Positions 1 through 64,000 of a DNA stretch of 64,000 nucleotides are shown one piece after another. The position numbers and the translations under genes are program-made. The DNA is from a candidate division CSSED10-310 bacterium. GTDB taxonomy: Bacteria; CSSED10-310. The stretch's first letter is position 1, and each line of letters opens with the position of its first letter. The notes under the pieces were generated by a model. That model was not told the origin of the DNA. It saw only the letters and a list, made by a program, of their open reading frames with translations, and ran no database searches. The stretch covers positions 104,175 to 168,174 of the forward strand of contig JAFGEQ010000002.1 of the NCBI GenBank assembly GCA_016931515.1. The letters are read 5' to 3'.

Positions 1-575
1 ATCAGGATATGAGACACGAGCACTTGTTCAGGTCGACGTAAAACTTCCTTGTTTTGATTGTAAAATTCCTCGATTTCTTCATCTGAAGGAGATTGGATGA
101 TCTGAAGTTCCTGATCCAGTAATTTTTCCACAAGCAATCCCCTGCGAGCCTCTTCAGTGAGTTCCTCATCGGTCAGAGCCCGGATTTCCAGTTCGAGTGA
201 ATATGTTTCCATCGATTCATAAGCCGCTCGTAATCCATTGATCTGCATATCCACCTCTTCCTCGGAAATGGTCAAGCCTCTTCGCAAAGCCTCTTCTACC
301 AGCAATTCGGTATTTATCAGATTCTGAATCGCCTGTAATTCAAACTCGGTTTCTTTCTGTTGAAGAAGCTGTGCTGGCATATCAGAACCGACACTGAGCA
401 ACAGGTTGACCATCTCACAGTGCATCTGATTTTTGGTAAGCGGTTTTTCGTTAACACGGACAACTATTTCGTTATCCCCTTGGATATCTATAGCTTCTTG
501 TTTGGAGCAAGATACGAGGAGTAACGAGACTACTGGAATCAATAGCATCATCGGTTGGAAATCACTGTATTTCAT
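1..575 (-). CDS. SurA/PrsA-like peptidyl-prolyl isomerase/chaperone lipoprotein (partial, runs off window start)
   Basis: Not in the ORF track. My translation: MKYSDFQPMMLLIPVVSLLLVSC (lipobox-like) ...VVRVNEKPLT...QNLINTELLVEEALRRGLTISEEEVD...PSDEEIEEFYNQNKEVLRRPEQVLVSHIL, which fits a SurA N-domain leading into the parvulin SHIL motif. Confidence 0.85.
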   Translation of the reverse strand, partial: MKYSDFQPMMLLIPVVSLLLVSCSKQEAIDIQGDNEIVVRVNEKPLTKNQMHCEMVNLLLSVGSDMPAQLLQQKETEFELQAIQNLINTELLVEEALRRGLTISEEEVDMQINGLRAAYESMETYSLELEIRALTDEELTEEARRGLLVEKLLDQELQIIQSPSDEEIEEFYNQNKEVLRRPEQVLVSHIL

Positions 576-585
576 AAGACGATTC

Positions 586-1710
586 CTATTCAGAGAAACT
601 CCAGATCCAGATATCCGGAGTGGTCAGAATCTGCTGGTAATCCAGGCTGGTAATCGCGGCAACAAACATCACATTATCTACCGAACCGGCGCCGGACGGC
701 CATGTAAACTCCGGCAAGATCGATACGACCGTGTCTCCCTGTGCGAATGTTCTGAGTTCCGAATCGATCGTTGTCTGCCAGGTTGGGTAAAACCATGTAC
801 CTCCTGCCATAAGTAACACGGTCATGAACCTTGATTCTATTTCAGTTTGATTCGAGTTACCGACCAAAGCGTTTACGAGAAAAGGTTGGCCCGGTGTAAA
901 GTGATGAGAAGGCATCCAGAGCAGCAGGGACAAGCCGGTGCCCGGCTGCTGAGTCGGGCAGGAAGTGCACGTCGGTGCAGGAGTATATGTTGGTAAGGGT
1001 GTTGCCGAAGGTGGTGGTGTAAAGGTCGGCAGCGGGGAATATGTGGGATAGGGTGTTGATGTTGGAAATGGTGTATACGTCGGAGGTGGTGTATAGGTCG
1101 GAAGAGTGCCCGTTGACGTCGCTGTTGGAGTTGGATCGGTTGTGTTGACCAGAAGTCTTAGAATCCAATCACCTGTAAGGCCGAAAAACTCTGAATATCT
1201 CCAACCGAAATTTATGTCGAACAGTGTATTGACATGCTGGGTGATAAATCCATCGTCATCCGAAAAGAATGAAGGGGGAGGATCCTGGAGAAACTCGAGT
1301 CCGACCCTGACAGATCCGGATAAAATGGGATCAAGCCCCAATCCTGTCATATCGATTTCGTTTATCGCTCCTGCAGTCAGCAAAACGGTGAAAGGCGTCG
1401 CGAGTTCTTCACCTGGAGATTCCCCTCCGCTATCCTCCCAGATATGACACAAAAACTGAGAGGAAGTAGTTCCGCCCATGGTTCCGTCTCCAACCAGGAC
1501 TCTGACAGCCATTACATCGAATGGATATTCAGTCGTTGAGACAGAAAATGTCGATGCCATGATTTCTCCGGTTACAAATCCGGCTTGGTAATTAGCTGCA
1601 TCCTCAGGCTGCCATGCATCATTCGCTAATTCTTGAATAGCTGCCTGAATTCCAGCGGGACATGTCACCAACATCGTTACAATCAGCCATGATAATAGTC
1701 TGCGGCTCAA
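586..1710 (-). CDS. Secreted protein: beta-rich N-terminal domain, Pro/Thr hexapeptide-repeat linker, conserved WFYP/FxWP C-terminal domain
   Basis: Signal-peptide-like N-terminus, GGAG RBS before the TTG start, xPT[YF]TP repeats. The C-terminal domain is homologous to those of 20920..22173 and 59034..60299. Confidence 0.75.
   Translation of the reverse strand: MSRRLLSWLIVTMLVTCPAGIQAAIQELANDAWQPEDAANYQAGFVTGEIMASTFSVSTTEYPFDVMAVRVLVGDGTMGGTTSSQFLCHIWEDSGGESPGEELATPFTVLLTAGAINEIDMTGLGLDPILSGSVRVGLEFLQDPPPSFFSDDDGFITQHVNTLFDINFGWRYSEFFGLTGDWILRLLVNTTDPTPTATSTGTLPTYTPPPTYTPFPTSTPYPTYSPLPTFTPPPSATPLPTYTPAPTCTSCPTQQPGTGLSLLLWMPSHHFTPGQPFLVNALVGNSNQTEIESRFMTVLLMAGGTWFYPTWQTTIDSELRTFAQGDTVVSILPEFTWPSGAGSVDNVMFVAAITSLDYQQILTTPDIWIWSFSE
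950..1140 (-). repeat. Coding tandem hexapeptide repeat (xPT[YFS]TP) linker
   Basis: LPTYTPPPTYTPFPTSTPYPTYSPLPTFTPPPSATPLPTYTPAPT in the translation. Confidence 0.85.
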
Positions 1711-1800
1711 GGACGTGATCTCCTTCCAAGTCGGGATTCGAATCCTGATATCTGTTTATCAGATTCGGATACATGCCGCAATTTTGCTTCCTGTCGACGG

Positions 1801-3498
1801 TTAACGTCTGCGAACCAGGTAGGGACCGGCAATCAGAGCATCGAGATGACTGGCTTCGAACGCTTTCAGCGCATCACCCGGTGTCATGACAATGGGTTCT
1901 TCGTGCATATTGAAACTGGTGTTGACGAGCGTCGGAATGCCCGTGAGCCGGTGATAAGCCTCCAAAATAGCGTAGTATTCCGGATTATCCTGACTTCGAA
2001 TTACCTGGGGTCTCGCAGTGCCATCCACGTGAACGACGGCAGGTGCTTCCTGTTTCATCGATTCGGAACATCGGAACGTGATAGTCATAAACCGGGCTGT
2101 TCGTTCAGCTCCGGAATACCCGAAGTAGCGGTCTTCCGCGAATGGAGCCAATGTAACGGGTGCGAATGGCATGAATTCCGTCCGTTTCAGTTGTTTATTG
2201 AGCCAATCATTTACGGAGGGATCACCGCAGTGATAAAGGATGGATCGATTCCCCAGCGCTCGGGGACCGAACTCCATTGGACCGTTGAAACGTGCGATAA
2301 CCTTTCCCTGCGCCAAGAGTTCCGCAGCGATCCGTGGCAAATCGGATGGAGTTTCATATGCATAACCGCACTGATCCAGTGTTAACCGGATTGTATCAGC
2401 CGGATAAGCGGTTCCAAAGTACATTGTGTCCGGTATGCTCAGATTTTGTTTTACCGGATACGATTCCAGGCATGCCCCCAGAGAAAGGCCGCAATCCGTC
2501 ATAGCCGGCATTACGAATGTATTTCGGAAACCCAATTCCTGAACGCGTCGATTGACCGACACGTTGGCGAACACGCCTCCCGCAAGACAGATATTATCAG
2601 ATTGAATGTCCCGGATATTATCCATGATTAACTGGATTACTTTTCGTTCCGTTAAAAACTGGATGGCAAAAGCGATAGTCTCACGTGCATACGAACCGAA
2701 TACCCTATTTCTGTCGTCCTGCAGCTTTTCGATTCCTGCCTGCTCGATAACCTGATAGGCCTCGGAGGAATCCAGAACGCCAATTCCGGAGGAACGCCAT
2801 GCTTTTTCAAGATATTCCTGTAAAGTATCAATGCAGGATTGATCATGCCGGCCATATGCAGCGAGACCTGTAATTTTTCCCGGGTGCCTGAGCGGATGAA
2901 AACCCAGCATGGCTGTCACCTTTTCGTAGTCACGACCGACCGTTACGTCATTATGAAAATAGCTTTTGACTTGCTTGATACCCGTCGTCCGGTCAGCCCG
3001 ATAAAAACAACATGAGAATCCATCACCCTCGCCGTCCAGCGTCATGATCCAGCTTTGATCAAAACCGCTGTGATAGAATGCTCCGGCAGCATGTGCTCGA
3101 TGATGCTCAATGTTGATAACGGGCCACTCCGGATCAATTCCACCCGCTGACACCTGTGCTTCCAGCGCTCGCCCGGCGAATAGTTTTTTGCAGCCATTTC
3201 TGAGCCATATTCCAAAACGTGGAGCTGCTCTGCCATTGAGAAGGGATCCCACGAAAAAATGCAATTCGCGAATGATTTTGGATCTCATTTTCATTCTGGG
3301 TGTAGCCAGGCATGAAATATTTTCCCTGTAAAGTTTCAAGGCATATGCCAGGGATAAAGCTGGAAATCCGGCGAACATTTTCTGCCGGTTGAATCGTTCT
3401 TCACCGGCGGCAAACAGGACCTGACCGTTCCGATCCAGGACAGTCACATTGCAATCATGGCCGGTATGAATGCCCAGGATAAGATCCTTATCAGTCAT
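1801..3498 (-). CDS. Carbamoyltransferase, NodU/CmcH family
   Basis: ILGIHTGHD, EERFNRQK, EHHRAHAA, LDGEGD, LAGGVFANV, EFGPRALGNRSIL, FMPFAP, HVDGTARPQ and NTSFNMHEEP motifs. Start moved to the ATG at 3498, which gives an ATGA overlap with the upstream stop. Confidence 0.93.
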   Translation of the reverse strand: MTDKDLILGIHTGHDCNVTVLDRNGQVLFAAGEERFNRQKMFAGFPALSLAYALKLYRENISCLATPRMKMRSKIIRELHFFVGSLLNGRAAPRFGIWLRNGCKKLFAGRALEAQVSAGGIDPEWPVINIEHHRAHAAGAFYHSGFDQSWIMTLDGEGDGFSCCFYRADRTTGIKQVKSYFHNDVTVGRDYEKVTAMLGFHPLRHPGKITGLAAYGRHDQSCIDTLQEYLEKAWRSSGIGVLDSSEAYQVIEQAGIEKLQDDRNRVFGSYARETIAFAIQFLTERKVIQLIMDNIRDIQSDNICLAGGVFANVSVNRRVQELGFRNTFVMPAMTDCGLSLGACLESYPVKQNLSIPDTMYFGTAYPADTIRLTLDQCGYAYETPSDLPRIAAELLAQGKVIARFNGPMEFGPRALGNRSILYHCGDPSVNDWLNKQLKRTEFMPFAPVTLAPFAEDRYFGYSGAERTARFMTITFRCSESMKQEAPAVVHVDGTARPQVIRSQDNPEYYAILEAYHRLTGIPTLVNTSFNMHEEPIVMTPGDALKAFEASHLDALIAGPYLVRRR

Positions 3499-4481
3499 TC
3501 CATGTCTCCGGATCGAAGATGATCGGTACAATTGATGGAGGTTTCCGAGGTAACTATCTGCCATTCGATATCGTGTTTGCTTGAAATTTTCGTTCCCGGC
3601 ATAAGCAATGAGTTCGAGATATTTATTGGAGAAGCAATTTCAACACCGGGACCGATAACACTGTTGACAATGTGCGCATCCGGATTAACTATCGCATCTG
3701 ATGAAATCAGTTTATCCAGTTTTTGGCTATTGAGAAGTTTCAGATTGCATCTCAGCAGGTCGGACGGGACGGTCACGTTCATATCCCAAGCCACTGTTTC
3801 CTCAGGATAAACCCTATATCCGTCATCCAGCATAATTTGTATGGCAGTTGTGATTTCGTATTCATCTCTCATTGCTGTCCTAGGCGTCCTGCGGATGGCG
3901 TCAAATATCGGCAGATCAAACAGATAAATTCCGCAGCCTTTCAGATTATCACTTATATAGCGAGGTTTTTCGACCACCCTTATGATCCGGCCATCATCGG
4001 AAAGAATCACAGAGAAGTTCCGGCGAACCATTTCAATCTGTGGTTCATGCTTGACTGCAAGAACGGCACAGGCATTTTTTTCGTTAAACGTGCTGATCAT
4101 TCGCTCCAATCTGTCAGGAACGAAGAAAATGTCACCAAGAAATAACAGAATCGGCCCATTCAGATCATCTTCCAGCTGGTATACAGCATGAGCGATTCCC
4201 AGGGGTTTTTCCTGGATCACATAACGGATATCGATTCCCAGATGCCGTCCGTTTCCAAACTCATCCATTATCAGGCGGCCCAGGTGACCGACCACGATAT
4301 AGATAGTTCGTATTCCTACTGATTTCATGTAATCGATCTGGTGAGCGATAACCGGCCGGTTGCAAACTGGTAGAAGAGGTTTCGGAACATCAAAACTGAG
4401 TGGTCGAATCCTGGCACCTGATCCGGCGGCCAAAATAACGCCGACGATTTCCCTGGTTCCATGGTCTCGATAGTTCTGCAT
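3495..4481 (-). CDS. Sugar-1-phosphate nucleotidyltransferase (RmlA long form/GCD1 family)
   Basis: GVILAAGSGARIRPL..PKPLLPV, QEKPLGIAHA, LFLGD, VEKP and EYEIT motifs; short C-terminal left-handed beta-helix. Confidence 0.9.
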   Translation of the reverse strand: MQNYRDHGTREIVGVILAAGSGARIRPLSFDVPKPLLPVCNRPVIAHQIDYMKSVGIRTIYIVVGHLGRLIMDEFGNGRHLGIDIRYVIQEKPLGIAHAVYQLEDDLNGPILLFLGDIFFVPDRLERMISTFNEKNACAVLAVKHEPQIEMVRRNFSVILSDDGRIIRVVEKPRYISDNLKGCGIYLFDLPIFDAIRRTPRTAMRDEYEITTAIQIMLDDGYRVYPEETVAWDMNVTVPSDLLRCNLKLLNSQKLDKLISSDAIVNPDAHIVNSVIGPGVEIASPINISNSLLMPGTKISSKHDIEWQIVTSETSINCTDHLRSGDME

Positions 4482-5197
4482 TACAAACTCCGTATCACAC
4501 CCTGTTTATAAAGAGCGATTTTACGTTTCAAGTAGATGAGAAAAATCAACATCTGCCAAGCTGTGCGAAAAGGTGCAAGACTTGATCGGCCCCCTGAGCG
4601 GACGGCATGATTGACTGCGGTCTCGGTTACAATCAAACCCAATGCATGCGCTTTAAGTACGATTTCCGTAGGGAGTTGGAAACCACTCGCTTCAAACTGC
4701 ATCTTCCTGATCACAGGACCATTCAGGAGTTTCAAGGCGCAGTTCGTATCCCGGTAAGAAACACCGAACATCAGCCGAATCAGTCGATTCATGATTCGAT
4801 CTCCGATAACTTTTATCCATGCATCCTGCTTAGTCTTACGGTATCCGGACAGGACAACGGTCGATTCTGTGAAGCGAGGTAACATTTCTGATACATCACT
4901 TATATCGAACTGACCATCAGAATCTATTGTGATCACAATATCTCCAGTTGACGCCCGTATGGCTCGAGCCAAAGCTGCACCATATCCCTGATTAGGATGG
5001 TTAGTCTCCACTTTTAATCCAGGATATTCTGTCTGCAGTGCATACAATATGTCACCGGTCCGGTCTTTTGATCCATCGTTGGTGACAACAACTTCAACAT
5101 CGCTCGTCAAGCCGCTGATCACGTCGAAACAGCGTCGAACCATTTTTTCTATATTCTGAGCTTCGTTATAAGCCGGCATCACGACTGACAAGCGCAT
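4481..5197 (-). CDS. Glycosyltransferase family 2, DPM1-like (polyprenol-phosphate glycosyltransferase)
   Basis: SVVMPAYNE, NDGSKDRT, NQGYGAAL and DSDGQFD motifs. Confidence 0.9.
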   Translation of the reverse strand: MRLSVVMPAYNEAQNIEKMVRRCFDVISGLTSDVEVVVTNDGSKDRTGDILYALQTEYPGLKVETNHPNQGYGAALARAIRASTGDIVITIDSDGQFDISDVSEMLPRFTESTVVLSGYRKTKQDAWIKVIGDRIMNRLIRLMFGVSYRDTNCALKLLNGPVIRKMQFEASGFQLPTEIVLKAHALGLIVTETAVNHAVRSGGRSSLAPFRTAWQMLIFLIYLKRKIALYKQGVIRSL

Positions 5198-5340
5198 ACA
5201 CTATCCCCCGTTGCATATCCGGGTGCTCATGGTAATAACGCATCCTGATGCTGTCAACTCAAGAGCTGATCAAATTCCATCATTTAATGTACACCATGAC
5301 CAGGTTTGACAGGTTGGATGAGAATGGATAATCTCCCGGC

Positions 5341-6057
5341 ATGAAATCGAGCAAGACGCTTCTAACAGTTATCATTCCGGTGCTCAATGAAGAGAAAACC
5401 ATTGATACGATCCTGGATAGAGTCCTGGCTGTCAACATCGAAAAAGAGATTATTGTTGTCGATGACGGGTCAACGGATTCGACGCCGTACAAATTGAAAG
5501 CCAGAGAGAGTGATACTATCAGGATTTTGACCCATCCGGAAAATTTAGGAAAGGGATCCGCGATACATACTGCGTTAGCTGAGGTCAAGGGACGTTATGT
5601 CATCATCCAAGATGGTGATTTGGAATATGATCCCAACGATTACATCCGACTGATGGATGTGATGCTCGCCAAAAGCGCACGAGCTGTTTTCGGAAGCCGT
5701 ATCCTCGGGAAACAGCCCATGTCTTATCTGCGATACTGGCTAGGTGGCCGAGGTATAACGTGGTTTACAAACCTGTTGTTCGCTACCAAAATTACTGACG
5801 AACCAACATGTTACAAGATGATTGAGACCGATTTGCTTCGATCGCTGAACCTCGAGTGTCCGGGTTTTGAATTCTGTCCCGAAGTAACCGGGAAAATTTT
5901 AAAACAAGGTATTCCTATTTTCGAAATACCCATCAATTACAATCCGCGGTCTTTGGAAGAGGGGAAAAAAATACGCTGGGTTGATGGATTCATCGCTTTG
6001 TGGACCCTCGTTAAAATCAGGGTATGGGGTCGTTCCTATCTAACAAAGCATCACTGA
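5341..6057 (+). CDS. Glycosyltransferase family 2, DPM1-like
   Basis: [36 protein letters not shown] and EGKKIRWVDG motifs. Confidence 0.92.
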   Translation: MKSSKTLLTVIIPVLNEEKTIDTILDRVLAVNIEKEIIVVDDGSTDSTPYKLKARESDTIRILTHPENLGKGSAIHTALAEVKGRYVIIQDGDLEYDPNDYIRLMDVMLAKSARAVFGSRILGKQPMSYLRYWLGGRGITWFTNLLFATKITDEPTCYKMIETDLLRSLNLECPGFEFCPEVTGKILKQGIPIFEIPINYNPRSLEEGKKIRWVDGFIALWTLVKIRVWGRSYLTKHH

Positions 6058-7399
6058 AAATACCGATCGTTCGTCCGTTGTCCGGCATGCGATCCCCGAC
6101 TTTTTCGACGAGTTCATCCTGAACCGTTTTCCAATAGTCGAAATTCTCTGACAATTTCTCAAAGTCGGCCTCCGTGTCGACATCAAGCGAAACACCACTG
6201 TAAGGTGACTCAACAAGTTTGAGGTTTGTCATAAATAAGCGGCTCAGGAGTTCTTCAAACTCGGTGGTTCTCAAATGCCGTCTAATCCTATCACCGGCAC
6301 TCACATATCCATATCGGCGAAGCATTGCAACAAGGTGAAGCAGTAATCCCATTCGCAATGTTTGAAAACGACTGCTTAAACGCAACAGTTTCCCAAAAAG
6401 TGCGATAATATTACGCCACTCCGTCATCTTTCGAATTCCGAAACTTTCCTGGATCAATTCCTTGTTTCCGACTCTATTCGGCCGGACCAGCAACATGTTG
6501 CAAGCCCGAATATGTGCTTCCCGGAGAGAAAGATAGGGTCTTAAAATGCCCGGTTTTTTATTCTTGCCATAATAAAAAAACCTCAGCATTTCCAATGACG
6601 CTGTGCTCACAATAAAATCGCCGGAAAGCCGTTCACAGCGATTGAGAAAATCAGCTATGGCGGGACCTGAAATCAGTGGGACATCGCTTCCTGTAATAAA
6701 AATGGGCTTTTTAAATCGTCTCTCCCATTCCGCGAAATAATCAAAAAGAAATTGTTCCCGAAATCTTATCCCGGAAGGAGTTTCCTGAAGAATATGCCCA
6801 TCTGTCAACAATGTCTCGACACCCATCTTGCCCATAAACCATTCCTGTCGTTCAAAACGGTGTCTAAACTCATCGAAGCGGCGTTCCATTGCTGCCACGA
6901 CCGAACCCTTCTCAAGTGCTGAACGTTGATGACGGATCATCTGACCGGCAACGGCGCTATAGACTGAAACGATGATATTAAGATGAGCTTTTTTCTTGAT
7001 TGGAAAGTGCCCTCCCAGAAGTAATGTTTCAATTCGCCGATTGACCGGGAGATTGTTGCCATCGGGAAATGTCGCCAGAAATCCATTCCAGACATTCTCA
7101 AGAATCCGGCTGCGCTGCTGAACAATCATCAGCCGATTCGGGTATTGCGCGAGGAGAAGGTGCAGGGCTGATTCCAGTGCATTTCTTGGACCTACCACGA
7201 CGATCCTGTTCAATCTGTCGCTTTCCAGACAGGCAGTTGTGACATAAGCGATCAACGGTTTGCCCATCAACTGCAGGAAGGCTTTATTCTGACCTTTAAT
7301 CAATCGCTTGGGATTTCGATGGGATCCGGCCAGAATCACCGCATCTACTTTTTCATCCGCACGCCATCTTTCATCCTTCTCAAGTTTCATCCGAAACAC
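6017..7399 (-). CDS. MobA-like nucleotidyltransferase-fold protein with a large internal insertion
   Basis: DAVILAGS..NKAFLQLMGKPLIAYV, ITGSDVPLI and DVDTEAD motifs. About 110 extra residues lie between the N-terminal and DxP segments. Confidence 0.7.
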   Translation of the reverse strand: MFRMKLEKDERWRADEKVDAVILAGSHRNPKRLIKGQNKAFLQLMGKPLIAYVTTACLESDRLNRIVVVGPRNALESALHLLLAQYPNRLMIVQQRSRILENVWNGFLATFPDGNNLPVNRRIETLLLGGHFPIKKKAHLNIIVSVYSAVAGQMIRHQRSALEKGSVVAAMERRFDEFRHRFERQEWFMGKMGVETLLTDGHILQETPSGIRFREQFLFDYFAEWERRFKKPIFITGSDVPLISGPAIADFLNRCERLSGDFIVSTASLEMLRFFYYGKNKKPGILRPYLSLREAHIRACNMLLVRPNRVGNKELIQESFGIRKMTEWRNIIALFGKLLRLSSRFQTLRMGLLLHLVAMLRRYGYVSAGDRIRRHLRTTEFEELLSRLFMTNLKLVESPYSGVSLDVDTEADFEKLSENFDYWKTVQDELVEKVGDRMPDNGRTIGIFSDALLDRNDPIP

Positions 7400-9382
7400 C
7401 TAATAAATATCAAGGCACGACTCTGACATTCCAATCTTTTCCATCCATTCACCAGCCAGAAACAGCGACCCTGTGACGAGAACGATGTCATCCGGCATTA
7501 TACATTGTTTTAAACGATTAACAGCATCAAACACATCCATTGCTTCAAAAATCTGTGCGAACTTCGAACGAGCCAGGTGTGTGAGTTGGTCAGTTGGGAG
7601 CGCACGGCTGTTCGGGAATGACGTCATGACAATCCGTGATGTATAGCGGGATAAAATCCGGAGCATTCCCTTCGCATTCTTATTAGCGGAACATCCAAAG
7701 ATGGTGATCAGTGGGATTCCGGGATAGAGCAGCCGAATACTCTCCATCAATGCCTGAATGGCCCTGGGATTATGAGCTCCATCAATGATCAGGTTTTTTC
7801 CAGGCATTCCATCAGGAATTCGGGAGGGAGGGATAACCGAGAATCTTCCCGGCCATGTTGTCTGAGCCAATCCTTTCAGCAGAGAATCATTATCCAGTGT
7901 GATGAGTTTTTTTTCTGCCAGGTGCTGGATGACTGCGAGTGCCAGGCGACAATTTTCGAATTGAAACCTGCCCGGAAGGTGAATTCGCAGATTATGATAC
8001 CAGCGCTTCGCTATCCTTGCGGAGAAAGCAGTGCCGCTTGATTCCATGCGAATATTTTTGAGTCTGATGCAGGATGATGCGTTGAAAGCGGGTGCCTTTA
8101 CATTGCTCGCATACATGTTCAGGAACCGTGTAACACTCTGGCGCTGCCGTCCAAGAATCACCGGTATATCGTTTTTTATTATACCGGCTTTTTCACTCGC
8201 AATTGCCATCAATGACTTTCCCAGGCTGTCCATATGATCCATGTCGATACGAGTAATAGCACACACATCCGGTTTGACCACGTTGGTGCAATCCAGGCGC
8301 CCGCCCATTCCTGTTTCAAGAACACTCCAGTCAGTACGCATCCGATCAAAGTATTGGAAAGCCATCGATGTTAACATTTCAAAAGTCGTTCGATACGCTC
8401 TCTCCAGCGACTGGGTACGCCCGGCAATCCGATGCTGTTCATCCGCCAAGCGGATGAAATGCTTTTCTGAAATGGCTTTGCCATTAAAGCGGATCCGTTC
8501 GCGAAGATCCACGAGATGCGGTGATGTATAAAGTCCAATTCGTAGACCGTGCGCGGACAGGATCGATGCGATAAGAGCACTTACACAGCCTTTCCCCTTG
8601 GTTCCGGCAATATGGATGTATCGCCCCGATCTATGAGGATTGTTCTGATGACCCAAATAGCTCTCAAATCGATCAAGGCTGTAGTTCGTTTCGGTATAAG
8701 CCAGACCGGTTTTTCGTTCGTAGTTGATAAACCCGTACAGGAACGTCCGGACATCATCCATCGAATGAATCTGTGACAGACTGTTTTGTGGGAAGTTTGT
8801 TTTTCTGCTGATTAATTTACCAATCGACAACAAGACATTTTGAATCGAATCAAAATCCCACATCGGACTTACGGTCGGGATATGAACAAAGACAGCCGGG
8901 ATCGATAATGGATTGACTATCCGAAGCACATGATAATACAGTGTGTTGCAAACGTAAGTGCCTGCAAAAAATGACGCTTTCACAGGTCGATCCGGAGTGG
9001 ATACCTGTTCTGCCAGACGAACAACATCTACGCTGGATTCGATGAGTTCCGGAGATCCTGACAGGACGGGTTCACCCTGTCCAATCCTGCCGATATTGTC
9101 GGGATGATCGGATTGTTGACGGTTAAGTGCCTGCTGCTCCAGGCACACGGCATCGACGCGTGCATTCAGCCCGCACATAATGATCGCATCGAAACGATTC
9201 CAGTCAGAAAATGAATTGCAAAAGTTGAGACATCCCGAGTAACTCACCGGAAGAACCATGCCCATGATACGAAAACCGGAATGATTTGTTGCACTCATTC
9301 GCCTGATGACGCACTCAGAAGGATTCGGATGATGCTTTTGAAATGACTCGAAACCGGTCAGAAGTAGTTGAATTGGTTTCAT
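7400..9382 (-). CDS. folC: Fusion of pyroglutamyl peptidase I (C15, N-terminal) and folylpolyglutamate synthase/dihydrofolate synthase (C-terminal)
   Basis: N-terminal part: LLTGFESF..NPSE, LEQQALN, PDNIG, AGTYVCN, FVHIP (Pcp Glu/Cys/His triad). C-terminal part: IHIAGTKGKG, YTSPHL..RERIR, TTFE, ETGMGGRLDCTN, DHMDSLG, EKAGIIK, WPGR, DGAHN, TGSLFLAGE. Confidence 0.9.
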   Translation of the reverse strand: MKPIQLLLTGFESFQKHHPNPSECVIRRMSATNHSGFRIMGMVLPVSYSGCLNFCNSFSDWNRFDAIIMCGLNARVDAVCLEQQALNRQQSDHPDNIGRIGQGEPVLSGSPELIESSVDVVRLAEQVSTPDRPVKASFFAGTYVCNTLYYHVLRIVNPLSIPAVFVHIPTVSPMWDFDSIQNVLLSIGKLISRKTNFPQNSLSQIHSMDDVRTFLYGFINYERKTGLAYTETNYSLDRFESYLGHQNNPHRSGRYIHIAGTKGKGCVSALIASILSAHGLRIGLYTSPHLVDLRERIRFNGKAISEKHFIRLADEQHRIAGRTQSLERAYRTTFEMLTSMAFQYFDRMRTDWSVLETGMGGRLDCTNVVKPDVCAITRIDMDHMDSLGKSLMAIASEKAGIIKNDIPVILGRQRQSVTRFLNMYASNVKAPAFNASSCIRLKNIRMESSGTAFSARIAKRWYHNLRIHLPGRFQFENCRLALAVIQHLAEKKLITLDNDSLLKGLAQTTWPGRFSVIPPSRIPDGMPGKNLIIDGAHNPRAIQALMESIRLLYPGIPLITIFGCSANKNAKGMLRILSRYTSRIVMTSFPNSRALPTDQLTHLARSKFAQIFEAMDVFDAVNRLKQCIMPDDIVLVTGSLFLAGEWMEKIGMSESCLDIY

Positions 9383-9457
9383 AGTAGTGGGTTTCTCCGG
9401 TTCCCTTATCGTCGCCGATTGTTATTCAGGCAGACTATATCTCATCGCAGTGGACTA

Positions 9458-10813
9458 TCATGCTTTTTTATCCGATCGGCGGAGATACTCCCAGAGAGTT
9501 GATTTTGGGATATTCAGCCGGCGCGCCGCTTCCCGAATATTGCCTCCGGCTCGTTCCATCGCGTGATTGAACACTCGGTCACGAATTTCGTCCCATGTCA
9601 ATCCAGAATCGAGTTCAATAGCGTGTCCTTCAGTTCCGGATCGGGTATGTGTTATCGACATTAAATCTATCGGACAGCCCATTATCATTCGGTTGATCAA
9701 TGCATTTTCGAGTTGTCGAACATTACCCGGCCAATCGTAGGTGATCCATTGATTCAATTCCTTTGTATCATGCGGGATCGCACCTGTTCCCCCATGGCGA
9801 TGATAAAGGTGCGCCAGCAGAGCAGGTATATCCTCCCGTCTCTCTCTCAGAGGAGGTATCTGTAGTTTAACCGTTGACAGACGATAAAAAAGATCCTCCC
9901 GAAAATGTCCTCCCGCCATGCTTTTTCCTGGATCTTTGTTGGATGCAGCCAAAACGATAACGTCAACGGGAATTTCCTGACCGGACCCAACCGGAGTAAC
10001 CACTCGCTCCTGTAACAATCTCAAGAGCATGGGTTGAACTTGATGTGGCAGCTCCAAAACTTCATCCAGAAAGATTATCCCTTTATCAGCGACTGAGAAT
10101 TTTCCTTTTCGAGGTTCCACGCCTGTTGCGACTCCCTTGCTGACACCCATTAATTCACTGGCTGCGAGTTCCGGTGTCAAAAGGCCGCAATTCAATGCAA
10201 CGAAAGGTGCTGAATTTCGTTTTGACCATCGGTGCAACTGGCGCGCAACAACTTCTTTTCCACAGCCGGTTTCACCGGTGATGAATACCGCAGCAGCCAG
10301 ATCCATTTTCGCAATTTTTCTGACCCTTTCCCAGAAGTCCATCATCACAGGTGAATCACCCATTACCGGTTCCGGACATCCATGGTCGCGGGAAGTCAGC
10401 AGTGCCAGATCTGATATATTTTCGCGGAGTTTTTTTACTGCGAGATTTCTCTCAATGGCATTAATCAGTAAGTTTTTTCGAATGGGTTTTCTAAGGAATT
10501 CGAGGGGTTTTTGACGAAAAGCAGCAACTGCAAGGTCGATCTCTTCAGTTTGTGAGCAGACAATAACACCGGCATCCGGATCAAGAAGCCGCAGTTTTTT
10601 TATCAGAGCAATTCCATCCATACCCGGCATCATCAGATCAGTGATGTATAGGTCAAATGTTCCCTTACGCGCCGCTTTCAATGCTTCGTCACCAGATTCA
10701 GTGATTACAATCTCGTAGTTATCGCGGAGATAGGTCGCATACAGTTGACGTGCTGCGAGATGATCATCGACAACAAGAATCCGGGCATCAGATTTTTTTT
10801 CTTGGGAGTTCAA
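9458..10813 (-). CDS. NtrC-family response regulator (REC-AAA+-Fis HTH) with a variant GAFTGA loop
   Basis: VVDD..DLMMPGMDG..KP receiver; GETGCGKE, FLDEV, FREDLFYRL and WPGNVRQL motifs. The GAFTGA position reads GVATGV. Confidence 0.92.
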   Translation of the reverse strand: MNSQEKKSDARILVVDDHLAARQLYATYLRDNYEIVITESGDEALKAARKGTFDLYITDLMMPGMDGIALIKKLRLLDPDAGVIVCSQTEEIDLAVAAFRQKPLEFLRKPIRKNLLINAIERNLAVKKLRENISDLALLTSRDHGCPEPVMGDSPVMMDFWERVRKIAKMDLAAAVFITGETGCGKEVVARQLHRWSKRNSAPFVALNCGLLTPELAASELMGVSKGVATGVEPRKGKFSVADKGIIFLDEVLELPHQVQPMLLRLLQERVVTPVGSGQEIPVDVIVLAASNKDPGKSMAGGHFREDLFYRLSTVKLQIPPLRERREDIPALLAHLYHRHGGTGAIPHDTKELNQWITYDWPGNVRQLENALINRMIMGCPIDLMSITHTRSGTEGHAIELDSGLTWDEIRDRVFNHAMERAGGNIREAARRLNIPKSTLWEYLRRSDKKA

Positions 10814-11825
10814 TCGTTACAACTGTTCCTTTCCCTGGCTGCGATTCGGCTTTAATCATACCCTTATGACGCATTATCGCCGTCTGTGCGATAAATGCAC
10901 CCAAACCGTTTCCATCCGGTCGAGTAGTAAACAGCGGGGTCCACATTGCAGCCAGTGTAGCCGGATCCATCCCATGCCCGGTATCAGTGATCGTCAGGCT
11001 GATTTGGAACTCACTGAGAACCAGTTTAATGTCAATAATATCTCCGTTTGAACAGGCTTCCAAGGCATTTTTCAGGATGTTTAGAAGGCTTCTGCCGATC
11101 TGCCCGGCGTCCATAGTGATGATCACCGGCGTTTCCGGTAAGTTCCATTTGAGATCAATACCGGTCAAAAGAGCTGTTCCTTCGACAAGTGCTATCTGCT
11201 CGAGAATCAACTCCACAAGATCCATTTCTGATAGACGAGGTTCGGTACAGCCGGTCCTCAACATTTGGACCAACTCATCCATTTTCCCCCCAGCCATCTC
11301 CAATGAACGGATTTCACCATCGAATCGACGAGATACATTCGTATCCTGCTTTATCTGTTCGATCCCTGCGTCAAAAAACTGTAAGTAGTTTTTTAACTCA
11401 TGGGCGATTATTCTCGGGAGTTGAATCCATTCCCCGGATCGTTGGACAAGAGCGGTTTCGATTCGAGGAGGTTCAGAATAACGCGCCACCAGTACCGTGC
11501 TGCCGAGGTGAATTTCGCAGTCTGGTAAAACTGGAACAACTGAAATCAGTCTACCGTTGATAAATGTTCCATTCTCGGATTTCAAATCCCAAATCTTCCA
11601 GATTGAACCGTCACGAGCAATCCTGGCATGTCGCGGACAAACCAGAGGATCATCGAGCATTATATCTGCAGCAGGATCATTCCCGATCACGGTTGTGTTC
11701 TCGACAAAAAATTCTTTCCCGAGTTGTTTTCCCTTGTCCACGACCAGTTTCAATCGGCCATTCATCTGAAGGCGGATAGACAAGGATGTATCCAGATTCA
11801 AACCGTTACCGGTTGAGGGGTTCAT
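10788..11825 (-). CDS. Cytoplasmic FHA-domain histidine kinase
   Basis: FHA-like DDPLVCPRHARI..DLKSENGTFING; H-box AHELKN; N-box NILKNALEA; DTGHG, FTT and GNGLG motifs. No transmembrane segment. Confidence 0.88.
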   Translation of the reverse strand: MNPSTGNGLNLDTSLSIRLQMNGRLKLVVDKGKQLGKEFFVENTTVIGNDPAADIMLDDPLVCPRHARIARDGSIWKIWDLKSENGTFINGRLISVVPVLPDCEIHLGSTVLVARYSEPPRIETALVQRSGEWIQLPRIIAHELKNYLQFFDAGIEQIKQDTNVSRRFDGEIRSLEMAGGKMDELVQMLRTGCTEPRLSEMDLVELILEQIALVEGTALLTGIDLKWNLPETPVIITMDAGQIGRSLLNILKNALEACSNGDIIDIKLVLSEFQISLTITDTGHGMDPATLAAMWTPLFTTRPDGNGLGAFIAQTAIMRHKGMIKAESQPGKGTVVTIELPRKKI

Positions 11826-11834
11826 ACAGGAGTT

Positions 11835-13211
11835 TTACCGGCTGCCGGCGATGACTGCGTTCTGAATTCTGATATGAGGAGCGCCATGTGATACAGGCAG
11901 AGGAAACTGAGCTCCCTTGCCACAGCCTCCACCTGAGTCGTGAATCTGGAAATCGTTGCCGACCATGTCAATATTTTCGAGCGTTTTGAACAGGTTACCC
12001 GACATCGTGACATTCTTAACCATTTCCTCAATCTTCCCATCACGAATCATATAACCTCGTCCAGCAGTGAAGGTGAACATTTCTCCACCTTGGCCGCCCA
12101 TGGCGTCAACAGCATATACACCCAGTTTAATACCCCTAATCATGTCGTCAATGGTTGAATGACCCTGCTCGATACAAGTATTTCTCATTCTCGGAATCGG
12201 CACATATTTATAATTAAGTGCTCTACCGTTTCCCGTGGCTTTTTCACCCATCCGCCCGGCGGTTTCCCTGCTGTGCAGCCTGCCGACTAGTTGTCCCTCC
12301 CTGATGAGATATGTCTTCTCTGTACGGACACCTTCATCGTCAAAGGGAACATATCCCCGGCAACCTATATCCTGACCACTGTCATAGATATTCAGGACCG
12401 GTTTCCCGAACTGCCTTCCCATTTTCATCACTTTTGCCAGATTCTCATTGTCGAATACTTTTTCTCCCTCGCTGGTGTGACCGAATGATTCATGAACGAA
12501 AACACCGGCCAAAACCGGATCTACGACAACAGTATAGATGCCACCTTCTATTGAAGGAGCTTCCAGGAGATCAACAGCATGTCGGCATGCAGCTTCCAGT
12601 TCTTTTTCTTTACCAAGCAAAACGTTGAAATCTCTTGAACTGCCAAATCCGACTGAAGCCATTTGTGTCTGGCCATCTTTCAGAGCTACCGGGACGAGAC
12701 CCCCTCCGATATCCATGTGTTCCTGGTCGATATAGGAACCTTCAGAGTTACAAAACCACTTATGAGAATGTCGTTCAGCGTATCGAACCGATGACATCGG
12801 TATTAATTTATGGGCTTCAAGGATTTGCTTGTTGTATGACGATAAAATGTCAACTTTTCGTGCAAGTGGAATATCTCTCGGATCATTGTCGATGTCCAGA
12901 GGAATTTCAACAACGACAGTCGGAACAGGAGCCAGGCGACTTTTATCTTTCCCGACCAGGCAGGCCTGCTTTACCGCCGATTGAATGTAGTAATCAACCG
13001 ATTCCTCGGTCAGTTTGTTGAAAGTGGCAAATCCCCATCCTCCCTTGTAAAGAGCTCGAACACAGCCACCTCGCTCACTGGATTGTTTCAGACCATCTAT
13101 CCCGGGACCCCTGAATCCGATCGTCGTTGATTCGGATTCTTCAACGCGAATTTCGAGATAATCCACTTCTTTTTCATGCTTTTTAATGACTGATTGCAGA
13201 AACGATTTCAT
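11835..13211 (-). CDS. tldD: TldD/PmbA family metalloprotease (TldD type)
   Basis: GVFVHESFGHTSEG (HExxxH), FDDEGV, TGNGRA, PRMRNT and GGCGKG.Q motifs. Confidence 0.9.
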   Translation of the reverse strand: MKSFLQSVIKKHEKEVDYLEIRVEESESTTIGFRGPGIDGLKQSSERGGCVRALYKGGWGFATFNKLTEESVDYYIQSAVKQACLVGKDKSRLAPVPTVVVEIPLDIDNDPRDIPLARKVDILSSYNKQILEAHKLIPMSSVRYAERHSHKWFCNSEGSYIDQEHMDIGGGLVPVALKDGQTQMASVGFGSSRDFNVLLGKEKELEAACRHAVDLLEAPSIEGGIYTVVVDPVLAGVFVHESFGHTSEGEKVFDNENLAKVMKMGRQFGKPVLNIYDSGQDIGCRGYVPFDDEGVRTEKTYLIREGQLVGRLHSRETAGRMGEKATGNGRALNYKYVPIPRMRNTCIEQGHSTIDDMIRGIKLGVYAVDAMGGQGGEMFTFTAGRGYMIRDGKIEEMVKNVTMSGNLFKTLENIDMVGNDFQIHDSGGGCGKGAQFPLPVSHGAPHIRIQNAVIAGSR

Positions 13212-13427
13212 CGGGTTCTCCTTCTTCGTCCGTTCAAATGACGACTACTCACCGTGACATACCACAACCTGCGGACAGGTTCAAACCTCATCCTTCGGCA
13301 ATGATCAACCGGACAAGACCCTTTGAACTATAAAGTTTGAGGACTTGACTTCGGAGATTTGCAGGACTAAAAACAAATCCATATTGCGGCTGGGTCGTGA
13401 GGCGGGACAATCGGAAGGAGAAACAGC

Positions 13428-14822
13428 ATGCCGGGAACTGATGCAATTGTCTACAAGGGGTACAAGGATCTTGCACTGGCAAAATTAAAGGAGATTGGCA
13501 TCAGGGTCTGGTCTGACGTCATCCTTGAAACGGAGCAGGGACGATTTGAAGGCATTATTCTACCGAGGTCTGAAACCGCCGATCATGATCACATTGTGAT
13601 CAAGTTGAAAAATGGCTACAACATAGGAGTGCGCGCGGACAAGGTTCGCAGCGCAAAAGAAGTTAACTACAAGGAAGCAATCTATAAAATTCCCGAATCG
13701 GAATTCCCGCGTGACGAGGAGAAGCCGAATGTAACGCTGCTAGGTACTGGAGGAACGATAGCCAGTCGTCTTGATTATAGGACAGGTGCCGTCATTCCGG
13801 CATTTACTCCAGGTGAATTGTATGGTGCCGTACCGGAACTCGCTGATATCTGCAACATGAAGACCGAAAAATTATTCGGTGTATTTTCCGAGAACATGGG
13901 GCCTGAACAATGGATTGGAACAGCGCAGGCAATTGGTCGAGAGATCCGTAATGGGGTTGATGGTATTGTGATTGGTCATGGGACCGATACCATGCATCAC
14001 ACGGCAGCGATCCTGTCATTCATGGTTCAGAACACGCCTGTTCCCATCGTCATGGTCGGATCCCAACGGTCATCAGACAGACCTTCATCGGATGCCGCTT
14101 TGAATCTACGCCACGCTGTCTATACAGCTGCTCACGGGGATATAGCGGAAACAATGATCTGCATGTTCGGACCCACTTCCGACCAGTATGGATTACTTCA
14201 TCCGGGAACCCGTGTCCGGAAAATGCATTCGAGTTACCGGTCGACCTTCCGAACGATCGGTGACATCCCTTTAGCCAAAGTTACAACCGATTCGCTGACT
14301 CACCTGACATCACATTACAAGCATCGCCGCAAAGATAAAAATGTTGCGATTGATGCTGTATTCGATCCTCGTGTCACGATAGTTTATTATTATCCGAACA
14401 TGAAACCTGATATCATTGATTCGCTAATCGAGCATGATTACAAGGGAATTGTCATTGCCGGAACGGGATTGGGGCATGTCAACAAGCCGCTTTATCCTGC
14501 GCTGAAGAGGGCACGGGATGCCGGAGTTGCGGTATTTATGACGGTTCAGACATTATGGGGTTTTGTCCAGATGTATGTGTATGAAACCGGTCGGGAGATG
14601 TTGCAACTGGGTGTTATTCCTTGCAGCAATATGCTACCGGAAACCGCATATGTAAAACTCGGATGGGCCCTTGCCCACAGCAATGACGTTGATGAACTGC
14701 AATCAATCATGCTAACACCGATTTCCAGGGAAATTACGGAGCGAGAGCCGTATAACGGCTACCTCATCTTCCAAGGCGGTTTGCCGGAAGTTGAGGAATT
14801 CATTCAAAAGGTGAAGCGCTGA
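13428..14822 (+). CDS. gatD: Glu-tRNA(Gln) amidotransferase subunit D (asparaginase-like)
   Basis: GatD-type N-terminal domain (IVIKLKNGYNIGV), GTGGTIASRLDYRTGAV, HGTDTM, GSQRSSDRPSSDA, RKMHSSYR and GTGLGH motifs. Confidence 0.93.
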   Translation: MPGTDAIVYKGYKDLALAKLKEIGIRVWSDVILETEQGRFEGIILPRSETADHDHIVIKLKNGYNIGVRADKVRSAKEVNYKEAIYKIPESEFPRDEEKPNVTLLGTGGTIASRLDYRTGAVIPAFTPGELYGAVPELADICNMKTEKLFGVFSENMGPEQWIGTAQAIGREIRNGVDGIVIGHGTDTMHHTAAILSFMVQNTPVPIVMVGSQRSSDRPSSDAALNLRHAVYTAAHGDIAETMICMFGPTSDQYGLLHPGTRVRKMHSSYRSTFRTIGDIPLAKVTTDSLTHLTSHYKHRRKDKNVAIDAVFDPRVTIVYYYPNMKPDIIDSLIEHDYKGIVIAGTGLGHVNKPLYPALKRARDAGVAVFMTVQTLWGFVQMYVYETGREMLQLGVIPCSNMLPETAYVKLGWALAHSNDVDELQSIMLTPISREITEREPYNGYLIFQGGLPEVEEFIQKVKR

Positions 14823-14861
14823 AAACAGAGTTATCCTAATAGCAGTCAAGTCAGAGAATTT

Positions 14862-16826
14862 TTATGTCTGCTCCCGTTTTTTTTCCAGAGTATCCCTGAT
14901 CCGTATGGAGAGTTCCCTACCATGTGCTCTGCCTTTCAGGGATTTCATCGCCTCTCCCATCAACCAGTTCAGTTGCTGTTCCAGGTGGCAGAATGTCCGG
15001 CTGTTCATCTGCTTGGCAGCTTTCTGTATGACATTGTTGATGTCATCGTCCGTGGCAGGTGTCATTCCCGTTTTCTGTAAACATTGAATACATTTTTGAT
15101 TGGGGTTTTCTGCCATATACAACAGCAATGATTTGAATCCTTCCCGGAAAAATAACCCATCCTGCCAACACATGAACAATTCCTCGAACCTCTGCTCCGT
15201 CAGATTATGAACCGGTATATTTTTCCGAGCCAAAAACGGGATCATGCGTCCGAGTATTTCGGCTTGTCGTTTCGCACTTTCAGGAAATGTCATCGATAGC
15301 CTGTCAAACAGTGGAGCATATTCTGAAATGGCCAATGATCGTATCACATCCTGCGGGACTTTTATTTCCTGGTAACGGCGTTCTCTTATCCACGGTTGCT
15401 CAGGCAACTGATGTGCGATTGAGTGAATTCGTTCTTCAGATAATGGGAGAGGGGGATGATCAGTATCGGGGTACATCCTGTCAGGACCCGGAAGAATCCT
15501 TTCGAAGTCATTGCAACCGTTTTTTAATGCCTGGCGTGTTTCGGGGGGAATCCCGCGAGTTGCTTCTCGTGCCCGGATATATATCTCAGACACGGCTGTT
15601 TCAAGATCCTCATCCGGACCATACACAAGAAAGATTGCGTCATGGTGTGTGGCATCCAGTCGATTTCGAATTTTTCGCCAAATCCCGCTATTGATGTTCA
15701 TCGCATCCGGTGAATCCGGATGCAGCATATTCGGCATTTGATCCAGACATGCGATAACCCGTATTCGACCGGCAAATTCGTCTGCAAATACAGTGTGTTC
15801 CTGGGTTTGCCAAGTCAATAGTCCTCCAAAACCATTCAATCTCACGGCAACGATCCGATTCCCTCTCTGATTGGCCAATGCTGAATTATCAACATTTCGA
15901 AGCAATCTGGTCACATCCGCAATGCGCTGCTGGATCGTATCGGCAGTTACACCACGGGATCTTAATGTCGCCATGATCTCCAGCAATGCTTTCTGCCGCC
16001 AGGTTTCATTGTGCAATAATCGAGGAATATCACCTATCCTGGGTACACCCTTGATTTCAATCCTGGTTCCTCCTCTGATCGAACAATTCACATCATGTCT
16101 GACGGATCCGGGACCGCGGCGTACCATGCCGAGATTCCATAGAGCTCTTCGGATAGCCTCCGCACCCAGTCCGGCTTCCTCCGGTGTTTGGAAATCCGGT
16201 GCAGTTACAACTTCCACAAGGGGGATACCCAATCGATCCGCCTTAAAAACGATCCGATGTCCCTTATCCGAGACTTCCCGACAGGAATCCTCCTCCACGC
16301 TCATGTGAAGAATTCCTATCGTTCGGTTGCTCATCTCAAAACCGCCACCAACTCCCATGATCGCAGTCCGTTGAAATCCTGTTGGGATAGAACCGTCGAG
16401 ATACTGTTTTCGTGTAATATGGACTTCGTCAACAAGAGACATATTGAAGGTTTGAGCGATGGCAATGGCAATATCCAGTGCCTTTTCATTGACCATAAAA
16501 GGAGGTGTATCATCCATCTCATAGGTGCAGTTGATATCTCCATAAATCTGGTAGAGCACTTCTTTCTTGGTTTTGAATTCCATCAGGGCTGTGCCGTCAT
16601 ATTCCCCTAATTCACTGAGTGTCGGTCTCATATGTCTTAAGACTTCGGCATCATGCCGTCTGTTGGTCAGGTTAACAGGACAATGACAAAACAGCTTGCG
16701 CTCCGTGTTCAGCTGATGATGAACTTCCAGACCCGCCTTGAATCCCAGCCCGATGTAATCCAGCAACATGATCTCCTCCGGTTTCCGGACAATTGAAAAG
16801 CCCGGCGTCATATTATCGCCGGGCAA
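14862..16826 (-). CDS. gatE: Glu-tRNA(Gln) amidotransferase subunit E
   Basis: GLEVHHQL..KLFC.CP, RPTLSELGEYD, RKQYLDGSIPTGFQRTA, EEDSCR, DRLGIPLVEV, RHDVNCSI.GG.RIEIKGV, a central insertion domain and PGPDRMYPDTD. These match GatE rather than GatB. Confidence 0.93.
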   Translation of the reverse strand: MPGDNMTPGFSIVRKPEEIMLLDYIGLGFKAGLEVHHQLNTERKLFCHCPVNLTNRRHDAEVLRHMRPTLSELGEYDGTALMEFKTKKEVLYQIYGDINCTYEMDDTPPFMVNEKALDIAIAIAQTFNMSLVDEVHITRKQYLDGSIPTGFQRTAIMGVGGGFEMSNRTIGILHMSVEEDSCREVSDKGHRIVFKADRLGIPLVEVVTAPDFQTPEEAGLGAEAIRRALWNLGMVRRGPGSVRHDVNCSIRGGTRIEIKGVPRIGDIPRLLHNETWRQKALLEIMATLRSRGVTADTIQQRIADVTRLLRNVDNSALANQRGNRIVAVRLNGFGGLLTWQTQEHTVFADEFAGRIRVIACLDQMPNMLHPDSPDAMNINSGIWRKIRNRLDATHHDAIFLVYGPDEDLETAVSEIYIRAREATRGIPPETRQALKNGCNDFERILPGPDRMYPDTDHPPLPLSEERIHSIAHQLPEQPWIRERRYQEIKVPQDVIRSLAISEYAPLFDRLSMTFPESAKRQAEILGRMIPFLARKNIPVHNLTEQRFEELFMCWQDGLFFREGFKSLLLYMAENPNQKCIQCLQKTGMTPATDDDINNVIQKAAKQMNSRTFCHLEQQLNWLMGEAMKSLKGRAHGRELSIRIRDTLEKKREQT

Positions 16827-16850
16827 TCGAATTTCAAGATATTTTCAAAA

Positions 16851-18176
16851 TCAGCTGACTTTTTCGATCTCGATCCAGCCGAATTTCTGGTTGCCGCGCT
16901 GATCGAATTCTCCCTCAAGTGGGAACTCCAGGTAGACTCTGCCTTCGTCCCGACCAGTACCCTTCCGGACGTTAAACTTTTTAGTGATTGTCATCTTGGT
17001 GTATGGAATATATTTATTGATCGAAAGAGATTTAGGCGCAGCCTCGAAAGAGACATAATTGGTCAGATATGTTGATTCCGTACCAATCGGAAGCAACTCT
17101 TCAGGATCACTGATTTGCATCGGCATACTGAAATCAACGGGATCATCCGCTTCATTTAGAGAACGTGCCATTCGAAAGCTTATGTATTCGCCTTTCAGAC
17201 CATCATCCCATGTGAATTTCGTACCGAAAACTTCCCATCGTCCATACCAGTTCATCCGGATGAGAGTGTTCTCGATGTATGATTTATATTCTGCAGGGGT
17301 TGTCTCATCATCAGACAGAGAGTCAGCAAGCTCGGTCAGTCGTTTATATGCATATTCGTCATCAAGGATCATCGCAGCCCGTATGCAGAGCTGTTTGTCT
17401 GCAAAATCGGTCACCTTCGCACTCAGAACATTATCCAAGATAAACATACCATCATCCGGGATATTGAAATCAATGAATGCCTGGAGAACCGGACGATAGT
17501 CACCCGGAGACAATTTTACGAAGACCTTGCGAAACAATGGCAACAGCTCTTCATTCCATTCCCGGAAGCTGGACAGAGCAGTTACCAGCGCATTCGTCCA
17601 TTTCACCTCGATGGCGTCCTTCAGAATCTCCTCTTCCAGATACTTTTTAAGAACATCATACTCCCGGAGAGTTATCAGCCTTTCGGACGCCAGGACCTTC
17701 AGAGCCTTATAGCGCTCTGATTGAAACTTTCCCTTTGCCCAGTTCCTCTGAAGCACAATATCCCATAACAGGTTCTTTCCTTCGATCTGGTAATCGAGTT
17801 TGACCAAGCCGAAATACCCGGAATCCCAGAAATCACCGACAGCCGCCGATCCTTCCGGACGATATTCCCCAATCATCAATGTGCCAAAAAATGCTGCCAG
17901 AATTTCACGGGGATACAATCCTTCTTCGATATAACTGTCAACAATTATCCGAGCCTTTTGCCTTGTGGGATACCGGACATAAGCGCCATGCATCGTCGTA
18001 GTTTTGAAGCAGGGAGGTTCACCGCGCCAGAACCACAGGTTACAAAGAAAGTCCCCGGATTTGGTTGTTTCCGGAAAAACAGGAAACGGTAAAGTATTCT
18101 CTGATTCCACAGCTTGGCAAAGTACAACGCCCGTTGCAAAAATCAATAGTATGATGATCAATCCATGTTTCGACAT
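16851..18176 (-). CDS. Hypothetical secreted protein with a helical (HEAT-like) central region
   Basis: Signal peptide, GGAGG RBS, 441-aa ORF. No catalytic motif recognised. Confidence 0.65.
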   Translation of the reverse strand: MSKHGLIIILLIFATGVVLCQAVESENTLPFPVFPETTKSGDFLCNLWFWRGEPPCFKTTTMHGAYVRYPTRQKARIIVDSYIEEGLYPREILAAFFGTLMIGEYRPEGSAAVGDFWDSGYFGLVKLDYQIEGKNLLWDIVLQRNWAKGKFQSERYKALKVLASERLITLREYDVLKKYLEEEILKDAIEVKWTNALVTALSSFREWNEELLPLFRKVFVKLSPGDYRPVLQAFIDFNIPDDGMFILDNVLSAKVTDFADKQLCIRAAMILDDEYAYKRLTELADSLSDDETTPAEYKSYIENTLIRMNWYGRWEVFGTKFTWDDGLKGEYISFRMARSLNEADDPVDFSMPMQISDPEELLPIGTESTYLTNYVSFEAAPKSLSINKYIPYTKMTITKKFNVRKGTGRDEGRVYLEFPLEGEFDQRGNQKFGWIEIEKVS

Positions 18177-18284
18177 TTGAGAAAACCTCCTTCTATCTGG
18201 AAGGCACGCTGTTACTGGCGATAAAATAGCACTAAAACACCTCTCAACGCAAGTTCAACCCGGCAGACTGCTGTTTGAGCCGGA

Positions 18285-19229
18285 TCACTCCTTCTCAGAA
18301 GGAACCGCATCCGGTTGAATCTCGTCAATTCCATCATCGTCCGGACAATCAATCCTGAAAGATGCCGTTACAATCCGGTGATCGGAAACTGCTTTTCGGG
18401 CAATTTCGTATTCACTCCAATCCAGCAATCCGTTTTTATTCTGATCCCAATCGGCATCCCAATGAATCACGTTAATGGTCTGCCGTCCAGCGAACTCTGC
18501 GGTAAAATATCGTGCCGGGTTGAAAATTATGTGATCGTAGATACTCGGGTTCATAACACTCGTTGGTATCTCACTATCTATCGTGACCGATATCATGGCG
18601 TGCCGATTAAGGAATTCATAGAAAAAATATGCCGAACTGGACGGCGCAGGGAACTGGTAGCCATATGATAATCCGGGCGCATTGAAGTCGCCAACCAGGA
18701 TAAGATCCAACTCCTTATCTTCTCGATAACTTAACCAATCATCAAGCAGTTTGAACTCCACCATACGTGTATGCGGGTATGTTTTTTTCGAACCATCGAA
18801 AAACAGGTGGAGATTCATTAATTCGAAATCAAAGTTACCCGCTTTAAAAACGGCAAAAAACGGCTTTCGTCCCAACTTGGGTTTGTCCAATAGGCCGGGA
18901 CCCTGCTGAAGGGTTACAGGAGGCCGCCAGATGAATGCGAACCGTTCCCATGTTGTCACGTCGGATACCGCCCAAAGGTATTCGGGTCCGAGAGCGACTG
19001 CCAATGCCGCAACTGACTCAGTACCTTCCGAATGGACTTCCTGCACAGCCAATACATCTATCCCTCTACAATATCCGGCGAGATTGGCAATCCGGAGCGG
19101 ATCAAGCTTTTCTCCAAAGCCCTGAATATTAAACGTCCCGATGGTAATCAAACCCGTATCATCTGCGATTGCAGAACTCGATGTGACCAAAACTGTCAGT
19201 AGATAGCTGATGAACGCAAAATATCTCAA
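18285..19229 (-). CDS. Secreted endonuclease/exonuclease/phosphatase (DNase I-like)
   Basis: TFNI, LAVQEV, NLHL, LVGDFN, YDHI and SDH motifs; signal peptide. Confidence 0.88.
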   Translation of the reverse strand: MRYFAFISYLLTVLVTSSSAIADDTGLITIGTFNIQGFGEKLDPLRIANLAGYCRGIDVLAVQEVHSEGTESVAALAVALGPEYLWAVSDVTTWERFAFIWRPPVTLQQGPGLLDKPKLGRKPFFAVFKAGNFDFELMNLHLFFDGSKKTYPHTRMVEFKLLDDWLSYREDKELDLILVGDFNAPGLSYGYQFPAPSSSAYFFYEFLNRHAMISVTIDSEIPTSVMNPSIYDHIIFNPARYFTAEFAGRQTINVIHWDADWDQNKNGLLDWSEYEIARKAVSDHRIVTASFRIDCPDDDGIDEIQPDAVPSEKE

Positions 19230-19247
19230 GCGAATCTCCTTCCGATA

Positions 19248-20888
19248 TTATTTAAAAGTAACAGTTATATCCATAATTATATCAGCCGGTCGACCGTGAT
19301 ATGTACCGTTTGTATATGTCCAGGACTGAACTGCTTCCATCGCAAGATTATCAAGATCCGGGTCAACGCTGTTGAGTATTGCGAAGCGGCCGAGTTTGCC
19401 GGTTTTAAGAATGATACATTGAACAACGACTTGAACAGGCGTTTCATAGTGTCCGATAAGATGCCGGGGAAGTTGGAGTGGTTTAGCATTATGAACAACG
19501 GGGGCAATGACCCCGGGGCGTTCCATCCAGAAAGGTTCTTTTCCTTCATCGATCTGATGCTTCCCGGCTGCCGGTTTCTTAGTTGACGGGGTTGCTTTCT
19601 TTTCAGCGATGGAACGTTCTGATTGGGTTGATTTTTGAAAGAAAGATACAACCAGGTCATAGCTTTTTGAGATGCAGGATTCTACTCCTTTTTTTGCAGT
19701 GAGCAGAAGCGAAGCGGGCATGAATAAATAGGCTGTGGCGACCCCGATGATCATCAACAGAGTCGTCACCCGGGTCCAAGGAAATTTCCTGGATTCCGGA
19801 GGTGCTTTGATTGTGCCATAGCGGGGTTCTGTTTTCCGTCCCTGACTACCGGGATAAATCGTCAGATCCGGTGTTGTCTTCATTGTTTCAGCCAAGCTGA
19901 TGACATCAGGGATCAGGGGACCGTCAGCTTGGATCGTCACATCATCGTCAGATTGAATTGCTGCAGTATTTTTTGAGGGTAAATGTTTGTCAGCCGCATT
20001 CGGCGATGTCAACTCGATCCCCAACGCATGTCCCAGGGCTTTGGAAAAATCAAGAATTGATGGATACCGTTCAACCGGACTGCTCTGCATCGCTCTATCC
20101 AGGACCTTGTCGACTTCACTCGGCCAGGCCGAACCGGGAACAAGATCTGAAAGGCGTGGAGGCGGTTCTTTGACGCGACGCATTAGAGCTGTAATTGGAG
20201 AACCTTCCGAGAAGGCAGGTTTACCGGTAATGCTTTCCAGAAAAATTAAGGCAAGGGAATACTGGTCACTCCTGTGATCGACCGGCACTTCCATAGCCTG
20301 TTCCGGCGAACAGTAACGAAGTTTTCCGATGAATGTATTTGTTGTCGTCTGCCCAATCTCCATGATTTTCCGACTCTCGGGATGAAAAGCATCCTGCCGG
20401 GCAATTCCAAAATCAATCACCTTCACATTGATGTTCAGCTCATCATACCCTGCAACCATAAGGTTATCGGGAGACAAATCACGGTGAACAATCCCTTTGC
20501 TGTGGGCGTAATACAACCCCTGAGCTGCCTGATCGACGATCTGCCACATTTCTTTTGCCGGAATGACGCCATGATAAAGAACAAGGTCATCAAGACTCTC
20601 ACCACTGGCAATCTCCATTACAATGAAAAGAAATCCCTTTTCTTCAAAAAATTCGAACACCCTGATCAGATGAGGATGCTCCAGGATAGCCAGAATTCGG
20701 GCTTCCTGCTCGAATCTCCTCACGAATTGAGGATCATTCGCGAGATCGGGTCTAAGTACTTTCACAGCGCGTTCAACATGAAGTTTCACATGTCGACCGC
20801 GAAAAACAGCACTCATACCACCCGAACCAATAATATCGGTAAGATGATATTCCCTTATCTGTTTTCCAAGCCATTCGCGTGGATTCAC
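19248..20888 (-). CDS. Hanks-type Ser/Thr protein kinase with a transmembrane helix and C-terminal TonB_C domain
   Basis: IGSGGMSAV, AVKVL, HRDLSPDN, DFGIA, SPEQ and DQYSL motifs; transmembrane TTLLMIIGVATAYLFM; C-terminal VVVQCIILKTG..ILNSVDPDLDNLAMEAVQSWTY. Confidence 0.9.
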   Translation of the reverse strand: MNPREWLGKQIREYHLTDIIGSGGMSAVFRGRHVKLHVERAVKVLRPDLANDPQFVRRFEQEARILAILEHPHLIRVFEFFEEKGFLFIVMEIASGESLDDLVLYHGVIPAKEMWQIVDQAAQGLYYAHSKGIVHRDLSPDNLMVAGYDELNINVKVIDFGIARQDAFHPESRKIMEIGQTTTNTFIGKLRYCSPEQAMEVPVDHRSDQYSLALIFLESITGKPAFSEGSPITALMRRVKEPPPRLSDLVPGSAWPSEVDKVLDRAMQSSPVERYPSILDFSKALGHALGIELTSPNAADKHLPSKNTAAIQSDDDVTIQADGPLIPDVISLAETMKTTPDLTIYPGSQGRKTEPRYGTIKAPPESRKFPWTRVTTLLMIIGVATAYLFMPASLLLTAKKGVESCISKSYDLVVSFFQKSTQSERSIAEKKATPSTKKPAAGKHQIDEGKEPFWMERPGVIAPVVHNAKPLQLPRHLIGHYETPVQVVVQCIILKTGKLGRFAILNSVDPDLDNLAMEAVQSWTYTNGTYHGRPADIIMDITVTFK

Positions 20889-20919
20889 TGATCGTCTACC
20901 TTAGTATTGAAACACGGTC

Positions 20920-22173
20920 TTATCGATATGCCCATGTAACCACATCATAAACACCGAACAGTTCCCGGGAATCATGATCCAGCAGGGCAGCCCAAAAACG
21001 GAGATCTTCGGCTGATCCATCAACATCAGGCCAGACGAAGGTCAGAACAACTTCATCTGGATAAATGCTTCCGGTATCCAGGACTCTTTGCCGCCAGGTG
21101 ATTGATTCAGTCCATTCCGGCCAGAACCAGAATGCCCCATACACATCTAAAAGTATGAATTCATCTACGTTGATTGATGAACCTGCGTTGACGAGGGTCC
21201 GCGATAAACGAAACGTGTCTCCTCGACTGAAAGAATCGCTGTTGAGATGCAGCGTCGTACCTGATTGTGCTGGATCGGGGGTTGGAGAAGGGGTTGGTGT
21301 TGGGAAAGCCGTGAGATCAAAGTCCATAAGATCCATGCGGAGTTCTCTGAGAAGGAGCCCCTGGTCAGGCATCTCCAGATCGGTCATGGAGAAAAAAGCG
21401 TAGTTCCGAGCAATATCCGCATATCGAGCCAATAAAGATCCGTCCCATTCCGCTCCCGATCCTTCGATCCTGATAACATTCCATGTTTTATAACTCTCCA
21501 TGGTCATCACGTCGAAATCGATATTGAAAAGCACAAAATCATCGAAGGTATCCTCCATCGTCTGCGGTCCGGATCCGATATCGTATGTTATATAGTAACG
21601 ACCATAGAAAAACAGGGTCATAGCCTCCGACCACTGATTCCCTACTTCAACAGGAAACCGTATACAATCGCGTGCCGGCTCGTATTCCTCCGTGAAGGCA
21701 ATTTCGATCGTGCCGACCTGGCGCCATGAGAAAAGGTAATCAGCCCACAGATCAGCGGTGATGAACCGTGAATTGTAAACGGTTCCAAGTGTTTCGGTGT
21801 CAACCCACATTTCGCCCGTCTGGGTTCCATTTCGCAGTTCAATCGGAATCTCCATATCGAAAAGATCGACATCTGCAATCCCTTCACCGCTAACCATACC
21901 GGCGTACACCAGACGATAGACATTATACTCCTTCATCTCACCACGCGTGAGCTGCCGGGTCTCCATGCTCCGGCACTGGTAATCCGGTGCATCATCTTCT
22001 ATAATCATATCAATCTGATCTGTACTTTCCGGATCTTTCATATTAACATCGAGATATGTCAGTATCGCCCAATTAAATCCCGGTTCCCATTCCGGCAAGT
22101 CGAGTTGGGCGATGCCATTTGGTGTCAATCCTAGTGTTAACATGCAGACGATCAAACCTGAATACTTTTTCAT
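20920..22173 (-). CDS. Secreted beta-rich hypothetical protein with PT linker and conserved WFWP/FxWP C-terminal domain
   Basis: Signal peptide MKKYSGLIVCMLTLG.. (ATG at 22173), PTPTPSPTP linker, and a C-terminal domain shared with 586..1710 and 59034..60299. Confidence 0.75.
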   Translation of the reverse strand: MKKYSGLIVCMLTLGLTPNGIAQLDLPEWEPGFNWAILTYLDVNMKDPESTDQIDMIIEDDAPDYQCRSMETRQLTRGEMKEYNVYRLVYAGMVSGEGIADVDLFDMEIPIELRNGTQTGEMWVDTETLGTVYNSRFITADLWADYLFSWRQVGTIEIAFTEEYEPARDCIRFPVEVGNQWSEAMTLFFYGRYYITYDIGSGPQTMEDTFDDFVLFNIDFDVMTMESYKTWNVIRIEGSGAEWDGSLLARYADIARNYAFFSMTDLEMPDQGLLLRELRMDLMDFDLTAFPTPTPSPTPDPAQSGTTLHLNSDSFSRGDTFRLSRTLVNAGSSINVDEFILLDVYGAFWFWPEWTESITWRQRVLDTGSIYPDEVVLTFVWPDVDGSAEDLRFWAALLDHDSRELFGVYDVVTWAYR

Positions 22174-22273
22174 GGGACGGCCTTCCTGCGATTCGGTAGT
22201 ACTACCAGAAGTACGGGTCAAGGGATGCGCTGGAGAATACTATATCCGAAACGGCTGCCATGGTCCATACGCG

Positions 22274-22289
22274 CGCATTATCCCTGCCA
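22274..22289 (-). promoter_or_regulatory. Possible sigma-54 -24/-12 promoter
   Basis: Minus strand TGGCAG-GGATA-ATGCG with correct GG/GC spacing, upstream of the 22173 gene. Confidence 0.45.
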
Positions 22290-22351
22290 CATGATTGATG
22301 CTCCCCTTGATATGACCTGAAGATAGAAAGTATAGTCCCAATAGAGGACGG

Positions 22352-23344
22352 ATGATAAGATTGAACATATTTCGGACGATTGATTTCAGTATTATTATTC
22401 CCTGTTTCAACGCAGCAGATTGCATCGAAGCATGTCTTTCCGCATTAAAATCCCAGACTATTCAACGAGACAGGTATGAAATCATTGTGATTGATGATGG
22501 ATCCACCGACGAAACAGCCTCCAAAGCCGGAGTTCTATGCGATCGAGTGATTCGCATTCCAAATAGCGGACCTGCTGCAGCCAGAAACAGGGGAGTTCGC
22601 GAAGCAACCGGCGAAATTGTTTTATTCACGGATTCGGACTGCATACCCCACACGGATTGGATTGAAAAAATGATTCAACCCTTCACCGATATGGCGATTT
22701 TCGGAGTCAAGGGAGCGTATCGAACAAGTCAGCGTAGTTTTGTTGCCCGATTCGTGCAAGCCGAATACGAATTCAAATACCGGCGGATGGAACAATTGGA
22801 GTCAATCGATTTTGTCGATACATATGCAGCCGCCTTCAGGCGATCGATATTTTTACAATTAGGCGGGTTTAACGAGAAGTTCCCAGGTGCATCTGTTGAG
22901 GATCAGGAGTTTTCATTCCGGATGGCTGAAGCCGGATTCAAGATGGTATTCATCCCCGATGCGCTGGTGGACCATCGTCATGCTGATACATTGGGCTGGT
23001 ATTTCAGGAAAAAGAAAAACATCGGCTTCTGGAAAGTCGTTGTTTTGCGCAGACATCCCCGAAAAATCGTTTCCGACAGTCATACCCCTCAAAGTCTGAA
23101 ACTCCAGTTGCCGTTGGCAGGGGTTACAATTATAACTGCCATATCAACACCCTTTGTTGGTGCATTCCCCCTGATTGCGAGCGTTTTTTTGTTTATGTTC
23201 GCAGGTTTCAGCGAGATATTGCATTGTTACCACAGATGCGGCATAGTTTCGGCTGCAGGAGCGCCCATTATCATGTGGATCCGCTCTGTTGGGCTGGGGT
23301 TTGGTCTTGTTACCGGTTTTCTGAATGCTTCAAAATTGCGATAA
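22352..23344 (+). CDS. Glycosyltransferase family 2 with C-terminal membrane helices
   Basis: SIIIPCFN, IDDGSTD, GPAAARN, FTDSDC and GGFNE..EDQE motifs. Confidence 0.9.
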   Translation: MIRLNIFRTIDFSIIIPCFNAADCIEACLSALKSQTIQRDRYEIIVIDDGSTDETASKAGVLCDRVIRIPNSGPAAARNRGVREATGEIVLFTDSDCIPHTDWIEKMIQPFTDMAIFGVKGAYRTSQRSFVARFVQAEYEFKYRRMEQLESIDFVDTYAAAFRRSIFLQLGGFNEKFPGASVEDQEFSFRMAEAGFKMVFIPDALVDHRHADTLGWYFRKKKNIGFWKVVVLRRHPRKIVSDSHTPQSLKLQLPLAGVTIITAISTPFVGAFPLIASVFLFMFAGFSEILHCYHRCGIVSAAGAPIIMWIRSVGLGFGLVTGFLNASKLR

Positions 23345-23446
23345 CCGGTATATTTCACTGGAAGCATGTGATAATCCCGGAAAAGAGGAAAATTCTTGGC
23401 AGCAAATTCAGCTTCCTCAGCAGAAAACATAGTAGTCAGAAATGGT

Positions 23447-24907
23447 ATGAATCGGAATCGAATCCGTTCACGCCAGCAGCGTCACGCACTTTTTTCCATC
23501 GTTCTTGCCGTCGGCGACCAGATTCTGCTCAGTTTTGCCTTTCTATTAAGTTACTATTTGCGTTTTTATCAAGAAATCGGTGTTTCTTCGGGGATAGTGA
23601 AACCGGTACCGGTAGCACCTCCGGAATTGTATCTAAAATTCGTTCTGATCGTCGACTTTTTATTTCTGACACTGTTTGTAATGCTGAATCTCTATCGACG
23701 CGACCGTGCTCGATGGATGCTGGATGAGCTCCAAAGCACATGGCGGGTCTTAAGCTTCGGATTTGTCATTATTGCATCCGTGACCTTCTTTTTACGCTTC
23801 CGTGATCTCCAGTTCAGCCGCCTTGTTCTCCTGTATTCATATATACTGTCAATGTTCTTGATCCCGATGTTCCGGTTGTTAATCCTGAAGATCGAACGAT
23901 GGGCGCATTCTCACGGTATTTTCGTAAGCAATGTCCTGATCGTTGGAATGGGAGAAATGGCCGGAATAATCACTCGTAAGATCATGACCAATCCCCAGTT
24001 AGGGTATCGGATCAGAGGATTTTGCGCAGATGTCAGTGAGAAGGTATCGCCAGCAGACGACCTGGTTTTTCTAGGTTCAATCGATCATTTTGAAGATATT
24101 CTGATCCGTTACGATATCGATGAAGTTCTCGTTAGTGAAGCATCCATTAGCCATTTCAAATTACTTGAAATTGTTTCTATCTCTGAACGGATGGGAATTT
24201 TCATTAAAATGGTACCCACTGTCTATGACCTCCTGATCGATTTCGCTGATGTCAACGATCTTGATGGACTCCCGCTGGTGGCGATACGAGAGCAGCCGAT
24301 GTATGAACTCCGCTTATGGGCAAAACGTCTGTTCGATCTTATCTTCTCACTCCTTATCCTATCTCTGACTGCTCCCCTCTGCCTGGTTATCGTTATCCTG
24401 ATCAAACGCGATTCCAAGGGGTCTGTGATCTTCTCGCAGATCCGGGCCGGTGTTGGAGGAGTCCCGTTTAAAATGTATAAATTCCGGACAATGCATATTG
24501 ATGCGGAACAGAGATTAAAGGACTTGATTGATATCAACGATCTGGAAGAGCCTGTCTTCAAACTGGACAACGACCCTCGAATCACAGGGATCGGGCATTT
24601 TCTCCGCCGGACGAGTCTTGATGAAATTCCCCAATTCTGGAATGTTGTAAAGGGCGATATGAGTGTTGTCGGACCTCGGCCCGAGGAAACCCAGTTGGCG
24701 GACAAGTACAATATCTGGCAGCAGCGCCGATTGAAAGCGAAGCCGGGCATCACGGGGATGCAGCAGGTCATGTGCCGCGGTACGACCTCACTTGCGGACC
24801 GGATCCGATATGATATTTATTATCTGAGGAAACATTCACTGCTGCTGGACATCTGGATAATTTTAAAAACAATCCCGGTGGTCCTGTCAGGTCATGGAGC
24901 TCGTTGA
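23447..24907 (+). CDS. Polyprenyl-phosphate sugar phosphotransferase (WcaJ/CpsE-type priming glycosyltransferase)
   Basis: N-terminal transmembrane helices, VLIVGMG CoA-binding-like domain, KRLFD, FKMYKFRTM, DPRIT.IG.FLRRTSLDEIPQFWNV.KGDMSVVGPRP and KPGITG motifs. Confidence 0.92.
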   Translation: MNRNRIRSRQQRHALFSIVLAVGDQILLSFAFLLSYYLRFYQEIGVSSGIVKPVPVAPPELYLKFVLIVDFLFLTLFVMLNLYRRDRARWMLDELQSTWRVLSFGFVIIASVTFFLRFRDLQFSRLVLLYSYILSMFLIPMFRLLILKIERWAHSHGIFVSNVLIVGMGEMAGIITRKIMTNPQLGYRIRGFCADVSEKVSPADDLVFLGSIDHFEDILIRYDIDEVLVSEASISHFKLLEIVSISERMGIFIKMVPTVYDLLIDFADVNDLDGLPLVAIREQPMYELRLWAKRLFDLIFSLLILSLTAPLCLVIVILIKRDSKGSVIFSQIRAGVGGVPFKMYKFRTMHIDAEQRLKDLIDINDLEEPVFKLDNDPRITGIGHFLRRTSLDEIPQFWNVVKGDMSVVGPRPEETQLADKYNIWQQRRLKAKPGITGMQQVMCRGTTSLADRIRYDIYYLRKHSLLLDIWIILKTIPVVLSGHGAR

Positions 24908-24935
24908 TCCGATCGTTCCTATTCAACATCACTGA

Positions 24936-25853
24936 TTACAGAATCATTCGTAACGAACGGATGCCGGCAGATATTCTTCCGAGTGACAAACCTGTATAAC
25001 GAATGGAATCAATGATCGGAAAATACCGATCAGGATTGCGTCTTTCACACAGAATTGCAGGGAATGCCAAAAGTGATTTAAGTAGACGGTAATAAAGACC
25101 CCACCAGATCCAGACACGTGTTTCAGGGTGAAACGCAAGATGAACAGCGACGCCGTCATGTCCGTAATCAATAGCCTGATAAAATATACCCGCAAGCGAT
25201 GAACGGTGATCGTGATACACAGCAGCACCCTGGATATACTGAATTCTTCCACCCTGTTCACTAATTCGCCAGCAAATATCCGCATCCTCCGCAACCCTGT
25301 AGCGAGTACGGAAACCGCCTGCGTTCAGGATTGCGTCCAGCCGGAATACGGCGTTGGCGGTTGCAAGAAATGGAGGTGAATAGGGATAATCGCCAGAAAA
25401 CTCTCGATTGGAGACAATCTGTCTGGACTCAAAAAATCGTGCCAATAATGTATCTCCGGGTGTTATAATGTCGCCGCCGGCAACCGCAATTTCAGGATCT
25501 TCGAATACAGGGACAATTTCCCGCAACCATTCCGGCGATACCCTACAATCGGCATCGGTAAACGCGATGAAAGGGGTCGTGCAGTGATTGCAGGCGGTAT
25601 TCCGTGCGAAACCTCGACCCGGTGTTTTTTCATCGATCACGGTTACTGAGAAGCGAGCCAGAATTTGTTCCGTTTCATCGGTTGAGCCATTATTCACTAC
25701 AAGAATTTTCAGCTTTCCGGCGGGATAATCAAGCCGGGTCACGCTTTGAAGGCACGATTCTATTGAAGATGCTCCATTTCGTACACAGACAGCAACGGTG
25801 ATTTCAGGAAACCTATAAGTTTCTATGTCGACATAAGACCGCTCATCTATCAT
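24936..25853 (-). CDS. Glycosyltransferase family 2
   Basis: VNNGSTD, ARN, FTDADC, TANA and GGF..AEDADICWR motifs. Confidence 0.88.
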   Translation of the reverse strand: MIDERSYVDIETYRFPEITVAVCVRNGASSIESCLQSVTRLDYPAGKLKILVVNNGSTDETEQILARFSVTVIDEKTPGRGFARNTACNHCTTPFIAFTDADCRVSPEWLREIVPVFEDPEIAVAGGDIITPGDTLLARFFESRQIVSNREFSGDYPYSPPFLATANAVFRLDAILNAGGFRTRYRVAEDADICWRISEQGGRIQYIQGAAVYHDHRSSLAGIFYQAIDYGHDGVAVHLAFHPETRVWIWWGLYYRLLKSLLAFPAILCERRNPDRYFPIIDSIRYTGLSLGRISAGIRSLRMIL

Positions 25854-25947
25854 GGGTCACTCCCAATGGATTTTCCATACAAGACACATCAAAACATTAC
25901 ACGAAGCGAGCAAAATTTTCGATGATATTAGCAGTGAGTTGCTTTTT

Positions 25948-27141
25948 TTATTGCAGGCGGGAGGCAGCCGTTTCGTTACCGAGCATCAACCATAGCTCAA
26001 TGGCTCTTTTTCGAGAACATTCGGCCTCATCATAGTTGTTTCGCCGGATAGCGATTTTGTAGAGTAGTTCATTGCATTGTGCCTGACCCATAAGATGGGA
26101 ACACTGCTGATTGAGTTTTAGAGCGTCCAACACTGCATGACGGGCATGCTTCAGATTTCCATCCTGAAATTCGGCTTCCGCCATGAGTCGCATCGCATCG
26201 GCAACTCCCAAGGAATCGTCCATTTGTCGAAGAGATTTCATGGCTTCTTGTGCGAGTCGTCTACCGATGACAACGTCCCTTTTTCTTAAAAATAACTCGC
26301 TTTTGGCTAGCAGGATATTTCCGATGGATTGCAACCGTCCCAATTCTCGAGCGATTACAAGGGCACGATCCAGATAATCCTCAGCATCGTCCAGACGATT
26401 CATCTCAACAAATGTCAATCCAAGATTATGAATCGTTTCAGCAAAACCATTTCGATCTTTTGCCTGATCTCTACAGAACAAGGCTCGCTGGAATTCCATA
26501 CAGCCGGCATCGGGCTGCCCTTTAATGCAATAGATGACTCCTAAATTATTGTAAATATGGCCTTCGAGGAGAGGCTCCCACATTACTTGTAAACATTCAA
26601 TGGCTTTGTGTAGATACGTTTCAGCCTCCTCTAGACGACCCGTCTCTATCGAAATGACTCCGAGGTTGTTCAAGGCATGCGCTTCAAGTTCCGGAGAAAA
26701 TCCATTCGAAGCCAATTGAGCTGCTTTTTGCTGAAATGTCACTGCCTGATCGAAGTTTCCTTTTCTACGATAGATATCACCAAGTTCTTCAAGTGACTGG
26801 ATATGTAATTCCCGGTCACCGGATGCATCTGCCAGATTCAAAACTCGTTCATAGGCACGACCTGCTGTTTCGGGAAAGCCTCTCCGATCAGACCAGCGAG
26901 CGATTCGGACGAATGCCCGGATTTCACGAGCAGATCCGGATTTCCATTTACAGACATCAAGGAGATACTTCAGGCAGTCAAGAGTTTTATCGATGTCCTT
27001 CTGCTGATGAAGTTGTTCATCTTCAATCAACAAAACTTCCAATTCAAGGAGCAACCTGTCGAAATCCTCTACTGACCGTGCCGATACGTCTGATTTACAG
27101 TGATCAGCAAATCGCAAATGTAGATGGTTCCATCGGTTCAT
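25948..27141 (-). CDS. Cytoplasmic tetratricopeptide-repeat protein
   Basis: Repeated NNLG/HNLG/ELG..Y...G..A motifs. The start overlaps the upstream stop (TAATG). Confidence 0.85.
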   Translation of the reverse strand: MNRWNHLHLRFADHCKSDVSARSVEDFDRLLLELEVLLIEDEQLHQQKDIDKTLDCLKYLLDVCKWKSGSAREIRAFVRIARWSDRRGFPETAGRAYERVLNLADASGDRELHIQSLEELGDIYRRKGNFDQAVTFQQKAAQLASNGFSPELEAHALNNLGVISIETGRLEEAETYLHKAIECLQVMWEPLLEGHIYNNLGVIYCIKGQPDAGCMEFQRALFCRDQAKDRNGFAETIHNLGLTFVEMNRLDDAEDYLDRALVIARELGRLQSIGNILLAKSELFLRKRDVVIGRRLAQEAMKSLRQMDDSLGVADAMRLMAEAEFQDGNLKHARHAVLDALKLNQQCSHLMGQAQCNELLYKIAIRRNNYDEAECSRKRAIELWLMLGNETAASRLQ

Positions 27142-28283
27142 TAGTTACTCGGTTGCAATACAATTCCCTGAAGCGGCCTGTTATTCGTTGAGAGTGAATA
27201 CCGGGAAAAATGATCGATCTGACCCCTGAAGCAGTGCTGTTCCCAACAATGAGTCATATGGCATGCGAGTCGCCAGGTGCCGGTAATCTCATCAAACCAC
27301 GATAATCGAATCTGTTCAGGATCAATTCCTTCCAGGTTGAAATATCGGATCTCGATCTCCACCGGAACGTTGAATTGCATAGATGGGTAAAACTGGTAAA
27401 TGTTCTCAAGCGTCCACCAGAACATGAAGTCACCGGTTACCTGTATATTGACAAGATCCTCCAGCGCACCAGGTGGGAAATTCAAATACCCCCATGGAAA
27501 ATACACGTAACCGCCGGCTGGTCCGACAATCTTGGAAAAACTCTGGTGATTGGGATCTCCGGTCATCGAATCAACATTCACACTCACCACAGGTTCACCG
27601 TTGGGATGCTGGAAGATATTGTTGATCCAACCATATACTTCCATGACAGTACCATCATCACTACCGGACCTCTCGGTGCACCAATCCATCGACCGAATAA
27701 AGGCATTACCAAAGAAATGATCATTGATCATCGTCCCATGCACCATGACAGGATCGCCGGGATGAAGATTCCACAGATGGATGGGTACCATTGGGGAACC
27801 AATCGGAGCGTCCCAGAATTCGGCGTTCGGTACTACTGCAACATCCATCAGTTCGCCTTGAAACTCATTGGTCCAGACATGGAAGGATCGCATTTGCAAA
27901 TCGATGGCACTGACCAAACCGAAGATACGTTCACCGCCATGCGGTGGTCCACCGACAAACCGGGGATACTGACTCACATCGGTGAATACGAATACGATCT
28001 CTGCCTCTATCAGATTCTCGAATGGTGAAATATGGCCTTCAACAAGAACCGCGTGATCGATTTCAAGATCATCGAAAAAGAACGGCTCCGGCAGATCCGG
28101 ATCAACCGGTACGAACGGAGTATTATGATCCAGTTGCACTGTCCAGTCTTCATATGACGAGCGATAATATTCTGCACTGACAAGATTTGGAGCGAATGAC
28201 AGTGGTTCGGACCTTTGCGCCTGAGCACCAACCATTGGAAGTAGCATGATGCAGACTATCAACGTTTTATGAAGCAGATCCAT
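27141..28283 (-). CDS. Secreted protein with DUF5666-like OB domains and a C-terminal ZU5-like domain (HFS motif)
   Basis: AAGGAGG RBS before the ATG at 28283; signal peptide; LHPGDPVMVHG-type motif; IVGPAGG..FPPGAL...FNVPVEIEI...WFDE..W...IDHFSRY. Confidence 0.65.
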   Translation of the reverse strand: MDLLHKTLIVCIMLLPMVGAQAQRSEPLSFAPNLVSAEYYRSSYEDWTVQLDHNTPFVPVDPDLPEPFFFDDLEIDHAVLVEGHISPFENLIEAEIVFVFTDVSQYPRFVGGPPHGGERIFGLVSAIDLQMRSFHVWTNEFQGELMDVAVVPNAEFWDAPIGSPMVPIHLWNLHPGDPVMVHGTMINDHFFGNAFIRSMDWCTERSGSDDGTVMEVYGWINNIFQHPNGEPVVSVNVDSMTGDPNHQSFSKIVGPAGGYVYFPWGYLNFPPGALEDLVNIQVTGDFMFWWTLENIYQFYPSMQFNVPVEIEIRYFNLEGIDPEQIRLSWFDEITGTWRLACHMTHCWEQHCFRGQIDHFSRYSLSTNNRPLQGIVLQPSN

Positions 28284-28322
28284 TTCAAATAGCCTCCTTT
28301 CGGGGAGCCTGACCAACTCCTT

Positions 28323-28339
28323 TGCAATTCCCATTCCAG
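28323..28339 (-). promoter_or_regulatory. Sigma-54 -24/-12 promoter
   Basis: Minus strand C-TGGAAT-GGGAA-TTGCA, about 40 bp upstream of the ATG at 28283, with an AT-rich tract further upstream. Confidence 0.6.
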
Positions 28340-28415
28340 AATAAATTACAAATATAATTACTTATTTCATAATATGTTAACAGGCTAGCAAATCTTGTAT
28401 TCCTGCTTGATCGCA

Positions 28416-29816
28416 TCATTCCTCCGTGTGATCTGTATTGATTCGGCGCAACAATCTCGACCGGGAGATCCCCAGTAGTCGGGCAGCCTCGCTACGATTA
28501 CCCTCTGTTTTTTCAAGAACGCATTCGATCACATCACGCTGAATATCATCCATGCTCTTCCCATGTTCAGGAATGCCAATCATTATCTGAAAGCCCCCCC
28601 CATGGCCACTCGGTCCATCCTCTTCATCCATCCTGTTGTCCGGAACAAGCCCAAGGTCGGCATGACACCCAAGATCGTCTTCGTTAATTGTTCTGTCTTC
28701 ACTCAGGATTACCGCTCTCTCTATGCAATGCTTCAATTCACGGATATTGCCATGCCAGGCTCCACTGATCAGGCATCGAATCGCTCTTTCCGTGAAACCG
28801 GCCGTCGAAATCCCATGCTCTCTCGAGTAGAAGTTTCTGAAATGTTCCGCCAATCGTACAACATCCTGACCCCGTTCCCTTAAAGGCGGTACCCAGACAG
28901 GAAAAACATTCAATCGATAATAAAGATCCTCTCTGAATTCTCCTTTAGTGACTTTTTCTTCTAGATTTACAGATGTACCCACGATAATACGGCAGTCAAC
29001 CTGAATATCTGCTTCGCCGCCGACCCTTCGGAATCGTTTATCTTCAAGTACTTTTAGCAGTTTAACCTGAATTTCCGGTCTCAGATATCCAACCTCATCC
29101 AGAAACAGGGTTCCCCCATGGGACATTTCGAAGATGCCTCGCCGGCTTTTATGAGCATCCGTAAAAGCGCCTCGCTCATGACCGAACAGTTCCGCTTCGA
29201 CAAGAGAATCCGGTATCGCCGTGCAGTTAATCTCAATGAAGGGCTTTTCAGATCGGGGACTCATCTGGTGCAGCATTTTTGCGACCAAACCCTTGCCTGT
29301 CCCGGTCTCTCCCCGAACGAGCACCATCAGTTTGTCCCTGGGAGCAATTTTGCGAATCAGTGACTTCAACGAAGTGACAGGAACAGATGTGCCGATGAGC
29401 ATATCATCAAGATCCGGTACTGCCGTTATATCACTATTTGAAGCCGCTGTACGAGGGATGAACTGCATGATATTATCCAGGAGATTCTCTTTTTCGTCAG
29501 GAAGCGCGAAAAAGTTCGAATAGCCGAGAGATCCCAATTGTATCGCCGTGGAAGGATGAATTTTCTCTCCAACCAGAATGATTGTATTCTTATGAGCAAT
29601 CCATTTTGGATCATGCAGTAAGGCGCGACGGTTTCGGGCTGTATAATCATCAATCCAGATCAGACATAATTCATCGCAATTGTCCGCTGGAAAGCCTTTT
29701 TGTTCAACCAGATCGCCATGATGAACAACGCGTAAAGGCTTGATCGGCTTCAGTGCCTGTACAAGCATTTCTTTTTGACGGGAATTGGCGACAATATGTA
29801 CTTTAAATGACTTCAA
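28416..29816 (-). CDS. Sigma-54-dependent activator with a degenerate receiver domain
   Basis: GETGTGKG, ELFGHERGAFTDA, LFLDEV, FREDLYYRL, WHGNIREL and Fis HTH (GNRSEAARLLGISR). The N-terminal REC-like region lacks the acidic pair and the conserved Lys. Confidence 0.9.
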   Translation of the reverse strand: MKSFKVHIVANSRQKEMLVQALKPIKPLRVVHHGDLVEQKGFPADNCDELCLIWIDDYTARNRRALLHDPKWIAHKNTIILVGEKIHPSTAIQLGSLGYSNFFALPDEKENLLDNIMQFIPRTAASNSDITAVPDLDDMLIGTSVPVTSLKSLIRKIAPRDKLMVLVRGETGTGKGLVAKMLHQMSPRSEKPFIEINCTAIPDSLVEAELFGHERGAFTDAHKSRRGIFEMSHGGTLFLDEVGYLRPEIQVKLLKVLEDKRFRRVGGEADIQVDCRIIVGTSVNLEEKVTKGEFREDLYYRLNVFPVWVPPLRERGQDVVRLAEHFRNFYSREHGISTAGFTERAIRCLISGAWHGNIRELKHCIERAVILSEDRTINEDDLGCHADLGLVPDNRMDEEDGPSGHGGGFQIMIGIPEHGKSMDDIQRDVIECVLEKTEGNRSEAARLLGISRSRLLRRINTDHTEE

Positions 29817-29852
29817 TCCGTAACCTCACAACGCGACGGGCACGGATAATGC

Positions 29853-29891
29853 AAAAAAAGGACCTGAACGGCATCTGTTCCGTCAGGTCCT
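29853..29891 (-). terminator. Rho-independent terminator of the 29918..31606 gene
   Basis: Minus strand AGGACCTGACGG-loop-CCGTTCAGGTCC followed by a T-tract. Confidence 0.7.
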
Positions 29892-29917
29892 AAATCAGGG
29901 GAAAATTAGGGTTGCTG

Positions 29918-31606
29918 TTAATGCTGAATACAGATGACTTCAGCCAAAATAAAATTCTCGTTGAGTTGGCCAATGACCAGAATATGCATTCCGACTTCGA
30001 TATCACTGAAGGTCATAGGGCCCATGCCCCCCTGAATCTGCGTTTCATCGTTTGCCTGAACAGTAATTCGATCCGGATTATTGTCATGTCCTGCAATTAT
30101 CTCGCATGTCATCGCATCAACATCGACCATGACAACCTCTCCAGCGACATGATCCTGCGGAGGATCCGGGGGGCCGGGTTCGTCTTCGACGGATACGAAG
30201 CGAGCAATGAAAAGATCCGAGTCATAACTGCCGACAACACGCACCTGCATGCCGGAATCTAAATCGCCGAATTCGAGCGGTTGATGATGACCCATGATAT
30301 GAGTCATTTCGGTGACTTGAACGATGATATTTTCGGGAGAGTTCTCCGCCGAGGTTACTGAAAACTGCATGGCATCGGGAAACATCTCGACGATCGTTCC
30401 GATAACAAGATCTTCTTCATGAGGCGGGTTGACTGATTGAACCATTATATAAGTCGCCATGAAAAACTCGCCATCCCATTCACCGATGGCTGCCAGATGA
30501 TCTCCAATCGTCACATCTTCAAGAGAGATAGGACCTTCAGAACTAACAATCTGAGTGTCCTCTGTAACCTGGATCACGGATTCACCGTGATGCTCACGCC
30601 CTTGAACGGTAATTGTTTGTTGTTCCAGATCAACGGCTATGACGTCACCGTCGAGATGATCTTCAGCCGGAGGTTGATGATGTTGTGATATATGTATTTC
30701 ATGGGCTGTAAACACATCATTTTCGATGGCACCCATTGCAAATATCCGGGCTCCCAGTTCGATATCTTCAAAGGTAAGTATCCCCCCTTCTTCACCCATG
30801 ATGATAGTTTGATGCGTAACCTGGATAAGGATATTCCGAGATCCATCCGGGCACTCGCGTGTTTGGACCAGCAATGTCATATCCTCTTCATTTTTCTCCA
30901 TGACCCGACCGAAAATTTCCGTTGGAGAAAATTCTTCGCAAGCCACGAAGAAACTGCGAAGATCGCTCCAGGCATAGGGTTCACCACCATCTTTCGCAAC
31001 CACACCAACTTGCCAGAAGTATTGACCATCCGGTATCAGGGACCAGATGATCCCGGGAACCGGAAGCGATGTTACCTGAGCGGGAAGAGTGACGGTAATG
31101 CGCATGCCATTCAGCATATCCAATGCGAATATGTATCCGCCGGAATTATCTACAAAGGGCAACCACTCAAAAACGGTCATCCCCTGGCAATCCACTGTTG
31201 TCCCGTTCTCCGGACTAATGAGTTCAACAGAAGGCGTGCTGTCGGTAACAGAAAATGTAAAATAGGTGAGATCACTAGTATTCAACTGGTTGTCCAACGC
31301 AAGCATACCGAGAGTGTATGTTGCACTCGAAACGGATTCGGGCATGGTGACGGTCTGTTCAAAACGGCTTAGATCGTTAAAGGATCTGGGGATCAACATG
31401 AGGAGTTGATCATCGGCCATTAAACCGACCTTGTCGATGTTGGAGAAGCCATCTGCATCCGCAACATCGGCATAGATGGTAAAGGCTTCACCCGGTTTCA
31501 CTGACAGCGGATCAACCCCACACTGGATAATACGTGGTGCGTTGGCTGCGTGAAGCGAAGCAGTTGACAACAGAATAAGTGCCATGAAAATCAACAAGCG
31601 TTTCAT
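29918..31606 (-). CDS. Secreted protein: Ig-like domains plus four DUF5666-like OB-fold repeats, His/Met/acidic-rich
   Basis: Signal peptide and GGAGG RBS. Four ~75-aa repeats of the form G.V..VD....T..V......I.V...T.I......F.D...G..I...G......F.A..I. Confidence 0.75.
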   Translation of the reverse strand: MKRLLIFMALILLSTASLHAANAPRIIQCGVDPLSVKPGEAFTIYADVADADGFSNIDKVGLMADDQLLMLIPRSFNDLSRFEQTVTMPESVSSATYTLGMLALDNQLNTSDLTYFTFSVTDSTPSVELISPENGTTVDCQGMTVFEWLPFVDNSGGYIFALDMLNGMRITVTLPAQVTSLPVPGIIWSLIPDGQYFWQVGVVAKDGGEPYAWSDLRSFFVACEEFSPTEIFGRVMEKNEEDMTLLVQTRECPDGSRNILIQVTHQTIIMGEEGGILTFEDIELGARIFAMGAIENDVFTAHEIHISQHHQPPAEDHLDGDVIAVDLEQQTITVQGREHHGESVIQVTEDTQIVSSEGPISLEDVTIGDHLAAIGEWDGEFFMATYIMVQSVNPPHEEDLVIGTIVEMFPDAMQFSVTSAENSPENIIVQVTEMTHIMGHHQPLEFGDLDSGMQVRVVGSYDSDLFIARFVSVEDEPGPPDPPQDHVAGEVVMVDVDAMTCEIIAGHDNNPDRITVQANDETQIQGGMGPMTFSDIEVGMHILVIGQLNENFILAEVICIQH

Positions 31607-31659
31607 CGTGTAACCTCCAAGGAAAAAATAGTGAAAGAACGTCCGACAGATATGGGTAT

Positions 31660-31676
31660 AGCAAGCAGTATGCCAA
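31660..31676 (-). promoter_or_regulatory. Sigma-54 -24/-12 promoter
   Basis: Minus strand T-TGGCAT-ACTGC-TTGCT, close to the consensus TGGCAC-N5-TTGCW. An IHF-like AATCATATAGTTA lies just upstream. Confidence 0.8.
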
Positions 31677-31725
31677 GCCCGTGATTTTCCATAACTATAT
31701 GATTTTTAATTATTTTTTTCGATTA

Positions 31726-31745
31726 TCAGATTTTACGATATCTGA
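31726..31745. promoter_or_regulatory. Palindromic candidate activator (UAS) site
   Basis: TCAGAT-N8-ATCTGA, about 50 bp upstream of the sigma-54 promoter. Confidence 0.35.
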
Positions 31746-31750
31746 CTGTC

Positions 31751-33553
31751 TTATTTCGATACACGTGTACCATCCGTATAACCTTTAACGGACGATATTG
31801 TGTTACAGATCGTCGATATTTCCGGGAAGTCATCGATAAACGCTTGAACCACAACAGGATCGTAGCGAATACCACTCCAGCCTATAATCAAGTCTCGCGC
31901 TTCCTCATGGGTCAAGGTTTCCTGGTAAGGTCGTGATGATGTCATGGCATCAAAAGTATCCGCGACTGCAACAATTCGTCCATAAATAGGGATATCCTTG
32001 CCGACAAGCCCCAGAGGATAGCCGGATCCATCCCATCTCTCATGATGATGGAGCATTCCGGGCAGCATATTCTGAAACATCGGCATATGCCGCATAATTT
32101 CCGCGCCCAGGACTGGATGCAGTTCCAGTGATTCTCTTTCTTCCGAGGTCAGGATGCCCGGTTTTTTTAGCAGCGATTCATTTACACCCAATTTCCCTAT
32201 ATCGTGCATTAACGCACTGATTTCCAGTTCATCAAGTTGCTCGGAACTCAATCCCATGCGTTTGCCGATGGCAACACTGATGACCTGAACACGGCGAGAA
32301 TGTCCCTGTGTATATGGATCTTTTGCATCAATCGCTGCAACCAGGGAACTCACCGATCCCATAAAAAGTTTACGCATGTTCTGCGCATTCTGCTCCAGAT
32401 CATTTGTATGTCTTGCTATCGCGTCAATCATACTGTTCAAGGTACGCGTCAGGTGCTGTAAATCTGTTGGACCGATTTCCTTGAACCTGTAACTAAAATC
32501 GCCTTTTGCGATGCGATCCAGCCCTTTCAGAATCATATTCAACGGTTTCGTAAAGCGGACGGCTATCAGAGCACCGATGGAGCCTGCAAGCAAGCCTATG
32601 AAGAACAATCCCAGAATTGTTGCAAGCGTCATTTTATTCATCAGGTCCTTGGCAGCATCCTCCATTTCAATCATGATTCCTACAGCATTGGCCGGTTTTT
32701 TCTGGAGAACCAGACCCCAATTCAACAGCTCAATCGAGCTCAATGTTCCACGGTGAAGAAGGTTATCCACTCCTTTATAAGTGAATGCTTTTTCCGTGAT
32801 CCCTTTTTCTAGAAAATCCTTTACAATAGGCAAATAATTCAGATTGCTTGCCAAAGGAAAACCAACAATGTCAGATTTCAAGATCAGAAAGCCTTTATCA
32901 TCAACAACATATATTGAGCCATCGAAGGTTTCACTGCGAGTTACCCAAGCGGCTGAAGGTAGAGCGACCAGGAATAAGTTTCGACTCTCTTCTAGATAAA
33001 AAGCAGGCATCGAAACCACGATCATGAATTCGGTGGATCCTGAGCGGGTAGCTATCGGAGACGAGACTTCCATGCCATGATCGCCAATCGATTTCAGTTG
33101 TAATTCGCCTTTCAGAGCTTTCTCATACAAGGCCTGCATTTCAGGACTACTGACCCCAACTTGAAGGCCACTAACAGAACCCAGCCACCGAATGTGTTCA
33201 AACTGATTGAGGTAAAAACGAATCAATTCCTGTCGATCCTCGAGTGGGATTTTCTCACTGTCCGCTAATCCTGATAACAACGAAATCTGTACTTCAAGAT
33301 CACGGAAGAAAGAATTAAGTCTCTGCGCATACTTTCTAGTGGTGGCCACCTGTTCGACAACGAGTTGCCTGTCGAGTGTGCCCCTGTTGAATCCGATAAA
33401 CGTGGTCAATAACGGAATAATATTGTAATAGTAAAGGCTGACGCTGAGAACCGTCAGGGGAATGATGGCAATAAGTACCATCGATAAAACAAACTGACGT
33501 CTCATATCATTTTGAAAAATCGGTTTGCTTCTTTTCGTCAAAGTCTCACTCAC
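31751..33553 (-). CDS. Membrane HD-GYP c-di-GMP phosphodiesterase (Cache-like sensor, HAMP)
   Basis: Two transmembrane helices; HAMP (TKPL..I..G..RIAKGDF); DAKDPYTQGHSRRV, HDIGK, HHERWDGSGYP and ADTFDAMTS.RPY motifs. Confidence 0.92.
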   Translation of the reverse strand: MSETLTKRSKPIFQNDMRRQFVLSMVLIAIIPLTVLSVSLYYYNIIPLLTTFIGFNRGTLDRQLVVEQVATTRKYAQRLNSFFRDLEVQISLLSGLADSEKIPLEDRQELIRFYLNQFEHIRWLGSVSGLQVGVSSPEMQALYEKALKGELQLKSIGDHGMEVSSPIATRSGSTEFMIVVSMPAFYLEESRNLFLVALPSAAWVTRSETFDGSIYVVDDKGFLILKSDIVGFPLASNLNYLPIVKDFLEKGITEKAFTYKGVDNLLHRGTLSSIELLNWGLVLQKKPANAVGIMIEMEDAAKDLMNKMTLATILGLFFIGLLAGSIGALIAVRFTKPLNMILKGLDRIAKGDFSYRFKEIGPTDLQHLTRTLNSMIDAIARHTNDLEQNAQNMRKLFMGSVSSLVAAIDAKDPYTQGHSRRVQVISVAIGKRMGLSSEQLDELEISALMHDIGKLGVNESLLKKPGILTSEERESLELHPVLGAEIMRHMPMFQNMLPGMLHHHERWDGSGYPLGLVGKDIPIYGRIVAVADTFDAMTSSRPYQETLTHEEARDLIIGWSGIRYDPVVVQAFIDDFPEISTICNTISSVKGYTDGTRVSK

Positions 33554-34980
33554 ATTGTTCCTGGCCGAATCGTATCCAGCGCACAGATGACTTTGTTCCG
33601 GTTCTGCTTTTTAGCCATATAAAGAGCTTCATCAGCCAATTGAGCCATCCTGTCGAACGTGTCGGCATGTTGAGGAAATACAACCACTCCAAGACTAGCG
33701 GTGAGATGGATATTCAGACCCTGATCCTTGAGAAAAATCTGTGCTTCGATTGCACTTCTTATCGTTTCAGCGATCATCATGGTAGTTACTTTATCAGCAC
33801 CGGGCAAAATCACCCAGAATTCATCGCCGCCGTATCGCCCAATTATAGCTGTTTCTTTAAGAATGGCCTTAAGCAATTTCCCGACTTCCTGAAGTACCGC
33901 TCGACCCCGTAAATGGCCGTATTTATCATTAACCAGTTTCAGGTAATCAAGATCGAGAAAAATGTAACCGAAAGTACTGCGGGTTTTTCCGGATTCTTCA
34001 ATCAGTTTTTCCAGCCTGCGAATTAAACTATGCTGATTGTACAGACCACTCAATTCATCCTGTTCAACTATCGCGTGTAATTTTTCAAACATCATTGCAT
34101 TATCCAAAGCAACGGCTGCGAGATCCAGAATAACCTGAACCCGTTCCATATCTCCAGGAGAGAATTGGGAGTCTACTTTATTGATGAACTCGATGGCTCC
34201 GATCTTTTTCTCATGTGTTTTTAATGGCATACACAGAATGGACTGTGAGATGAAACCACTATTATCGTCCACCGCCTTGAAGTGTCTGTGATCCTTTGAA
34301 GTGTCAGGAACAATCAACGGTTCTCCATTCTCGCAGACCCATCCCACAATTCCCTTGCCATGCGGCACTCTAATCCCAATTATTTGATCGGCTGCGCCCC
34401 CTTGAGCGGCTCTGAACACCAGGTCGCCGGTATCCATATCTCGCAAAGCAACAGACCAGGCTTCCGCATGAAGAAGTGATCCGGCAGCTTGAAGAATGCC
34501 GGTCAAAACTTCGTCCACCCGTAGTGAAGATGCCATAAACCGGCCAACAGTGACAAATGCCTGGTATGACGCCTCCAGAATTTCAAGACGAGCAGCCGCT
34601 TCGGTTTTTTTTCTATCCAACTTGCCATGACGGCGGACAGTCTCAATAACATCCCGAATTTTGAGAGGTTCAAGGGGAAGTGCGGCCACGCAATCAAGCC
34701 GTCGAACTAGATTCCACTGGTCAAACCCCAATTCTTCAGGAGGAAAAAACACAATGATGGGAACGGTCGGATATTTATCCCTGAAGGGTTCGGTGCGAAG
34801 CACCAGGGGATGGTCGGGGCGAGGCAGTACAGCCAACAGGGTTGTTGTCTGATTCGGAATCCGTGCCGGATAATAGTCTGTTGTTAAAACTTCATTTTCA
34901 TACTGCAGATCGTTTAAAATACTCCGGCAGTCTTCCTGCCAGTCATCGACATCTGTAAGTACCGTAATGTAGTCGTCCAT
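33550..34980 (-). CDS. GAF-GGDEF diguanylate cyclase
   Basis: GAF region (GKGIVGWV..GEPLIVPD..SILCMPL..EFINK), DELSGLYN, DLDYLKLVNDKYGH, RYGGDEF and ADEALY.AK motifs. No RxxD I-site. Confidence 0.92.
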   Translation of the reverse strand: MDDYITVLTDVDDWQEDCRSILNDLQYENEVLTTDYYPARIPNQTTTLLAVLPRPDHPLVLRTEPFRDKYPTVPIIVFFPPEELGFDQWNLVRRLDCVAALPLEPLKIRDVIETVRRHGKLDRKKTEAAARLEILEASYQAFVTVGRFMASSLRVDEVLTGILQAAGSLLHAEAWSVALRDMDTGDLVFRAAQGGAADQIIGIRVPHGKGIVGWVCENGEPLIVPDTSKDHRHFKAVDDNSGFISQSILCMPLKTHEKKIGAIEFINKVDSQFSPGDMERVQVILDLAAVALDNAMMFEKLHAIVEQDELSGLYNQHSLIRRLEKLIEESGKTRSTFGYIFLDLDYLKLVNDKYGHLRGRAVLQEVGKLLKAILKETAIIGRYGGDEFWVILPGADKVTTMMIAETIRSAIEAQIFLKDQGLNIHLTASLGVVVFPQHADTFDRMAQLADEALYMAKKQNRNKVICALDTIRPGTM

Positions 34981-35037
34981 AAACGGCCTGCCTCCACCAT
35001 CCACATTATGGTATTCATTTTACTCCTTGAAAACAAC

Positions 35038-37425
35038 TTATTGCGCAGGTTCGTCCGTTAACCACTGAGTCACTAATTCCCTGCCATCTGTTTGAACATG
35101 TATCATTCCGTGAAGATCAGAGCGAAGAATATGGACTCCGGGTGAAGATAATCTGATGTTGCGCAATGCTGAAGCATGAGGATGATCAAAGCGGTTGTGT
35201 CGACCGCACGGTATCATGGCGATCAGCGGACTGACGGCACGAATGAAGGCTGGAGAACTCGAAGAGCCGCTTCCGTGATGCCCAACCTTCAACACCGGAG
35301 ATTTCAGTGAGGAACCGTAAGACAACACTCCCGATTCCAGTTCCTTTTCTGCGTCACCAGGAAGCATGACTCTAAATCGGCCATATCGGATACCCAAAAC
35401 AACCGATCTGTTGTTCTCGTTAAAGGGGAAATTCTGATATATTTGCCGTGATTCCAATGTTCTCACCTTGATTCCATTATCGTCGGCTATTGTCAACAGG
35501 TTCTGAAAATCCACTTGATCATGCATCGAATCCAATACCCAGAGTTCACTGGGTCTAAATGTCTTCATGACCGATTTCATTCCCAACTGGTGATCCGGGT
35601 GAGCATGAGTGATGACAACTGTGTTGATTTTGTCGATGCCGAGCGTTCTGACAGTCCTGACGACAATCTTCGAACCTATATCATACTCAGAATCAAGAAT
35701 ACCTCCGGCGTCGATCATACATAGGTGACCATCCGGGAATCGAATCAATATACAATCTCCGTTCCCAACATCTAGCATCCATATATCCATTTTCCCTAAT
35801 TCATTTGAATGAAAACCAGGGATAATGAAAAGAAACAGAGGTACAAGCAAACAAGCCAGGATCGACCGTAACCCTCTGTGATCCTTCCAACTCAACAAAC
35901 CGATACCGATCAGAGTCGTGACCGTTACACCCGGTGCTGGTGTCATGATGGGGATGGTGATCCACGGTAATGAGGATACCTGCGCTGCTCCTCTCATTAA
36001 AAAACCCAATAAAGTGGCATGGAGATTCATCAGTATGGCTCCCAGCAAGGGAATCGGATGAAAAAGCAGTGCAGCCAAACCGCAAATCAGAACAAGAGAC
36101 GTCAAAGGAATCATGGGTAAGCCGACAATTGCTCCGAGAATACTGATTCTATTAAACCACATTGCCGAAACCGGAGTTGTCGCGCATTGTGCTGCCAAGG
36201 CAACGGCGATCGACTCGCCTACCCATCGACCCGGCAAACATTTCAGGCATTGTTTTAAACCCGGATACAGTAGGGCGATACCGAAGGTTGCAGCGAACGT
36301 TAACTGAAAGCCCGGATCATTAATCCATCCCGGCTTAAGGAACAATAACACAATGATGGAAATTGAAAGCGTATTAACCATTGATGACGGTCTGTGAAAA
36401 ATGCCTGCGGTCATATGACACAACACGAGACACGCCGCTCGGACAACCGAAGGATTTCCGCCGGTAAATACTGCGTATACACCAATAATCAACATCAGAA
36501 CGATATTTCGAGTGCGGATACCACATGGGCATCGTTTTAAAAGCCACGATACGATACCGGCGATCACGCCGACATGCAGACCTGATATGGCCAAAAGATG
36601 AACCAGACCTGCCTCCTGGAAGATTGTCTGCGTTTCAGGAGAAATCTCGTCACGCGTACCCAGTAGAAGTGCCTTGCTGATTGCTGACTTGTCAGTGCTA
36701 TTGTTCGACCGGTCTCGCTCGGATCCCAGGGTTATTTCGTCCAGAGCGTCAACTGCGGTTATTCGCAGCCGTCCCAGCATTGTCATCAGAGAATTCTTCG
36801 TTTCGAAAAGTGTTATGAACTCCGGATCCCGAACGCTCCCCGTCAGGTAGATTCGGTTGTTCCGAAAATGTGCTTCCGGGTCAAAACAACCCGGATTTCG
36901 GAATCCTTCCGGTCTGGCAAGGTTTGTTTCGCATCGAATTCCCATTCCAGGAAGGAATTTCCCGTCTGCTCGAAGAACGTACCATGCATCCTGACTAAAA
37001 TTGAGCCGGATGCGGCCGGACCTTTGCTCCAGATATCCCTTTTGTGTCTCAACGCCTGCCACATCGACGTCCACGCGGCCACCCGTCCGGGTTGTAACCG
37101 GAAACGAGGCAATCTCACCCACGACGGCCACTTCGCCCACCGGTGGGAACGCAGCAACATGATCCTTAGGGAGCATATGTATTTGCACGTGATGCCACAA
37201 CATGGATGCTATCCCAAGGGCCAAAAAGGAAAAAATCATGGCAATCCGTGGATAATGTGATTTGCTCAAACCGATTGTCAGCAGAGCTGCGCAGACAGAT
37301 AGCCATGCATATATCGCGACCGATTGTGTTTCCATTATTCGATTTGAAGCAATCATACCGGTTATCACACTGATTGCAGGGATGAAAAGCGATCCATGAT
37401 CAGATCGATTAGCAGTCACCGACAT
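35038..37425 (-). CDS. comEC: DNA internalization competence protein ComEC/Rec2
   Basis: RNPGCFD, GLVHLLAISGLHVG, PSVVRA, GFQLTF, LDVGNGD, THAHPDH, NNRSVVL, GDAE and KVGHHGS motifs. Confidence 0.95.
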   Translation of the reverse strand: MSVTANRSDHGSLFIPAISVITGMIASNRIMETQSVAIYAWLSVCAALLTIGLSKSHYPRIAMIFSFLALGIASMLWHHVQIHMLPKDHVAAFPPVGEVAVVGEIASFPVTTRTGGRVDVDVAGVETQKGYLEQRSGRIRLNFSQDAWYVLRADGKFLPGMGIRCETNLARPEGFRNPGCFDPEAHFRNNRIYLTGSVRDPEFITLFETKNSLMTMLGRLRITAVDALDEITLGSERDRSNNSTDKSAISKALLLGTRDEISPETQTIFQEAGLVHLLAISGLHVGVIAGIVSWLLKRCPCGIRTRNIVLMLIIGVYAVFTGGNPSVVRAACLVLCHMTAGIFHRPSSMVNTLSISIIVLLFLKPGWINDPGFQLTFAATFGIALLYPGLKQCLKCLPGRWVGESIAVALAAQCATTPVSAMWFNRISILGAIVGLPMIPLTSLVLICGLAALLFHPIPLLGAILMNLHATLLGFLMRGAAQVSSLPWITIPIMTPAPGVTVTTLIGIGLLSWKDHRGLRSILACLLVPLFLFIIPGFHSNELGKMDIWMLDVGNGDCILIRFPDGHLCMIDAGGILDSEYDIGSKIVVRTVRTLGIDKINTVVITHAHPDHQLGMKSVMKTFRPSELWVLDSMHDQVDFQNLLTIADDNGIKVRTLESRQIYQNFPFNENNRSVVLGIRYGRFRVMLPGDAEKELESGVLSYGSSLKSPVLKVGHHGSGSSSSPAFIRAVSPLIAMIPCGRHNRFDHPHASALRNIRLSSPGVHILRSDLHGMIHVQTDGRELVTQWLTDEPAQ

Positions 37426-37843
37426 AAATCCATTTCCTTACTGCCTCAATATCTTCACGGCGAACACCGGTTCGACGAATGAAATCGTCCACATCGAGAA
37501 AGCGACCGCGTTGGCTTCTCTCGAGTACTATCCGAACCGCAGCTGATGGACCGATACCTTTGATTGTCTGAAGCAGAGATTCATCAGCCGTATTCAGATC
37601 AAGTTTGTCTGGAAGAAACAGATAGTGATCGATTGAATAGGATATGCTCTGATACTTCCCAGAGAAGATGGTTTGAGGAATAGTTCGGGTGTTTGGTGCA
37701 GGCAAAGGTTCCAGAACCATTCTGATCGACGAAGACATGTCGGATGACGACGAACTGAAGATTCGGTTTTTGTGTGTGCACAATGCGAACAGATTCAACC
37801 AAAAAGTAATGAGGGCAGCGAAGAGGCAGATTTTTCTTTGCAT
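37409..37843 (-). CDS. comEA: ComEA-like helix-hairpin-helix DNA-binding protein
   Basis: LDLNTADESLLQTIKGIGPSAAVRIVLER..GRF; N-terminal hydrophobic anchor; overlaps comEC. Confidence 0.8.
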   Translation of the reverse strand: MQRKICLFAALITFWLNLFALCTHKNRIFSSSSSDMSSSIRMVLEPLPAPNTRTIPQTIFSGKYQSISYSIDHYLFLPDKLDLNTADESLLQTIKGIGPSAAVRIVLERSQRGRFLDVDDFIRRTGVRREDIEAVRKWIYVGDC

Positions 37844-37991
37844 AACTACCTTTTTGTAAAATATATTTACTATTTTAACGTTTATTAAATTTTTGTCAAA
37901 CCCGAACAGACCAAGACTAGTTTATGCTGTTGACCCTCTCGATCAGTTTACGTATTCTTTGGAGCGTTCCGGATTCTCAGGAGGATAGACA

Positions 37992-38687
37992 GTGCGTACA
38001 CTTTCGATCATCATTCCCATTTACAATGAAGCAGCAACTCTGAACGACATTATCGACAAAGTTTTAAATGTAAATCTGTCTGAACTTAATTTCCGTAAAG
38101 AGTTAATAGCTGTTGATGATGCCTCAGATGATGACTCCTGGAAACTGATCGAGTCCCGCCGCGGAGATATCGATCATATTGCAAAGCATGATGTGAATCG
38201 AGGGAAAGGTGCAGCAATCAGGACCGGCCTGACATTAGCCACAGGCGAGTATATAATCGTACAAGATGCCGATCTGGAATATGATCCGGATGAATATATC
38301 AATCTGCTTAATCCAATTATCAAAGGAAAAGCAGATGTTGTTTATGGGTCGCGATTCACCGGCGAACGCCGGAACATGTTCCTTCATCACTGGGTCGGGA
38401 ACCGTTTTCTGACACTGGTTACCAATATTTTATACGGCACAACTTTGTCGGACATGGAAACCTGCTACAAGCTATTCTCCAGGAAAGCACTGGAAGGTAT
38501 CCGAATCCGTTCGGACCGGTTTAATTTTGAACCGGAGATCACTGCCAAGATTCTAAAAAAAGGTATTCGCATATATGAAACGCCCATATCATACACCGGG
38601 CGGGAGTACTCAGAAGGTAAGAAGATAACATGGCGGGACGGTTTTTCCGCCTTATGGACAATACTCAAGTATCGTTTTGTTGATTAA
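37992..38687 (+). CDS. Glycosyltransferase family 2, DPM1-like
   Basis: [39 protein letters not shown] and [10 protein letters not shown] motifs. Confidence 0.92.
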
Positions 38688-38722
38688 AATGGCGAAAAGC
38701 CCTCAATCTGAAGGAGACGAAA

Positions 38723-39787
38723 ATGCGTTTGGAGTATAATGTGAAGAAGTTATTTTTAGATGCGTTTGCCCCTCAACCTGGTGAAGTAATGACATTCGTC
38801 ACCGATTTCCCCGCTGATGCTTTAAAAGCATCTGATGAAACAAAGCACCGTAAAGAAATGACTGAAGTATGGCATGCAGCTGCGAAAGAACTGGCGGCTG
38901 TCATTGGCTTCAAAGTTGGTTCGATCGTTTACATCGATCTTCGAAATCCAGCACCCGGCGACGCATTCGATGCCGATGGTATGATTGATGGCCAACCAGT
39001 CGATCTGAAAGCTGTAATGGACAGCTGGCGAGACAGAGACATCATCATAGCCATCACCGGCCCTTCAATCACCGGTGAACTCGTTCGCCGACTTGGCCAG
39101 AACTTCCGGTTCGGATCAGCTCCCGGCGTTCATGCTCACTTCGAAGGTTTTAAGGCAGACTATTCGAAAATTCCTCTTCGCTTTGAAATCCTTGTCTCCC
39201 GCATGGCTAAAGCCGTCGCCGCTCATTTCACGTTCCGCCTGGACGAGATGGTCTGGCAGTGCTCCCTGGATCTGCGAGGGCAGAGGTATCAATTCTGCGA
39301 GAACGGTTCTGCCATGCGTCCCGGCGAATTCATCAATATCCCTTCAGGCTGTGCCAACATTCCACCCTATCCCGGACTGCCGGGAGACAGCCGGGGAGAA
39401 AGCAGGACCAGCGGTGAAATACCTGCTCTGATCGAGGATGAACTGGTCGTTTATCGGATCGAAAAAAATCGGATCGTGGAGATCATGGGATCCGGCGAAC
39501 ATGCAGAGAAGGAACGAATGGCCATTCTGAAGGGAGATCCTGCCACAGCCGTTGTAACGAAACTCGGTCTGGGAGTCAACGATGAAGCCCGTTGCAACGG
39601 CACGCATGTTGGCGACGAAAAGACGATGGGGATGCACTGGGGGTATGGTCCAAAGAAGAAATTTCCCGATACAATCTGGGCGGAACACCCTGTTCAAATG
39701 GATATGGATTTCGAATATCCAGACGGCAGTTTCGAACCGATCTTCCGAAATTCCTTTTATACATCGAACCTCGGTGAACTGTTTTAG
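38723..39787 (+). CDS. M29/aminopeptidase T-like fold protein with altered metal-site motifs
   Basis: NIPSGC, RIEKNRIVEI, KLGLGVN and GDEKTMGMHWGYG resemble the NxPxGE / ExGxGxN / DEKxxGxH motifs. AAGGAG RBS. Confidence 0.55.
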   Translation: MRLEYNVKKLFLDAFAPQPGEVMTFVTDFPADALKASDETKHRKEMTEVWHAAAKELAAVIGFKVGSIVYIDLRNPAPGDAFDADGMIDGQPVDLKAVMDSWRDRDIIIAITGPSITGELVRRLGQNFRFGSAPGVHAHFEGFKADYSKIPLRFEILVSRMAKAVAAHFTFRLDEMVWQCSLDLRGQRYQFCENGSAMRPGEFINIPSGCANIPPYPGLPGDSRGESRTSGEIPALIEDELVVYRIEKNRIVEIMGSGEHAEKERMAILKGDPATAVVTKLGLGVNDEARCNGTHVGDEKTMGMHWGYGPKKKFPDTIWAEHPVQMDMDFEYPDGSFEPIFRNSFYTSNLGELF

Positions 39788-39883
39788 ATCATCCCCATGA
39801 CAATTCTTAGAGAGCACCTGATTTTGGATGGCAGCTGATACATCTATCGGATGCATTGAATCGGGGCAATATTAGAGATCGAT

Positions 39884-39913
39884 CTCCCGCCCGTGACCGG
39901 GCGGGAGTTTTTT
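39884..39913 (+). terminator. Rho-independent terminator
   Basis: CTCCCGCCC-GTGACC-GGGCGGGAG followed by TTTTTT. Confidence 0.85.
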
Positions 39914-40011
39914 CGGTGTACTACGTATTCACCGGGCGCGACAATCCTGTTGCCATTCCATGTTTCGGAAGACTATAGTCCGGATTCGGATAGCGCCGAT
40001 ATGGGCGGGAG

Positions 40012-41856
40012 ATGATATCATTGAATCAGAAACGTAAAAACGAACATATTCGCAACATAGCAATTATCGCGCATGTCGATCATGGCAAGACCACGCTGGT
40101 TGATGCGATGCTTAAACAGAGCCATCTATTCAGACCTGGCCAAGCCGTCGAAGATCGTATTATGGATTCGATGGATCTGGAGCGGGAACGCGGAATTACA
40201 ATAGCTGCTAAAAACTGTTCGATCATGTTGAATGGAGTCAAGATCAACATCATAGATACACCAGGGCACGCTGATTTCGGTGGTGAAGTGGAACGTGCAT
40301 TATCCATGGTGGATGGCGCAATTTTACTCGTGGATGCATCTGAAGGTCCCCTGCCCCAGACCCGGTTTGTTCTTCAGAAGACGATCGAAAACGGACTGGG
40401 TGTTGTTGTTGTCATCAATAAAATAGACCGGAAGGATGCCCGGCCGGATCAGGTTCTCGATGAAGTTTACGATCTCTTTATCGATCTCGGTGCGAACGAT
40501 GATCAGCTCGATTTCCCCTGTCTGTATGCGGTCGGTCGCGATGGTCTCGCCATGAAATCACCTGCGGACAAGTCAACGGATCTATCTCTACTGTTCGATA
40601 CCATTTTACAGAAAATGCCGGTTCCGGAATCCGACCCGGATGAACCGTTCCAGATGCTGGTGTCCGACCTCGGGTATTCGGACTATCTCGGCAGACTCGC
40701 CATCGGGCGGGTATTCAATGGATCAGCACACGCCAACGATTCACTGGTGTGCGTCAACGAACGCAATGAATCAACACCACTGAAAATCACATCTCTTCAA
40801 ACCTATAACGGTTTGAATCTGAAGGAAGCGGACACTGTCAATGCAGGTGAGATCATCGTTTTGAGTGGCATCAAGGATGTCAAAATCGGCGATACGATCT
40901 GCACGGCACAACGCCCGAAGGCCATGAAACGCCTGAGTGTCGGCGAGCCGACGATCGCTACCGAATTCCGGATCAACACCTCACCATTGAATGGCCGCGA
41001 AGGCACAATTCTGCAATCCGGCAAACTGCGTGAACGACTCCATCGCGAGACACTGAAGAATGTCTCGATCCGCCTGGAGGAATCGGTGGATAAGGATACA
41101 TTCATTGTGAAAGGCCGGGGTGATTTTCAGATGGTTATCCTGATTGAGATGCTACGCCGGGAGGGCTTCGAGCTGAGTGTCGGCAGACCCCAGGTCATAT
41201 TCCGGCACGAAGATGGCAATCTCCTGGAGCCAATTGAAAATCTTTTTGTCGACTGTGCCGAAACATTCCTCGGTATCGTGACCGAAAAATTGTCAATCAG
41301 GAAGGGTCGTCTTACAAACCTTGTCAACAACGGCCTCGGACGCGTCAGAGCCGAGTTCTCTATCCCGTCACGGTCCCTGATTGGTTACCGAGGGGAATTT
41401 CTAACGGATACCAAGGGAACAGGTCTGTTGAATTCACTGTTTGCCGGTTACGAACCATTTCGTGGGGAGTTTCCGTTGCGTTTCACCGGATCCATCGTCG
41501 CCGATCGTCCGGGTTCAGCGACATCCTATGCACTGTTTCACCTGGAGCCCCGCGGCCAGTTATTCGTTGTTCCGGGCGATCCGGTTTATGAAGGCATGAT
41601 CATCGGGGAGCACAACAAGGATATAGAACTCAACGTCAACGCAACCCGTGAGAAGAAACTGACGAACATGAGAGCAGCCGGGAAGGATGATAGCCTCGTG
41701 TTGTCACCGGTTCGACCGATGACTCTTGAGAAAGCCATCAGTTTTATCAAGGATGATGAGCTGGTCGAAGTCACGCCAAAATCAATCCGTCTGCGAAAGC
41801 GGGAGTTATCGGCTACCAAACGGCATCAAACCCGGGCCCAGGAATTTATTGCATAA
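40012..41856 (+). CDS. typA: Translational GTPase TypA/BipA
   Basis: RNIAIIAHVDHGKTTLVD, ERERGITI, DTPGHADFGGEVER, NKID, RREGFE, KKLTNMRAAG and DELVEVTP motifs. Confidence 0.97.
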   Translation: MISLNQKRKNEHIRNIAIIAHVDHGKTTLVDAMLKQSHLFRPGQAVEDRIMDSMDLERERGITIAAKNCSIMLNGVKINIIDTPGHADFGGEVERALSMVDGAILLVDASEGPLPQTRFVLQKTIENGLGVVVVINKIDRKDARPDQVLDEVYDLFIDLGANDDQLDFPCLYAVGRDGLAMKSPADKSTDLSLLFDTILQKMPVPESDPDEPFQMLVSDLGYSDYLGRLAIGRVFNGSAHANDSLVCVNERNESTPLKITSLQTYNGLNLKEADTVNAGEIIVLSGIKDVKIGDTICTAQRPKAMKRLSVGEPTIATEFRINTSPLNGREGTILQSGKLRERLHRETLKNVSIRLEESVDKDTFIVKGRGDFQMVILIEMLRREGFELSVGRPQVIFRHEDGNLLEPIENLFVDCAETFLGIVTEKLSIRKGRLTNLVNNGLGRVRAEFSIPSRSLIGYRGEFLTDTKGTGLLNSLFAGYEPFRGEFPLRFTGSIVADRPGSATSYALFHLEPRGQLFVVPGDPVYEGMIIGEHNKDIELNVNATREKKLTNMRAAGKDDSLVLSPVRPMTLEKAISFIKDDELVEVTPKSIRLRKRELSATKRHQTRAQEFIA

Positions 41857-41886
41857 AAAAGGCTCCTCGTTTGCAGAGGAGCCTTT
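41855..41886. terminator. Bidirectional terminator between the convergent typA and S8 protease genes
   Basis: AAAGGCTCCTC-loop-GAGGAGCCTTT with a flanking A-tract. Confidence 0.8.
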
Positions 41887-41910
41887 CAGCATCACACTAT
41901 CAAAAAGTCT

Positions 41911-44769
41911 TTACAGCGGATCCACGCAACTGGCAGTTCCAAGAGCCGTCATGAAGATCTGTTGTGCATCACCTGCGGTGACATCCAGATCCCCGTTGCA
42001 ATCAGCGGCACATTCTTCTTCTTCGGTTGGAGTGATCAATCCCAGGGCAATCTGGAATGCCATCTGTGCATCACCCGCCGTAATATCGCCACTCAGGTTG
42101 ACATCACCATTATTGATGCATTCTTCCGGTGTGGAAGTCGGTGGGGGTGTCGGAGTGAATGTCGGTCCGGGTGTCGGAGTCGCTTCTTCACAGGGACTTT
42201 CGAAAGACACCATGACATCGTCGATGTTCCATCCACAGTAGACAACCGAGGAATCGCTAGCACCCATGACCCACCTGATCTTGACATCCGATGAGCCGGC
42301 TGCCACTGCGGAGATATTGTATTCCGCGTAAGACCAGCTGCTGGGTTGCGAACTGGATCCGGTATGATCCCAAATTGTAGTCCATGTGGAGCCGCCGTTG
42401 GCGGATACTCGCACGGAGGCATGATCCCATGTAGCACTTTCTACACCCAGCCAGTAATAATAGCTCAAAATGACTTCCGATGCCTGACTGCAGTCGATGG
42501 ACTGAGTAGTACAGAATGTCTCGGGCATATTGTTGGTATAAGAGCCGTTCAGGTTGTAGCCAACGACGTTTGAGCCGGTATAGCCGCTGGACGGATCGCC
42601 CGAGTTTCCTGTCGGGACGCCCCATGCCCACTGGTTTTCATAAGTCCAGTTCGGATTGGTATCCATGTTTGCACTGAGATAAACAACCAATTCATAGGTT
42701 TGGGCACCATAATGAGCGCCGCCGTTGTTATCGAGTGCGATATTCCCGGCCTGGTCTTCAGCCAGGACATCGAAGTAGTAGAATGTGCACGGGTCGAGAT
42801 TGTCAATGGTCATGCTGTGGCTTGTTGTCAACGCCTCATCTCTGATCTCCTCAATTGGACCGGTGCTCCAGTAGTTGATGATCGATCGCGCCATTTCATT
42901 CGTCTGCCAACTGACCGTGAACGATGTCGAATCGATATGGGTGATGCTCACGCCGCTGATCGATGGCAATTGTCCGTCTACCGTTGCGTTAACGGTTGCA
43001 TCCAGGCTGGGATACCAGACACTGATGGTTGAACCGTCCGCAACCGATATGGCTCCATCACCATGTACCGGTGAGTTCGACGTAGTCAGAAATGTCCCTT
43101 CGAACTGGCCGGTGGAAACCTCGCTCAATGTCAGGTATTCCCATGACGGTTCAACTGAACTCTGAATCTGCACATCCACTGATCCCGATGCGGTTCTATC
43201 CCGAACAGTGATGATCATCGAATCATTCGGCTGATACATTGCTTTATCCAGATAGACTCCGGCAAGTGCAGTGTAACAGGCATACGCATCGATCAGACCC
43301 CATCCCCAGACATGATTTGGAATCGTAGTTGCCGCATTGATACCCTGGCAGGTCTGGTTCCAGTACCCGGCACCGCCAGCTTGAGTATACGCGTTATCGA
43401 GAATGATCTGGCGGGTTGTATCGATATCACCGATCAAACTCGGGGCCGCCGACCAGAGTAATGCGACAACGGCGCAGGTGTGAGGTCCGGCCATTGAGGT
43501 ACCACCCCATCCACCTTCATAACCGCTACCGGGGACGCTTGAACGGACATCATAGCCGGGAGCCACGATTTCCGGTTTGATGAAGTTCGGAGCACCCGGA
43601 ATGCCACTGGCAGCCGGACCACGACTCGAACCCCAGTAAGTCCAGGACTCACTGACGATCCGGTTCTGAACATCGCTGGCGCCAGTGGTCAACACTTCTG
43701 GATAATCGCCAGGGGAGCGCAATGATTCGCAATCATCACCCTCGTTGCCGGCGGAGAATTCCATGAACACACCCGCTGCCTGCAGGGCATTGAGATCCGG
43801 GGCATATTGATAATCGCCGCCGCCAATGGGCCAACCCCAGGAATTATTGACAACATCAGGCGCCATGGCCGGAACGCCCTGTGCAGGTGTTTCGCCATAC
43901 CGATAAGGAGCCAGAAACCACTCGAAACATTCATGGAATCCCGCATCATCTTCCAGCGGACCACAGGCAATCCATTTCGCTCCCGGAGCCCCGCCTACCT
44001 GATTGCCGGCACCGTCGTCGCCAACCATCGTTCCCATGGTGTGTGTGCCATGCTCATCAGTATCGCAGGGAACCGCGCCGCAGGAGGAACCGACATCATG
44101 CCAGTTATACGCATGATCTGCCGTAGTGCCGTTCCAGCCACGGTAGTGATTTTTCAAAGCCGGATGATCCCAGTCAACACCTGTGTCAAGGTTCGCCACA
44201 ACGATTCCTTCTCCTGTCACACCTTCAGCCCACACATCCGTTATACCGATATGCGACAGGTTCCATTCCGGAGCGTTAGGCGGTGTATTTGCATCGTATG
44301 CCATCGGTTGATCGTTTTTGAATTCAAATGGATTATTCGCCCGTATCTTGGCTACATTGACATTATTGACCGCACTCAACAGCATATCCGGAGTTGCTTC
44401 ACGGACCAGAATCATATTCTGGATATAGTACTGCTGGATGCCCGGGAGAGACAGATTCAGTTCGCTGATCACCTGGGGTTGAGTTCTCTCGGCAACTTCT
44501 TTCAGCTGGTGATAAACATACTGCCCCTTATCCTTTTTGTTTCGGATACCTTTGGCACCCGACAGATCAGCCTGTTCGGACAATACTATGAACAGGCTGG
44601 ATGTTCCTTTCGACTGCATCTCCTGCAGAATCGAATCCGGAACTTTCTTAAGTGACTGGACCGCTACTTCACCACCCCAGAATTCGGGATCGGCAACAGC
44701 ACCGGCCGGCGGTACCACCGATGCCATTATTAATATCAGAAGAGAAAGTTTGAATATTTTTGTGATCAT
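41911..44769 (-). CDS. Secreted S8 subtilase (bacillopeptidase F-like) with FN3, jelly-roll and C-terminal dockerin-like domains
   Basis: Catalytic NLDTGV, HGTHTMG and GTSMAGP motifs; VVNNSWG; AAGGAGG RBS; duplicated D[VC]NxxxD[IV]TAGDAQ loops at the C-terminus. Confidence 0.92.
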   Translation of the reverse strand: MITKIFKLSLLILIMASVVPPAGAVADPEFWGGEVAVQSLKKVPDSILQEMQSKGTSSLFIVLSEQADLSGAKGIRNKKDKGQYVYHQLKEVAERTQPQVISELNLSLPGIQQYYIQNMILVREATPDMLLSAVNNVNVAKIRANNPFEFKNDQPMAYDANTPPNAPEWNLSHIGITDVWAEGVTGEGIVVANLDTGVDWDHPALKNHYRGWNGTTADHAYNWHDVGSSCGAVPCDTDEHGTHTMGTMVGDDGAGNQVGGAPGAKWIACGPLEDDAGFHECFEWFLAPYRYGETPAQGVPAMAPDVVNNSWGWPIGGGDYQYAPDLNALQAAGVFMEFSAGNEGDDCESLRSPGDYPEVLTTGASDVQNRIVSESWTYWGSSRGPAASGIPGAPNFIKPEIVAPGYDVRSSVPGSGYEGGWGGTSMAGPHTCAVVALLWSAAPSLIGDIDTTRQIILDNAYTQAGGAGYWNQTCQGINAATTIPNHVWGWGLIDAYACYTALAGVYLDKAMYQPNDSMIITVRDRTASGSVDVQIQSSVEPSWEYLTLSEVSTGQFEGTFLTTSNSPVHGDGAISVADGSTISVWYPSLDATVNATVDGQLPSISGVSITHIDSTSFTVSWQTNEMARSIINYWSTGPIEEIRDEALTTSHSMTIDNLDPCTFYYFDVLAEDQAGNIALDNNGGAHYGAQTYELVVYLSANMDTNPNWTYENQWAWGVPTGNSGDPSSGYTGSNVVGYNLNGSYTNNMPETFCTTQSIDCSQASEVILSYYYWLGVESATWDHASVRVSANGGSTWTTIWDHTGSSSQPSSWSYAEYNISAVAAGSSDVKIRWVMGASDSSVVYCGWNIDDVMVSFESPCEEATPTPGPTFTPTPPPTSTPEECINNGDVNLSGDITAGDAQMAFQIALGLITPTEEEECAADCNGDLDVTAGDAQQIFMTALGTASCVDPL

Positions 44770-44798
44770 CAGAATGAAACCTCCTTAGGTGAAAGATA

Positions 44799-44845
44799 CA
44801 AAAACAATACCAGCGGGAATGACTGCAATTCTCATTCCCGCTGGT
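44799..44845 (-). terminator. Stem-loop/terminator between the C25 and S8 protease genes
   Basis: Perfect 14-bp inverted repeat ACCAGCGGGAATGA/TCATTCCCGCTGGT with a T-rich tail on the minus strand. Confidence 0.65.
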
Positions 44846-44927
44846 CATTATCGCGAAATCGTCTTATCTGCCGGAAGACCGGATACGATCCTTCAAACAG
44901 TTGTCGTTCCCCTTAGATCGGACTCCG

Positions 44928-47900
44928 TCAGGGTTTGATATCATCAGCCACCCTCAAAATCCTGACCGGAACGAGTTGGTCACGGATGGCAGTCTCTACC
45001 GGGCCCGTGATGACCAATGTCGCCAGTGTACCGCCGACACCCTCCGGAATCACGGGGTCATAAGTGCCGTCATTGTAAGCTCCGATACGAATCCTGTCCG
45101 GAGCAGGATCATTGCAGCCGAACTGCACCCATTGAGGATTGAGATCCCCTGTGAAGCATTCGACCAGTGTGAATCGGGAATCCAGAGATAACTCGATCCA
45201 GAAAGCATCAATCTCTCTGTGATCGGTATCAAGTGTAATGGCGATTTCGATCGTGTTCTGATCAGCCTCCACATAATCAAGGGAGACAGGAATCTCGTGG
45301 TTCACAATCGGCAAGTGACTCAATCGAGGCGGGGCGTCTTTCACGCGATCCATTGGATCAGCGCAGGATGTCATACCAAGAGCTGTCATGAATATCTGCT
45401 GCGCGTCGCCTGCCGTTATTTCCCCGTTGGCATTGCAGTCCGCAGCACAGGCTTCCTCTTCGGTCGGAGTAATGACACCGAGTGCGCACATAAATGCCAT
45501 CTGGGCATCGCCGGCTGTAATTTCGCCATCGAAGTTGCAATCACCGTGATGTACGCACGGATTGCCGAAGCTGTCGGCCCAGACTTCCACGTCATCGACA
45601 TTCCATCCACAATAGACGACAGACGAATCCGTCGTTCCCATGACCCATCTCAGGTATACGGTCGGCTGATTGTCGGCCACTGCGGAAATATCATAGACCA
45701 TCGTCTGCCAGCTGGTATCGGTAAAAGAACTTCCCGAATGATCCCAGATCGTCGTCCAACTCGTTCCGTTATTGGAGACGCGGAATGAAGCGTGATCCCA
45801 CGTGCTGGATTCGACACCGAGCCATCGCATAAACCGGACTTCAACATTCTCAAGGCTGGAGCAATCGATCGCAGTCGTCGTCAGATTGGTTTCCGGCATG
45901 CTGTTCGTATAGGATCCGGACAGGTTGTACCCATAGACACTCGTACCGGTATATCCGCTTGACGGGTCACCTGACGCACCCTGCGGAACACCCCAGGCCC
46001 ACTGGCTTTCTGTCGTCCAGCCGGGATTGGTGTCCATGTTCCAATAATACCTCTGGATGAAATTCGAACCGGTGATCTCGATCTCGAACGTCAATTCCGC
46101 TTCCGCTTCGTTGGATTGAATATCCAGCGTTACTGTCACGACCGTTGGATCGGGAGTAAATCCCGCCGCCTGAATCGAGAAGTGAGGTGTGATGGATCCT
46201 CCGCTGCCACCGCCGACAATGTCGTTGAAATCCGCTTCATCATCATTGATGAACAGGTATGCGGGTGAATCGCTGTTAATCGTTCCGGTCACACCGGTGA
46301 TCCCCATTGATCCGCCGTTCAGCAGTTCGATAGCCAGTGTCGCCGTTTCGCCGGGATCCAGGATTCCGTCGTGATCGCCCCCATCCGTTATCGTGATTGT
46401 GCCAATCGACAAGTCCGGACCTGCTACCGTCTCGGTGAACGTGAATGAACCGTTGCCTGCGCTGCTGAAGTAGGTCACGGTAAATGAAATCGTCTCGCCA
46501 TTGGTTGCGGCAGCGGAGACATCGAATGCGAACGGCGTCAGGGTCTGGCCTTGACCGCCGGCGGGAATATCCGGGAACAATGCGCTGTCCTGGGTGACTG
46601 TGACATGCGGATTCGTCGTTGACAGATACCCGGTGATGCCGGTTCCGGCGATTCCCACATTCTCCACCGTCACATCTAGAAGAATGGTCTCCATTGGATT
46701 GATCATTCCGTCATTGTTTCCGGCGCTGTCGTCAATCGCGTGATCGGCATGCGTCAACACAACCTGTGGATTGTCGGACGACGCCCAAAGTTCGATATCA
46801 TCAAGATTCCAGCCGCAGTAAACAACCGAACCGTCGGTTGTTCCCATCACCCATCGCAGGTATACCGCTGCCTGCCCATCGGCGATGCCCGAGATATCAT
46901 AGCTCATCGCCTGCCAGCTCGGATCTGTGAAACTGCTGCCGGTGTGGTCCCAGATGGTGGTCCATGTCGACCCATTATTGGACACCCGGAAGGACGCGTG
47001 ATCATAACTGCTGGATTCAACACCCAGCCAGCGCATAAAACGGACTTCCACATCGGATAAATTAGCACAATTGATCGGTGTGGATGTCAGACTTGTTTCC
47101 GACATGTCGTTGGCATAGGCACCCGCTAGATTATAACCATAGACATTGGCGCCGGAAAAACCACTCGACGGATCGCCGCCGGCTCCCTGCGGGATTCCCC
47201 AAGCCCACTGACCTTCCGTAGTCCAACCCGGGTTGTCGTCCATATCCCACAACTGACGCCTTACAAAAGTCGATGTTGTGATTTCAACATCAAACGGCAG
47301 GATTTTATGATGTGCATACGCCTCGATTTCCAGATAGAACGTGACAATCATGTGATCCGGAGTGCTCTGCAGGGATGAAACCGTGAAGTGCGGATCAATG
47401 CTCGATACCGTCTGACCCGGATTCATATCCGGAAATCCCGCCCACCCTTGGTCGATGGTAATATATTCCGGATGGTTGCAGGTCAGAGTTCCAGTTATAT
47501 CCTGAGCCGCCAGGCGACCCTGATTAATCAGGGACACAGTCATTTGAACGGTCTCACCCGGATCGAAAATGCCGTCACCATCGCCACGCGTGTTCCAGTC
47601 GATGATACCGCAGGAGTCGAAACAGGCATTTGCTGCAACGATTTCCTCCATGAACATCGTCTGCGCCGTGGTTCCGCCGGCGGTCCATTCCACAACAAAC
47701 GGAACAGTATCACCATCGATGGCAGTGTCGTTCACAGAGAATTGATAGTCGGTCAGACTCGTTCCATTGCCTCCCTGAAGAATGTTTGGAAAATTCGCCG
47801 AAGGAACCGTCACAGTGACGCCGGTATAATCTGTTGAAAGAACGGCGCTGACACCCATCGCATCCAGTCCGACATTGCGTAGCGTCACCAGCATCGCGAT

Positions 47901-50900
47901 AGTCTCCAGCGGATTGATCATGCCGTCACCGTTGCCGGCACTGTCATCGATCTCGTGCGAGTGATGAAGCAGGATCGGAACGTTGCACGGCGCTGCGTAA
48001 GATATTTCCACATTGTCGATATTCCAGCCTCCCACCGAACCGGTGCTGGCAGGACCCATCGTCCAACGGATATAGACGGCCGGCTGGCCGTCGGCATATT
48101 CAGAAATATCGTATTCATAGCGGGTCCAAGCGTAATCGTAAAGATTGGAATTGGGGTTCGTGTAGATCGTATGCCAGGTGTTGCCGTCGTTGGATACGAG
48201 AATATAGGCTTCATCGTAGCCGTGTTCATCCACATCCAGCCACTGGTAAAAGCTGAATCGCACACCGAACGCGGCGGAGCAATCCAGGGCCGGTGTTGTC
48301 AGGTGGTAGGGCGTTGAACCGCCGGCGTAAGCGCCGTTGAGGTTCGTGCCGTAGACGTTCGGGCCGTCAAAACCGGAGGTCGGATCGGCTCCCGGGCCGG
48401 ACGGCTGCCCCGTCGGCTGCCCGAACTGCCAGTCTCCCCCGCTGATCGTCCAGTTGGGGTTCGTGTCCATGTTTTCCTGGAGCACATAGATGCGCACCAT
48501 TGTTGTAAACGCGTAGTTCAAGCCGCCGTTGTCATCCTCGGTCGTATTGCCGGCGCCATCGGCGGAGCGGACAAAAAGCACGTAATCCATGCACTGCTGG
48601 AGTCCGGTGATTGTCACCGAATGAGACGTCCGCAATCCCTCGACGGACGTTTCGGTATCCGGAGTCGACAAACCGTAGATAACGGTGCCCGTGCAGGGCT
48701 CGTCGGTCGTCCAGGTAATAGTCGCCGATGTATCATCGTGGAACGCGATGGTGACATTACTGATAACCGGGTATGTATCGTCCACAACCGCCGTATCGGT
48801 AACCGGGATGTTGACTCCGCCGAAACCTGTCGAAGCATCGATATAGGTTCCAGTGATCACATCATCCGGTGAAGCGTCTATATAGCCGTTTCCGGGAGCC
48901 GCCGCGCTGTCCCGGATATCGATCGATTCCTGGAAAACACCGGTATTCGGACCGGTTTCCGTCAGCAGGAGTGTTTCGGAATCACCGTTGTCGACGGTCA
49001 ATACGATGGAAATTGAATCCGCCGTATACGGATCGATGTTCAGATCAACATCCTGGACCGTGCAGACCACGGTGCCGTCCGAAGCATACGCAGGCTGATC
49101 GAAATTGAACTGCCCGCGGGTCGTAACCCGTCCAAACAGTGGGGTTTGCGGGCATCCCAACAGATTGACCTCATAGCATGTCCAGCGGTTGGCTTTGTAG
49201 TTCATGCACCAGATATTATCTTCCTTCGAATCGGCATTCATGCGTCCCAATTCCCGGATATCCTCCGTGAAAAAGGCATCGTGGAACTGGCGATGGAAGT
49301 ATTGACCCGGGCCGTCGGTGCAGCCTATTTCGCCCCAACCATAGCGACCATTCATGAAAACTGCGAACGCGCCGCCTGCATTCCAGGAGAAGTTTTCGGC
49401 GATGCAGTCAGTGGTATCGAAAGCTCCGGCGTAACAACCCTGGGAGTAAACCAGGAATGGCCGGCTGTTGGTAAGGCTTTGAACATTCGAGATACTGAGC
49501 AGCATGACCGTTGTTTCATTGGCATGACCGAGGTGATTGATCCAGTGGACATTATTGGAGTTCATTTTGGGTACCAGCTGGCTGCTGCTCCAGGATGTTT
49601 CCCGTTCATAGAGGTGATCGATGGCCCAACCGGAGGGATAACCCGGGGTGCTGTATCCCCAAAGATCCGATCCGTACCAGAGTTCATCCATATAGTCTCC
49701 ACCATAAGTCTGAGGCCACAGATATTCACCCAGCAGCAATGCATTGTCCGCCCAGTCGGCCTGATAATCATCCGTTTCGTAAGCAATTATTTTGGCAACG
49801 AAATTCCGGAGCTGCGTCGCCGAATCCACTGAGCCTCGCCCGATGAACAATTCCGCGAGGACATCGGGTTCCGTACCGCCGGGGCCGTCGTCAACTTCTC
49901 CGTAACGACTGTTGCCGTTGCTGTTCCAGTTGCCATCCAGGCATCCGAAATACATATCGGTTGGAACGGTATTGTCTTCATGACCCTCAGCAGTCGCGTA
50001 GCAGCCACGGGTCGGCACGATCGCCTGATCACCCCCGAGCAGGATGTATTCGGTATTCCAGTTTTCATATGCATCCATGCAGAAATTGCGGATTTTATCC
50101 TGGTTGTCGACACCGGTGTATTCTGCATAGATATCCTCGATCGGTTTAATGGTTCCACTGATACCACGGGTTGACTTGAAGGCAAGCAGATCCTGGAAAT
50201 TATTCGGTCCCGGGGTGTTGATCAGGGTGTTGTTTGAAATGATGACATATTGATAGACATCGCGACTCAGAAGTGATTGAGTCTGCACCGGTTCGGCCTT
50301 ATAGCACGAAGCTAATTCCGGATTCTCGACTTTTCCTGTGATCCAGTCCAAATCCGATACAAGACCCCGGCATCGGACCCGGTCGGAACGTGTGTCGGCG
50401 ACAGCGGTGTCTATGATGATATGAGCATTCCGGGCAGCCCGGAGAGTGCCTTGTGAAGGCACATAGCGAACCGGAAACACATTGAAGGTAACCAGCTGGT
50501 AACCTTTACTCCAGAAAATCCGGGGTTCCGAACAATCAACAGAAGGAAATGGAGAATCACTCCGGTAGATAACCGGATCGGGAGCCGTTATCTGCAGCGC
50601 CTGCGGCTCGCTCAACGGATAGCAATGTTGCCCTGGAGCCAATGTAACGGTACCTGGTAGATCGTACCAACCGTCAAAGATGACGGCAACATTCTGAAGA
50701 ATCTCATTTTGAGGAAGCAGGAGTGTAACCGGTCGGAACGGAACCTGTGGTTCTCCGGGATTCGCCATCAGTGGAGAATCAGGCATATTAATTTTTGTGT
50801 AAGTGACCGGGGGAGAATTCCCCTGTTGCCCGATATGCCATTCCGTCAGTGTGGGAGTGTTAAAGCTGACAGAATGTTCGATACGGGCTGCACCAAGAGG

Positions 50901-50948
50901 TGAACAGACCACAATCGGAATGATCATGAAGAATAACCAGCGATTCAT
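44928..50948 (-). CDS. Large secreted C25 (gingipain-like) cysteine protease with propeptide, FN3, three jelly-roll repeats, dockerin-like and C-terminal cohesin-like domains
   Basis: GGAGG RBS before the ATG at 50948; propeptide (NPGEPQVP); YILLGGD..VP, TDMYF, FIGR, NHLGHA (His) and YSQGCYAG (Cys); DGxINPxETI-type Ig domains; dockerin at 45351-45557. Confidence 0.9.
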   Translation of the reverse strand: MNRWLFFMIIPIVVCSPLGAARIEHSVSFNTPTLTEWHIGQQGNSPPVTYTKINMPDSPLMANPGEPQVPFRPVTLLLPQNEILQNVAVIFDGWYDLPGTVTLAPGQHCYPLSEPQALQITAPDPVIYRSDSPFPSVDCSEPRIFWSKGYQLVTFNVFPVRYVPSQGTLRAARNAHIIIDTAVADTRSDRVRCRGLVSDLDWITGKVENPELASCYKAEPVQTQSLLSRDVYQYVIISNNTLINTPGPNNFQDLLAFKSTRGISGTIKPIEDIYAEYTGVDNQDKIRNFCMDAYENWNTEYILLGGDQAIVPTRGCYATAEGHEDNTVPTDMYFGCLDGNWNSNGNSRYGEVDDGPGGTEPDVLAELFIGRGSVDSATQLRNFVAKIIAYETDDYQADWADNALLLGEYLWPQTYGGDYMDELWYGSDLWGYSTPGYPSGWAIDHLYERETSWSSSQLVPKMNSNNVHWINHLGHANETTVMLLSISNVQSLTNSRPFLVYSQGCYAGAFDTTDCIAENFSWNAGGAFAVFMNGRYGWGEIGCTDGPGQYFHRQFHDAFFTEDIRELGRMNADSKEDNIWCMNYKANRWTCYEVNLLGCPQTPLFGRVTTRGQFNFDQPAYASDGTVVCTVQDVDLNIDPYTADSISIVLTVDNGDSETLLLTETGPNTGVFQESIDIRDSAAAPGNGYIDASPDDVITGTYIDASTGFGGVNIPVTDTAVVDDTYPVISNVTIAFHDDTSATITWTTDEPCTGTVIYGLSTPDTETSVEGLRTSHSVTITGLQQCMDYVLFVRSADGAGNTTEDDNGGLNYAFTTMVRIYVLQENMDTNPNWTISGGDWQFGQPTGQPSGPGADPTSGFDGPNVYGTNLNGAYAGGSTPYHLTTPALDCSAAFGVRFSFYQWLDVDEHGYDEAYILVSNDGNTWHTIYTNPNSNLYDYAWTRYEYDISEYADGQPAVYIRWTMGPASTGSVGGWNIDNVEISYAAPCNVPILLHHSHEIDDSAGNGDGMINPLETIAMLVTLRNVGLDAMGVSAVLSTDYTGVTVTVPSANFPNILQGGNGTSLTDYQFSVNDTAIDGDTVPFVVEWTAGGTTAQTMFMEEIVAANACFDSCGIIDWNTRGDGDGIFDPGETVQMTVSLINQGRLAAQDITGTLTCNHPEYITIDQGWAGFPDMNPGQTVSSIDPHFTVSSLQSTPDHMIVTFYLEIEAYAHHKILPFDVEITTSTFVRRQLWDMDDNPGWTTEGQWAWGIPQGAGGDPSSGFSGANVYGYNLAGAYANDMSETSLTSTPINCANLSDVEVRFMRWLGVESSSYDHASFRVSNNGSTWTTIWDHTGSSFTDPSWQAMSYDISGIADGQAAVYLRWVMGTTDGSVVYCGWNLDDIELWASSDNPQVVLTHADHAIDDSAGNNDGMINPMETILLDVTVENVGIAGTGITGYLSTTNPHVTVTQDSALFPDIPAGGQGQTLTPFAFDVSAAATNGETISFTVTYFSSAGNGSFTFTETVAGPDLSIGTITITDGGDHDGILDPGETATLAIELLNGGSMGITGVTGTINSDSPAYLFINDDEADFNDIVGGGSGGSITPHFSIQAAGFTPDPTVVTVTLDIQSNEAEAELTFEIEITGSNFIQRYYWNMDTNPGWTTESQWAWGVPQGASGDPSSGYTGTSVYGYNLSGSYTNSMPETNLTTTAIDCSSLENVEVRFMRWLGVESSTWDHASFRVSNNGTSWTTIWDHSGSSFTDTSWQTMVYDISAVADNQPTVYLRWVMGTTDSSVVYCGWNVDDVEVWADSFGNPCVHHGDCNFDGEITAGDAQMAFMCALGVITPTEEEACAADCNANGEITAGDAQQIFMTALGMTSCADPMDRVKDAPPRLSHLPIVNHEIPVSLDYVEADQNTIEIAITLDTDHREIDAFWIELSLDSRFTLVECFTGDLNPQWVQFGCNDPAPDRIRIGAYNDGTYDPVIPEGVGGTLATLVITGPVETAIRDQLVPVRILRVADDIKP
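45575..48480 (-). repeat. Three intragenic copies of a ~160-aa jelly-roll domain (MD[TD]NPxWT...GDPSSG...GWNxD); a fourth copy lies in the S8 gene at about 42200-42670
   Basis: Near-identical peptide blocks such as RWLGVESS.[WY]DHASFRVSNNG..WTTIWDH.GSSFTD in copies 2 and 3. Confidence 0.85.
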
Positions 50949-51027
50949 TATATTACCTCCTCCGAGAAAAGATTGAGCGGCATTTAGGCATACCACTCCC
51001 TGAAACAATACCAGCATTCGCCATTGA

Positions 51028-51043
51028 AGCAAGGACTGTACCC
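51028..51043 (-). promoter_or_regulatory. Possible sigma-54 promoter of the large C25 gene
   Basis: Minus strand GGGTAC-AGTCC-TTGCT with correct spacing and a non-consensus first base. Confidence 0.4.
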
Positions 51044-51266
51044 GACCGTCAGAAATCGATGCTGAGCAAAAATCTGGTAGAATCTTGACAGACCATGGAG
51101 TCAGCTTTTACGGCTTGGCGGATGATGATTGCATGCTCCTGTGGAGCCGGTTTTAAAAAACGAACCTGGATATGAAGAGGAATTAAATGTACGAAGATTT
51201 ATCTGGAGATCGCATGTGAGGTCTGCAAAAAGCAATATAAAGTCAGATTCTGCCGATCGAGACTGA

Positions 51267-52310
51267 TTAATCTGCTTTGTGTTTGCCGTCCCATCCAATG
51301 ACCCGCCAGACAGGCTGCCATTTAGTATGTCTGTCCGATTCCCGGTAACAACTGACATCCGCCGGAGTATTTAAGTTGGCATACCACGCTGTGTCCAATG
51401 CAACCACGAACTGAGTCCTGTGGAGTGGAAACAAAGCCAATACTTTGCGCGTTCCTTCCGTCAGCAGGTGTTCCGCTGTAGCGCTGACAATGCGATCGTA
51501 AGCGCCGTATAGTGTTTCCGGTCTGTCCGGGGTCAACATCGGCACCGCGATCTCATTATCTTCCAGGCAGGAAAGCAATTTACGCATCAATGGAAGATCA
51601 ACATCCGGTATATCGCACGCAATGACAAAGTTCACTCGACAATTCGAAGCGGAAAGAGCTGCAGCGATCCCGGCAAGCGGGCCACTGTCGGGAATGGTAT
51701 CATGAACGCATCGCACACCGGGAACCGGTGGTGATTGACCTTCTGCAGAAGAAAAAAAAACTTCGTCGAAATACGGGACAAGGTTGCTATAAAGGCGTTG
51801 GGCGGCTGGAACACCATCAATCGGAAGCAGAGATTTATATATTCCCATGCGGCTGCTTTTTCCACCGATCAGGATCACTGCAGCTGCGGGTTCCGGACGT
51901 GCACCAGTCAGCCAGACCATGTGCCTGACGACCGGCTTGTCAACATTCAGCCTTTCAGCAATTGCTTTAACTTGTGAGTCATTAATACGCATACCGCTGA
52001 TAACATCAGCTTTCGATCGAGCCATTACCGCTGATGGCTTTGCAGGGGCGTCGTCAAGATAGAGGCACACATCCGGTGTTATCTCACGCAATATTGAATT
52101 GCTCTCGATGATAAGAATCTGTTCCTTATCACCCTTCTCGACGATGTATTGAAACGTTGTTCCGATCGGATAGTACTCAGGTCCATCCATTTTCTGTTGA
52201 CTGCTGCCGATTTTAACATAGCGGGATCCTGGTAAAAGAGCCATCAATTCGAAAGCCAACGAGGTTTTACCTACCCGGGATCGGGCTCCAGCAATAACAA
52301 TAGTTTTCAT
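51267..52310 (-). CDS. mobA: Molybdenum cofactor guanylyltransferase fused to an N-terminal P-loop (MobB-like) domain
   Basis: N-terminal IAGARSRVGKTSL; C-terminal VILIGGKSSRMG..K, GPLAGI, ACDIP and NLNTP motifs. Confidence 0.8.
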   Translation of the reverse strand: MKTIVIAGARSRVGKTSLAFELMALLPGSRYVKIGSSQQKMDGPEYYPIGTTFQYIVEKGDKEQILIIESNSILREITPDVCLYLDDAPAKPSAVMARSKADVISGMRINDSQVKAIAERLNVDKPVVRHMVWLTGARPEPAAAVILIGGKSSRMGIYKSLLPIDGVPAAQRLYSNLVPYFDEVFFSSAEGQSPPVPGVRCVHDTIPDSGPLAGIAAALSASNCRVNFVIACDIPDVDLPLMRKLLSCLEDNEIAVPMLTPDRPETLYGAYDRIVSATAEHLLTEGTRKVLALFPLHRTQFVVALDTAWYANLNTPADVSCYRESDRHTKWQPVWRVIGWDGKHKAD

Positions 52311-52598
52311 TCAGCAATTCCATTACTGCGTTTTAAGTGACTGAAGCGGACAATTGATCCGCTAACCACGTATGATGCCGGGCTTAACTGTCCAATGCAA
52401 GCCCTTATTCCACCGTCAAGCGCTAGATAAAGCACTGTTGATTTTTCTCTCACCTTGACTCAGGTCTATAACAAGCAGTCTTCTGATCATCATTTTTCCA
52501 GATGTTGAATCCATCACGCGTACCCTTGCCGCATACGGAATATCCTGCAATAATTATCCACAGCTGAACTCAGTGTCTAATTCGGGAGTCTCCGGCAG

Positions 52599-53591
52599 TT
52601 GAATATGATGCACACGAACAAAACAACCCTGTATTCATCCATAAGATTCTTGTCTGCGATCTCATCACTCTCTGGAACAATTGTAAGTATCCTGTTTTTT
52701 GCAATCATCACATCGAGATCGATAACATTCGCTGAATATACAGCATTTTCGGGTAATTTTTCACCATCGGGCAGTGACTCAATGAATAGCGATCCGGTTC
52801 ATTCCATCATACACTCCAAAGACGGATCCGTCATGGTCTACATTCCACCGGGACCATTTATTATGGGAAACAACAAAGGCTGGCCCGAGGAGCGTCCGGA
52901 GCATATTGTCGACCTGCCGGGATATTACATAGACCGTTTCGAAGTGACGATCGAGATGTTTCGTCGTTTTGCCGAATCACCGGATTTCACAAATCCCGAC
53001 CTCTGGCGGGAAGGTGACATACGCCGGATGATGTTTGTGGGCGAATACACGCGAAAGGACTGGTCCCTGTATGACGGATTGAGTGGAGATACGGCCATGT
53101 TTGATGTCCGGTTCCCCGAGGCCGAGGCGTACTGCCGCTGGGCCGGCAAGCTCCTGCCGACGCCGCAGCAGTGGGAAAAGGCCGCCAGAGGCACCGACGG
53201 GCGGTTGTATCCCTGGGGGCAGGAGTGGTTAGCCGGAAAATGCAATTGCCTGGAACCGGAGGCGTTTTACGGGGGAGTGAATATGTTTTCAACCTTCCCT
53301 GTCTCAGTATATGACTTCCCGGAAGGGGACAGTCCTTACGGCATAAGACAAATGGCAGGTAATGTCTGGGAATGGTGTGCCACTGGAATGCTTCCCTATC
53401 CTGGAAACGATAAACCTTACAAGTTTTACTCCACATTCTGGGGTGTATTCCAACCTGAAATCCGCGGTGGCTGCTGGGTGCTGGACCCCCGATTCTGCAC
53501 AGCGACGTTCCGTTCATTTGCTGACCCTGGAACCCGTGAAAAAACCTATGGATTCAGATGCGCATGTGAAATGGATGAGCTCGATTACTGA
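52599..53591 (+). CDS. Formylglycine-generating-enzyme (SUMF1/FGE-sulfatase) domain protein
   Basis: MVYIPPGPFIMG, EVT, AEAYCRWAGK.LPT..QWEKAARG, YPWG, MAGNVWEWC, RGGCW and GFRC motifs. Start uncertain. Confidence 0.9.
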   Translation: MNMMHTNKTTLYSSIRFLSAISSLSGTIVSILFFAIITSRSITFAEYTAFSGNFSPSGSDSMNSDPVHSIIHSKDGSVMVYIPPGPFIMGNNKGWPEERPEHIVDLPGYYIDRFEVTIEMFRRFAESPDFTNPDLWREGDIRRMMFVGEYTRKDWSLYDGLSGDTAMFDVRFPEAEAYCRWAGKLLPTPQQWEKAARGTDGRLYPWGQEWLAGKCNCLEPEAFYGGVNMFSTFPVSVYDFPEGDSPYGIRQMAGNVWEWCATGMLPYPGNDKPYKFYSTFWGVFQPEIRGGCWVLDPRFCTATFRSFADPGTREKTYGFRCACEMDELDY

Positions 53592-53644
53592 CAGGGTTGC
53601 CGAACCAGATCAATTGAAATTTCCCGCCTCTTTCAGGGTGACGA

Positions 53645-54730
53645 ATGAGTAACTTGCATTGCAGCAAATCGGACCATTATACGGCTAATAATAATACCGG
53701 AATATTCTCCATGAGTATCACAAAAAAATGCATGTTCTCAATTATTTCAATCGGATTATTGCTCATTACGGGTGAATCGATTCTCTATTTTTTCGGTTTT
53801 AGTTTTCAACCGTTGACTCATCCGGGCGAATTTGGAGATCATTTCGAAGCCACTAATACCGATGATTATGTTCAGGATCCGACGCGATTCTGGATCCCGA
53901 AACCCGATTCGATCATGCATGCCGATTGGGTCGGAGACCAGGGTGCAGTCATTAATGAACTCGGCTTTCGGGGACCGCTTCCGGATGTGGAAAAACCATC
54001 TGGAGTTATCCGTGTGTTGTGTTTGGGGGACAGCGGAACTTTTGGATGGGCCATGAATGATGATGAAACGTATCCCGTTCACCTGGAGATGTTATTAAAT
54101 GAATGGGCGGAGACTCATTCGTCGGGGATCCGTTTTGAGGTCATCAACGCCGGAATAAACGGATACTCCACATTTCAGGCGATCGAACAATATAAAGTCC
54201 TTGAACACCGTCTGCAGCCGGACATAGTGACTCTGGCTGCCGGGCGCAACGACCTATCACCCGTTCCTATGACGGACGCATCGCGTCCCGTCATTAAACC
54301 TTGGCAAATTGCTGTGACGAAGATCATTGCGCGAACGAGAACCGGCCAGTTGATCATGTGGTTCAGCCAGCATAAGGCGGCTGCCGTTTCGGTGCACGCA
54401 TTGGATCCACAGAAACATCAGACGATCCGGGTCAGCGATTCGGAATACCCGGTGTTATGGTCCCATCTGGCCAGTGACTGCAAGGCACACAACCGACAAC
54501 TGGTATATATCCATCGGGCCGGACGATTACCGGTCATCCGGTCTCTTAAAAATCAATTTGATATCACCGTTGTCGATTTCGAGCGTCTGCGATCGATCGG
54601 ACAAGTCTTCGAATTCACGGAGGGTGGTCATCCGGATACCCCGGTTTACCGGTTAATCGCAGAGGAAATTTTTATACAAATGAAAACCAGCGGAATGCTG
54701 AGACGTTGGAGTGCTACAAATGAACTATAG
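53645..54730 (+). CDS. SGNH/GDSL hydrolase with an N-terminal membrane anchor
   Basis: INELGFRG, LCLGDSGTFG, INAGINGYST, GRND and GGHP motifs. Confidence 0.85.
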   Translation: MSNLHCSKSDHYTANNNTGIFSMSITKKCMFSIISIGLLLITGESILYFFGFSFQPLTHPGEFGDHFEATNTDDYVQDPTRFWIPKPDSIMHADWVGDQGAVINELGFRGPLPDVEKPSGVIRVLCLGDSGTFGWAMNDDETYPVHLEMLLNEWAETHSSGIRFEVINAGINGYSTFQAIEQYKVLEHRLQPDIVTLAAGRNDLSPVPMTDASRPVIKPWQIAVTKIIARTRTGQLIMWFSQHKAAAVSVHALDPQKHQTIRVSDSEYPVLWSHLASDCKAHNRQLVYIHRAGRLPVIRSLKNQFDITVVDFERLRSIGQVFEFTEGGHPDTPVYRLIAEEIFIQMKTSGMLRRWSATNEL

Positions 54731-54824
54731 CACCGTCGTTGCATTCGATTTATAAACAGCGTGGCATTCAGGCTAATCTATCGCAATACATTCAAAATTC
54801 TACCGAGAACATCAATGATTGCTT

Positions 54825-55547
54825 CTACTTATCAAGACCGTACCAGTTGCCTCCGGTGAAATCGCCCATAAAAATGTTCCGATCTTCCTCACCGGCGATT
54901 TGTTTTCCAAGTTTTTCCGCCAATTTTCGGTGTTTCAGGGCCTCATCCCTTCTGCCCGCAAGGGCATTCGCCCGAGCCATTGCTTCTTGCGCGTAAGCCC
55001 GATCGAAATCCTGCATCAGATCATGGTATTGATCTGTCAGGGCCATACACCGGGAGGCGTGACGCAACGCTTCAGCGGCCATCCCAAGATCGGTGTAAAC
55101 CCGTGCGATCAGCCACTCGCCCCGCTGATGATTCACGCCGGTTCCTACTTTCAGCCAGTGATAGCACGAGCCGTGAGCGGCATAGATCATACGCTCGTTT
55201 TCGGCATCAGAGCGATCAGGTTTCTGCAACAAACCCCACACCTCATTATTCAACTCGATCGCAAAATACTGGTGCGCATCGTTTTTCTTTTTTGCCTGTT
55301 CATCATTCATCTTTGATATCTCCTTCTCCGGTTGTTCCCGAATTACCTCTGAATCAGGTTCCGATGCCATTTCCTTACTCGTTTCCGGAGTCCTGGCACC
55401 GATTTCCAGTATGGAATCCTTACTCCCCGATTTCTGATCGGCGGTTTGTGAAGAACCTGCCGGATCGTCTGCCTGAACTACGATTGAATTCGGCAGTACC
55501 ATCCATAGACAAACAGTAATCGCCCAAATCAGTTTCATGGCTTTCAT
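54825..55547 (-). CDS. Secreted helical hypothetical protein
   Basis: Signal peptide, acidic linker, and a helical domain FAIELNNEVW..AAHGSCYHW..RGEWLIARVY..AYAQEAMARA. Confidence 0.65.
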   Translation of the reverse strand: MKAMKLIWAITVCLWMVLPNSIVVQADDPAGSSQTADQKSGSKDSILEIGARTPETSKEMASEPDSEVIREQPEKEISKMNDEQAKKKNDAHQYFAIELNNEVWGLLQKPDRSDAENERMIYAAHGSCYHWLKVGTGVNHQRGEWLIARVYTDLGMAAEALRHASRCMALTDQYHDLMQDFDRAYAQEAMARANALAGRRDEALKHRKLAEKLGKQIAGEEDRNIFMGDFTGGNWYGLDK

Positions 55548-55639
55548 CCTTCCCGGGTTTACACATAACTCGTTGATACGAACACTATTTATTCCACCAT
55601 GAGTCATGCGAAAAAATCAAATGTTTCAGCTTTATCTGG

Positions 55640-55677
55640 AAAAAAAGAGAACGTCCAGGCAATCAACCCGGACGTTC
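55640..55677 (-). terminator. Rho-independent terminator of the second C25 gene
   Basis: GAACGTCC...GGACGTTC hairpin followed by a T-tract on the minus strand. Confidence 0.65.
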
Positions 55678-55701
55678 GATACATCTCAATAATCAGTCTG
55701 T

Positions 55702-58700
55702 CTATAAAGGATCAGCGCATGATCCCAATCCCAGCGCTGCCAGGAATATGCTTTGCGCATCACCGGCAGTCACATCCTCATCCGCGTTGCAGTCCGCCGC
55801 ACACCATTCCGGATCCGATGGAACATACGTCCCCAGCGCAATCTGAAATGCCATCTGAGCATCTCCTGCCGTGATCTCGCCATTCAAGTTAACATCGCCG
55901 CTGTTAATGCATGGATCCGGTGTCGCAGTCGGTTCGGAACATGGAGCGGAGGAGAAAATTACCACATCATCGATATATGAACCCCGATAGTCATTGATCA
56001 TGCCGTCGACAGAATTGAAATTGAATTTAAGATAAATGTTGTGCCCGACATAATCATTCATATCCAGAACATATTCCTGCCAGCCGCCTGAATTCCCTTC
56101 AACCGTCAGCAGATTGATCACGGACTGCCCCTGAACCTGGATCTGGATGGTCAGAATATCGTAACCGCCATATTCTTCACCTTCATGCCAATACCAGACG
56201 TGATATTCCGCATCGGTGATCGCTGTCAGATCAATAAGTTCCGATGTCAGTGTACCCTCGGTCGTCCCCACATCGTAATTGCATTGCGGTTCCTGGCCGT
56301 AATACCAGCTGCTCACTCCGGAATGATTCTCAGGGCAGCTCCCCGATGCATTCGTGTGATGCCACAAACCGCTGTGCGTCCAGGCTCCCGGTCCCGACTC
56401 CATATCATCGCTGAAATACACAACCTGTTCCCAGGTGACAAAGGAATAATTATCGCCGCCGTTGTCCTCGATGGTCGTATTCCCGGCGATATCCGTCGAC
56501 TGCACGTAGAACACATATTCCGTGCAATCCAGCAATCCCGTCAATGAAATGACATGATCTGTTGTCTTTACACTGGACGACACTTCCTCGGTCGGAAAAT
56601 CTGTCCCGTAGAATACAACGCTGTCGGATTCCTCATCCGTCACCCAGTGGATAACGGCCTGGCTATAGCTGACTCCGGTCACTTCCACATTGTTTATCTG
56701 AGGAGGTACGCCATCGATAACCGCGGTGGCAGTGACTTCGATGTTGACGCCGCCATGCCCGTCATCTTCATCGATGTACACCGCCTGGATCTGGTTCCCG
56801 TGCTGGACTTCCAGAATACCATTGCCAACGACGGCAGATCCCTCCGAAATCGTTACCGTATCCTGGAAAACAAACGTGGAATTCCCGGTTTCCGTTAAAA
56901 CGAATGTTTCCGTATCGCCGTTATCGGAACTGAGAGTCACCGGAACGGTGTCCGGTCCTCCCGGATTCTCATCCAGATCGAGATCCCGCACTGTGACGAC
57001 CGCAAACGAATCCGGCTGATATTGCGCCATATCAAACATGATGGTTCCATCGCTGGACAACGCAAAGTCCATTCCAAGATCCGGGTTCCCATACAGCGTC
57101 CATTCACACATTTCCAGCTCCGTATAGTCCCATCCGTTCATCTGGTATACCTGGGTCAACCCATTCTGCATCGATTCACCCTGCGTCATACCGCCGGACA
57201 TGACCCCGCTGGAGAAAAAATAATCCAGCGACTGGCTGGAACCGTCGGACGGTCCGCTCCACCCCGGACACCCATATGCCACCCTCGTGGATCCTACAAA
57301 CCCGACCGCGCCCTGCTCGATCATGCGCGCGCCGATGCTGATTTCCGACGTTTCGCTGTTGCTGCATGCATCCGCAAAAATTATCGCAGGATAATTGTCG
57401 TCGAGTAACGGACAGATCGATGTGTCGACAAACGGCTGTGACGGATACAGCTCATAACATGCCGTTGCTGATCCGTGGCCGGCCCAGTTCACAAACGCAA
57501 AGGTATTGCTTGTCCAGACACTCTGCACGTTTGAATAACTGGCGTTGTAATCGCAGGAATAGCTGCTCTGCGGAACCTCATACATCCGCGTCATGGTCCA
57601 GTCTTCCATTCCGGGCTGATCCACCTTCGCTTCCATGAGTACCGCGTTGTCCGTATCATCCCAGAAGAATGTCCCGATCAGCAGGACATTTTTCTTGAAC
57701 GACGGGTCATCCGTCATTTCATACGCAATCGTTTTTTCCACGACATGCTGCACCGTCGATGGTGTACTCCATGGAATCCGGCCCACGTTTACCTCGGAAT
57801 AAAAATCGCACGAATCGCCGGAACCCAGATACACCTGGTTGCTGTTGGCGTCCCAGGACTGGTTGTCCGGCAGTGACAGCTCGGCAAAATAGAAATCCGT
57901 ATCCGGATCATCGGAAATATGACGCATGGGAACATTGGCCATAGCACCCACAAGGCATACATCCTCAATACCCCATTCCGCGGATGGATATTTTTCTCTC
58001 AGGAAATTACGCATCTTCTGGGCCAGGTCAACACCCGGGTAGGTCGAATTGATCCATTCCGTTGTCACCGAAGTGGCTGTCCGGCCCTTGATGATTTCCC
58101 AATCAACAAGGTCTGCTGCAACCGTCTGCAGGGCGCTTGTTGTGATCAACACGTATTCGTAAAGACCCCTGCTTCCGGGATTCGACGGATACCAGGCCTG
58201 AGCCTGATCATAGTTCAGTATCAGCGACTGGGCTCTCTGCTCCATTCTCGGCTGATTATCGATCATCGCCGGCTGGCTGCTCACGGGCATCCGGTAATGG
58301 ACGTCAAGCGTGATATCGGGATAATAGACCAATGTCCCGGAAACAGGCCGGTATTGATACGGGCTGACCCTGATGTCCACAATATTGTATTTCCGGAAAC
58401 CGCCGGACCGGACATATTCGGCTATCGCAGCCGGATAAAGATCATCGGAACCATATACCGCTCTCTGATTGTCCTCAAAAAGACGGGACTCCTTCGAATC
58501 AGACCGTACATCGCCTGTTTCGATCGTCCGCGGTGCAGGTGCAGGCGGAATGTCGATACCGTCCAGTTCCTGCGGTGTTCCGGTACGGACACTCAGTGAC
58601 TCGTAAACCGCTCCGGGAGGTATCGCGACGGCGTAAATCCGCGCCGGCAGTCGCGGGCATCCGGGCTCCCTTAAATACCCATATCCTGAGATCGAAACCT

Positions 58701-58845
58701 CATCGCCTCCGTCCTGCTCCAGCATATTGTCCATCAAGACAGGTACGGTAACCGATATCCTGCCCGATTCTCCCCGAACCGTTCCGGGAATAAGACCAAG
58801 CATGAATATAAAACCTAACAATCCTATCGCGATTTTATGTCTCAT
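55702..58845 (-). CDS. Secreted C25 (gingipain-like) cysteine protease with FN3, jelly-roll and C-terminal dockerin-like domains
   Basis: GGAGG RBS before the ATG at 58845; propeptide (EPGCPRLP); TDFYF, VNVGRIP, NWAGHGS (His), FADACSN (Cys) and LYGNP motifs; duplicated TAGDAQ loops. Confidence 0.9.
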   Translation of the reverse strand: MRHKIAIGLLGFIFMLGLIPGTVRGESGRISVTVPVLMDNMLEQDGGDEVSISGYGYLREPGCPRLPARIYAVAIPPGAVYESLSVRTGTPQELDGIDIPPAPAPRTIETGDVRSDSKESRLFEDNQRAVYGSDDLYPAAIAEYVRSGGFRKYNIVDIRVSPYQYRPVSGTLVYYPDITLDVHYRMPVSSQPAMIDNQPRMEQRAQSLILNYDQAQAWYPSNPGSRGLYEYVLITTSALQTVAADLVDWEIIKGRTATSVTTEWINSTYPGVDLAQKMRNFLREKYPSAEWGIEDVCLVGAMANVPMRHISDDPDTDFYFAELSLPDNQSWDANSNQVYLGSGDSCDFYSEVNVGRIPWSTPSTVQHVVEKTIAYEMTDDPSFKKNVLLIGTFFWDDTDNAVLMEAKVDQPGMEDWTMTRMYEVPQSSYSCDYNASYSNVQSVWTSNTFAFVNWAGHGSATACYELYPSQPFVDTSICPLLDDNYPAIIFADACSNSETSEISIGARMIEQGAVGFVGSTRVAYGCPGWSGPSDGSSQSLDYFFSSGVMSGGMTQGESMQNGLTQVYQMNGWDYTELEMCEWTLYGNPDLGMDFALSSDGTIMFDMAQYQPDSFAVVTVRDLDLDENPGGPDTVPVTLSSDNGDTETFVLTETGNSTFVFQDTVTISEGSAVVGNGILEVQHGNQIQAVYIDEDDGHGGVNIEVTATAVIDGVPPQINNVEVTGVSYSQAVIHWVTDEESDSVVFYGTDFPTEEVSSSVKTTDHVISLTGLLDCTEYVFYVQSTDIAGNTTIEDNGGDNYSFVTWEQVVYFSDDMESGPGAWTHSGLWHHTNASGSCPENHSGVSSWYYGQEPQCNYDVGTTEGTLTSELIDLTAITDAEYHVWYWHEGEEYGGYDILTIQIQVQGQSVINLLTVEGNSGGWQEYVLDMNDYVGHNIYLKFNFNSVDGMINDYRGSYIDDVVIFSSAPCSEPTATPDPCINSGDVNLNGEITAGDAQMAFQIALGTYVPSDPEWCAADCNADEDVTAGDAQSIFLAALGLGSCADPL

Positions 58846-58877
58846 AAGATACCTCCATTTCCAATAATAAACGAGAA

Positions 58878-58894
58878 GGCAAATATGTTGCCAA
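58878..58894 (-). promoter_or_regulatory. Sigma-54 -24/-12 promoter
   Basis: Minus strand T-TGGCAA-CATAT-TTGCC, about 33 bp upstream of the ATG at 58845. It is also palindromic (GGCAA-N5-TTGCC). Confidence 0.6.
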
Positions 58895-59033
58895 ATACTC
58901 ATTATTGAGATTTTTATCTGGTTTAATCTGTGGATCGCGGCGAGGGAAAGCACTTTGTGCAGATTATATTTTATCACTTAACAACCGCACACAATTTTTA
59001 AGGAGGAGGTGGAGTATCTGTCAAGTCTTTCAG

Positions 59034-60299
59034 TTAAAGAGCGCTGAAAGATCCCCATTCAGTCACGTTCCAGGCCAGGAGATCAAACGATTCGGCATCG
59101 AAACAGGCTCCCCAGAACCGCAATCCGCCGGTTAAAGTGACACCGGCTGGCCATTGAAACGCCAGCAGGACTTCCGACCGGTACTGACCGCGTTGAATCG
59201 TCCCGGTGACCCAGTCCACATTCGGGGTGAAATCGGGATAAAACCAGAAGCCGCCGCAAGCATCCAGAATGATGACTTCGATGACATCGAGCGCTTCAGT
59301 GCCCGGATTGCCTGTCCTCCGTTCAAGAACGAACCAGTCGTCTGCGCCCGTTGCCATAGACGGGATATAAAGGCTGTAATGGAGCCCGTCCGGCACCGGC
59401 AAATCGGAATACTCAAACCATTGCGCATCACGCCCTATATTGCATGTGCCGTATTTCATGTAAGCGACTCCTTCATCACCCCAGCCGGTTCCCCACGAGT
59501 TCTTGACGAACCAGGCACCGGTGCCGCCGCACATCGCATCATCCCATCCGACGATGATAACACCGTGGTTGATCGGTTGAGTGGCTGCATTTTCATAGCA
59601 TCCGGCAGTATAGAACATGAAATTGTTGTAGACCGTCATGCTGCAGGACAGGGCACCGTGGTAAAGCAAGGCATATTTCAGGGAGTTGATGCTGTACGGA
59701 ACCGGGTAAGCTCCGGCGATCCAGCCGACCGGCGAACAGTCGTTTTGCAGGCAATCGCCATCCTCATCGATATAGGGATAACAGGATTCCTCCACCAGGC
59801 CATAGTCCCGCAATGCCGTCCATCCGTTGATGAAACCGCCATCGCAGCCGTAACCGTTGGCATTGCAGTCGAGCAGCTGCTGTTCAGAGAGGTCCATCTC
59901 TATACCGGTTGCGAGCAGGGCTGCCGATTCGGCTCCACCGATCAGGGAAAACGCCCAGCAGGGGAAACAATCACCCATCCCCTGCTGACGGGCGGGGGTA
60001 TATCCGCCGTTTTCGCGCCAATCAAACCGGGTTGGGAAAGTCATGGATTCGACCAGTGGATTGGGTGTCGGCCAAGCCGCAGGCGCAGCGGTTGTGGAGC
60101 CGTAATGCGACATGAGCAACCCGGGATCGCGAATAAAACAGGTGGACACACCGGTCTGACCTGCGATCCAATCCTGCCGGTTGGCGTCAATATCCTGATT
60201 GATCCGGTATAACATGTCATTTTCGTCATCGGAAATTGCCATGACCGGTAGGCTGATAATGAGCAGCAGCGCAAAAATGAGTAAAAAACAATTTTTCAT
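59034..60299 (-). CDS. Secreted papain-family (C1A) cysteine protease with the conserved WFYP/FxWP C-terminal domain
   Basis: FDWRE, QQGMGDCFPCWAF, LSEQQLLDC, GCDGG, NHGVIIVGW and KNSWG..WG motifs. Confidence 0.92.
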   Translation of the reverse strand: MKNCFLLIFALLLIISLPVMAISDDENDMLYRINQDIDANRQDWIAGQTGVSTCFIRDPGLLMSHYGSTTAAPAAWPTPNPLVESMTFPTRFDWRENGGYTPARQQGMGDCFPCWAFSLIGGAESAALLATGIEMDLSEQQLLDCNANGYGCDGGFINGWTALRDYGLVEESCYPYIDEDGDCLQNDCSPVGWIAGAYPVPYSINSLKYALLYHGALSCSMTVYNNFMFYTAGCYENAATQPINHGVIIVGWDDAMCGGTGAWFVKNSWGTGWGDEGVAYMKYGTCNIGRDAQWFEYSDLPVPDGLHYSLYIPSMATGADDWFVLERRTGNPGTEALDVIEVIILDACGGFWFYPDFTPNVDWVTGTIQRGQYRSEVLLAFQWPAGVTLTGGLRFWGACFDAESFDLLAWNVTEWGSFSAL

Positions 60300-60379
60300 C
60301 AGATGTCTCCGGAGTCATCCATTCAGATGCAATAAAACCTATAAGAAACAGGAAGATCCGTCAATGGTTGTTGGTGCAT

Positions 60380-61552
60380 TCATATACAGGCTCCGTAAGG
60401 GATCATGCAGTAACTGCACACCGGCAGCCAGCCTTCTTTCGCAATAGTGCGCCGGATCCATGTGTATTCCGAACCGTACCAAATATCGCGAAATGAAGTC
60501 ATCCTGACATTACCAACCGAATAAAAATGGCAGAAATGCGCAGGTATCACCGATCCATCCGGGTAGATGTACGTTCCGAGACGGAACAACGGGCATTTGA
60601 ATCCGGGTACATCCGGCATGGGTCGTGGCCGATAATAATTTTGAAGATCCCGGATACTCAGATCGGGTACGAATTCGATGTGGAGATCACGTTTCGTCCG
60701 GGCAACGATTCTGAGTTGATTAATCGCTGCAGAGATGTCACCGATGTCGAACTGGTCGGTATCGATTTGTTCCCCCCATGTCCAGCGAGGGTTCTGACGC
60801 GGATCTTGAGTACAGGCACTCACAGACGCCAGATCCAACGAGCTGAAATGAAAGAAATGCTGAACGGAAAACCGGCGGATGCCGAATTCGGACAGATACT
60901 GCACCGTCGACAGCAGGTGCGGGATGGTTTCCGGTGTCATCACGATAATGGCATTGACACCCGGCGCTTTCGATCCGTATTCGCGGATAAGCTGATGCAA
61001 GGTTGCCAGGGAGCGGTCCAGTTGGGCGAAATTCCCATTTCCGCGGATGCTCTCGTACACATCGTTCACACCATCGATGGAAATATACAAATGCCGGATG
61101 CCGGCTTTAAAGAGGTCCGCCGCGCAATCCTCCAGAAGCAATCCATTGGTCCCGACTCCGACATGCATGCGGTATCGTTGTGACAATCTTTCTACAATCG
61201 GGATCGTGTGTTCTGATAACAGGGGTTCGCCCCCGCTGAGCAGCACTTTCGGTTTGAATGTACCGATCTGATCGAGGAAATCGCACCAATTTTTCCATGA
61301 CATTTCCCGGCTGAAATCGGTATTCGGCGGAATGCGTTCCGGTCGACTCAAATTTGCCTGCAGTCCGCAGATCCGGCAATGCAGGTTGCATCGCATGGTC
61401 GGCGCCATGTAAATGACGGCGGGAAGCGGTACGCGGCACCCCGGAACGGTGATGTCTTTTTTAGCCAATTCTATCTTCAGACGATTGAGCAGTAACGACG
61501 GGTTGTGGATCATCCGAAGCAATTTCTCTTTGAACCGGTGTTGTATCATCAC
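60380..61552 (-). CDS. Radical SAM protein with a SPASM/twitch-like C-terminal domain
   Basis: CNLHCRIC, SGGEPLL, TNG, ISIDG and C-terminal C..YIYPDGSV...GNV...IW...CSYC motifs. Confidence 0.9.
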   Translation of the reverse strand: MMIQHRFKEKLLRMIHNPSLLLNRLKIELAKKDITVPGCRVPLPAVIYMAPTMRCNLHCRICGLQANLSRPERIPPNTDFSREMSWKNWCDFLDQIGTFKPKVLLSGGEPLLSEHTIPIVERLSQRYRMHVGVGTNGLLLEDCAADLFKAGIRHLYISIDGVNDVYESIRGNGNFAQLDRSLATLHQLIREYGSKAPGVNAIIVMTPETIPHLLSTVQYLSEFGIRRFSVQHFFHFSSLDLASVSACTQDPRQNPRWTWGEQIDTDQFDIGDISAAINQLRIVARTKRDLHIEFVPDLSIRDLQNYYRPRPMPDVPGFKCPLFRLGTYIYPDGSVIPAHFCHFYSVGNVRMTSFRDIWYGSEYTWIRRTIAKEGWLPVCSYCMIPYGACI

Positions 61553-61642
61553 TCTTTTCTATCAAAACAGCAGGAACAATTCTACTGGTTTTATCCGATT
61601 GCATTGAACTTTTTTAAAGGTCCTGCCGTTTCGCTCTCAAAT

Positions 61643-61669
61643 AAAAAACCGGTCTGATCGACAGACCGG
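61643..61669 (-). terminator. Rho-independent terminator of the ATP-grasp gene
   Basis: CCGGTCTG-N5-CAGACCGG hairpin followed by TTTTTT on the minus strand. Confidence 0.75.
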
Positions 61670-61700
61670 CATTGAAATCGGACAACTCCGTGAGAGTGTT

Positions 61701-63080
61701 TTATTTGTCGGACACGAAGAATACCGGGACCATTCCGCCACCCTGGTGCACGTTGATGACGCTGCCTTCCGCAGCCCGGACGAACGCGCCGGCAAAATCT
61801 CCATCGTGGGACCAGAGATTCAGATTAACATTTTTAGGGGCGAATCCCTTAAAAACACCGGCTTCCACAACCGGGAATTCATCCCGAGGAATGGATACGA
61901 AATCCTGAACCGTATAAACGATGTTGTCCCGAATCGACTGATCGATCATACCGTTCCATTTTCCATCATCCACAAAACGGCCGACCAGGACTCCAAAACC
62001 GCCATAACCATCATTGGGTTTCAAAACCAGTTTATCCCGGTTTTTCCGGACGAAGGGAATCAGGTCGACTTTCTCGCCCTTATAGTCCGTCTGTTTATCC
62101 AGTAGCGTCCTTGTCCACGGTATATGCCGCTTGTGTATCTCCTGCTCTTCTCTGGAAAAATATTGCGCATACTGCTCATCCGTTAAAATTTCCAGGATTG
62201 ATTTCCAGTCACCCGATGCAGCACTGACAGGATTGATAAAACAAACTGCGTTATCGCGCAGGGCTTGGACAAGTTGCTGACTATCGTCCCAATATGGATC
62301 AAGGATCACGTCATCGATGGCGTCACGGTAGATCAAATGAATCGGTTTACCGCGAAGTGTCAGTATTTTGCCATCGTACCTGAAGTCACGCGGATCGCCG
62401 AACTCGGTGCTAAATCCCATCGCCTGGTAATACTCAACAAACGCCAGGAAATCACCGAGCACCGTTGAATCACGCTTGCAGACAAACGAAATGTTCGGTT
62501 TGTCGAGCGGTTGGATGCCTTTTCGATCACACCATTCCCGATATTTTTTGAAAAACGTCTTGAAATGCGATTTGACCAGCCAGTCGACATGAAATTTATA
62601 TTTATTCTGCAGTGTCTGAATGACCGGCAGATCCAGGAACATTTCGAGCATCTGATCATGCCAGCCCATACCGCTTGGATCGCCGCAATTGTATTCCAGC
62701 AGTTTCAGTTCCTGCGTCTCAGGCATGTAGAAGATATCCAGCCGATTGATGATCTGGTGACCCGGGTATCCCGGGTTGATCGCAGCCAGGTCCGCCACCC
62801 GGCCGGCCATCCGTATCTGTTCCTTGAACAGGCCCTTCTTGAAATACAGGTCACCGATCTTGTTCAGCGATGAAATCAGGTTTTTCGTCACCGACTGAAG
62901 AAGCGGAATCGCTTTCTGATCCATGAAATAAGGTTTTAGGAAAGTTGGAAACAGGTGATCGTCCATGAACATCTTTTTGTCGGTCATCCGCTCCGCCAGC
63001 GTCTGCATCTGAGCAGCCGGGTCGGTAACCGCCAGCGTATCGGCAAAATCCTTGTTGATTCGGTGAAGAATACTGGTCAT
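61701..63080 (-). CDS. Circularly permuted ATP-grasp (glutathionylspermidine synthase-like) amide ligase
   Basis: RLDIF..LKLLEYN..PSGMG, IYR, IPWTR, LVLKPNDGYGGFGV, VQDFV and INVHQGGG motifs. Confidence 0.8.
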   Translation of the reverse strand: MTSILHRINKDFADTLAVTDPAAQMQTLAERMTDKKMFMDDHLFPTFLKPYFMDQKAIPLLQSVTKNLISSLNKIGDLYFKKGLFKEQIRMAGRVADLAAINPGYPGHQIINRLDIFYMPETQELKLLEYNCGDPSGMGWHDQMLEMFLDLPVIQTLQNKYKFHVDWLVKSHFKTFFKKYREWCDRKGIQPLDKPNISFVCKRDSTVLGDFLAFVEYYQAMGFSTEFGDPRDFRYDGKILTLRGKPIHLIYRDAIDDVILDPYWDDSQQLVQALRDNAVCFINPVSAASGDWKSILEILTDEQYAQYFSREEQEIHKRHIPWTRTLLDKQTDYKGEKVDLIPFVRKNRDKLVLKPNDGYGGFGVLVGRFVDDGKWNGMIDQSIRDNIVYTVQDFVSIPRDEFPVVEAGVFKGFAPKNVNLNLWSHDGDFAGAFVRAAEGSVINVHQGGGMVPVFFVSDK

Positions 63081-63409
63081 TGAAGGCTCCTTTCAGTTGA
63101 GGGCTCTAGGTTGTTTTGAATCATATATGATTTTCGCGGGACGAATCAATCGGGAGGAAAAGGAAGGAGCAGGCCATGAGGAAATGGTGAAAAGACGAAT
63201 AGATGATCGGACGACCCCGATGGTTGTAGGAGCGAAAAATCTTTCACCCCTCATGCGGGACGATGATCATTGATAGGGGAAGACGGGCAGGGGCAGAGGA
63301 TTCCGCGTACGCACAATTTTCCGCATGTTATGACTCCTTGTAATTCGAGAACTGAACTGACGTTTTCAGTCAAGTTTATTAGACTGTCATTGATGCAGGA
63401 GGATGGATC

Positions 63410-64000
63410 ATGACTAAAAGAACACGCTTCCTTACGAATCCATTTCAGTTTATTCAGCCGGGAATGACGTTTTTTCAGTGGTTGTTGCTGACTATTGCAG
63501 CAGCGAGCATTGCATGTGCAGCTGATCTGCATGTTCCGGCGGATTACCCGACCATACAGGCGGCTGTCGATGCCGCCGAGGATGCAGACTGCATACTGGT
63601 TGCAGACGGAGTCTTTTCCGGTGACGGTTTCACAAACATCGAATTTAAGGACATCACGATGGCACTCCAATCAGAAAACGGTCCTCTCGGTTGCGTGATT
63701 GACTGTGAACACCAGTCAATCTTCTGCAACATCATCGGCATTCAGACTGGAACGTTGACGATCAGCGGATTCACCGTCATCAACGGATCGACAGGATACG
63801 AGGGCGGCTGCGCAATCCGAAGCTCCAACAGCTCACCCATTATTCAAAAATGCAACTTTTTCTATAACGGCGACATCGACAGAGAAATAAAAGGTGGCGC
63901 GCTTTTTTTCCTGGCCGGCGCTCCGGTCGTCGATCAGTGCCAATTCGAATTCAATGCAGCAGGATTGCATGGCGGAGCCATCGCCGCCCATTCTTCCGAG
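63410..64000 (+). CDS. Secreted right-handed parallel beta-helix protein (partial, runs off window end)
   Basis: Not in the ORF track. AGGAGG RBS; my translation: ...ADLHVPADYPTIQAAVDAAEDADCILVADGVFSGDG..SENGP..VIDC..ISGFTVING..GGAL..FEFNAA..GGAI. Confidence 0.8.
   Translation, partial: MTKRTRFLTNPFQFIQPGMTFFQWLLLTIAAASIACAADLHVPADYPTIQAAVDAAEDADCILVADGVFSGDGFTNIEFKDITMALQSENGPLGCVIDCEHQSIFCNIIGIQTGTLTISGFTVINGSTGYEGGCAIRSSNSSPIIQKCNFFYNGDIDREIKGGALFFLAGAPVVDQCQFEFNAAGLHGGAIAAHSSE

Follow-up and report, generated by a model that had tools for sequence, protein, structure and literature searches.

The 64,000-nucleotide stretch of DNA analysed here (the window) contains three minus-strand open reading frames (ORFs), at 586-1710, 20920-22221 and 59034-60299, that end in a common domain of ~110 residues, referred to below as the C-terminal domain (CTD). 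A fourth CTD gene begins at the right-hand edge. The genes and CTD copies are as follows.

586..1710, minus strand: gene L058 (C9_-_72140_73306), 374 aa, exported protein with a signal peptide, a beta-rich domain, a long Pro/Thr/Tyr linker and the CTD; no Pfam family
586..945, minus strand: CTD copy 1, the last ~118 residues and stop codon of L058; HMM E 4e-30, match ending 3 residues before the stop
20920..22221, minus strand: gene L048, 433 aa, exported protein with cargo of no Pfam family (noise match only), a short Pro/Thr linker and the CTD
20920..21264, minus strand: CTD copy 2, end of L048; HMM E 2e-33, match ending 2 residues before the stop
59034..60299, minus strand: gene L074, 421 aa, papain-family protease (Peptidase_C1, PF00112, E 4.4e-44, residues 89-291) with a signal peptide and the CTD
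59034..59393, minus strand: CTD copy 3, end of L074, the copy used for folding; HMM E 1.5e-26
63410..64000, plus strand: start of gene L047, 1212 aa, of PMP-repeat/beta-helix type; the gene extends past the window and its CTD lies beyond it, at C9:170884-171210

Alignment of the last ~115 residues of the three ORFs gives 26% identity to the first sequence, with 16 columns occupied by the same residue throughout (L, S, F, N, L, G, WF, P, G, F, WP, F, A and W), in agreement with the pattern by which an earlier note on this DNA had described a shared terminal domain. The same note held that the N-terminal parts are unrelated, that all three proteins have signal peptides and that two have Pro/Thr linkers, and each of these statements is borne out: the protein of 586-1710 belongs to no Pfam family, that of 20920-22221 gives a noise match and that of 59034-60299 is a Peptidase_C1 protease; all three begin with a signal-peptide-like sequence; and a linker precedes the CTD in every case except the papain protein. 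In ORF 20920-22221, translation probably begins 16 codons in, at the Met directly ahead of the hydrophobic segment.

The genome carrying the window (2.57 Mb, 90% complete, 2,008 crudely called genes) was searched with a profile built from the three copies, yielding 54 further matches with E values from 6e-27 to 3e-6. The similarity among the copies is far above chance. Iteration of the HMM to convergence gave 57 domains, spread over 56 ORFs (~2.8% of the genes), 55 of which have a single copy. Nearly all copies are terminal: 51 of the 57 stop 0-7 residues ahead of the stop codon, and the exceptions include L031, which has an internal copy, and L051, in which 157 residues follow. The short tail beyond the last strand ends in Glu or Asp in 20 of these 51 proteins, and a linker of at least 50% Pro, Thr and Ser precedes 26 of the 57 copies. 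By a crude heuristic for signal peptides and gene starts, which is not a trained predictor, a signal-peptide-like hydrophobic start is present in 52 of the 56 carriers, compared with 684 of the 1,952 other genes; of the four carriers missed by the scoring, two have starts that on inspection resemble signal peptides, and another is truncated at a contig end.

The cargo is varied. Proteases make up 11 of the 34 carriers with a Pfam assignment (three Peptidase_C1, four S8, and C25, astacin, M6 and trypsin-like enzymes), and the others include five beta-helix proteins, PQQ and FG-GAP propellers, an FGE-sulfatase, PLD, amidohydrolase and GSDH proteins, and haem proteins. None of the 34 belongs to a glycoside hydrolase or polysaccharide lyase family, and 22 of the 56 CTD proteins match no Pfam family at all. 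Apart from one gene linked to type II secretion, described below, the CTD genes are scattered and mostly monocistronic, and their recurrent neighbours are generic families only.

Of 14 genomes from the phylum, 11 also contain the CTD, at 59 to >150 copies each (up to 298 candidates; counts above 150 are lower bounds), and it matches 2,693 public protein clusters (50% identity, E<=1e-3). Among the 150 best of these clusters listed, the match extends to the C-terminal end in about 143. Internal copies, whose frequent occurrence the earlier note had named as a finding against its proposal, are few: ~5% of the public copies are internal or have further domains behind them (P0094, P0109 and P0137). 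Within the searches made, the CTD is limited to one phylum, rare and uncultured, relatives of which are named ‘candidate division CSSED10-310’. The expectations of the earlier note that a profile would recover many paralogues, that these would be terminal and borne by exported proteins, and that the domain is lineage-specific thus agree with the counts obtained here.

An AlphaFold2 model of copy 3 (pLDDT 92.4) shows eight strands arranged as a generic Ig-like beta-sandwich. Structure alignment (VIA-align) to Ig-like and E-set domains gave Z scores of 8.1-10.1 over 89-108 residues (rmsd 2.2-4.0 Å), the lower value being that for CARDB 3idu and the upper that for other Ig-like domains, and the best Foldseek E value was 7.5e-4. 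Like the CTD, the transglutaminase beta-barrel 4kty, the Ig-like domains of GH2 enzymes and dextranase, RbmA 4be5, CsgC 2y2y and CARDB itself are eight-strand sandwiches; however, identity to them is 4-16%, no match stands clear of many unrelated rows, and no Pfam model or family profile of theirs matches the CTD. Ig-like and E-set domains are usually internal spacers, not terminal tags. Sequence searches of Pfam, NCBIfam and the PDB returned no characterized domain for the CTD, in accordance with the view that it is new; the sole Pfam match among the 56 copies was to MG4 (one copy, E 0.003). The near-invariant residues N26, P50, F76 and W78-P79 are located where strands end or directly beside, while the last strand is formed by the conserved aromatic tail. 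The strand order suggests that the near-invariant residues lie at one pole of the sandwich, which would be a plausible binding site.

In its use, the CTD resembles the type A CTD of the type IX secretion system (T9SS; Por_Secre_tail, TIGR04183/PF18962) of Bacteroidota and other FCB phyla, which is also a small beta-sandwich at the extreme C-terminus, is found on dozens to hundreds of proteins with signal peptides in each genome, one copy per protein, and is attached to varied, protease-rich cargo including gingipain-like C25 enzymes. A terminal sandwich on varied signal-peptide cargo is a likeness in use and not proof of membership. The CTD is longer (about 110 residues vs. 72 positions in the type A model), and type A identity was rejected by three comparisons: none of the 56 copies matches the NCBIfam or Pfam models at E<=1, none of the 56 full proteins does so in Pfam at E<=0.001, and hhalign against 11 type A CTDs from phylum bins gave a probability of 0.23%. 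Identity with the T9SS type B CTD (TIGR04131/PF13585 CHU_C) was rejected as well, since the Pfam and NCBIfam libraries were scanned whole with the 56 copies and proteins and a match would have shown up.

Components of the T9SS were likewise sought. PorV (PF19572) is absent from the window's genome, while the control was positive in Bacteroides thetaiotaomicron, and the best score for PorU (NF033707) there was 49.9 bits against a cut-off of 420, the matches being ordinary C25 peptidase regions. The SprA/Sov models (TIGR04189 and PF14349) matched in none of the 14 phylum genomes, but were silent in the control genomes too. As a separate observation, the only type A CTDs seen in the phylum lie on short contigs belonging to two fragmented bins.

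The PEP-CTERM, GlyGly-CTERM and MYXO-CTERM signals (of exosortase, rhombosortase and myxosortase) and the ‘choice-of-anchor’ families of NCBIfam are also lineage-restricted, high-copy C-terminal tags on signal-peptide proteins, and can be alternative endings of one passenger. The CTD is not a signal of this type: it is a domain of 110 residues that folds and lacks a transmembrane helix, and the chain ends within 0-7 residues of its last strand. The earlier note's statement that the sequence resembles neither T9SS CTDs nor PEP-CTERM tags is upheld. All 14 phylum genomes, with or without the CTD, have a short exosortase-like ORF. In the CTD-free genome G011, a Pro/Thr linker followed by a hydrophobic helix and a basic tail forms the end of a weak beta-helix homologue (E 1e-6).

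A second C-terminal module, the dockerin, is found in the same genome. Three dockerin proteins are encoded in the window.

41911..44769, minus strand: 952-aa dockerin-ended protein; body partly paralogous to the CTD-tagged L065 and L042
44928..51032, minus strand: 2034-aa protein with a dockerin 155 residues ahead of its end; body paralogous to the CTD-tagged L065
55702..58977, minus strand: 1091-aa gingipain-like (C25-type, weak match) protease beside L074, with a dockerin end (C9:159927-160073)

The genome has 21 dockerin (PF00404) matches; none of the 21 genes carries a CTD and, conversely, no dockerin was found by Pfam in the 56 CTD proteins, confirming that the two tags are separate. The same cargo families bear either the CTD or a dockerin, never both. 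The C25 protease pair, formed by the protein of 55702..58977 and the cargo of its CTD-ended paralogue L065, encoded outside the window, has 40% identity over 959 aa, and similar pairs exist for astacin (67% over 264 aa), FGE-sulfatase (51%), beta-helix (30% over 455 aa) and S8 proteins (31% over 467 aa). Like the dockerin, the CTD is thus a C-terminal module that can be swapped on the same cargo bodies. Across the phylum, the CTD is abundant in four families and dockerins in one only.

One CTD protein, L049, contains two cohesins, and ORFs joining cohesin-region matches with the CTD also occur in G005, G007 and G008. The CTD ends L049 and so occupies the place in which anchoring scaffoldins carry their cell-wall anchor. 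Unlike the anchoring scaffoldins of cellulosomes, with their SLH or sortase anchors, the CTD proteins have no SLH or sortase signal, and sortase is absent from all 11 CTD-bearing genomes.

The one linked gene follows a complete type II secretion system (T2SS) operon (GspE, F, G, H, K, L-like, M and D). The operon is succeeded by a GspD-coupled Ig-like lipoprotein gene and, 3 bases past it, by a gene for a protein with a beta-helix, a Pro/Thr linker and the CTD. A same-strand orthologue occupies this position in five of nine CTD-bearing genomes examined, spanning three families, and in the other four the next gene after the operon is a convergent CTD gene. As an arrangement conserved among related genomes, it counts as one evolutionary event. 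The earlier note had proposed a search for co-occurring translocon or sortase-like genes, which returned nothing with the right distribution: no gene, and specifically no protease or sortase-like gene, was found in the 11 CTD-bearing genomes and missing from the three CTD-free ones. Both groups contain the T2SS itself, secretins, the GspD-lipoprotein pair, the exosortase-like ORF and an outer-membrane protein with weak likeness to PorV/PorQ.

Taken together, these data make it somewhat probable that the CTD is a lineage-specific C-terminal surface address or anchor module of exported proteins, which probably leave the cell through the T2SS. The earlier note had proposed an export or surface-attachment tag; its architectural part holds (terminal position, many copies, exported carriers), whereas sorting or anchoring as such is read from that architecture. 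The CTD proteins have ordinary N-terminal signal peptides, by which they would cross the inner membrane through Sec; they would then fold in the periplasm and cross the outer membrane, most probably through the T2SS. At the surface, the Ig-like sandwich, on its flexible and often Pro/Thr-rich linker, would hold the cargo by binding an envelope component, for which a surface glycan, LPS or a receptor protein are candidates. In the family of genomes that includes the window's, the CTD may also anchor cohesin scaffolds at which dockerin-tagged enzymes can dock. It would thus be used like a T9SS CTD or the SLH module of anchoring scaffoldins, without kinship to either.

Several observations could also be explained by a true secretion signal, read in folded form in the periplasm by an outer-membrane translocon (the T2SS or an unrecognized machine) and then cut off or kept, much as Sov/PorV recognize the T9SS CTD and PorU removes it. 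The strictly terminal position of most copies, one per protein on varied cargo, the conserved short tail often ending in Glu or Asp, a flexible linker that could contain a cleavage site and the co-transcription with the T2SS operon in five of nine genomes all fit such a signal. We nevertheless regard it as unlikely. The T2SS is equally present in the three genomes lacking the CTD, no protease or sortase-like gene shares the distribution of the domain, and dockerin-tagged paralogues of the same cargo must exit without it. The ~5% of internal copies, with domains behind them, are better accommodated by an anchoring or binding module than by a signal requiring a free C-terminus. The cohesin scaffolds need both export and anchoring and are equally compatible with an anchor and a secretion signal. 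A more specific form, in which the CTD is a portable folded T2SS cargo tag that is recognized or handed over and then retained at the surface, is a distinctly speculative proposal.

That the CTD binds external particles, polymers or biofilm matrix, in the manner of a CBM or adhesin, rather than the producing cell, seems improbable. Its fold resembles glycosidase domains, a porphyran-binding CBM (8wae), RbmA and CARDB, its conserved aromatics (WF, W, F-x-WP and FGW) are typical of glycan-binding faces, and it tolerates internal positions in ~5% of proteins; but the assigned cargo consists mostly of proteases and assorted non-carbohydrate enzymes, with no glycoside hydrolase or polysaccharide lyase, and includes cohesin scaffolds and haem proteins, neither of which has a polymer substrate. 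Substrate-binding modules are, moreover, commonly repeated, N-terminal or internal, whereas the CTD is single and terminal in ~90-95% of cases, and its restriction to one phylum in our searches also counts against general binding. Secreted proteases commonly bear C-terminal beta-sandwich extensions, and with 11 proteases among the 34 assigned carriers the CTD might be a folding aid, stabilizer or pro-domain, like PPC or P-domains, with no addressing role. This is very unlikely, as most carriers are not proteases, a dockerin replaces the CTD on the same cargo bodies, long flexible linkers part it from the cargo, and a share of 2-5% of all genes does not resemble a family-specific pro-domain.

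Read as a surface address or anchor, the CTD adds to the examples in which many cargoes share a single terminal tag, joining T9SS domains, dockerins and short sorting tags, and it does so in a lineage without sign of a T9SS. What is new here is cargo bearing either the CTD or a dockerin, cohesin proteins that end in the CTD, and a conserved T2SS operon that closes with a CTD gene. This last link bears on how folded proteins are selected for, or kept after, type II secretion. To our knowledge, no bacterium has had its T2SS substrate signal defined; if the CTD were a T2SS tag, it would delineate the first sequence-recognizable T2SS secretome, amounting to 2-5% of all genes. A large part of what a whole uncultured phylum exports carries this domain (57 to >150 genes per genome), which databases leave without annotation. 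With a model for it, the surface and secreted proteins of these sediment bacteria could be labelled together, including their many proteases, haem proteins and cohesin scaffolds.

The window encodes three predicted exported proteins that end in the same C-terminal domain (CTD) of ~110 residues:

586-1710, minus strand: CTD gene, 374 aa, no Pfam family in the cargo part
20920-22221, minus strand: CTD gene, 433 aa, noise match only in Pfam
59034-60299, minus strand: CTD gene, 421 aa, papain-family protease (Pfam Peptidase_C1, E 4.4e-44)

The 3′ ends of these genes are, in this order, the three stretches in which the earlier note had seen a shared pattern. Alignment of the last ~115 residues of the three ORFs reproduced that pattern; identity to the first sequence is 26%, and 16 columns are invariant. 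As described there, the N-terminal parts are unrelated, a signal-peptide-like start is present in all three proteins, and a Pro/Thr linker lies ahead of the domain in two. When the window's own genome (G000; 90% complete, 2.57 Mb on 24 contigs) was searched with a profile built from the three copies, 57 matches resulted, of which 54 were new, with E values from 6e-27 to 3e-6, so that the similarity goes beyond chance.

An iterated HMM on the six-frame ORFs of G000 converged on 57 domains in 56 ORFs, bearing out the expectation of many paralogues. The 56 genes (~2.8% of 2,008 called) are dispersed and mostly monocistronic. The domain, which had been described as always terminal, ends 0–7 residues ahead of the stop codon in 51 of the 57 copies, but there are six exceptions: three have 13–17 residues beyond the domain, one is cut by a contig end, L051 goes on with another Pro/Thr linker followed by an additional stretch of ~110 residues, and the double FGE-sulfatase protein L031 has one internal and one terminal copy. 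Signal-peptide-like hydrophobic starts, called by a crude heuristic that takes the first start codon as gene start, were found in 52 of 56 domain proteins, compared with 684 of the remaining 1,952 genes, which were crudely called; of the four domain proteins without such a start, one is truncated and two look signal-peptide-like by eye. The linker ahead of the domain consists to 50% or more of Pro, Thr, and Ser in 26 of 57 copies. Many such linkers terminate in Cys-x(2-3)-Gly-[Val/Cys]-Thr directly before the domain, and a subgroup of copies also has a conserved Cys in the second strand. At least one Pfam family (E ≤ 0.001) was assigned to 34 of the 56 full-length proteins, and at this threshold no family covered the C-terminal domain of any of the 56.

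Table. Pfam families in the cargo of G000 domain proteins
Proteases: Peptidase_C1 x3, S8 x4, C25, astacin, M6, Trypsin_2
Repeat and propeller proteins: Beta_helix x5, PQQ, FG-GAP
Other enzymes: FGE-sulfatase, PLDc_2, amidohydrolase, GSDH, DJ-1/PfpI, transglutaminase core
Haem-binding proteins: Temptin_C x2
Scaffold: Cohesin

Outside the window, an operon reminiscent of a porin-cytochrome conduit (G000, contig C12:232087-237180; loci L036, L164, L165, L032) encodes a multihaem cytochrome of 590 aa (Cytochrome_C7, MtrC/MtrF-like) and an outer-membrane-like protein of 438 aa without a Pfam family; on either side of the two is a small Temptin_C protein that has a CxxCH motif and ends in the CTD. 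TPR-fused GT-C/PMT-like membrane glycosyltransferases (TMEM260-like, PMT_2) adjoin CTD genes at L117 (G000:C20:110807-113263) and L118 (C3:181510-183540); that they O-glycosylate the Pro/Thr-rich linkers of CTD proteins is speculation only.

The domain, unnamed in the earlier note, matches no characterised one in Pfam, NCBIfam or PDB sequences. At E ≤ 1 no Pfam family matched more than one of 56 domain copies, NCBIfam gave four one-off noise matches, and a profile search of PDB sequences returned nothing under E 0.57. AlphaFold2 on the 56-row alignment confidently predicted an eight-strand beta-sandwich (pLDDT 92.4, pTM 0.83). Fold searches with this model found many Ig-like/E-set domains, among them a transglutaminase barrel (Z 10.1), CARDB (Z 8.1), dextranase and GH2 Ig-like domains, RbmA, CsgC, and macroglobulin domains; the best Foldseek E value was 7.5e-4, identities were 4–16%, and no single family was prominent. 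An ESM Atlas search returned unnamed clusters only (best score 0.91). The nearly invariant residues (N26, P50, F76, and W78-P79) lie at or beside strand ends of the model, and an aromatic FGW-like motif closes the last strand. Judged from the strand order, the conserved positions and both termini would lie together at a single pole of the sandwich.

In its use, the domain comes closest among known systems to the T9SS type A C-terminal domain. Membership was rejected, in line with the earlier note, which had seen no resemblance in sequence: no copy of the domain matches the type A models, and a profile-profile alignment to 11 type A domains gave a probability of 0.23%. Canonical type A domains (L151-L161) occur in only two of the 14 bins of the phylum, the fragmented G009 and G006, all on contigs of 2.7–6.4 kb, and these contigs are therefore probably mis-binned from other organisms. 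A profile search with a positive control found no PorV in G000, and no PorU scored above the cut-off (best 49.9 bits vs. 420). SprA was found in none of the 14 genomes, and the controls gave no match either.

The collection searched holds 14 species genomes of phylum CSSED10-310, and the domain (E ≤ 1e-5) is present in 11 of them, with 59 to at least 150 matches each, extending the paralogue count to related MAGs. It is numerous in four families; the three domain-free genomes (87–96% complete) represent three other families of the phylum.

Table. Domain matches per genome (G000, the window's own genome; G001-G013, other genomes of the phylum)
G000: 59
G004: 67
G008: 70
G007: 81
G005: 83
G006: 89
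G009: 92
G010: 107
G001, G002, G003: at least 150 each (271–298 candidates)
G011, G012, G013: 0

A search of 1.84 billion public representatives yielded 2,693 matching clusters with a threshold of E ≤ 1e-3 and 2,279 with E ≤ 1e-10; relatives are labelled “hypothetical protein” or by cargo name, in “candidate division CSSED10-310”. Frequent internal placement had been raised as an argument against a tag. About 143 of the 150 matches listed of the 2,693 end within ~10 residues of the C-terminus (read from the table), but real internal copies exist: of five non-terminal exceptions inspected, the cluster representatives P0094, P0109, and P0137 are true internal copies with other domains downstream, P0001 contains fragments of the domain, and P0022 resembles a fused gene call. 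A single-protein search of related loci returned only one G002 contig and a spurious 27% match in a Brevundimonas record, whose genome has no profile match. CSSED10-310 is described as a rare phylum, sister to Acidobacteriota, and is predicted to be Gram-negative, flagellated, and equipped with type IV pili (PMC8248873); the domain is not mentioned there. The searchable literature, queried with C-terminal sorting terms and excluding subscription journals and supplements, yielded no description of such a domain.

Another C-terminal tag in G000 is dockerin, with 21 matches, of which 17 lie no more than 23 residues from the protein end. None of the 21 lies in a domain gene, in keeping with the proposal that the two tags are separate, yet paralogous cargo bodies occur with either ending.

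Table. Dockerin proteins of G000 and their CTD paralogues
C25-like protease (window 55702-58977): L065, 40% over 959 aa
Astacin: L037, 67% over 264 aa
FGE-sulfatase: L031, 51%
Beta-helix protein: L035, 30% over 455 aa
S8 protease: L042, 31% over 467 aa

Dockerins are numerous in the window's family only (21–55 per genome). L049 has two cohesins and the domain at its end, and cohesin-region matches share an ORF with the domain also in G005, G007, and G008. Anchoring scaffoldins of cellulosomes carry a cell-wall anchor at the position where L049 has the domain. Large gingipain-like (Peptidase_C25-type) proteases with dockerins are encoded at 55702-58977 and 44928-51032 (minus) of the window and at G000:C4:306-4100; the last combines C25, dockerin, and cohesin, is adaptor-scaffoldin-like, and lies immediately upstream of three CTD genes. 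Outside the window, G000:C16:59544-61913 (L134:4545-6914, minus) encodes a 790-aa fusion of TPR, secretin (PF00263, E 2e-39), and C-terminal cohesin (PF00963, E 6e-9), downstream of genes for an ECF sigma factor, a zf-HC2 anti-sigma protein, and a TPR protein. It is unusual for a secretin to carry a dockerin receptor, and the protein may dock dockerin-tagged enzymes at the pore.

G000 has a complete type II secretion system (T2SS) operon, comprising GspE, F, G, H, two further pseudopilins, K, L-like, M, and D. Directly after GspD, and translationally coupled to it through overlapping stop and start, lies a lipoprotein gene (G000:C24:20883-22013; L133:15884-17014, plus, outside the window). Its product has a lipobox whose Cys is invariant, three Ig domains of Big_1/invasin type, and a tail rich in Pro/Thr. 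Three bases past it is L071, which encodes a beta-helix protein with Pro/Thr linker and domain, a typical member of the family. The neighbourhood was surveyed in nine domain-bearing and two domain-free genomes. A same-strand L071 orthologue occupies that place in five of the nine (G000, G004, G007, G010, and G001), which span three families and whose GspD proteins are as little as 50% identical; in the remaining four (G002, G003, G006, and G008) the next gene is convergent, M6-type, and also carries the domain. All 11 surveyed genomes retain the GspD-lipoprotein pair; in the two domain-free ones, G011 and G012, it is longer and no domain gene accompanies it. The T2SS link amounts to a single arrangement conserved among relatives rather than to repeated independent events. 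The lipoprotein may act with the secretin as a pilotin-like or surface partner. Complex prediction of its residues 29-332 (A4) with the domain (A2) gave no verdict in either direction, with a score of 0.00 in two runs and no controls.

The earlier note had proposed profiling for a co-occurring translocon or sortase-like gene: among the candidates profiled (secretin, exosortase-like ORF, sortase, dockerin, PorV/PorQ-like), none has the presence/absence pattern of the domain. Secretin and a short exosortase-like ORF were rejected as readers, being present in 14/14 genomes, sortase because it occurs in two domain-free genomes only, and dockerin as partner because its numbers do not track the domain. 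The exosortase-like ORF (181–230 aa, one per genome; G000:C9:12232-12651, minus, outside the window) matches only the second half of its model (PF09721 positions ~100-252). Clustered neighbours of the 56 domain genes belong to generic families only (ABC ATPases, TPR, radical SAM, kinases, response regulators, dockerin proteins). Terminal beta-signals picked out 21 predicted outer-membrane proteins, and the 14 run in Pfam are mostly TonB-type, FadL, and porins. One of them, L163 (G000:C12:212542-213681), a 380-aa outer-membrane-like protein two genes downstream of a CTD gene, has weak N-terminal matches to PorV/PorQ (NF033709, 29.7 bits vs. cut-off 90) and TraF_2; it was rejected because homologues occur in 13/14 genomes, two domain-free ones included. 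Cargo homologues in domain-free genomes may have alternative endings: a G012 beta-helix protein has a different C-terminal region without a family, a weak G011 beta-helix homologue (E 1e-6) ends in a hydrophobic helix and basic tail, and G012 papain homologues end in a poly-Pro linker and a domain that looks Fn3-type by eye. These cases are suggestive, but given their small number and their distance they carry no weight.

The domain might be a secretion signal read by a translocon, but this we consider unlikely: dockerin-tagged paralogues get out without it and internal copies are found, and on these two grounds we prefer retention to a signal for secretion alone. A general module binding substrate or matrix is weakened because no cargo with a Pfam family is a glycosidase, and it seems quite improbable. 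That the domain is a folding aid appears very improbable indeed.

The reading we judge somewhat probable, from sequence comparison, is that of a lineage-specific C-terminal address module. Proteins bearing it would cross the inner membrane by Sec and the outer membrane most probably by the T2SS, and the sandwich would then keep them at the cell surface by binding a putative envelope component. The domain would be a case of one terminal tag on many cargoes.

Follow-up and report, generated by a model that had tools for sequence, protein, structure and literature searches.

A four-cysteine dockerin on S8 and C25 peptidases of an uncultured CSSED10-310 bacterium suggests a cohesin-dockerin system with mixed, peptidase-rich cargo

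Three apparently secreted peptidases of an uncultured sediment bacterium of candidate division CSSED10-310 share a cysteine-rich module of about 70 residues, which raises the question of what this module does for the cell. The genes lie in a stretch of 64,000 nucleotides, hereafter the window (contig JAFGEQ010000002.1 of assembly GCA_016931515.1). A sequence-only reading of this DNA had interpreted the module as a dockerin and proposed that the proteases assemble on cohesin scaffolds into a surface protein-degrading complex. We surveyed the genome (2.57 Mb, 90% complete) for the parts of such a system. Because dockerins occur on three secreted proteases and cohesins are encoded in the same genome, the cell probably assembles a protein-digesting counterpart of the cellulosome; in our overall view, the three exported multidomain endopeptidases are likely to be part of a genome-wide cohesin-dockerin system that builds mixed assemblies.

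The earlier identification of the three protease genes was confirmed by three minus-strand open reading frames (ORFs) at the same positions. The features of the locus are as follows.

41911..44769, minus strand: S8 subtilase gene, 952 aa (Peptidase_S8 E 7e-37, Pfam); signal peptide, S8 domain (43297-44214), Fn3 (42742-42960), MAM-like domain (42205-42666), PT linker, dockerin
41914..42123, minus strand: dockerin of the S8 peptidase, aa 883-952 (Dockerin_1 27.6 bits)
44928..51032, minus strand: large C25 (gingipain-like) peptidase gene, ORF of 2034 aa (Peptidase_C25 E 1.3e-55); propeptide (50409-50798), C25 domain (49143-50249), Fn3 (48540-48764); three MAM-like modules (48000-48470, 46785-47243, 45579-46037) with further beta-rich repeats between them; then dockerin and cohesin-like module
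45351..45560, minus strand: dockerin of the large C25 peptidase, aa 1825-1894, internal, with the cohesin-like module after it (Dockerin_1 30.1 bits)
44931..45260, minus strand: C-terminal cohesin-like module of the large C25 peptidase, aa ~1925-2034
55702..58977, minus strand: second C25 peptidase gene, ORF of 1091 aa (Peptidase_C25 E 2e-33); propeptide (58204-58701), C25 domain (57076-58155), Fn3-like (56491-56691), MAM-like (55954-56403), dockerin
55705..55914, minus strand: dockerin of the second C25 peptidase, aa 1022-1091 (Dockerin_1 25.1 bits)
59037..60299, minus strand: neighbouring C1 (papain-like) peptidase gene, without dockerin (Peptidase_C1 E 4.4e-44)

The S8 and C25 enzymes look active, as judged from their sequences. 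In the S8 subtilase, the Peptidase_S8 profile was covered from 1 to 288 of 288, fn3 was also matched (Pfam), and the translation contains DTG, HGTH and GTSMAGP, which we take to be the motifs of the Asp/His/Ser triad. Its beta-sandwich at 42205-42666 is MAM-like or 'choice-of-anchor J'-like, with a weak match to Pfam InhA-like_MAM and 25.2 bits to NCBIfam choice_anch_J, below the cut-off of 30. The probable starts are Met29 (nt 50948) for the large C25 peptidase and Met45 (nt 58845, where the sequence-only reading ended) for the second, and Propeptide_C25 (Pfam) scored 19.6 bits in the former, under the cut-off of 22, and 38.2 bits in the latter. The columns of the C25 His/Cys dyad (GH, C) are invariant in 5/5 C25 domains of the genome, and a C25 profile of the genome found gingipain R (1cvr_A, E 7.5e-56), in an alignment that covers both 'GHGS' and 'ACVNG'. 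As stated earlier for the window, glycoside hydrolases were found neither in the 39 other ORFs scanned (E<=1e-5) nor in the three peptidases (E<=0.01).

All three modules exceed the cut-off of Pfam Dockerin_1 (PF00404), 22.9 bits. They are 70 residues long, the large and second C25 modules being 70% and 73% identical to that of the S8 peptidase, and two duplicated calcium-loop segments are seen in each, DxNxxGxxTAGD and DCNxxxxxTAGD. The motif of the module had been described correctly, and so had Ala-Gly at loop positions 10/11 (6/6 loops) and the four Cys, which are present in 3/3 window modules and in 130 of the 131 representatives, whose ranking came from a profile with these same Cys. An own-genome dockerin profile, built from 12 modules with the three window modules among the seeds, scored these three at E 1e-36 to 5e-39 (large C25 1.4e-36, second C25 1.9e-37); on such profile scores, a chance resemblance to dockerins can be dismissed. 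When a profile was made from 20 own modules, it aligned in register with the C. thermocellum Xyn10B dockerin (2ccl_B, E 7e-5; 1ohz_B also aligned), the Asp/Asn loop positions being conserved and Ser-Thr there corresponding to Ala-Gly here. The fold was checked with an AF2 model of the S8 peptidase dockerin (pLDDT 97.4; helices 16-26, 34-40 and 50-60), for which Foldseek returned 4uyq_B (TM 0.79, rmsd 1.5 A) and 2ccl_B (TM 0.77, rmsd 1.3 A); all hits to rank 33 are solved dockerins, and EF-hand proteins start at rank 34 with TM <0.3. By alignment and predicted structure, the module is a true dockerin, type-I-like, with two calcium-loop segments. The two halves agree at loop positions 1, 9, 10, 12, 13, 14 and 17 in 116-131 of the 131 representatives, and this symmetry at putative recognition positions is in keeping with a common specificity of the modules and perhaps with dual binding, as the earlier reading had supposed.

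The genome search for cohesins, recommended in the sequence-only reading, was positive. Pfam Cohesin gave 8 matches at E<=1, 5 of them above cut-off, and an own cohesin profile gave 11 modules in 7 proteins. Five of these lie in one 1072-aa protein, a putative scaffoldin with a signal peptide and PT linkers, in which Cohesin and a weak, below-cut-off PCSK9_C3 match were the only hits at E<=1e-3, CBM being absent. Cohesins are also borne by a small protein whose C-terminus is a sorting-like tail, an S8 peptidase truncated by a contig end, a secretin and two C25 enzymes, including, on the own profile, the large C25 peptidase of the window. The scaffoldin ends in an uncatalogued domain of ~120 aa that also ends about 50 other proteins; its fold is a generic beta-sandwich and no family was matched. 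The C-terminus of the C1 peptidase in the window matched it weakly (phmmer E 7.8e-4). Neither a T9SS tail domain nor PEP-CTERM nor sortase was found in the 90%-complete genome; Por_Secre_tail had no genome match at E<=0.01, and PorV had no match.

The four-Cys dockerin profile gave 22 matches in the genome, and Pfam Dockerin_1 gave 21, of which 20 were above cut-off. When the catalytic classes were counted, 10 of the 20 carriers scanned were peptidases (C25 x5, S8 x2, C13 x1, M14 x1 and astacin (M12A) x1), and glycoside hydrolases were found on 0/20 (17 searched at E<=1e-3, the three window proteins at E<=0.01). The remaining carriers comprise two beta-helix proteins, an FGE-sulfatase-like protein, LTD, FG-GAP, DUF7901, Amidase_3 and PKD proteins, a protein with a weak CBM56-like match and a 110-aa ORF with the dockerin only. 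The CBM56-like carrier also matches AhpC/Redoxin at residues 2-92 of the stop-to-stop frame, which may precede the true start. By family assignment, peptidases are the largest recognisable cargo class, and the cargo is mixed. The earlier proposal of a protein-degrading complex is partly supported, its peptidases, cohesins and a putative scaffoldin being encoded in this genome, but the label 'proteolytic complex' covers part of the cargo only. 'Protein-degrading' may also be too narrow, since the beta-helix proteins and the weak Chondroitinase_B and CBM56-like matches could be carbohydrate-active.

This mixture bears on an alternative to which we give a small but appreciable probability, namely that the dockerin is the lineage's general surface-display or adhesion anchor, maybe aimed at other cells (attachment, predation, necromass). 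Half of the own carriers are non-peptidases, among them the peptidoglycan amidase and the FG-GAP, LTD, PKD and beta-helix proteins, and among 79 global dockerin representatives scanned, peptidases account for only 10, next to 7 beta-helix proteins, 3 each of the Kelch and FG-GAP type, and 2 Porphyromonas-type peptidylarginine deiminases (44/79 have no family at E<=1e-8). The same cargo classes recur with the alternative C-terminal domain, which, in a scan of 40 proteins, six or more additional peptidases bear in place of a dockerin; docking is therefore not the sole route for the cell's peptidases. Dockerin-rich giant proteins of Omnitrophota have been interpreted as attachment or predation devices (bioRxiv 10.1101/2023.11.21.568195). 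However, peptidases are still the largest recognisable catalytic class, and the five-cohesin scaffoldin and the enzyme-borne cohesins suggest co-assembly of several enzymes, beyond anchoring.

The large C25 peptidase probably carries both a dockerin and a cohesin. Its C-terminal module at 44931-45260, a coordinate absent from the sequence-only reading, matched a profile of the genome's other cohesins, of which it is not a seed and several seeds pass Pfam's cut-off, at iE 9.8e-12; Pfam Cohesin (PF00963) itself gave no match to it at E<=0.01, nor genome-wide at E<=1. The module belongs to a 'terminal' subtype that stops ~10 residues short of the end of the cohesin profile, and a tree places it next to the cohesin from the other C25 enzyme with a dockerin-cohesin tandem (support 86/93). 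In relatives, all 20 loci fetched have a four-Cys dockerin immediately before this subtype in one and the same frame, ~20-30 residues apart, and the stop comes 0-5 aa after the module, which is ~10 residues short there too. Both tandem cases in the own genome show the same order. Such an arrangement would fit binding of dockerin and cohesin to each other in cis or head-to-tail (latency or storage), and a related idea is that the secretin cohesin reads the dockerin for export or handover, as one of the genome's three secretins has a C-terminal cohesin and lies in a group of ECF-sigma, anti-sigma and TPR genes. On either reading, the contacts would govern secretion or activation instead of scaffold assembly. 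We consider these readings improbable: cohesins are missing from the majority of dockerin proteins, a separate scaffoldin with five cohesins is present and conserved in relatives, and no secretin is known whose C-terminal domain faces the substrate path.

Among relatives, the cohesin-dockerin system was found in all six genomes of the family. In counts that are not independent, as the dockerin and cohesin profiles were built from the same lineage, the four-Cys dockerin occurs in 5/5 remaining genomes of the family (32-70 matches per genome), four-Cys modules (E<=1e-5) in 8/10 and cohesins in 10/10 genomes of the order, and multi-cohesin ORFs in 7/9 other genomes of the order; the four-Cys dockerin was found in 0/27 genomes of other phyla. 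The four Cys may form two disulfides, probably Cys2-Cys66 and Cys38-Cys42, and in 30 more distant modules they are all-or-none (four Cys in 20, none in 9, one in 1), a pattern that one bound metal ion would explain as well as a pair of disulfides. That the module is a calcium- or metal-stabilised cap or a carbohydrate-binding tail with no cohesin partner, as dockerin-like modules are reportedly widespread without known partners (so Peer et al. are said to have found in 2009), is the least probable reading and a very doubtful one, given the co-occurrence with cohesins across the order and given that conservation and symmetry within the module are highest at the helix faces that contact cohesin in solved complexes.

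For the preferred reading, mixed cohesin-dockerin assemblies, we infer binding, calcium dependence, surface location and substrate as follows. The S8 subtilase and the two C25 peptidases, the latter with propeptides, would be exported via Sec, after which their dockerins would plug into cohesins in a calcium-dependent manner. In this way, peptidases would be kept together with other surface proteins, in mixed sets, on the cell surface or near it, and the assembled enzymes would break down particulate or detrital protein in the vicinity of the cell. The tandem enzymes would act as adaptors, which plug in and offer a further socket, for example to the S8 subtilase, whose gene lies immediately downstream of that of the large C25 peptidase.

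Several known systems can be compared. The dockerin resembles the clostridial type I pair (Xyn10B dockerin, PDB 1OHZ/2CCL) in length, in two 12-residue Asp/Asn loops with helices, in two-fold symmetry and in fold, and the scaffoldin resembles its clostridial counterpart in tandem cohesins and Pro/Thr linkers. Unlike in the clostridial cellulosome, the host is diderm (secretins), no carrier scanned has a glycoside hydrolase domain, Ala-Gly replaces Ser-Thr, four Cys are invariant and sortase was not found. A multi-cohesin scaffoldin and dockerin enzymes, which characterise a cellulosome, are present here, whereas dockerin-bearing glycoside hydrolases and a cellulose-binding module on the scaffoldin were not found among the parts scanned; judged by its encoded parts, the system would work like a cellulosome but is not one sensu stricto. 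The gingipains of Porphyromonas gingivalis (RgpB, 1CVR) likewise have a C25 domain with a His/Cys dyad and an N-terminal propeptide, and the T9SS cargo of that species shares C25 and M14 peptidases, peptidylarginine deiminase (among the global representatives) and a C-terminal tag for surface retention. The tag here, however, is a dockerin or the unrelated ~120-aa domain, not a T9SS C-terminal domain, and there is no sign of a pathogen; the DNA is best represented in a sediment metagenome. A Cleaved_Adhesin protein encoded elsewhere in the genome also recalls P. gingivalis cargo.

The closest published likeness is Ca. Stygibacter (Cloacimonadota), an uncultured anaerobe for which Williams et al. 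2021 (PMC8542988) proposed, from genome inference only, a cellulosome-like complex. That paper describes signal-peptide S8 and C25 gingipain-like peptidases with C-terminal dockerins, and a scaffoldin; the cargo also includes GH18 and GH57 and the scaffoldin CBM2/CBM3, and neither a glycoside hydrolase nor a CBM-bearing scaffoldin was found among the parts scanned here. The system here differs, probably, in its Cys-rich dockerin and scaffoldin cohesin subtype, and further in two C25 enzymes that bear a cohesin or cohesin-like module of their own, and in a scaffoldin C-terminal domain that matches no T9SS tail model. The 'planctosome' of Nemodlikiaceae (Planctomycetes; Andrei et al. 2019, PMC6461901) was proposed as a non-cellulosomal peptidase-tethering assembly for polypeptide degradation in a diderm cell; it shares tethered peptidases (there M12B and M14), a dockerin+cohesin adaptor protein and an LTD-domain protein. 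In the available part of its description, it has single cohesins on anchor and adaptor, with no multi-cohesin scaffoldin and no C25/S8, and is a far smaller system, given 22 dockerins here and 32-70 per sister genome. The mucinolysome of Limousia (PMC12997984) is also a cellulosome-like assembly for a non-cellulose substrate with dockerin-bearing peptidases in its cargo, but it belongs to Firmicutes, is sortase-anchored and consists mostly of glycoside hydrolases, peptidases being a minority of 3-6 per genome.

The principle of such assemblies is not new, similar ones having been proposed earlier. The sequence-only reading knew of no assembly of gingipain-like enzymes with this Cys-rich dockerin; as regards the principle this goes too far, since dockerin-bearing S8 and C25 peptidases with a scaffoldin are published for Ca. 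Stygibacter (PMC8542988). What is new in this lineage is the four-Cys dockerin subtype, the peptidase-rich, glycoside-hydrolase-free cargo, the dockerin-cohesin tandem on enzymes, and the uncatalogued C-terminal domain shared by the scaffoldin and other proteins; the novelty is one of subtype and architecture, not of principle.

The window holds three dockerin-tagged peptidase genes, which were delineated by translation and Pfam annotation:

41911-44769, minus strand: S8 peptidase, 952 aa; dockerin at aa 883-952
44928-51032, minus strand: large C25 peptidase, ORF of 2034 aa, start most likely Met29; dockerin at aa 1825-1894
55702-58977, minus strand: second C25 peptidase, start most likely Met45 (nt 58845); dockerin at aa 1022-1091

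The S8 enzyme has a signal-like N-terminus, a Peptidase_S8 domain (E 7e-37), an Fn3 domain and a MAM-like beta-sandwich (weakly matching 'choice-of-anchor J' at 25.2 bits, under the cut-off of 30), and ends in a PT linker and a C-terminal Dockerin_1 module (27.6 bits). The large C25 enzyme combines a weak Propeptide_C25 match (19.6 bits versus a cut-off of 22) with Peptidase_C25 (E 1.3e-55), Fn3 and then three copies of the MAM-like module; about 140 residues lie C-terminal to its dockerin (30.1 bits). The second C25 enzyme, whose probable start is also the end of the region marked in the sequence-only reading, carries Propeptide_C25 and Peptidase_C25 (E 2e-33), then a single MAM-like module, with the dockerin (25.1 bits) at its C-terminus. 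Both columns of the C25 catalytic dyad (GH and C) were invariant in all five dockerin-carrying C25 domains of the genome, and a profile of these five matched gingipain R (1cvr_A) at E 7.5e-56, with the dyad columns falling on 'GHGS' and 'ACVNG'; the five-sequence profile was needed, because single C25 domains searched against the PDB by phmmer gave no match at E<=1. The Asp, His and Ser motifs of subtilases were readable in the S8 translation. Judged from their sequences, the C25 and S8 enzymes of the window are likely to be active.

The tags themselves had been described, from sequence alone, as dockerins with Ala-Gly at loop positions 10/11 and four conserved cysteines, and Pfam and alignment confirmed this description: all three modules exceeded the Dockerin_1 cut-off of 22.9 bits, the second and third were 70% and 73% identical to the first (S8) module, and Ala-Gly in 6/6 loops and four Cys in every module were observed. 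A profile of 20 modules from the same genome, searched against solved structures, found the Clostridium thermocellum Xyn10B dockerin (2ccl_B, E 7e-5; 1ohz_B, E 6.6e-4), with both calcium loops in register and Ala-Gly opposite its Ser-Thr pair. That the module folds as a dockerin was also borne out by AlphaFold2, which modeled the alignment at pLDDT 97.4 with helices at 16-26, 34-40 and 50-60. Foldseek ranks through 33 were all solved dockerins (top rows 4uyq_B, TM 0.79, rmsd 1.5 A; 2ccl_B, TM 0.77, rmsd 1.3 A), and EF-hand proteins came only after them, at TM <0.3. The profile match, loop register and predicted fold therefore give the module three of the four defining features of a dockerin, the fourth being calcium-dependent cohesin binding.

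Four cysteines were present in 19 of the 20 own-genome modules, and in distant modules they were all-or-none: 20 of 30 had four, nine had none and one had a single Cys. Such a pattern is compatible either with two disulfides that depend on each other or with a single metal site. The pseudo-symmetry of the fold suggests as putative disulfides Cys2-Cys66, which would clasp the two termini together, and Cys38-Cys42.

Dockerins and cohesins were both to be sought genome-wide under the sequence-only reading, and both were found. In the assembly (2.57 Mb, 24 contigs, 90% complete; the window lies on contig 9), Pfam Dockerin_1 gave 21 matches, 20 of them over the cut-off, and a profile of the four-Cys dockerin gave 22 at E<=1e-5. 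The cargo scan covered 20 carriers, two short contig-20 fragments being excluded. Peptidases accounted for 10 (C25 x5, S8 x2, C13, M14 and astacin x1 each); the other 10 were two beta-helix proteins, an FGE-sulfatase-like protein with an N-terminal dockerin, LTD, FG-GAP, DUF7901, Amidase_3 with Golvesin_C, PKD, a weak CBM56-like match and a dockerin-only 110-aa ORF. The proposal of a cellulosome-like complex of tagged proteases was largely right in kind, but its dockerin-cohesin binding is putative and its cargo is broader than proteases. Glycoside hydrolases, which the same reading had not found in the window, were indeed absent from its 39 other ORFs scanned at E<=1e-5, and no glycoside hydrolase family occurred on the 20 carriers scanned. 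FGE-sulfatase-like (SUMF1-type) proteins occur both without a dockerin, at 52599-53588(+) of the window, and with the N-terminal four-Cys dockerin, at C3:362302-363522(-) (C denotes the contig of the window's own genome). A second dockerin type, lacking Cys, ends a 394-aa protein (C4:29167-30348, minus strand; Pfam 26.4 bits) and was missed by the four-Cys profile; it may represent a second cohesin-dockerin specificity in the genome.

Pfam Cohesin gave eight matches in the genome at E<=1, five over the cut-off, and profiles built from the genome's own modules found 11 cohesins in seven proteins, five of them in one scaffoldin:

C3:324600-327815: scaffoldin, 1072 aa, with signal sequence, five cohesins on Pro/Thr linkers and a 121-aa C-terminal domain
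C7:4356-5240: single-cohesin anchor, 295 aa, with cohesin, PT linker and C-terminal tail
C16:59544-61916 (locus L162): secretin with N-terminal TPRs and a C-terminal cohesin (36.7 bits)
A 190-aa protein with one cohesin
An S8 peptidase whose long PT linker leads to a cohesin at the end of the contig
Two C25 enzymes with a dockerin then a cohesin, one being the large C25 enzyme of the window

The cohesin secretin is one of three secretins in the genome, and the genes directly upstream of it encode a TPR protein, a zf-HC2 anti-sigma factor and an ECF sigma factor. The cohesin of the window's large C25 enzyme was matched by the own-genome profile at iE 9.8e-12, the module lying outside the seed set; Pfam's own Cohesin model gave no match to it. 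The cohesin tree joins it, on long branches, to the cohesin of the other tandem enzyme (support 86/93). Scaffoldin-type cohesins are also Cys-rich: among 32 sequences, C100 and C103 were invariant and C13 was present in at least 90%. One further ORF, C4:34753-35334, was excluded from the count, with a Pfam score of only 16.4 bits, no detection by profile A2 and a very long tree branch. A second cluster of peptidase and cohesin genes, locus L163 (C7:779-10415), has in consecutive order a Cleaved_Adhesin and MAM protein bearing the 'IPATGPxG' tail, then the single-cohesin anchor, then a C1 peptidase of 772 aa and lastly an S8-dockerin peptidase.

The cohesin that closes the large C25 enzyme belongs to a 'terminal' subtype, of which 20 loci were fetched from five sister genomes, 12 picked for an adjoining dockerin match and eight only for a match ending short of the profile end. 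A four-Cys dockerin lay directly upstream in the same frame in 20/20 loci, and the cohesin ended 0-5 residues before the stop; the dockerin-cohesin tandem is thus a conserved architecture. The arrangement suggests candidate adaptor enzymes, which would plug into one cohesin and offer a further socket. Complex prediction for the terminal cohesin of the large C25 enzyme with two Ca and the S8 dockerin gave scores of 0.32, 0.25 and 0.26 (mark 0.32), an outcome of 'no answer' that speaks neither for nor against binding.

The T9SS tail domain, PEP-CTERM, sortase and PorV had no match in the 90%-complete genome. After its PT linker, the single-cohesin anchor has a terminal tail in which 'IPATGPxG' is followed by a hydrophobic helix and then basic residues (Arg/Lys), and five other ORFs likewise carry this tail after PT linkers:

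C3:19848-22820
C7:2-598
C7:779-4105
C13:168896-171184
C13:310071-311471

The genome has one exosortase-family gene (C9:12232-12651, 43.8 bits), and the tail may be an undescribed exosortase-type sorting signal.

The scaffoldin ends differently, in an uncatalogued domain of about 120 aa (C3:324600-324977) that usually follows a PT linker. Its profile gave 57 matches in the genome; the domain was found in 52 reading frames, at the very end of 50 of them. Four ORFs of the window match the domain, the third of them weakly:

589-1710, minus strand
20923-22221, minus strand
59037-60299, minus strand
63410-64000, plus strand, running off the window end

No Pfam or NCBIfam family at E<=1 was found on more than one of 22 members. 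The domain was modeled as a confident beta-sandwich (pLDDT 91.9); Foldseek gave TM<=0.5, and the best match of a wide structural search (Z 8.5) was to generic Ig-like domains. No T9SS tail was among the structural neighbors listed, although the domain may still be related to one. The domain occurs in all 10 genomes of the order and one more member of the phylum, with copy numbers from 57 to at least 107; 11 members of the phylum thus have it and three lack it, and it was found in 0/30 other genomes. Peptidases of the dockerin-cargo families were seen in six of 40 scanned proteins with the domain. The domain seems to be a sorting or anchoring device particular to this lineage and may mark an unknown sorting route; dockerin and ~120-aa domain look like two alternative tags, of which the scaffoldin uses the second. 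Elsewhere in the window, two genes lie directly beside the C1 peptidase gene: a radical SAM/SPASM gene of maturase-like type (60383-61552(-)) and a 459-aa ORF with no annotation (61704-63080(-)); they may have a peptide-modification function.

The four-Cys dockerin was present in 5/5 other genomes of the family (32-70 matches each), 3/4 further genomes of the order, 3/4 others of the phylum, which the collection represents by 14 species genomes, and 0/27 of other phyla. Cohesins occurred in 10/10 genomes of the order, and multi-cohesin reading frames in seven of the nine others. Giant open frames with a four-Cys dockerin were noted in larger genomes of the phylum, G010 (C34:37154-37366; 12092 aa) and G004 (C26:14080-14286; 5762 aa). 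Against 1.84 billion representative proteins, the four-Cys profile gave 7173 matches at E<=1e-3, of which 824 reached E<=1e-10 and 46 reached E<=1e-30. Among the best 150 representatives, 131 had a single full-length module, with all four Cys in 130, a ranking that favors Cys-bearing modules by construction. The module was C-terminal in 109, N-terminal in seven and internal in 15. Its halves matched at loop positions 1, 9, 10, 12, 13, 14 and 17 in 116-131 of the 131, which is compatible with a dual binding mode. Families were scanned in 79 of 102 module proteins of at least 250 aa, the best-ranked within the size limit and including some own-genome proteins. Ten were peptidases (S8 x3, C25 x2, M28 x2, astacin, C1, M14) and two were Porphyromonas-type peptidylarginine deiminases; beta-helix (7), Kelch (3), FG-GAP (3), FGE-sulfatase-like (2), other single families (6) and Dockerin_1 only (2) followed, 44 had no family at E<=1e-8, and glycoside hydrolases were found in none of the 79.

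Non-cellulosomal cohesins and dockerins were reportedly described by Peer et al. in 2009. To our knowledge, every 'proteolysome'-type proposal published so far was made from genome inference only. In protein atlas C25 clusters, Dockerin_1 is found on 76% of 238 members and 61% of 66 members. For Ca. Stygibacter, Williams et al. (PMC8542988) describe dockerins on enzymes of families GH18, GH57, S8 and C25, together with a scaffoldin of 3755 aa that bears a C-terminal domain; Andrei et al. 2019 (PMC6461901) put forward a 'planctosome' in which M12B and M14 peptidases would be tethered, and in the Limousia mucinolysome (PMC12997984) dockerin peptidases are a minor cargo. The principle of dockerin-tagged peptidase assembly is therefore already in print. 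The suggestion that an assembly of gingipain-like enzymes with a Cys-rich dockerin would be new was too strong, given the S8 and C25 enzymes of PMC8542988. No four-invariant-Cys bacterial dockerin was described in the literature searched, although the supplements of PMC8542988 and PMC6461901 might show one. Neither a peptidase-rich, hydrolase-free cargo on a multi-cohesin scaffoldin nor a conserved dockerin-cohesin tandem on C25 enzymes was found in that literature.

No RNA data set was listed as containing the region, and two metatranscriptome runs of the likely source study gave no usable cover of 41911-59000. A soil-metagenome run from a study different from the likely source contained 24 short pieces of this region, 17 of them at least 99% alike (DNA only), and therefore the same or a near-identical organism is present in a second sample. 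The window also encodes a GatD-like protein (13428-14819(+); Asparaginase and GatD_N) and a GatE-like protein (14865-16826(-); GatB_N with a long insertion and GatB_Yqey). Such a GatD/GatE combination is typical of archaea, whereas the other features noted in the genome (sigma-54 activators, TonB_C, ComEC, secretins) are bacterial.

Taken together, these data make it probable that the window peptidases are tethered via cohesin-dockerin contacts. A far more speculative joint reading, which we consider unlikely as a whole, is that the dockerin-cohesin C25 enzymes would chain onto each other and onto the five-cohesin scaffoldin, producing branched, self-extending protease polymers at the surface; both partner modules would be disulfide-locked, so that the assembly would outlast its own proteases, and the scaffoldin would be exported and held by its undescribed ~120-aa C-terminal sorting domain. 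If true, the presence of this domain on 57 to more than 100 proteins per genome in a small phylum would imply a new secretion or attachment pathway. A cohesin-dockerin tethering of peptidases is directly testable in vitro, because the 70-residue dockerin and the ~130-residue cohesins are small and well-defined. Builders of designer enzyme assemblies might also use the putative disulfide-rich dockerin-cohesin pair as an affinity pair that resists proteases. In sediments, carbon and nitrogen turnover depends in large part on the breakdown of protein outside cells, and the system touches on the question of how uncultured bacteria hold costly secreted peptidases and the released peptides near the cell. 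A compact candidate with internal consistency is found in this lineage, with one dockerin type, a five-cohesin scaffoldin, putative adaptor enzymes and 32-70 dockerin matches in each of five sister genomes.
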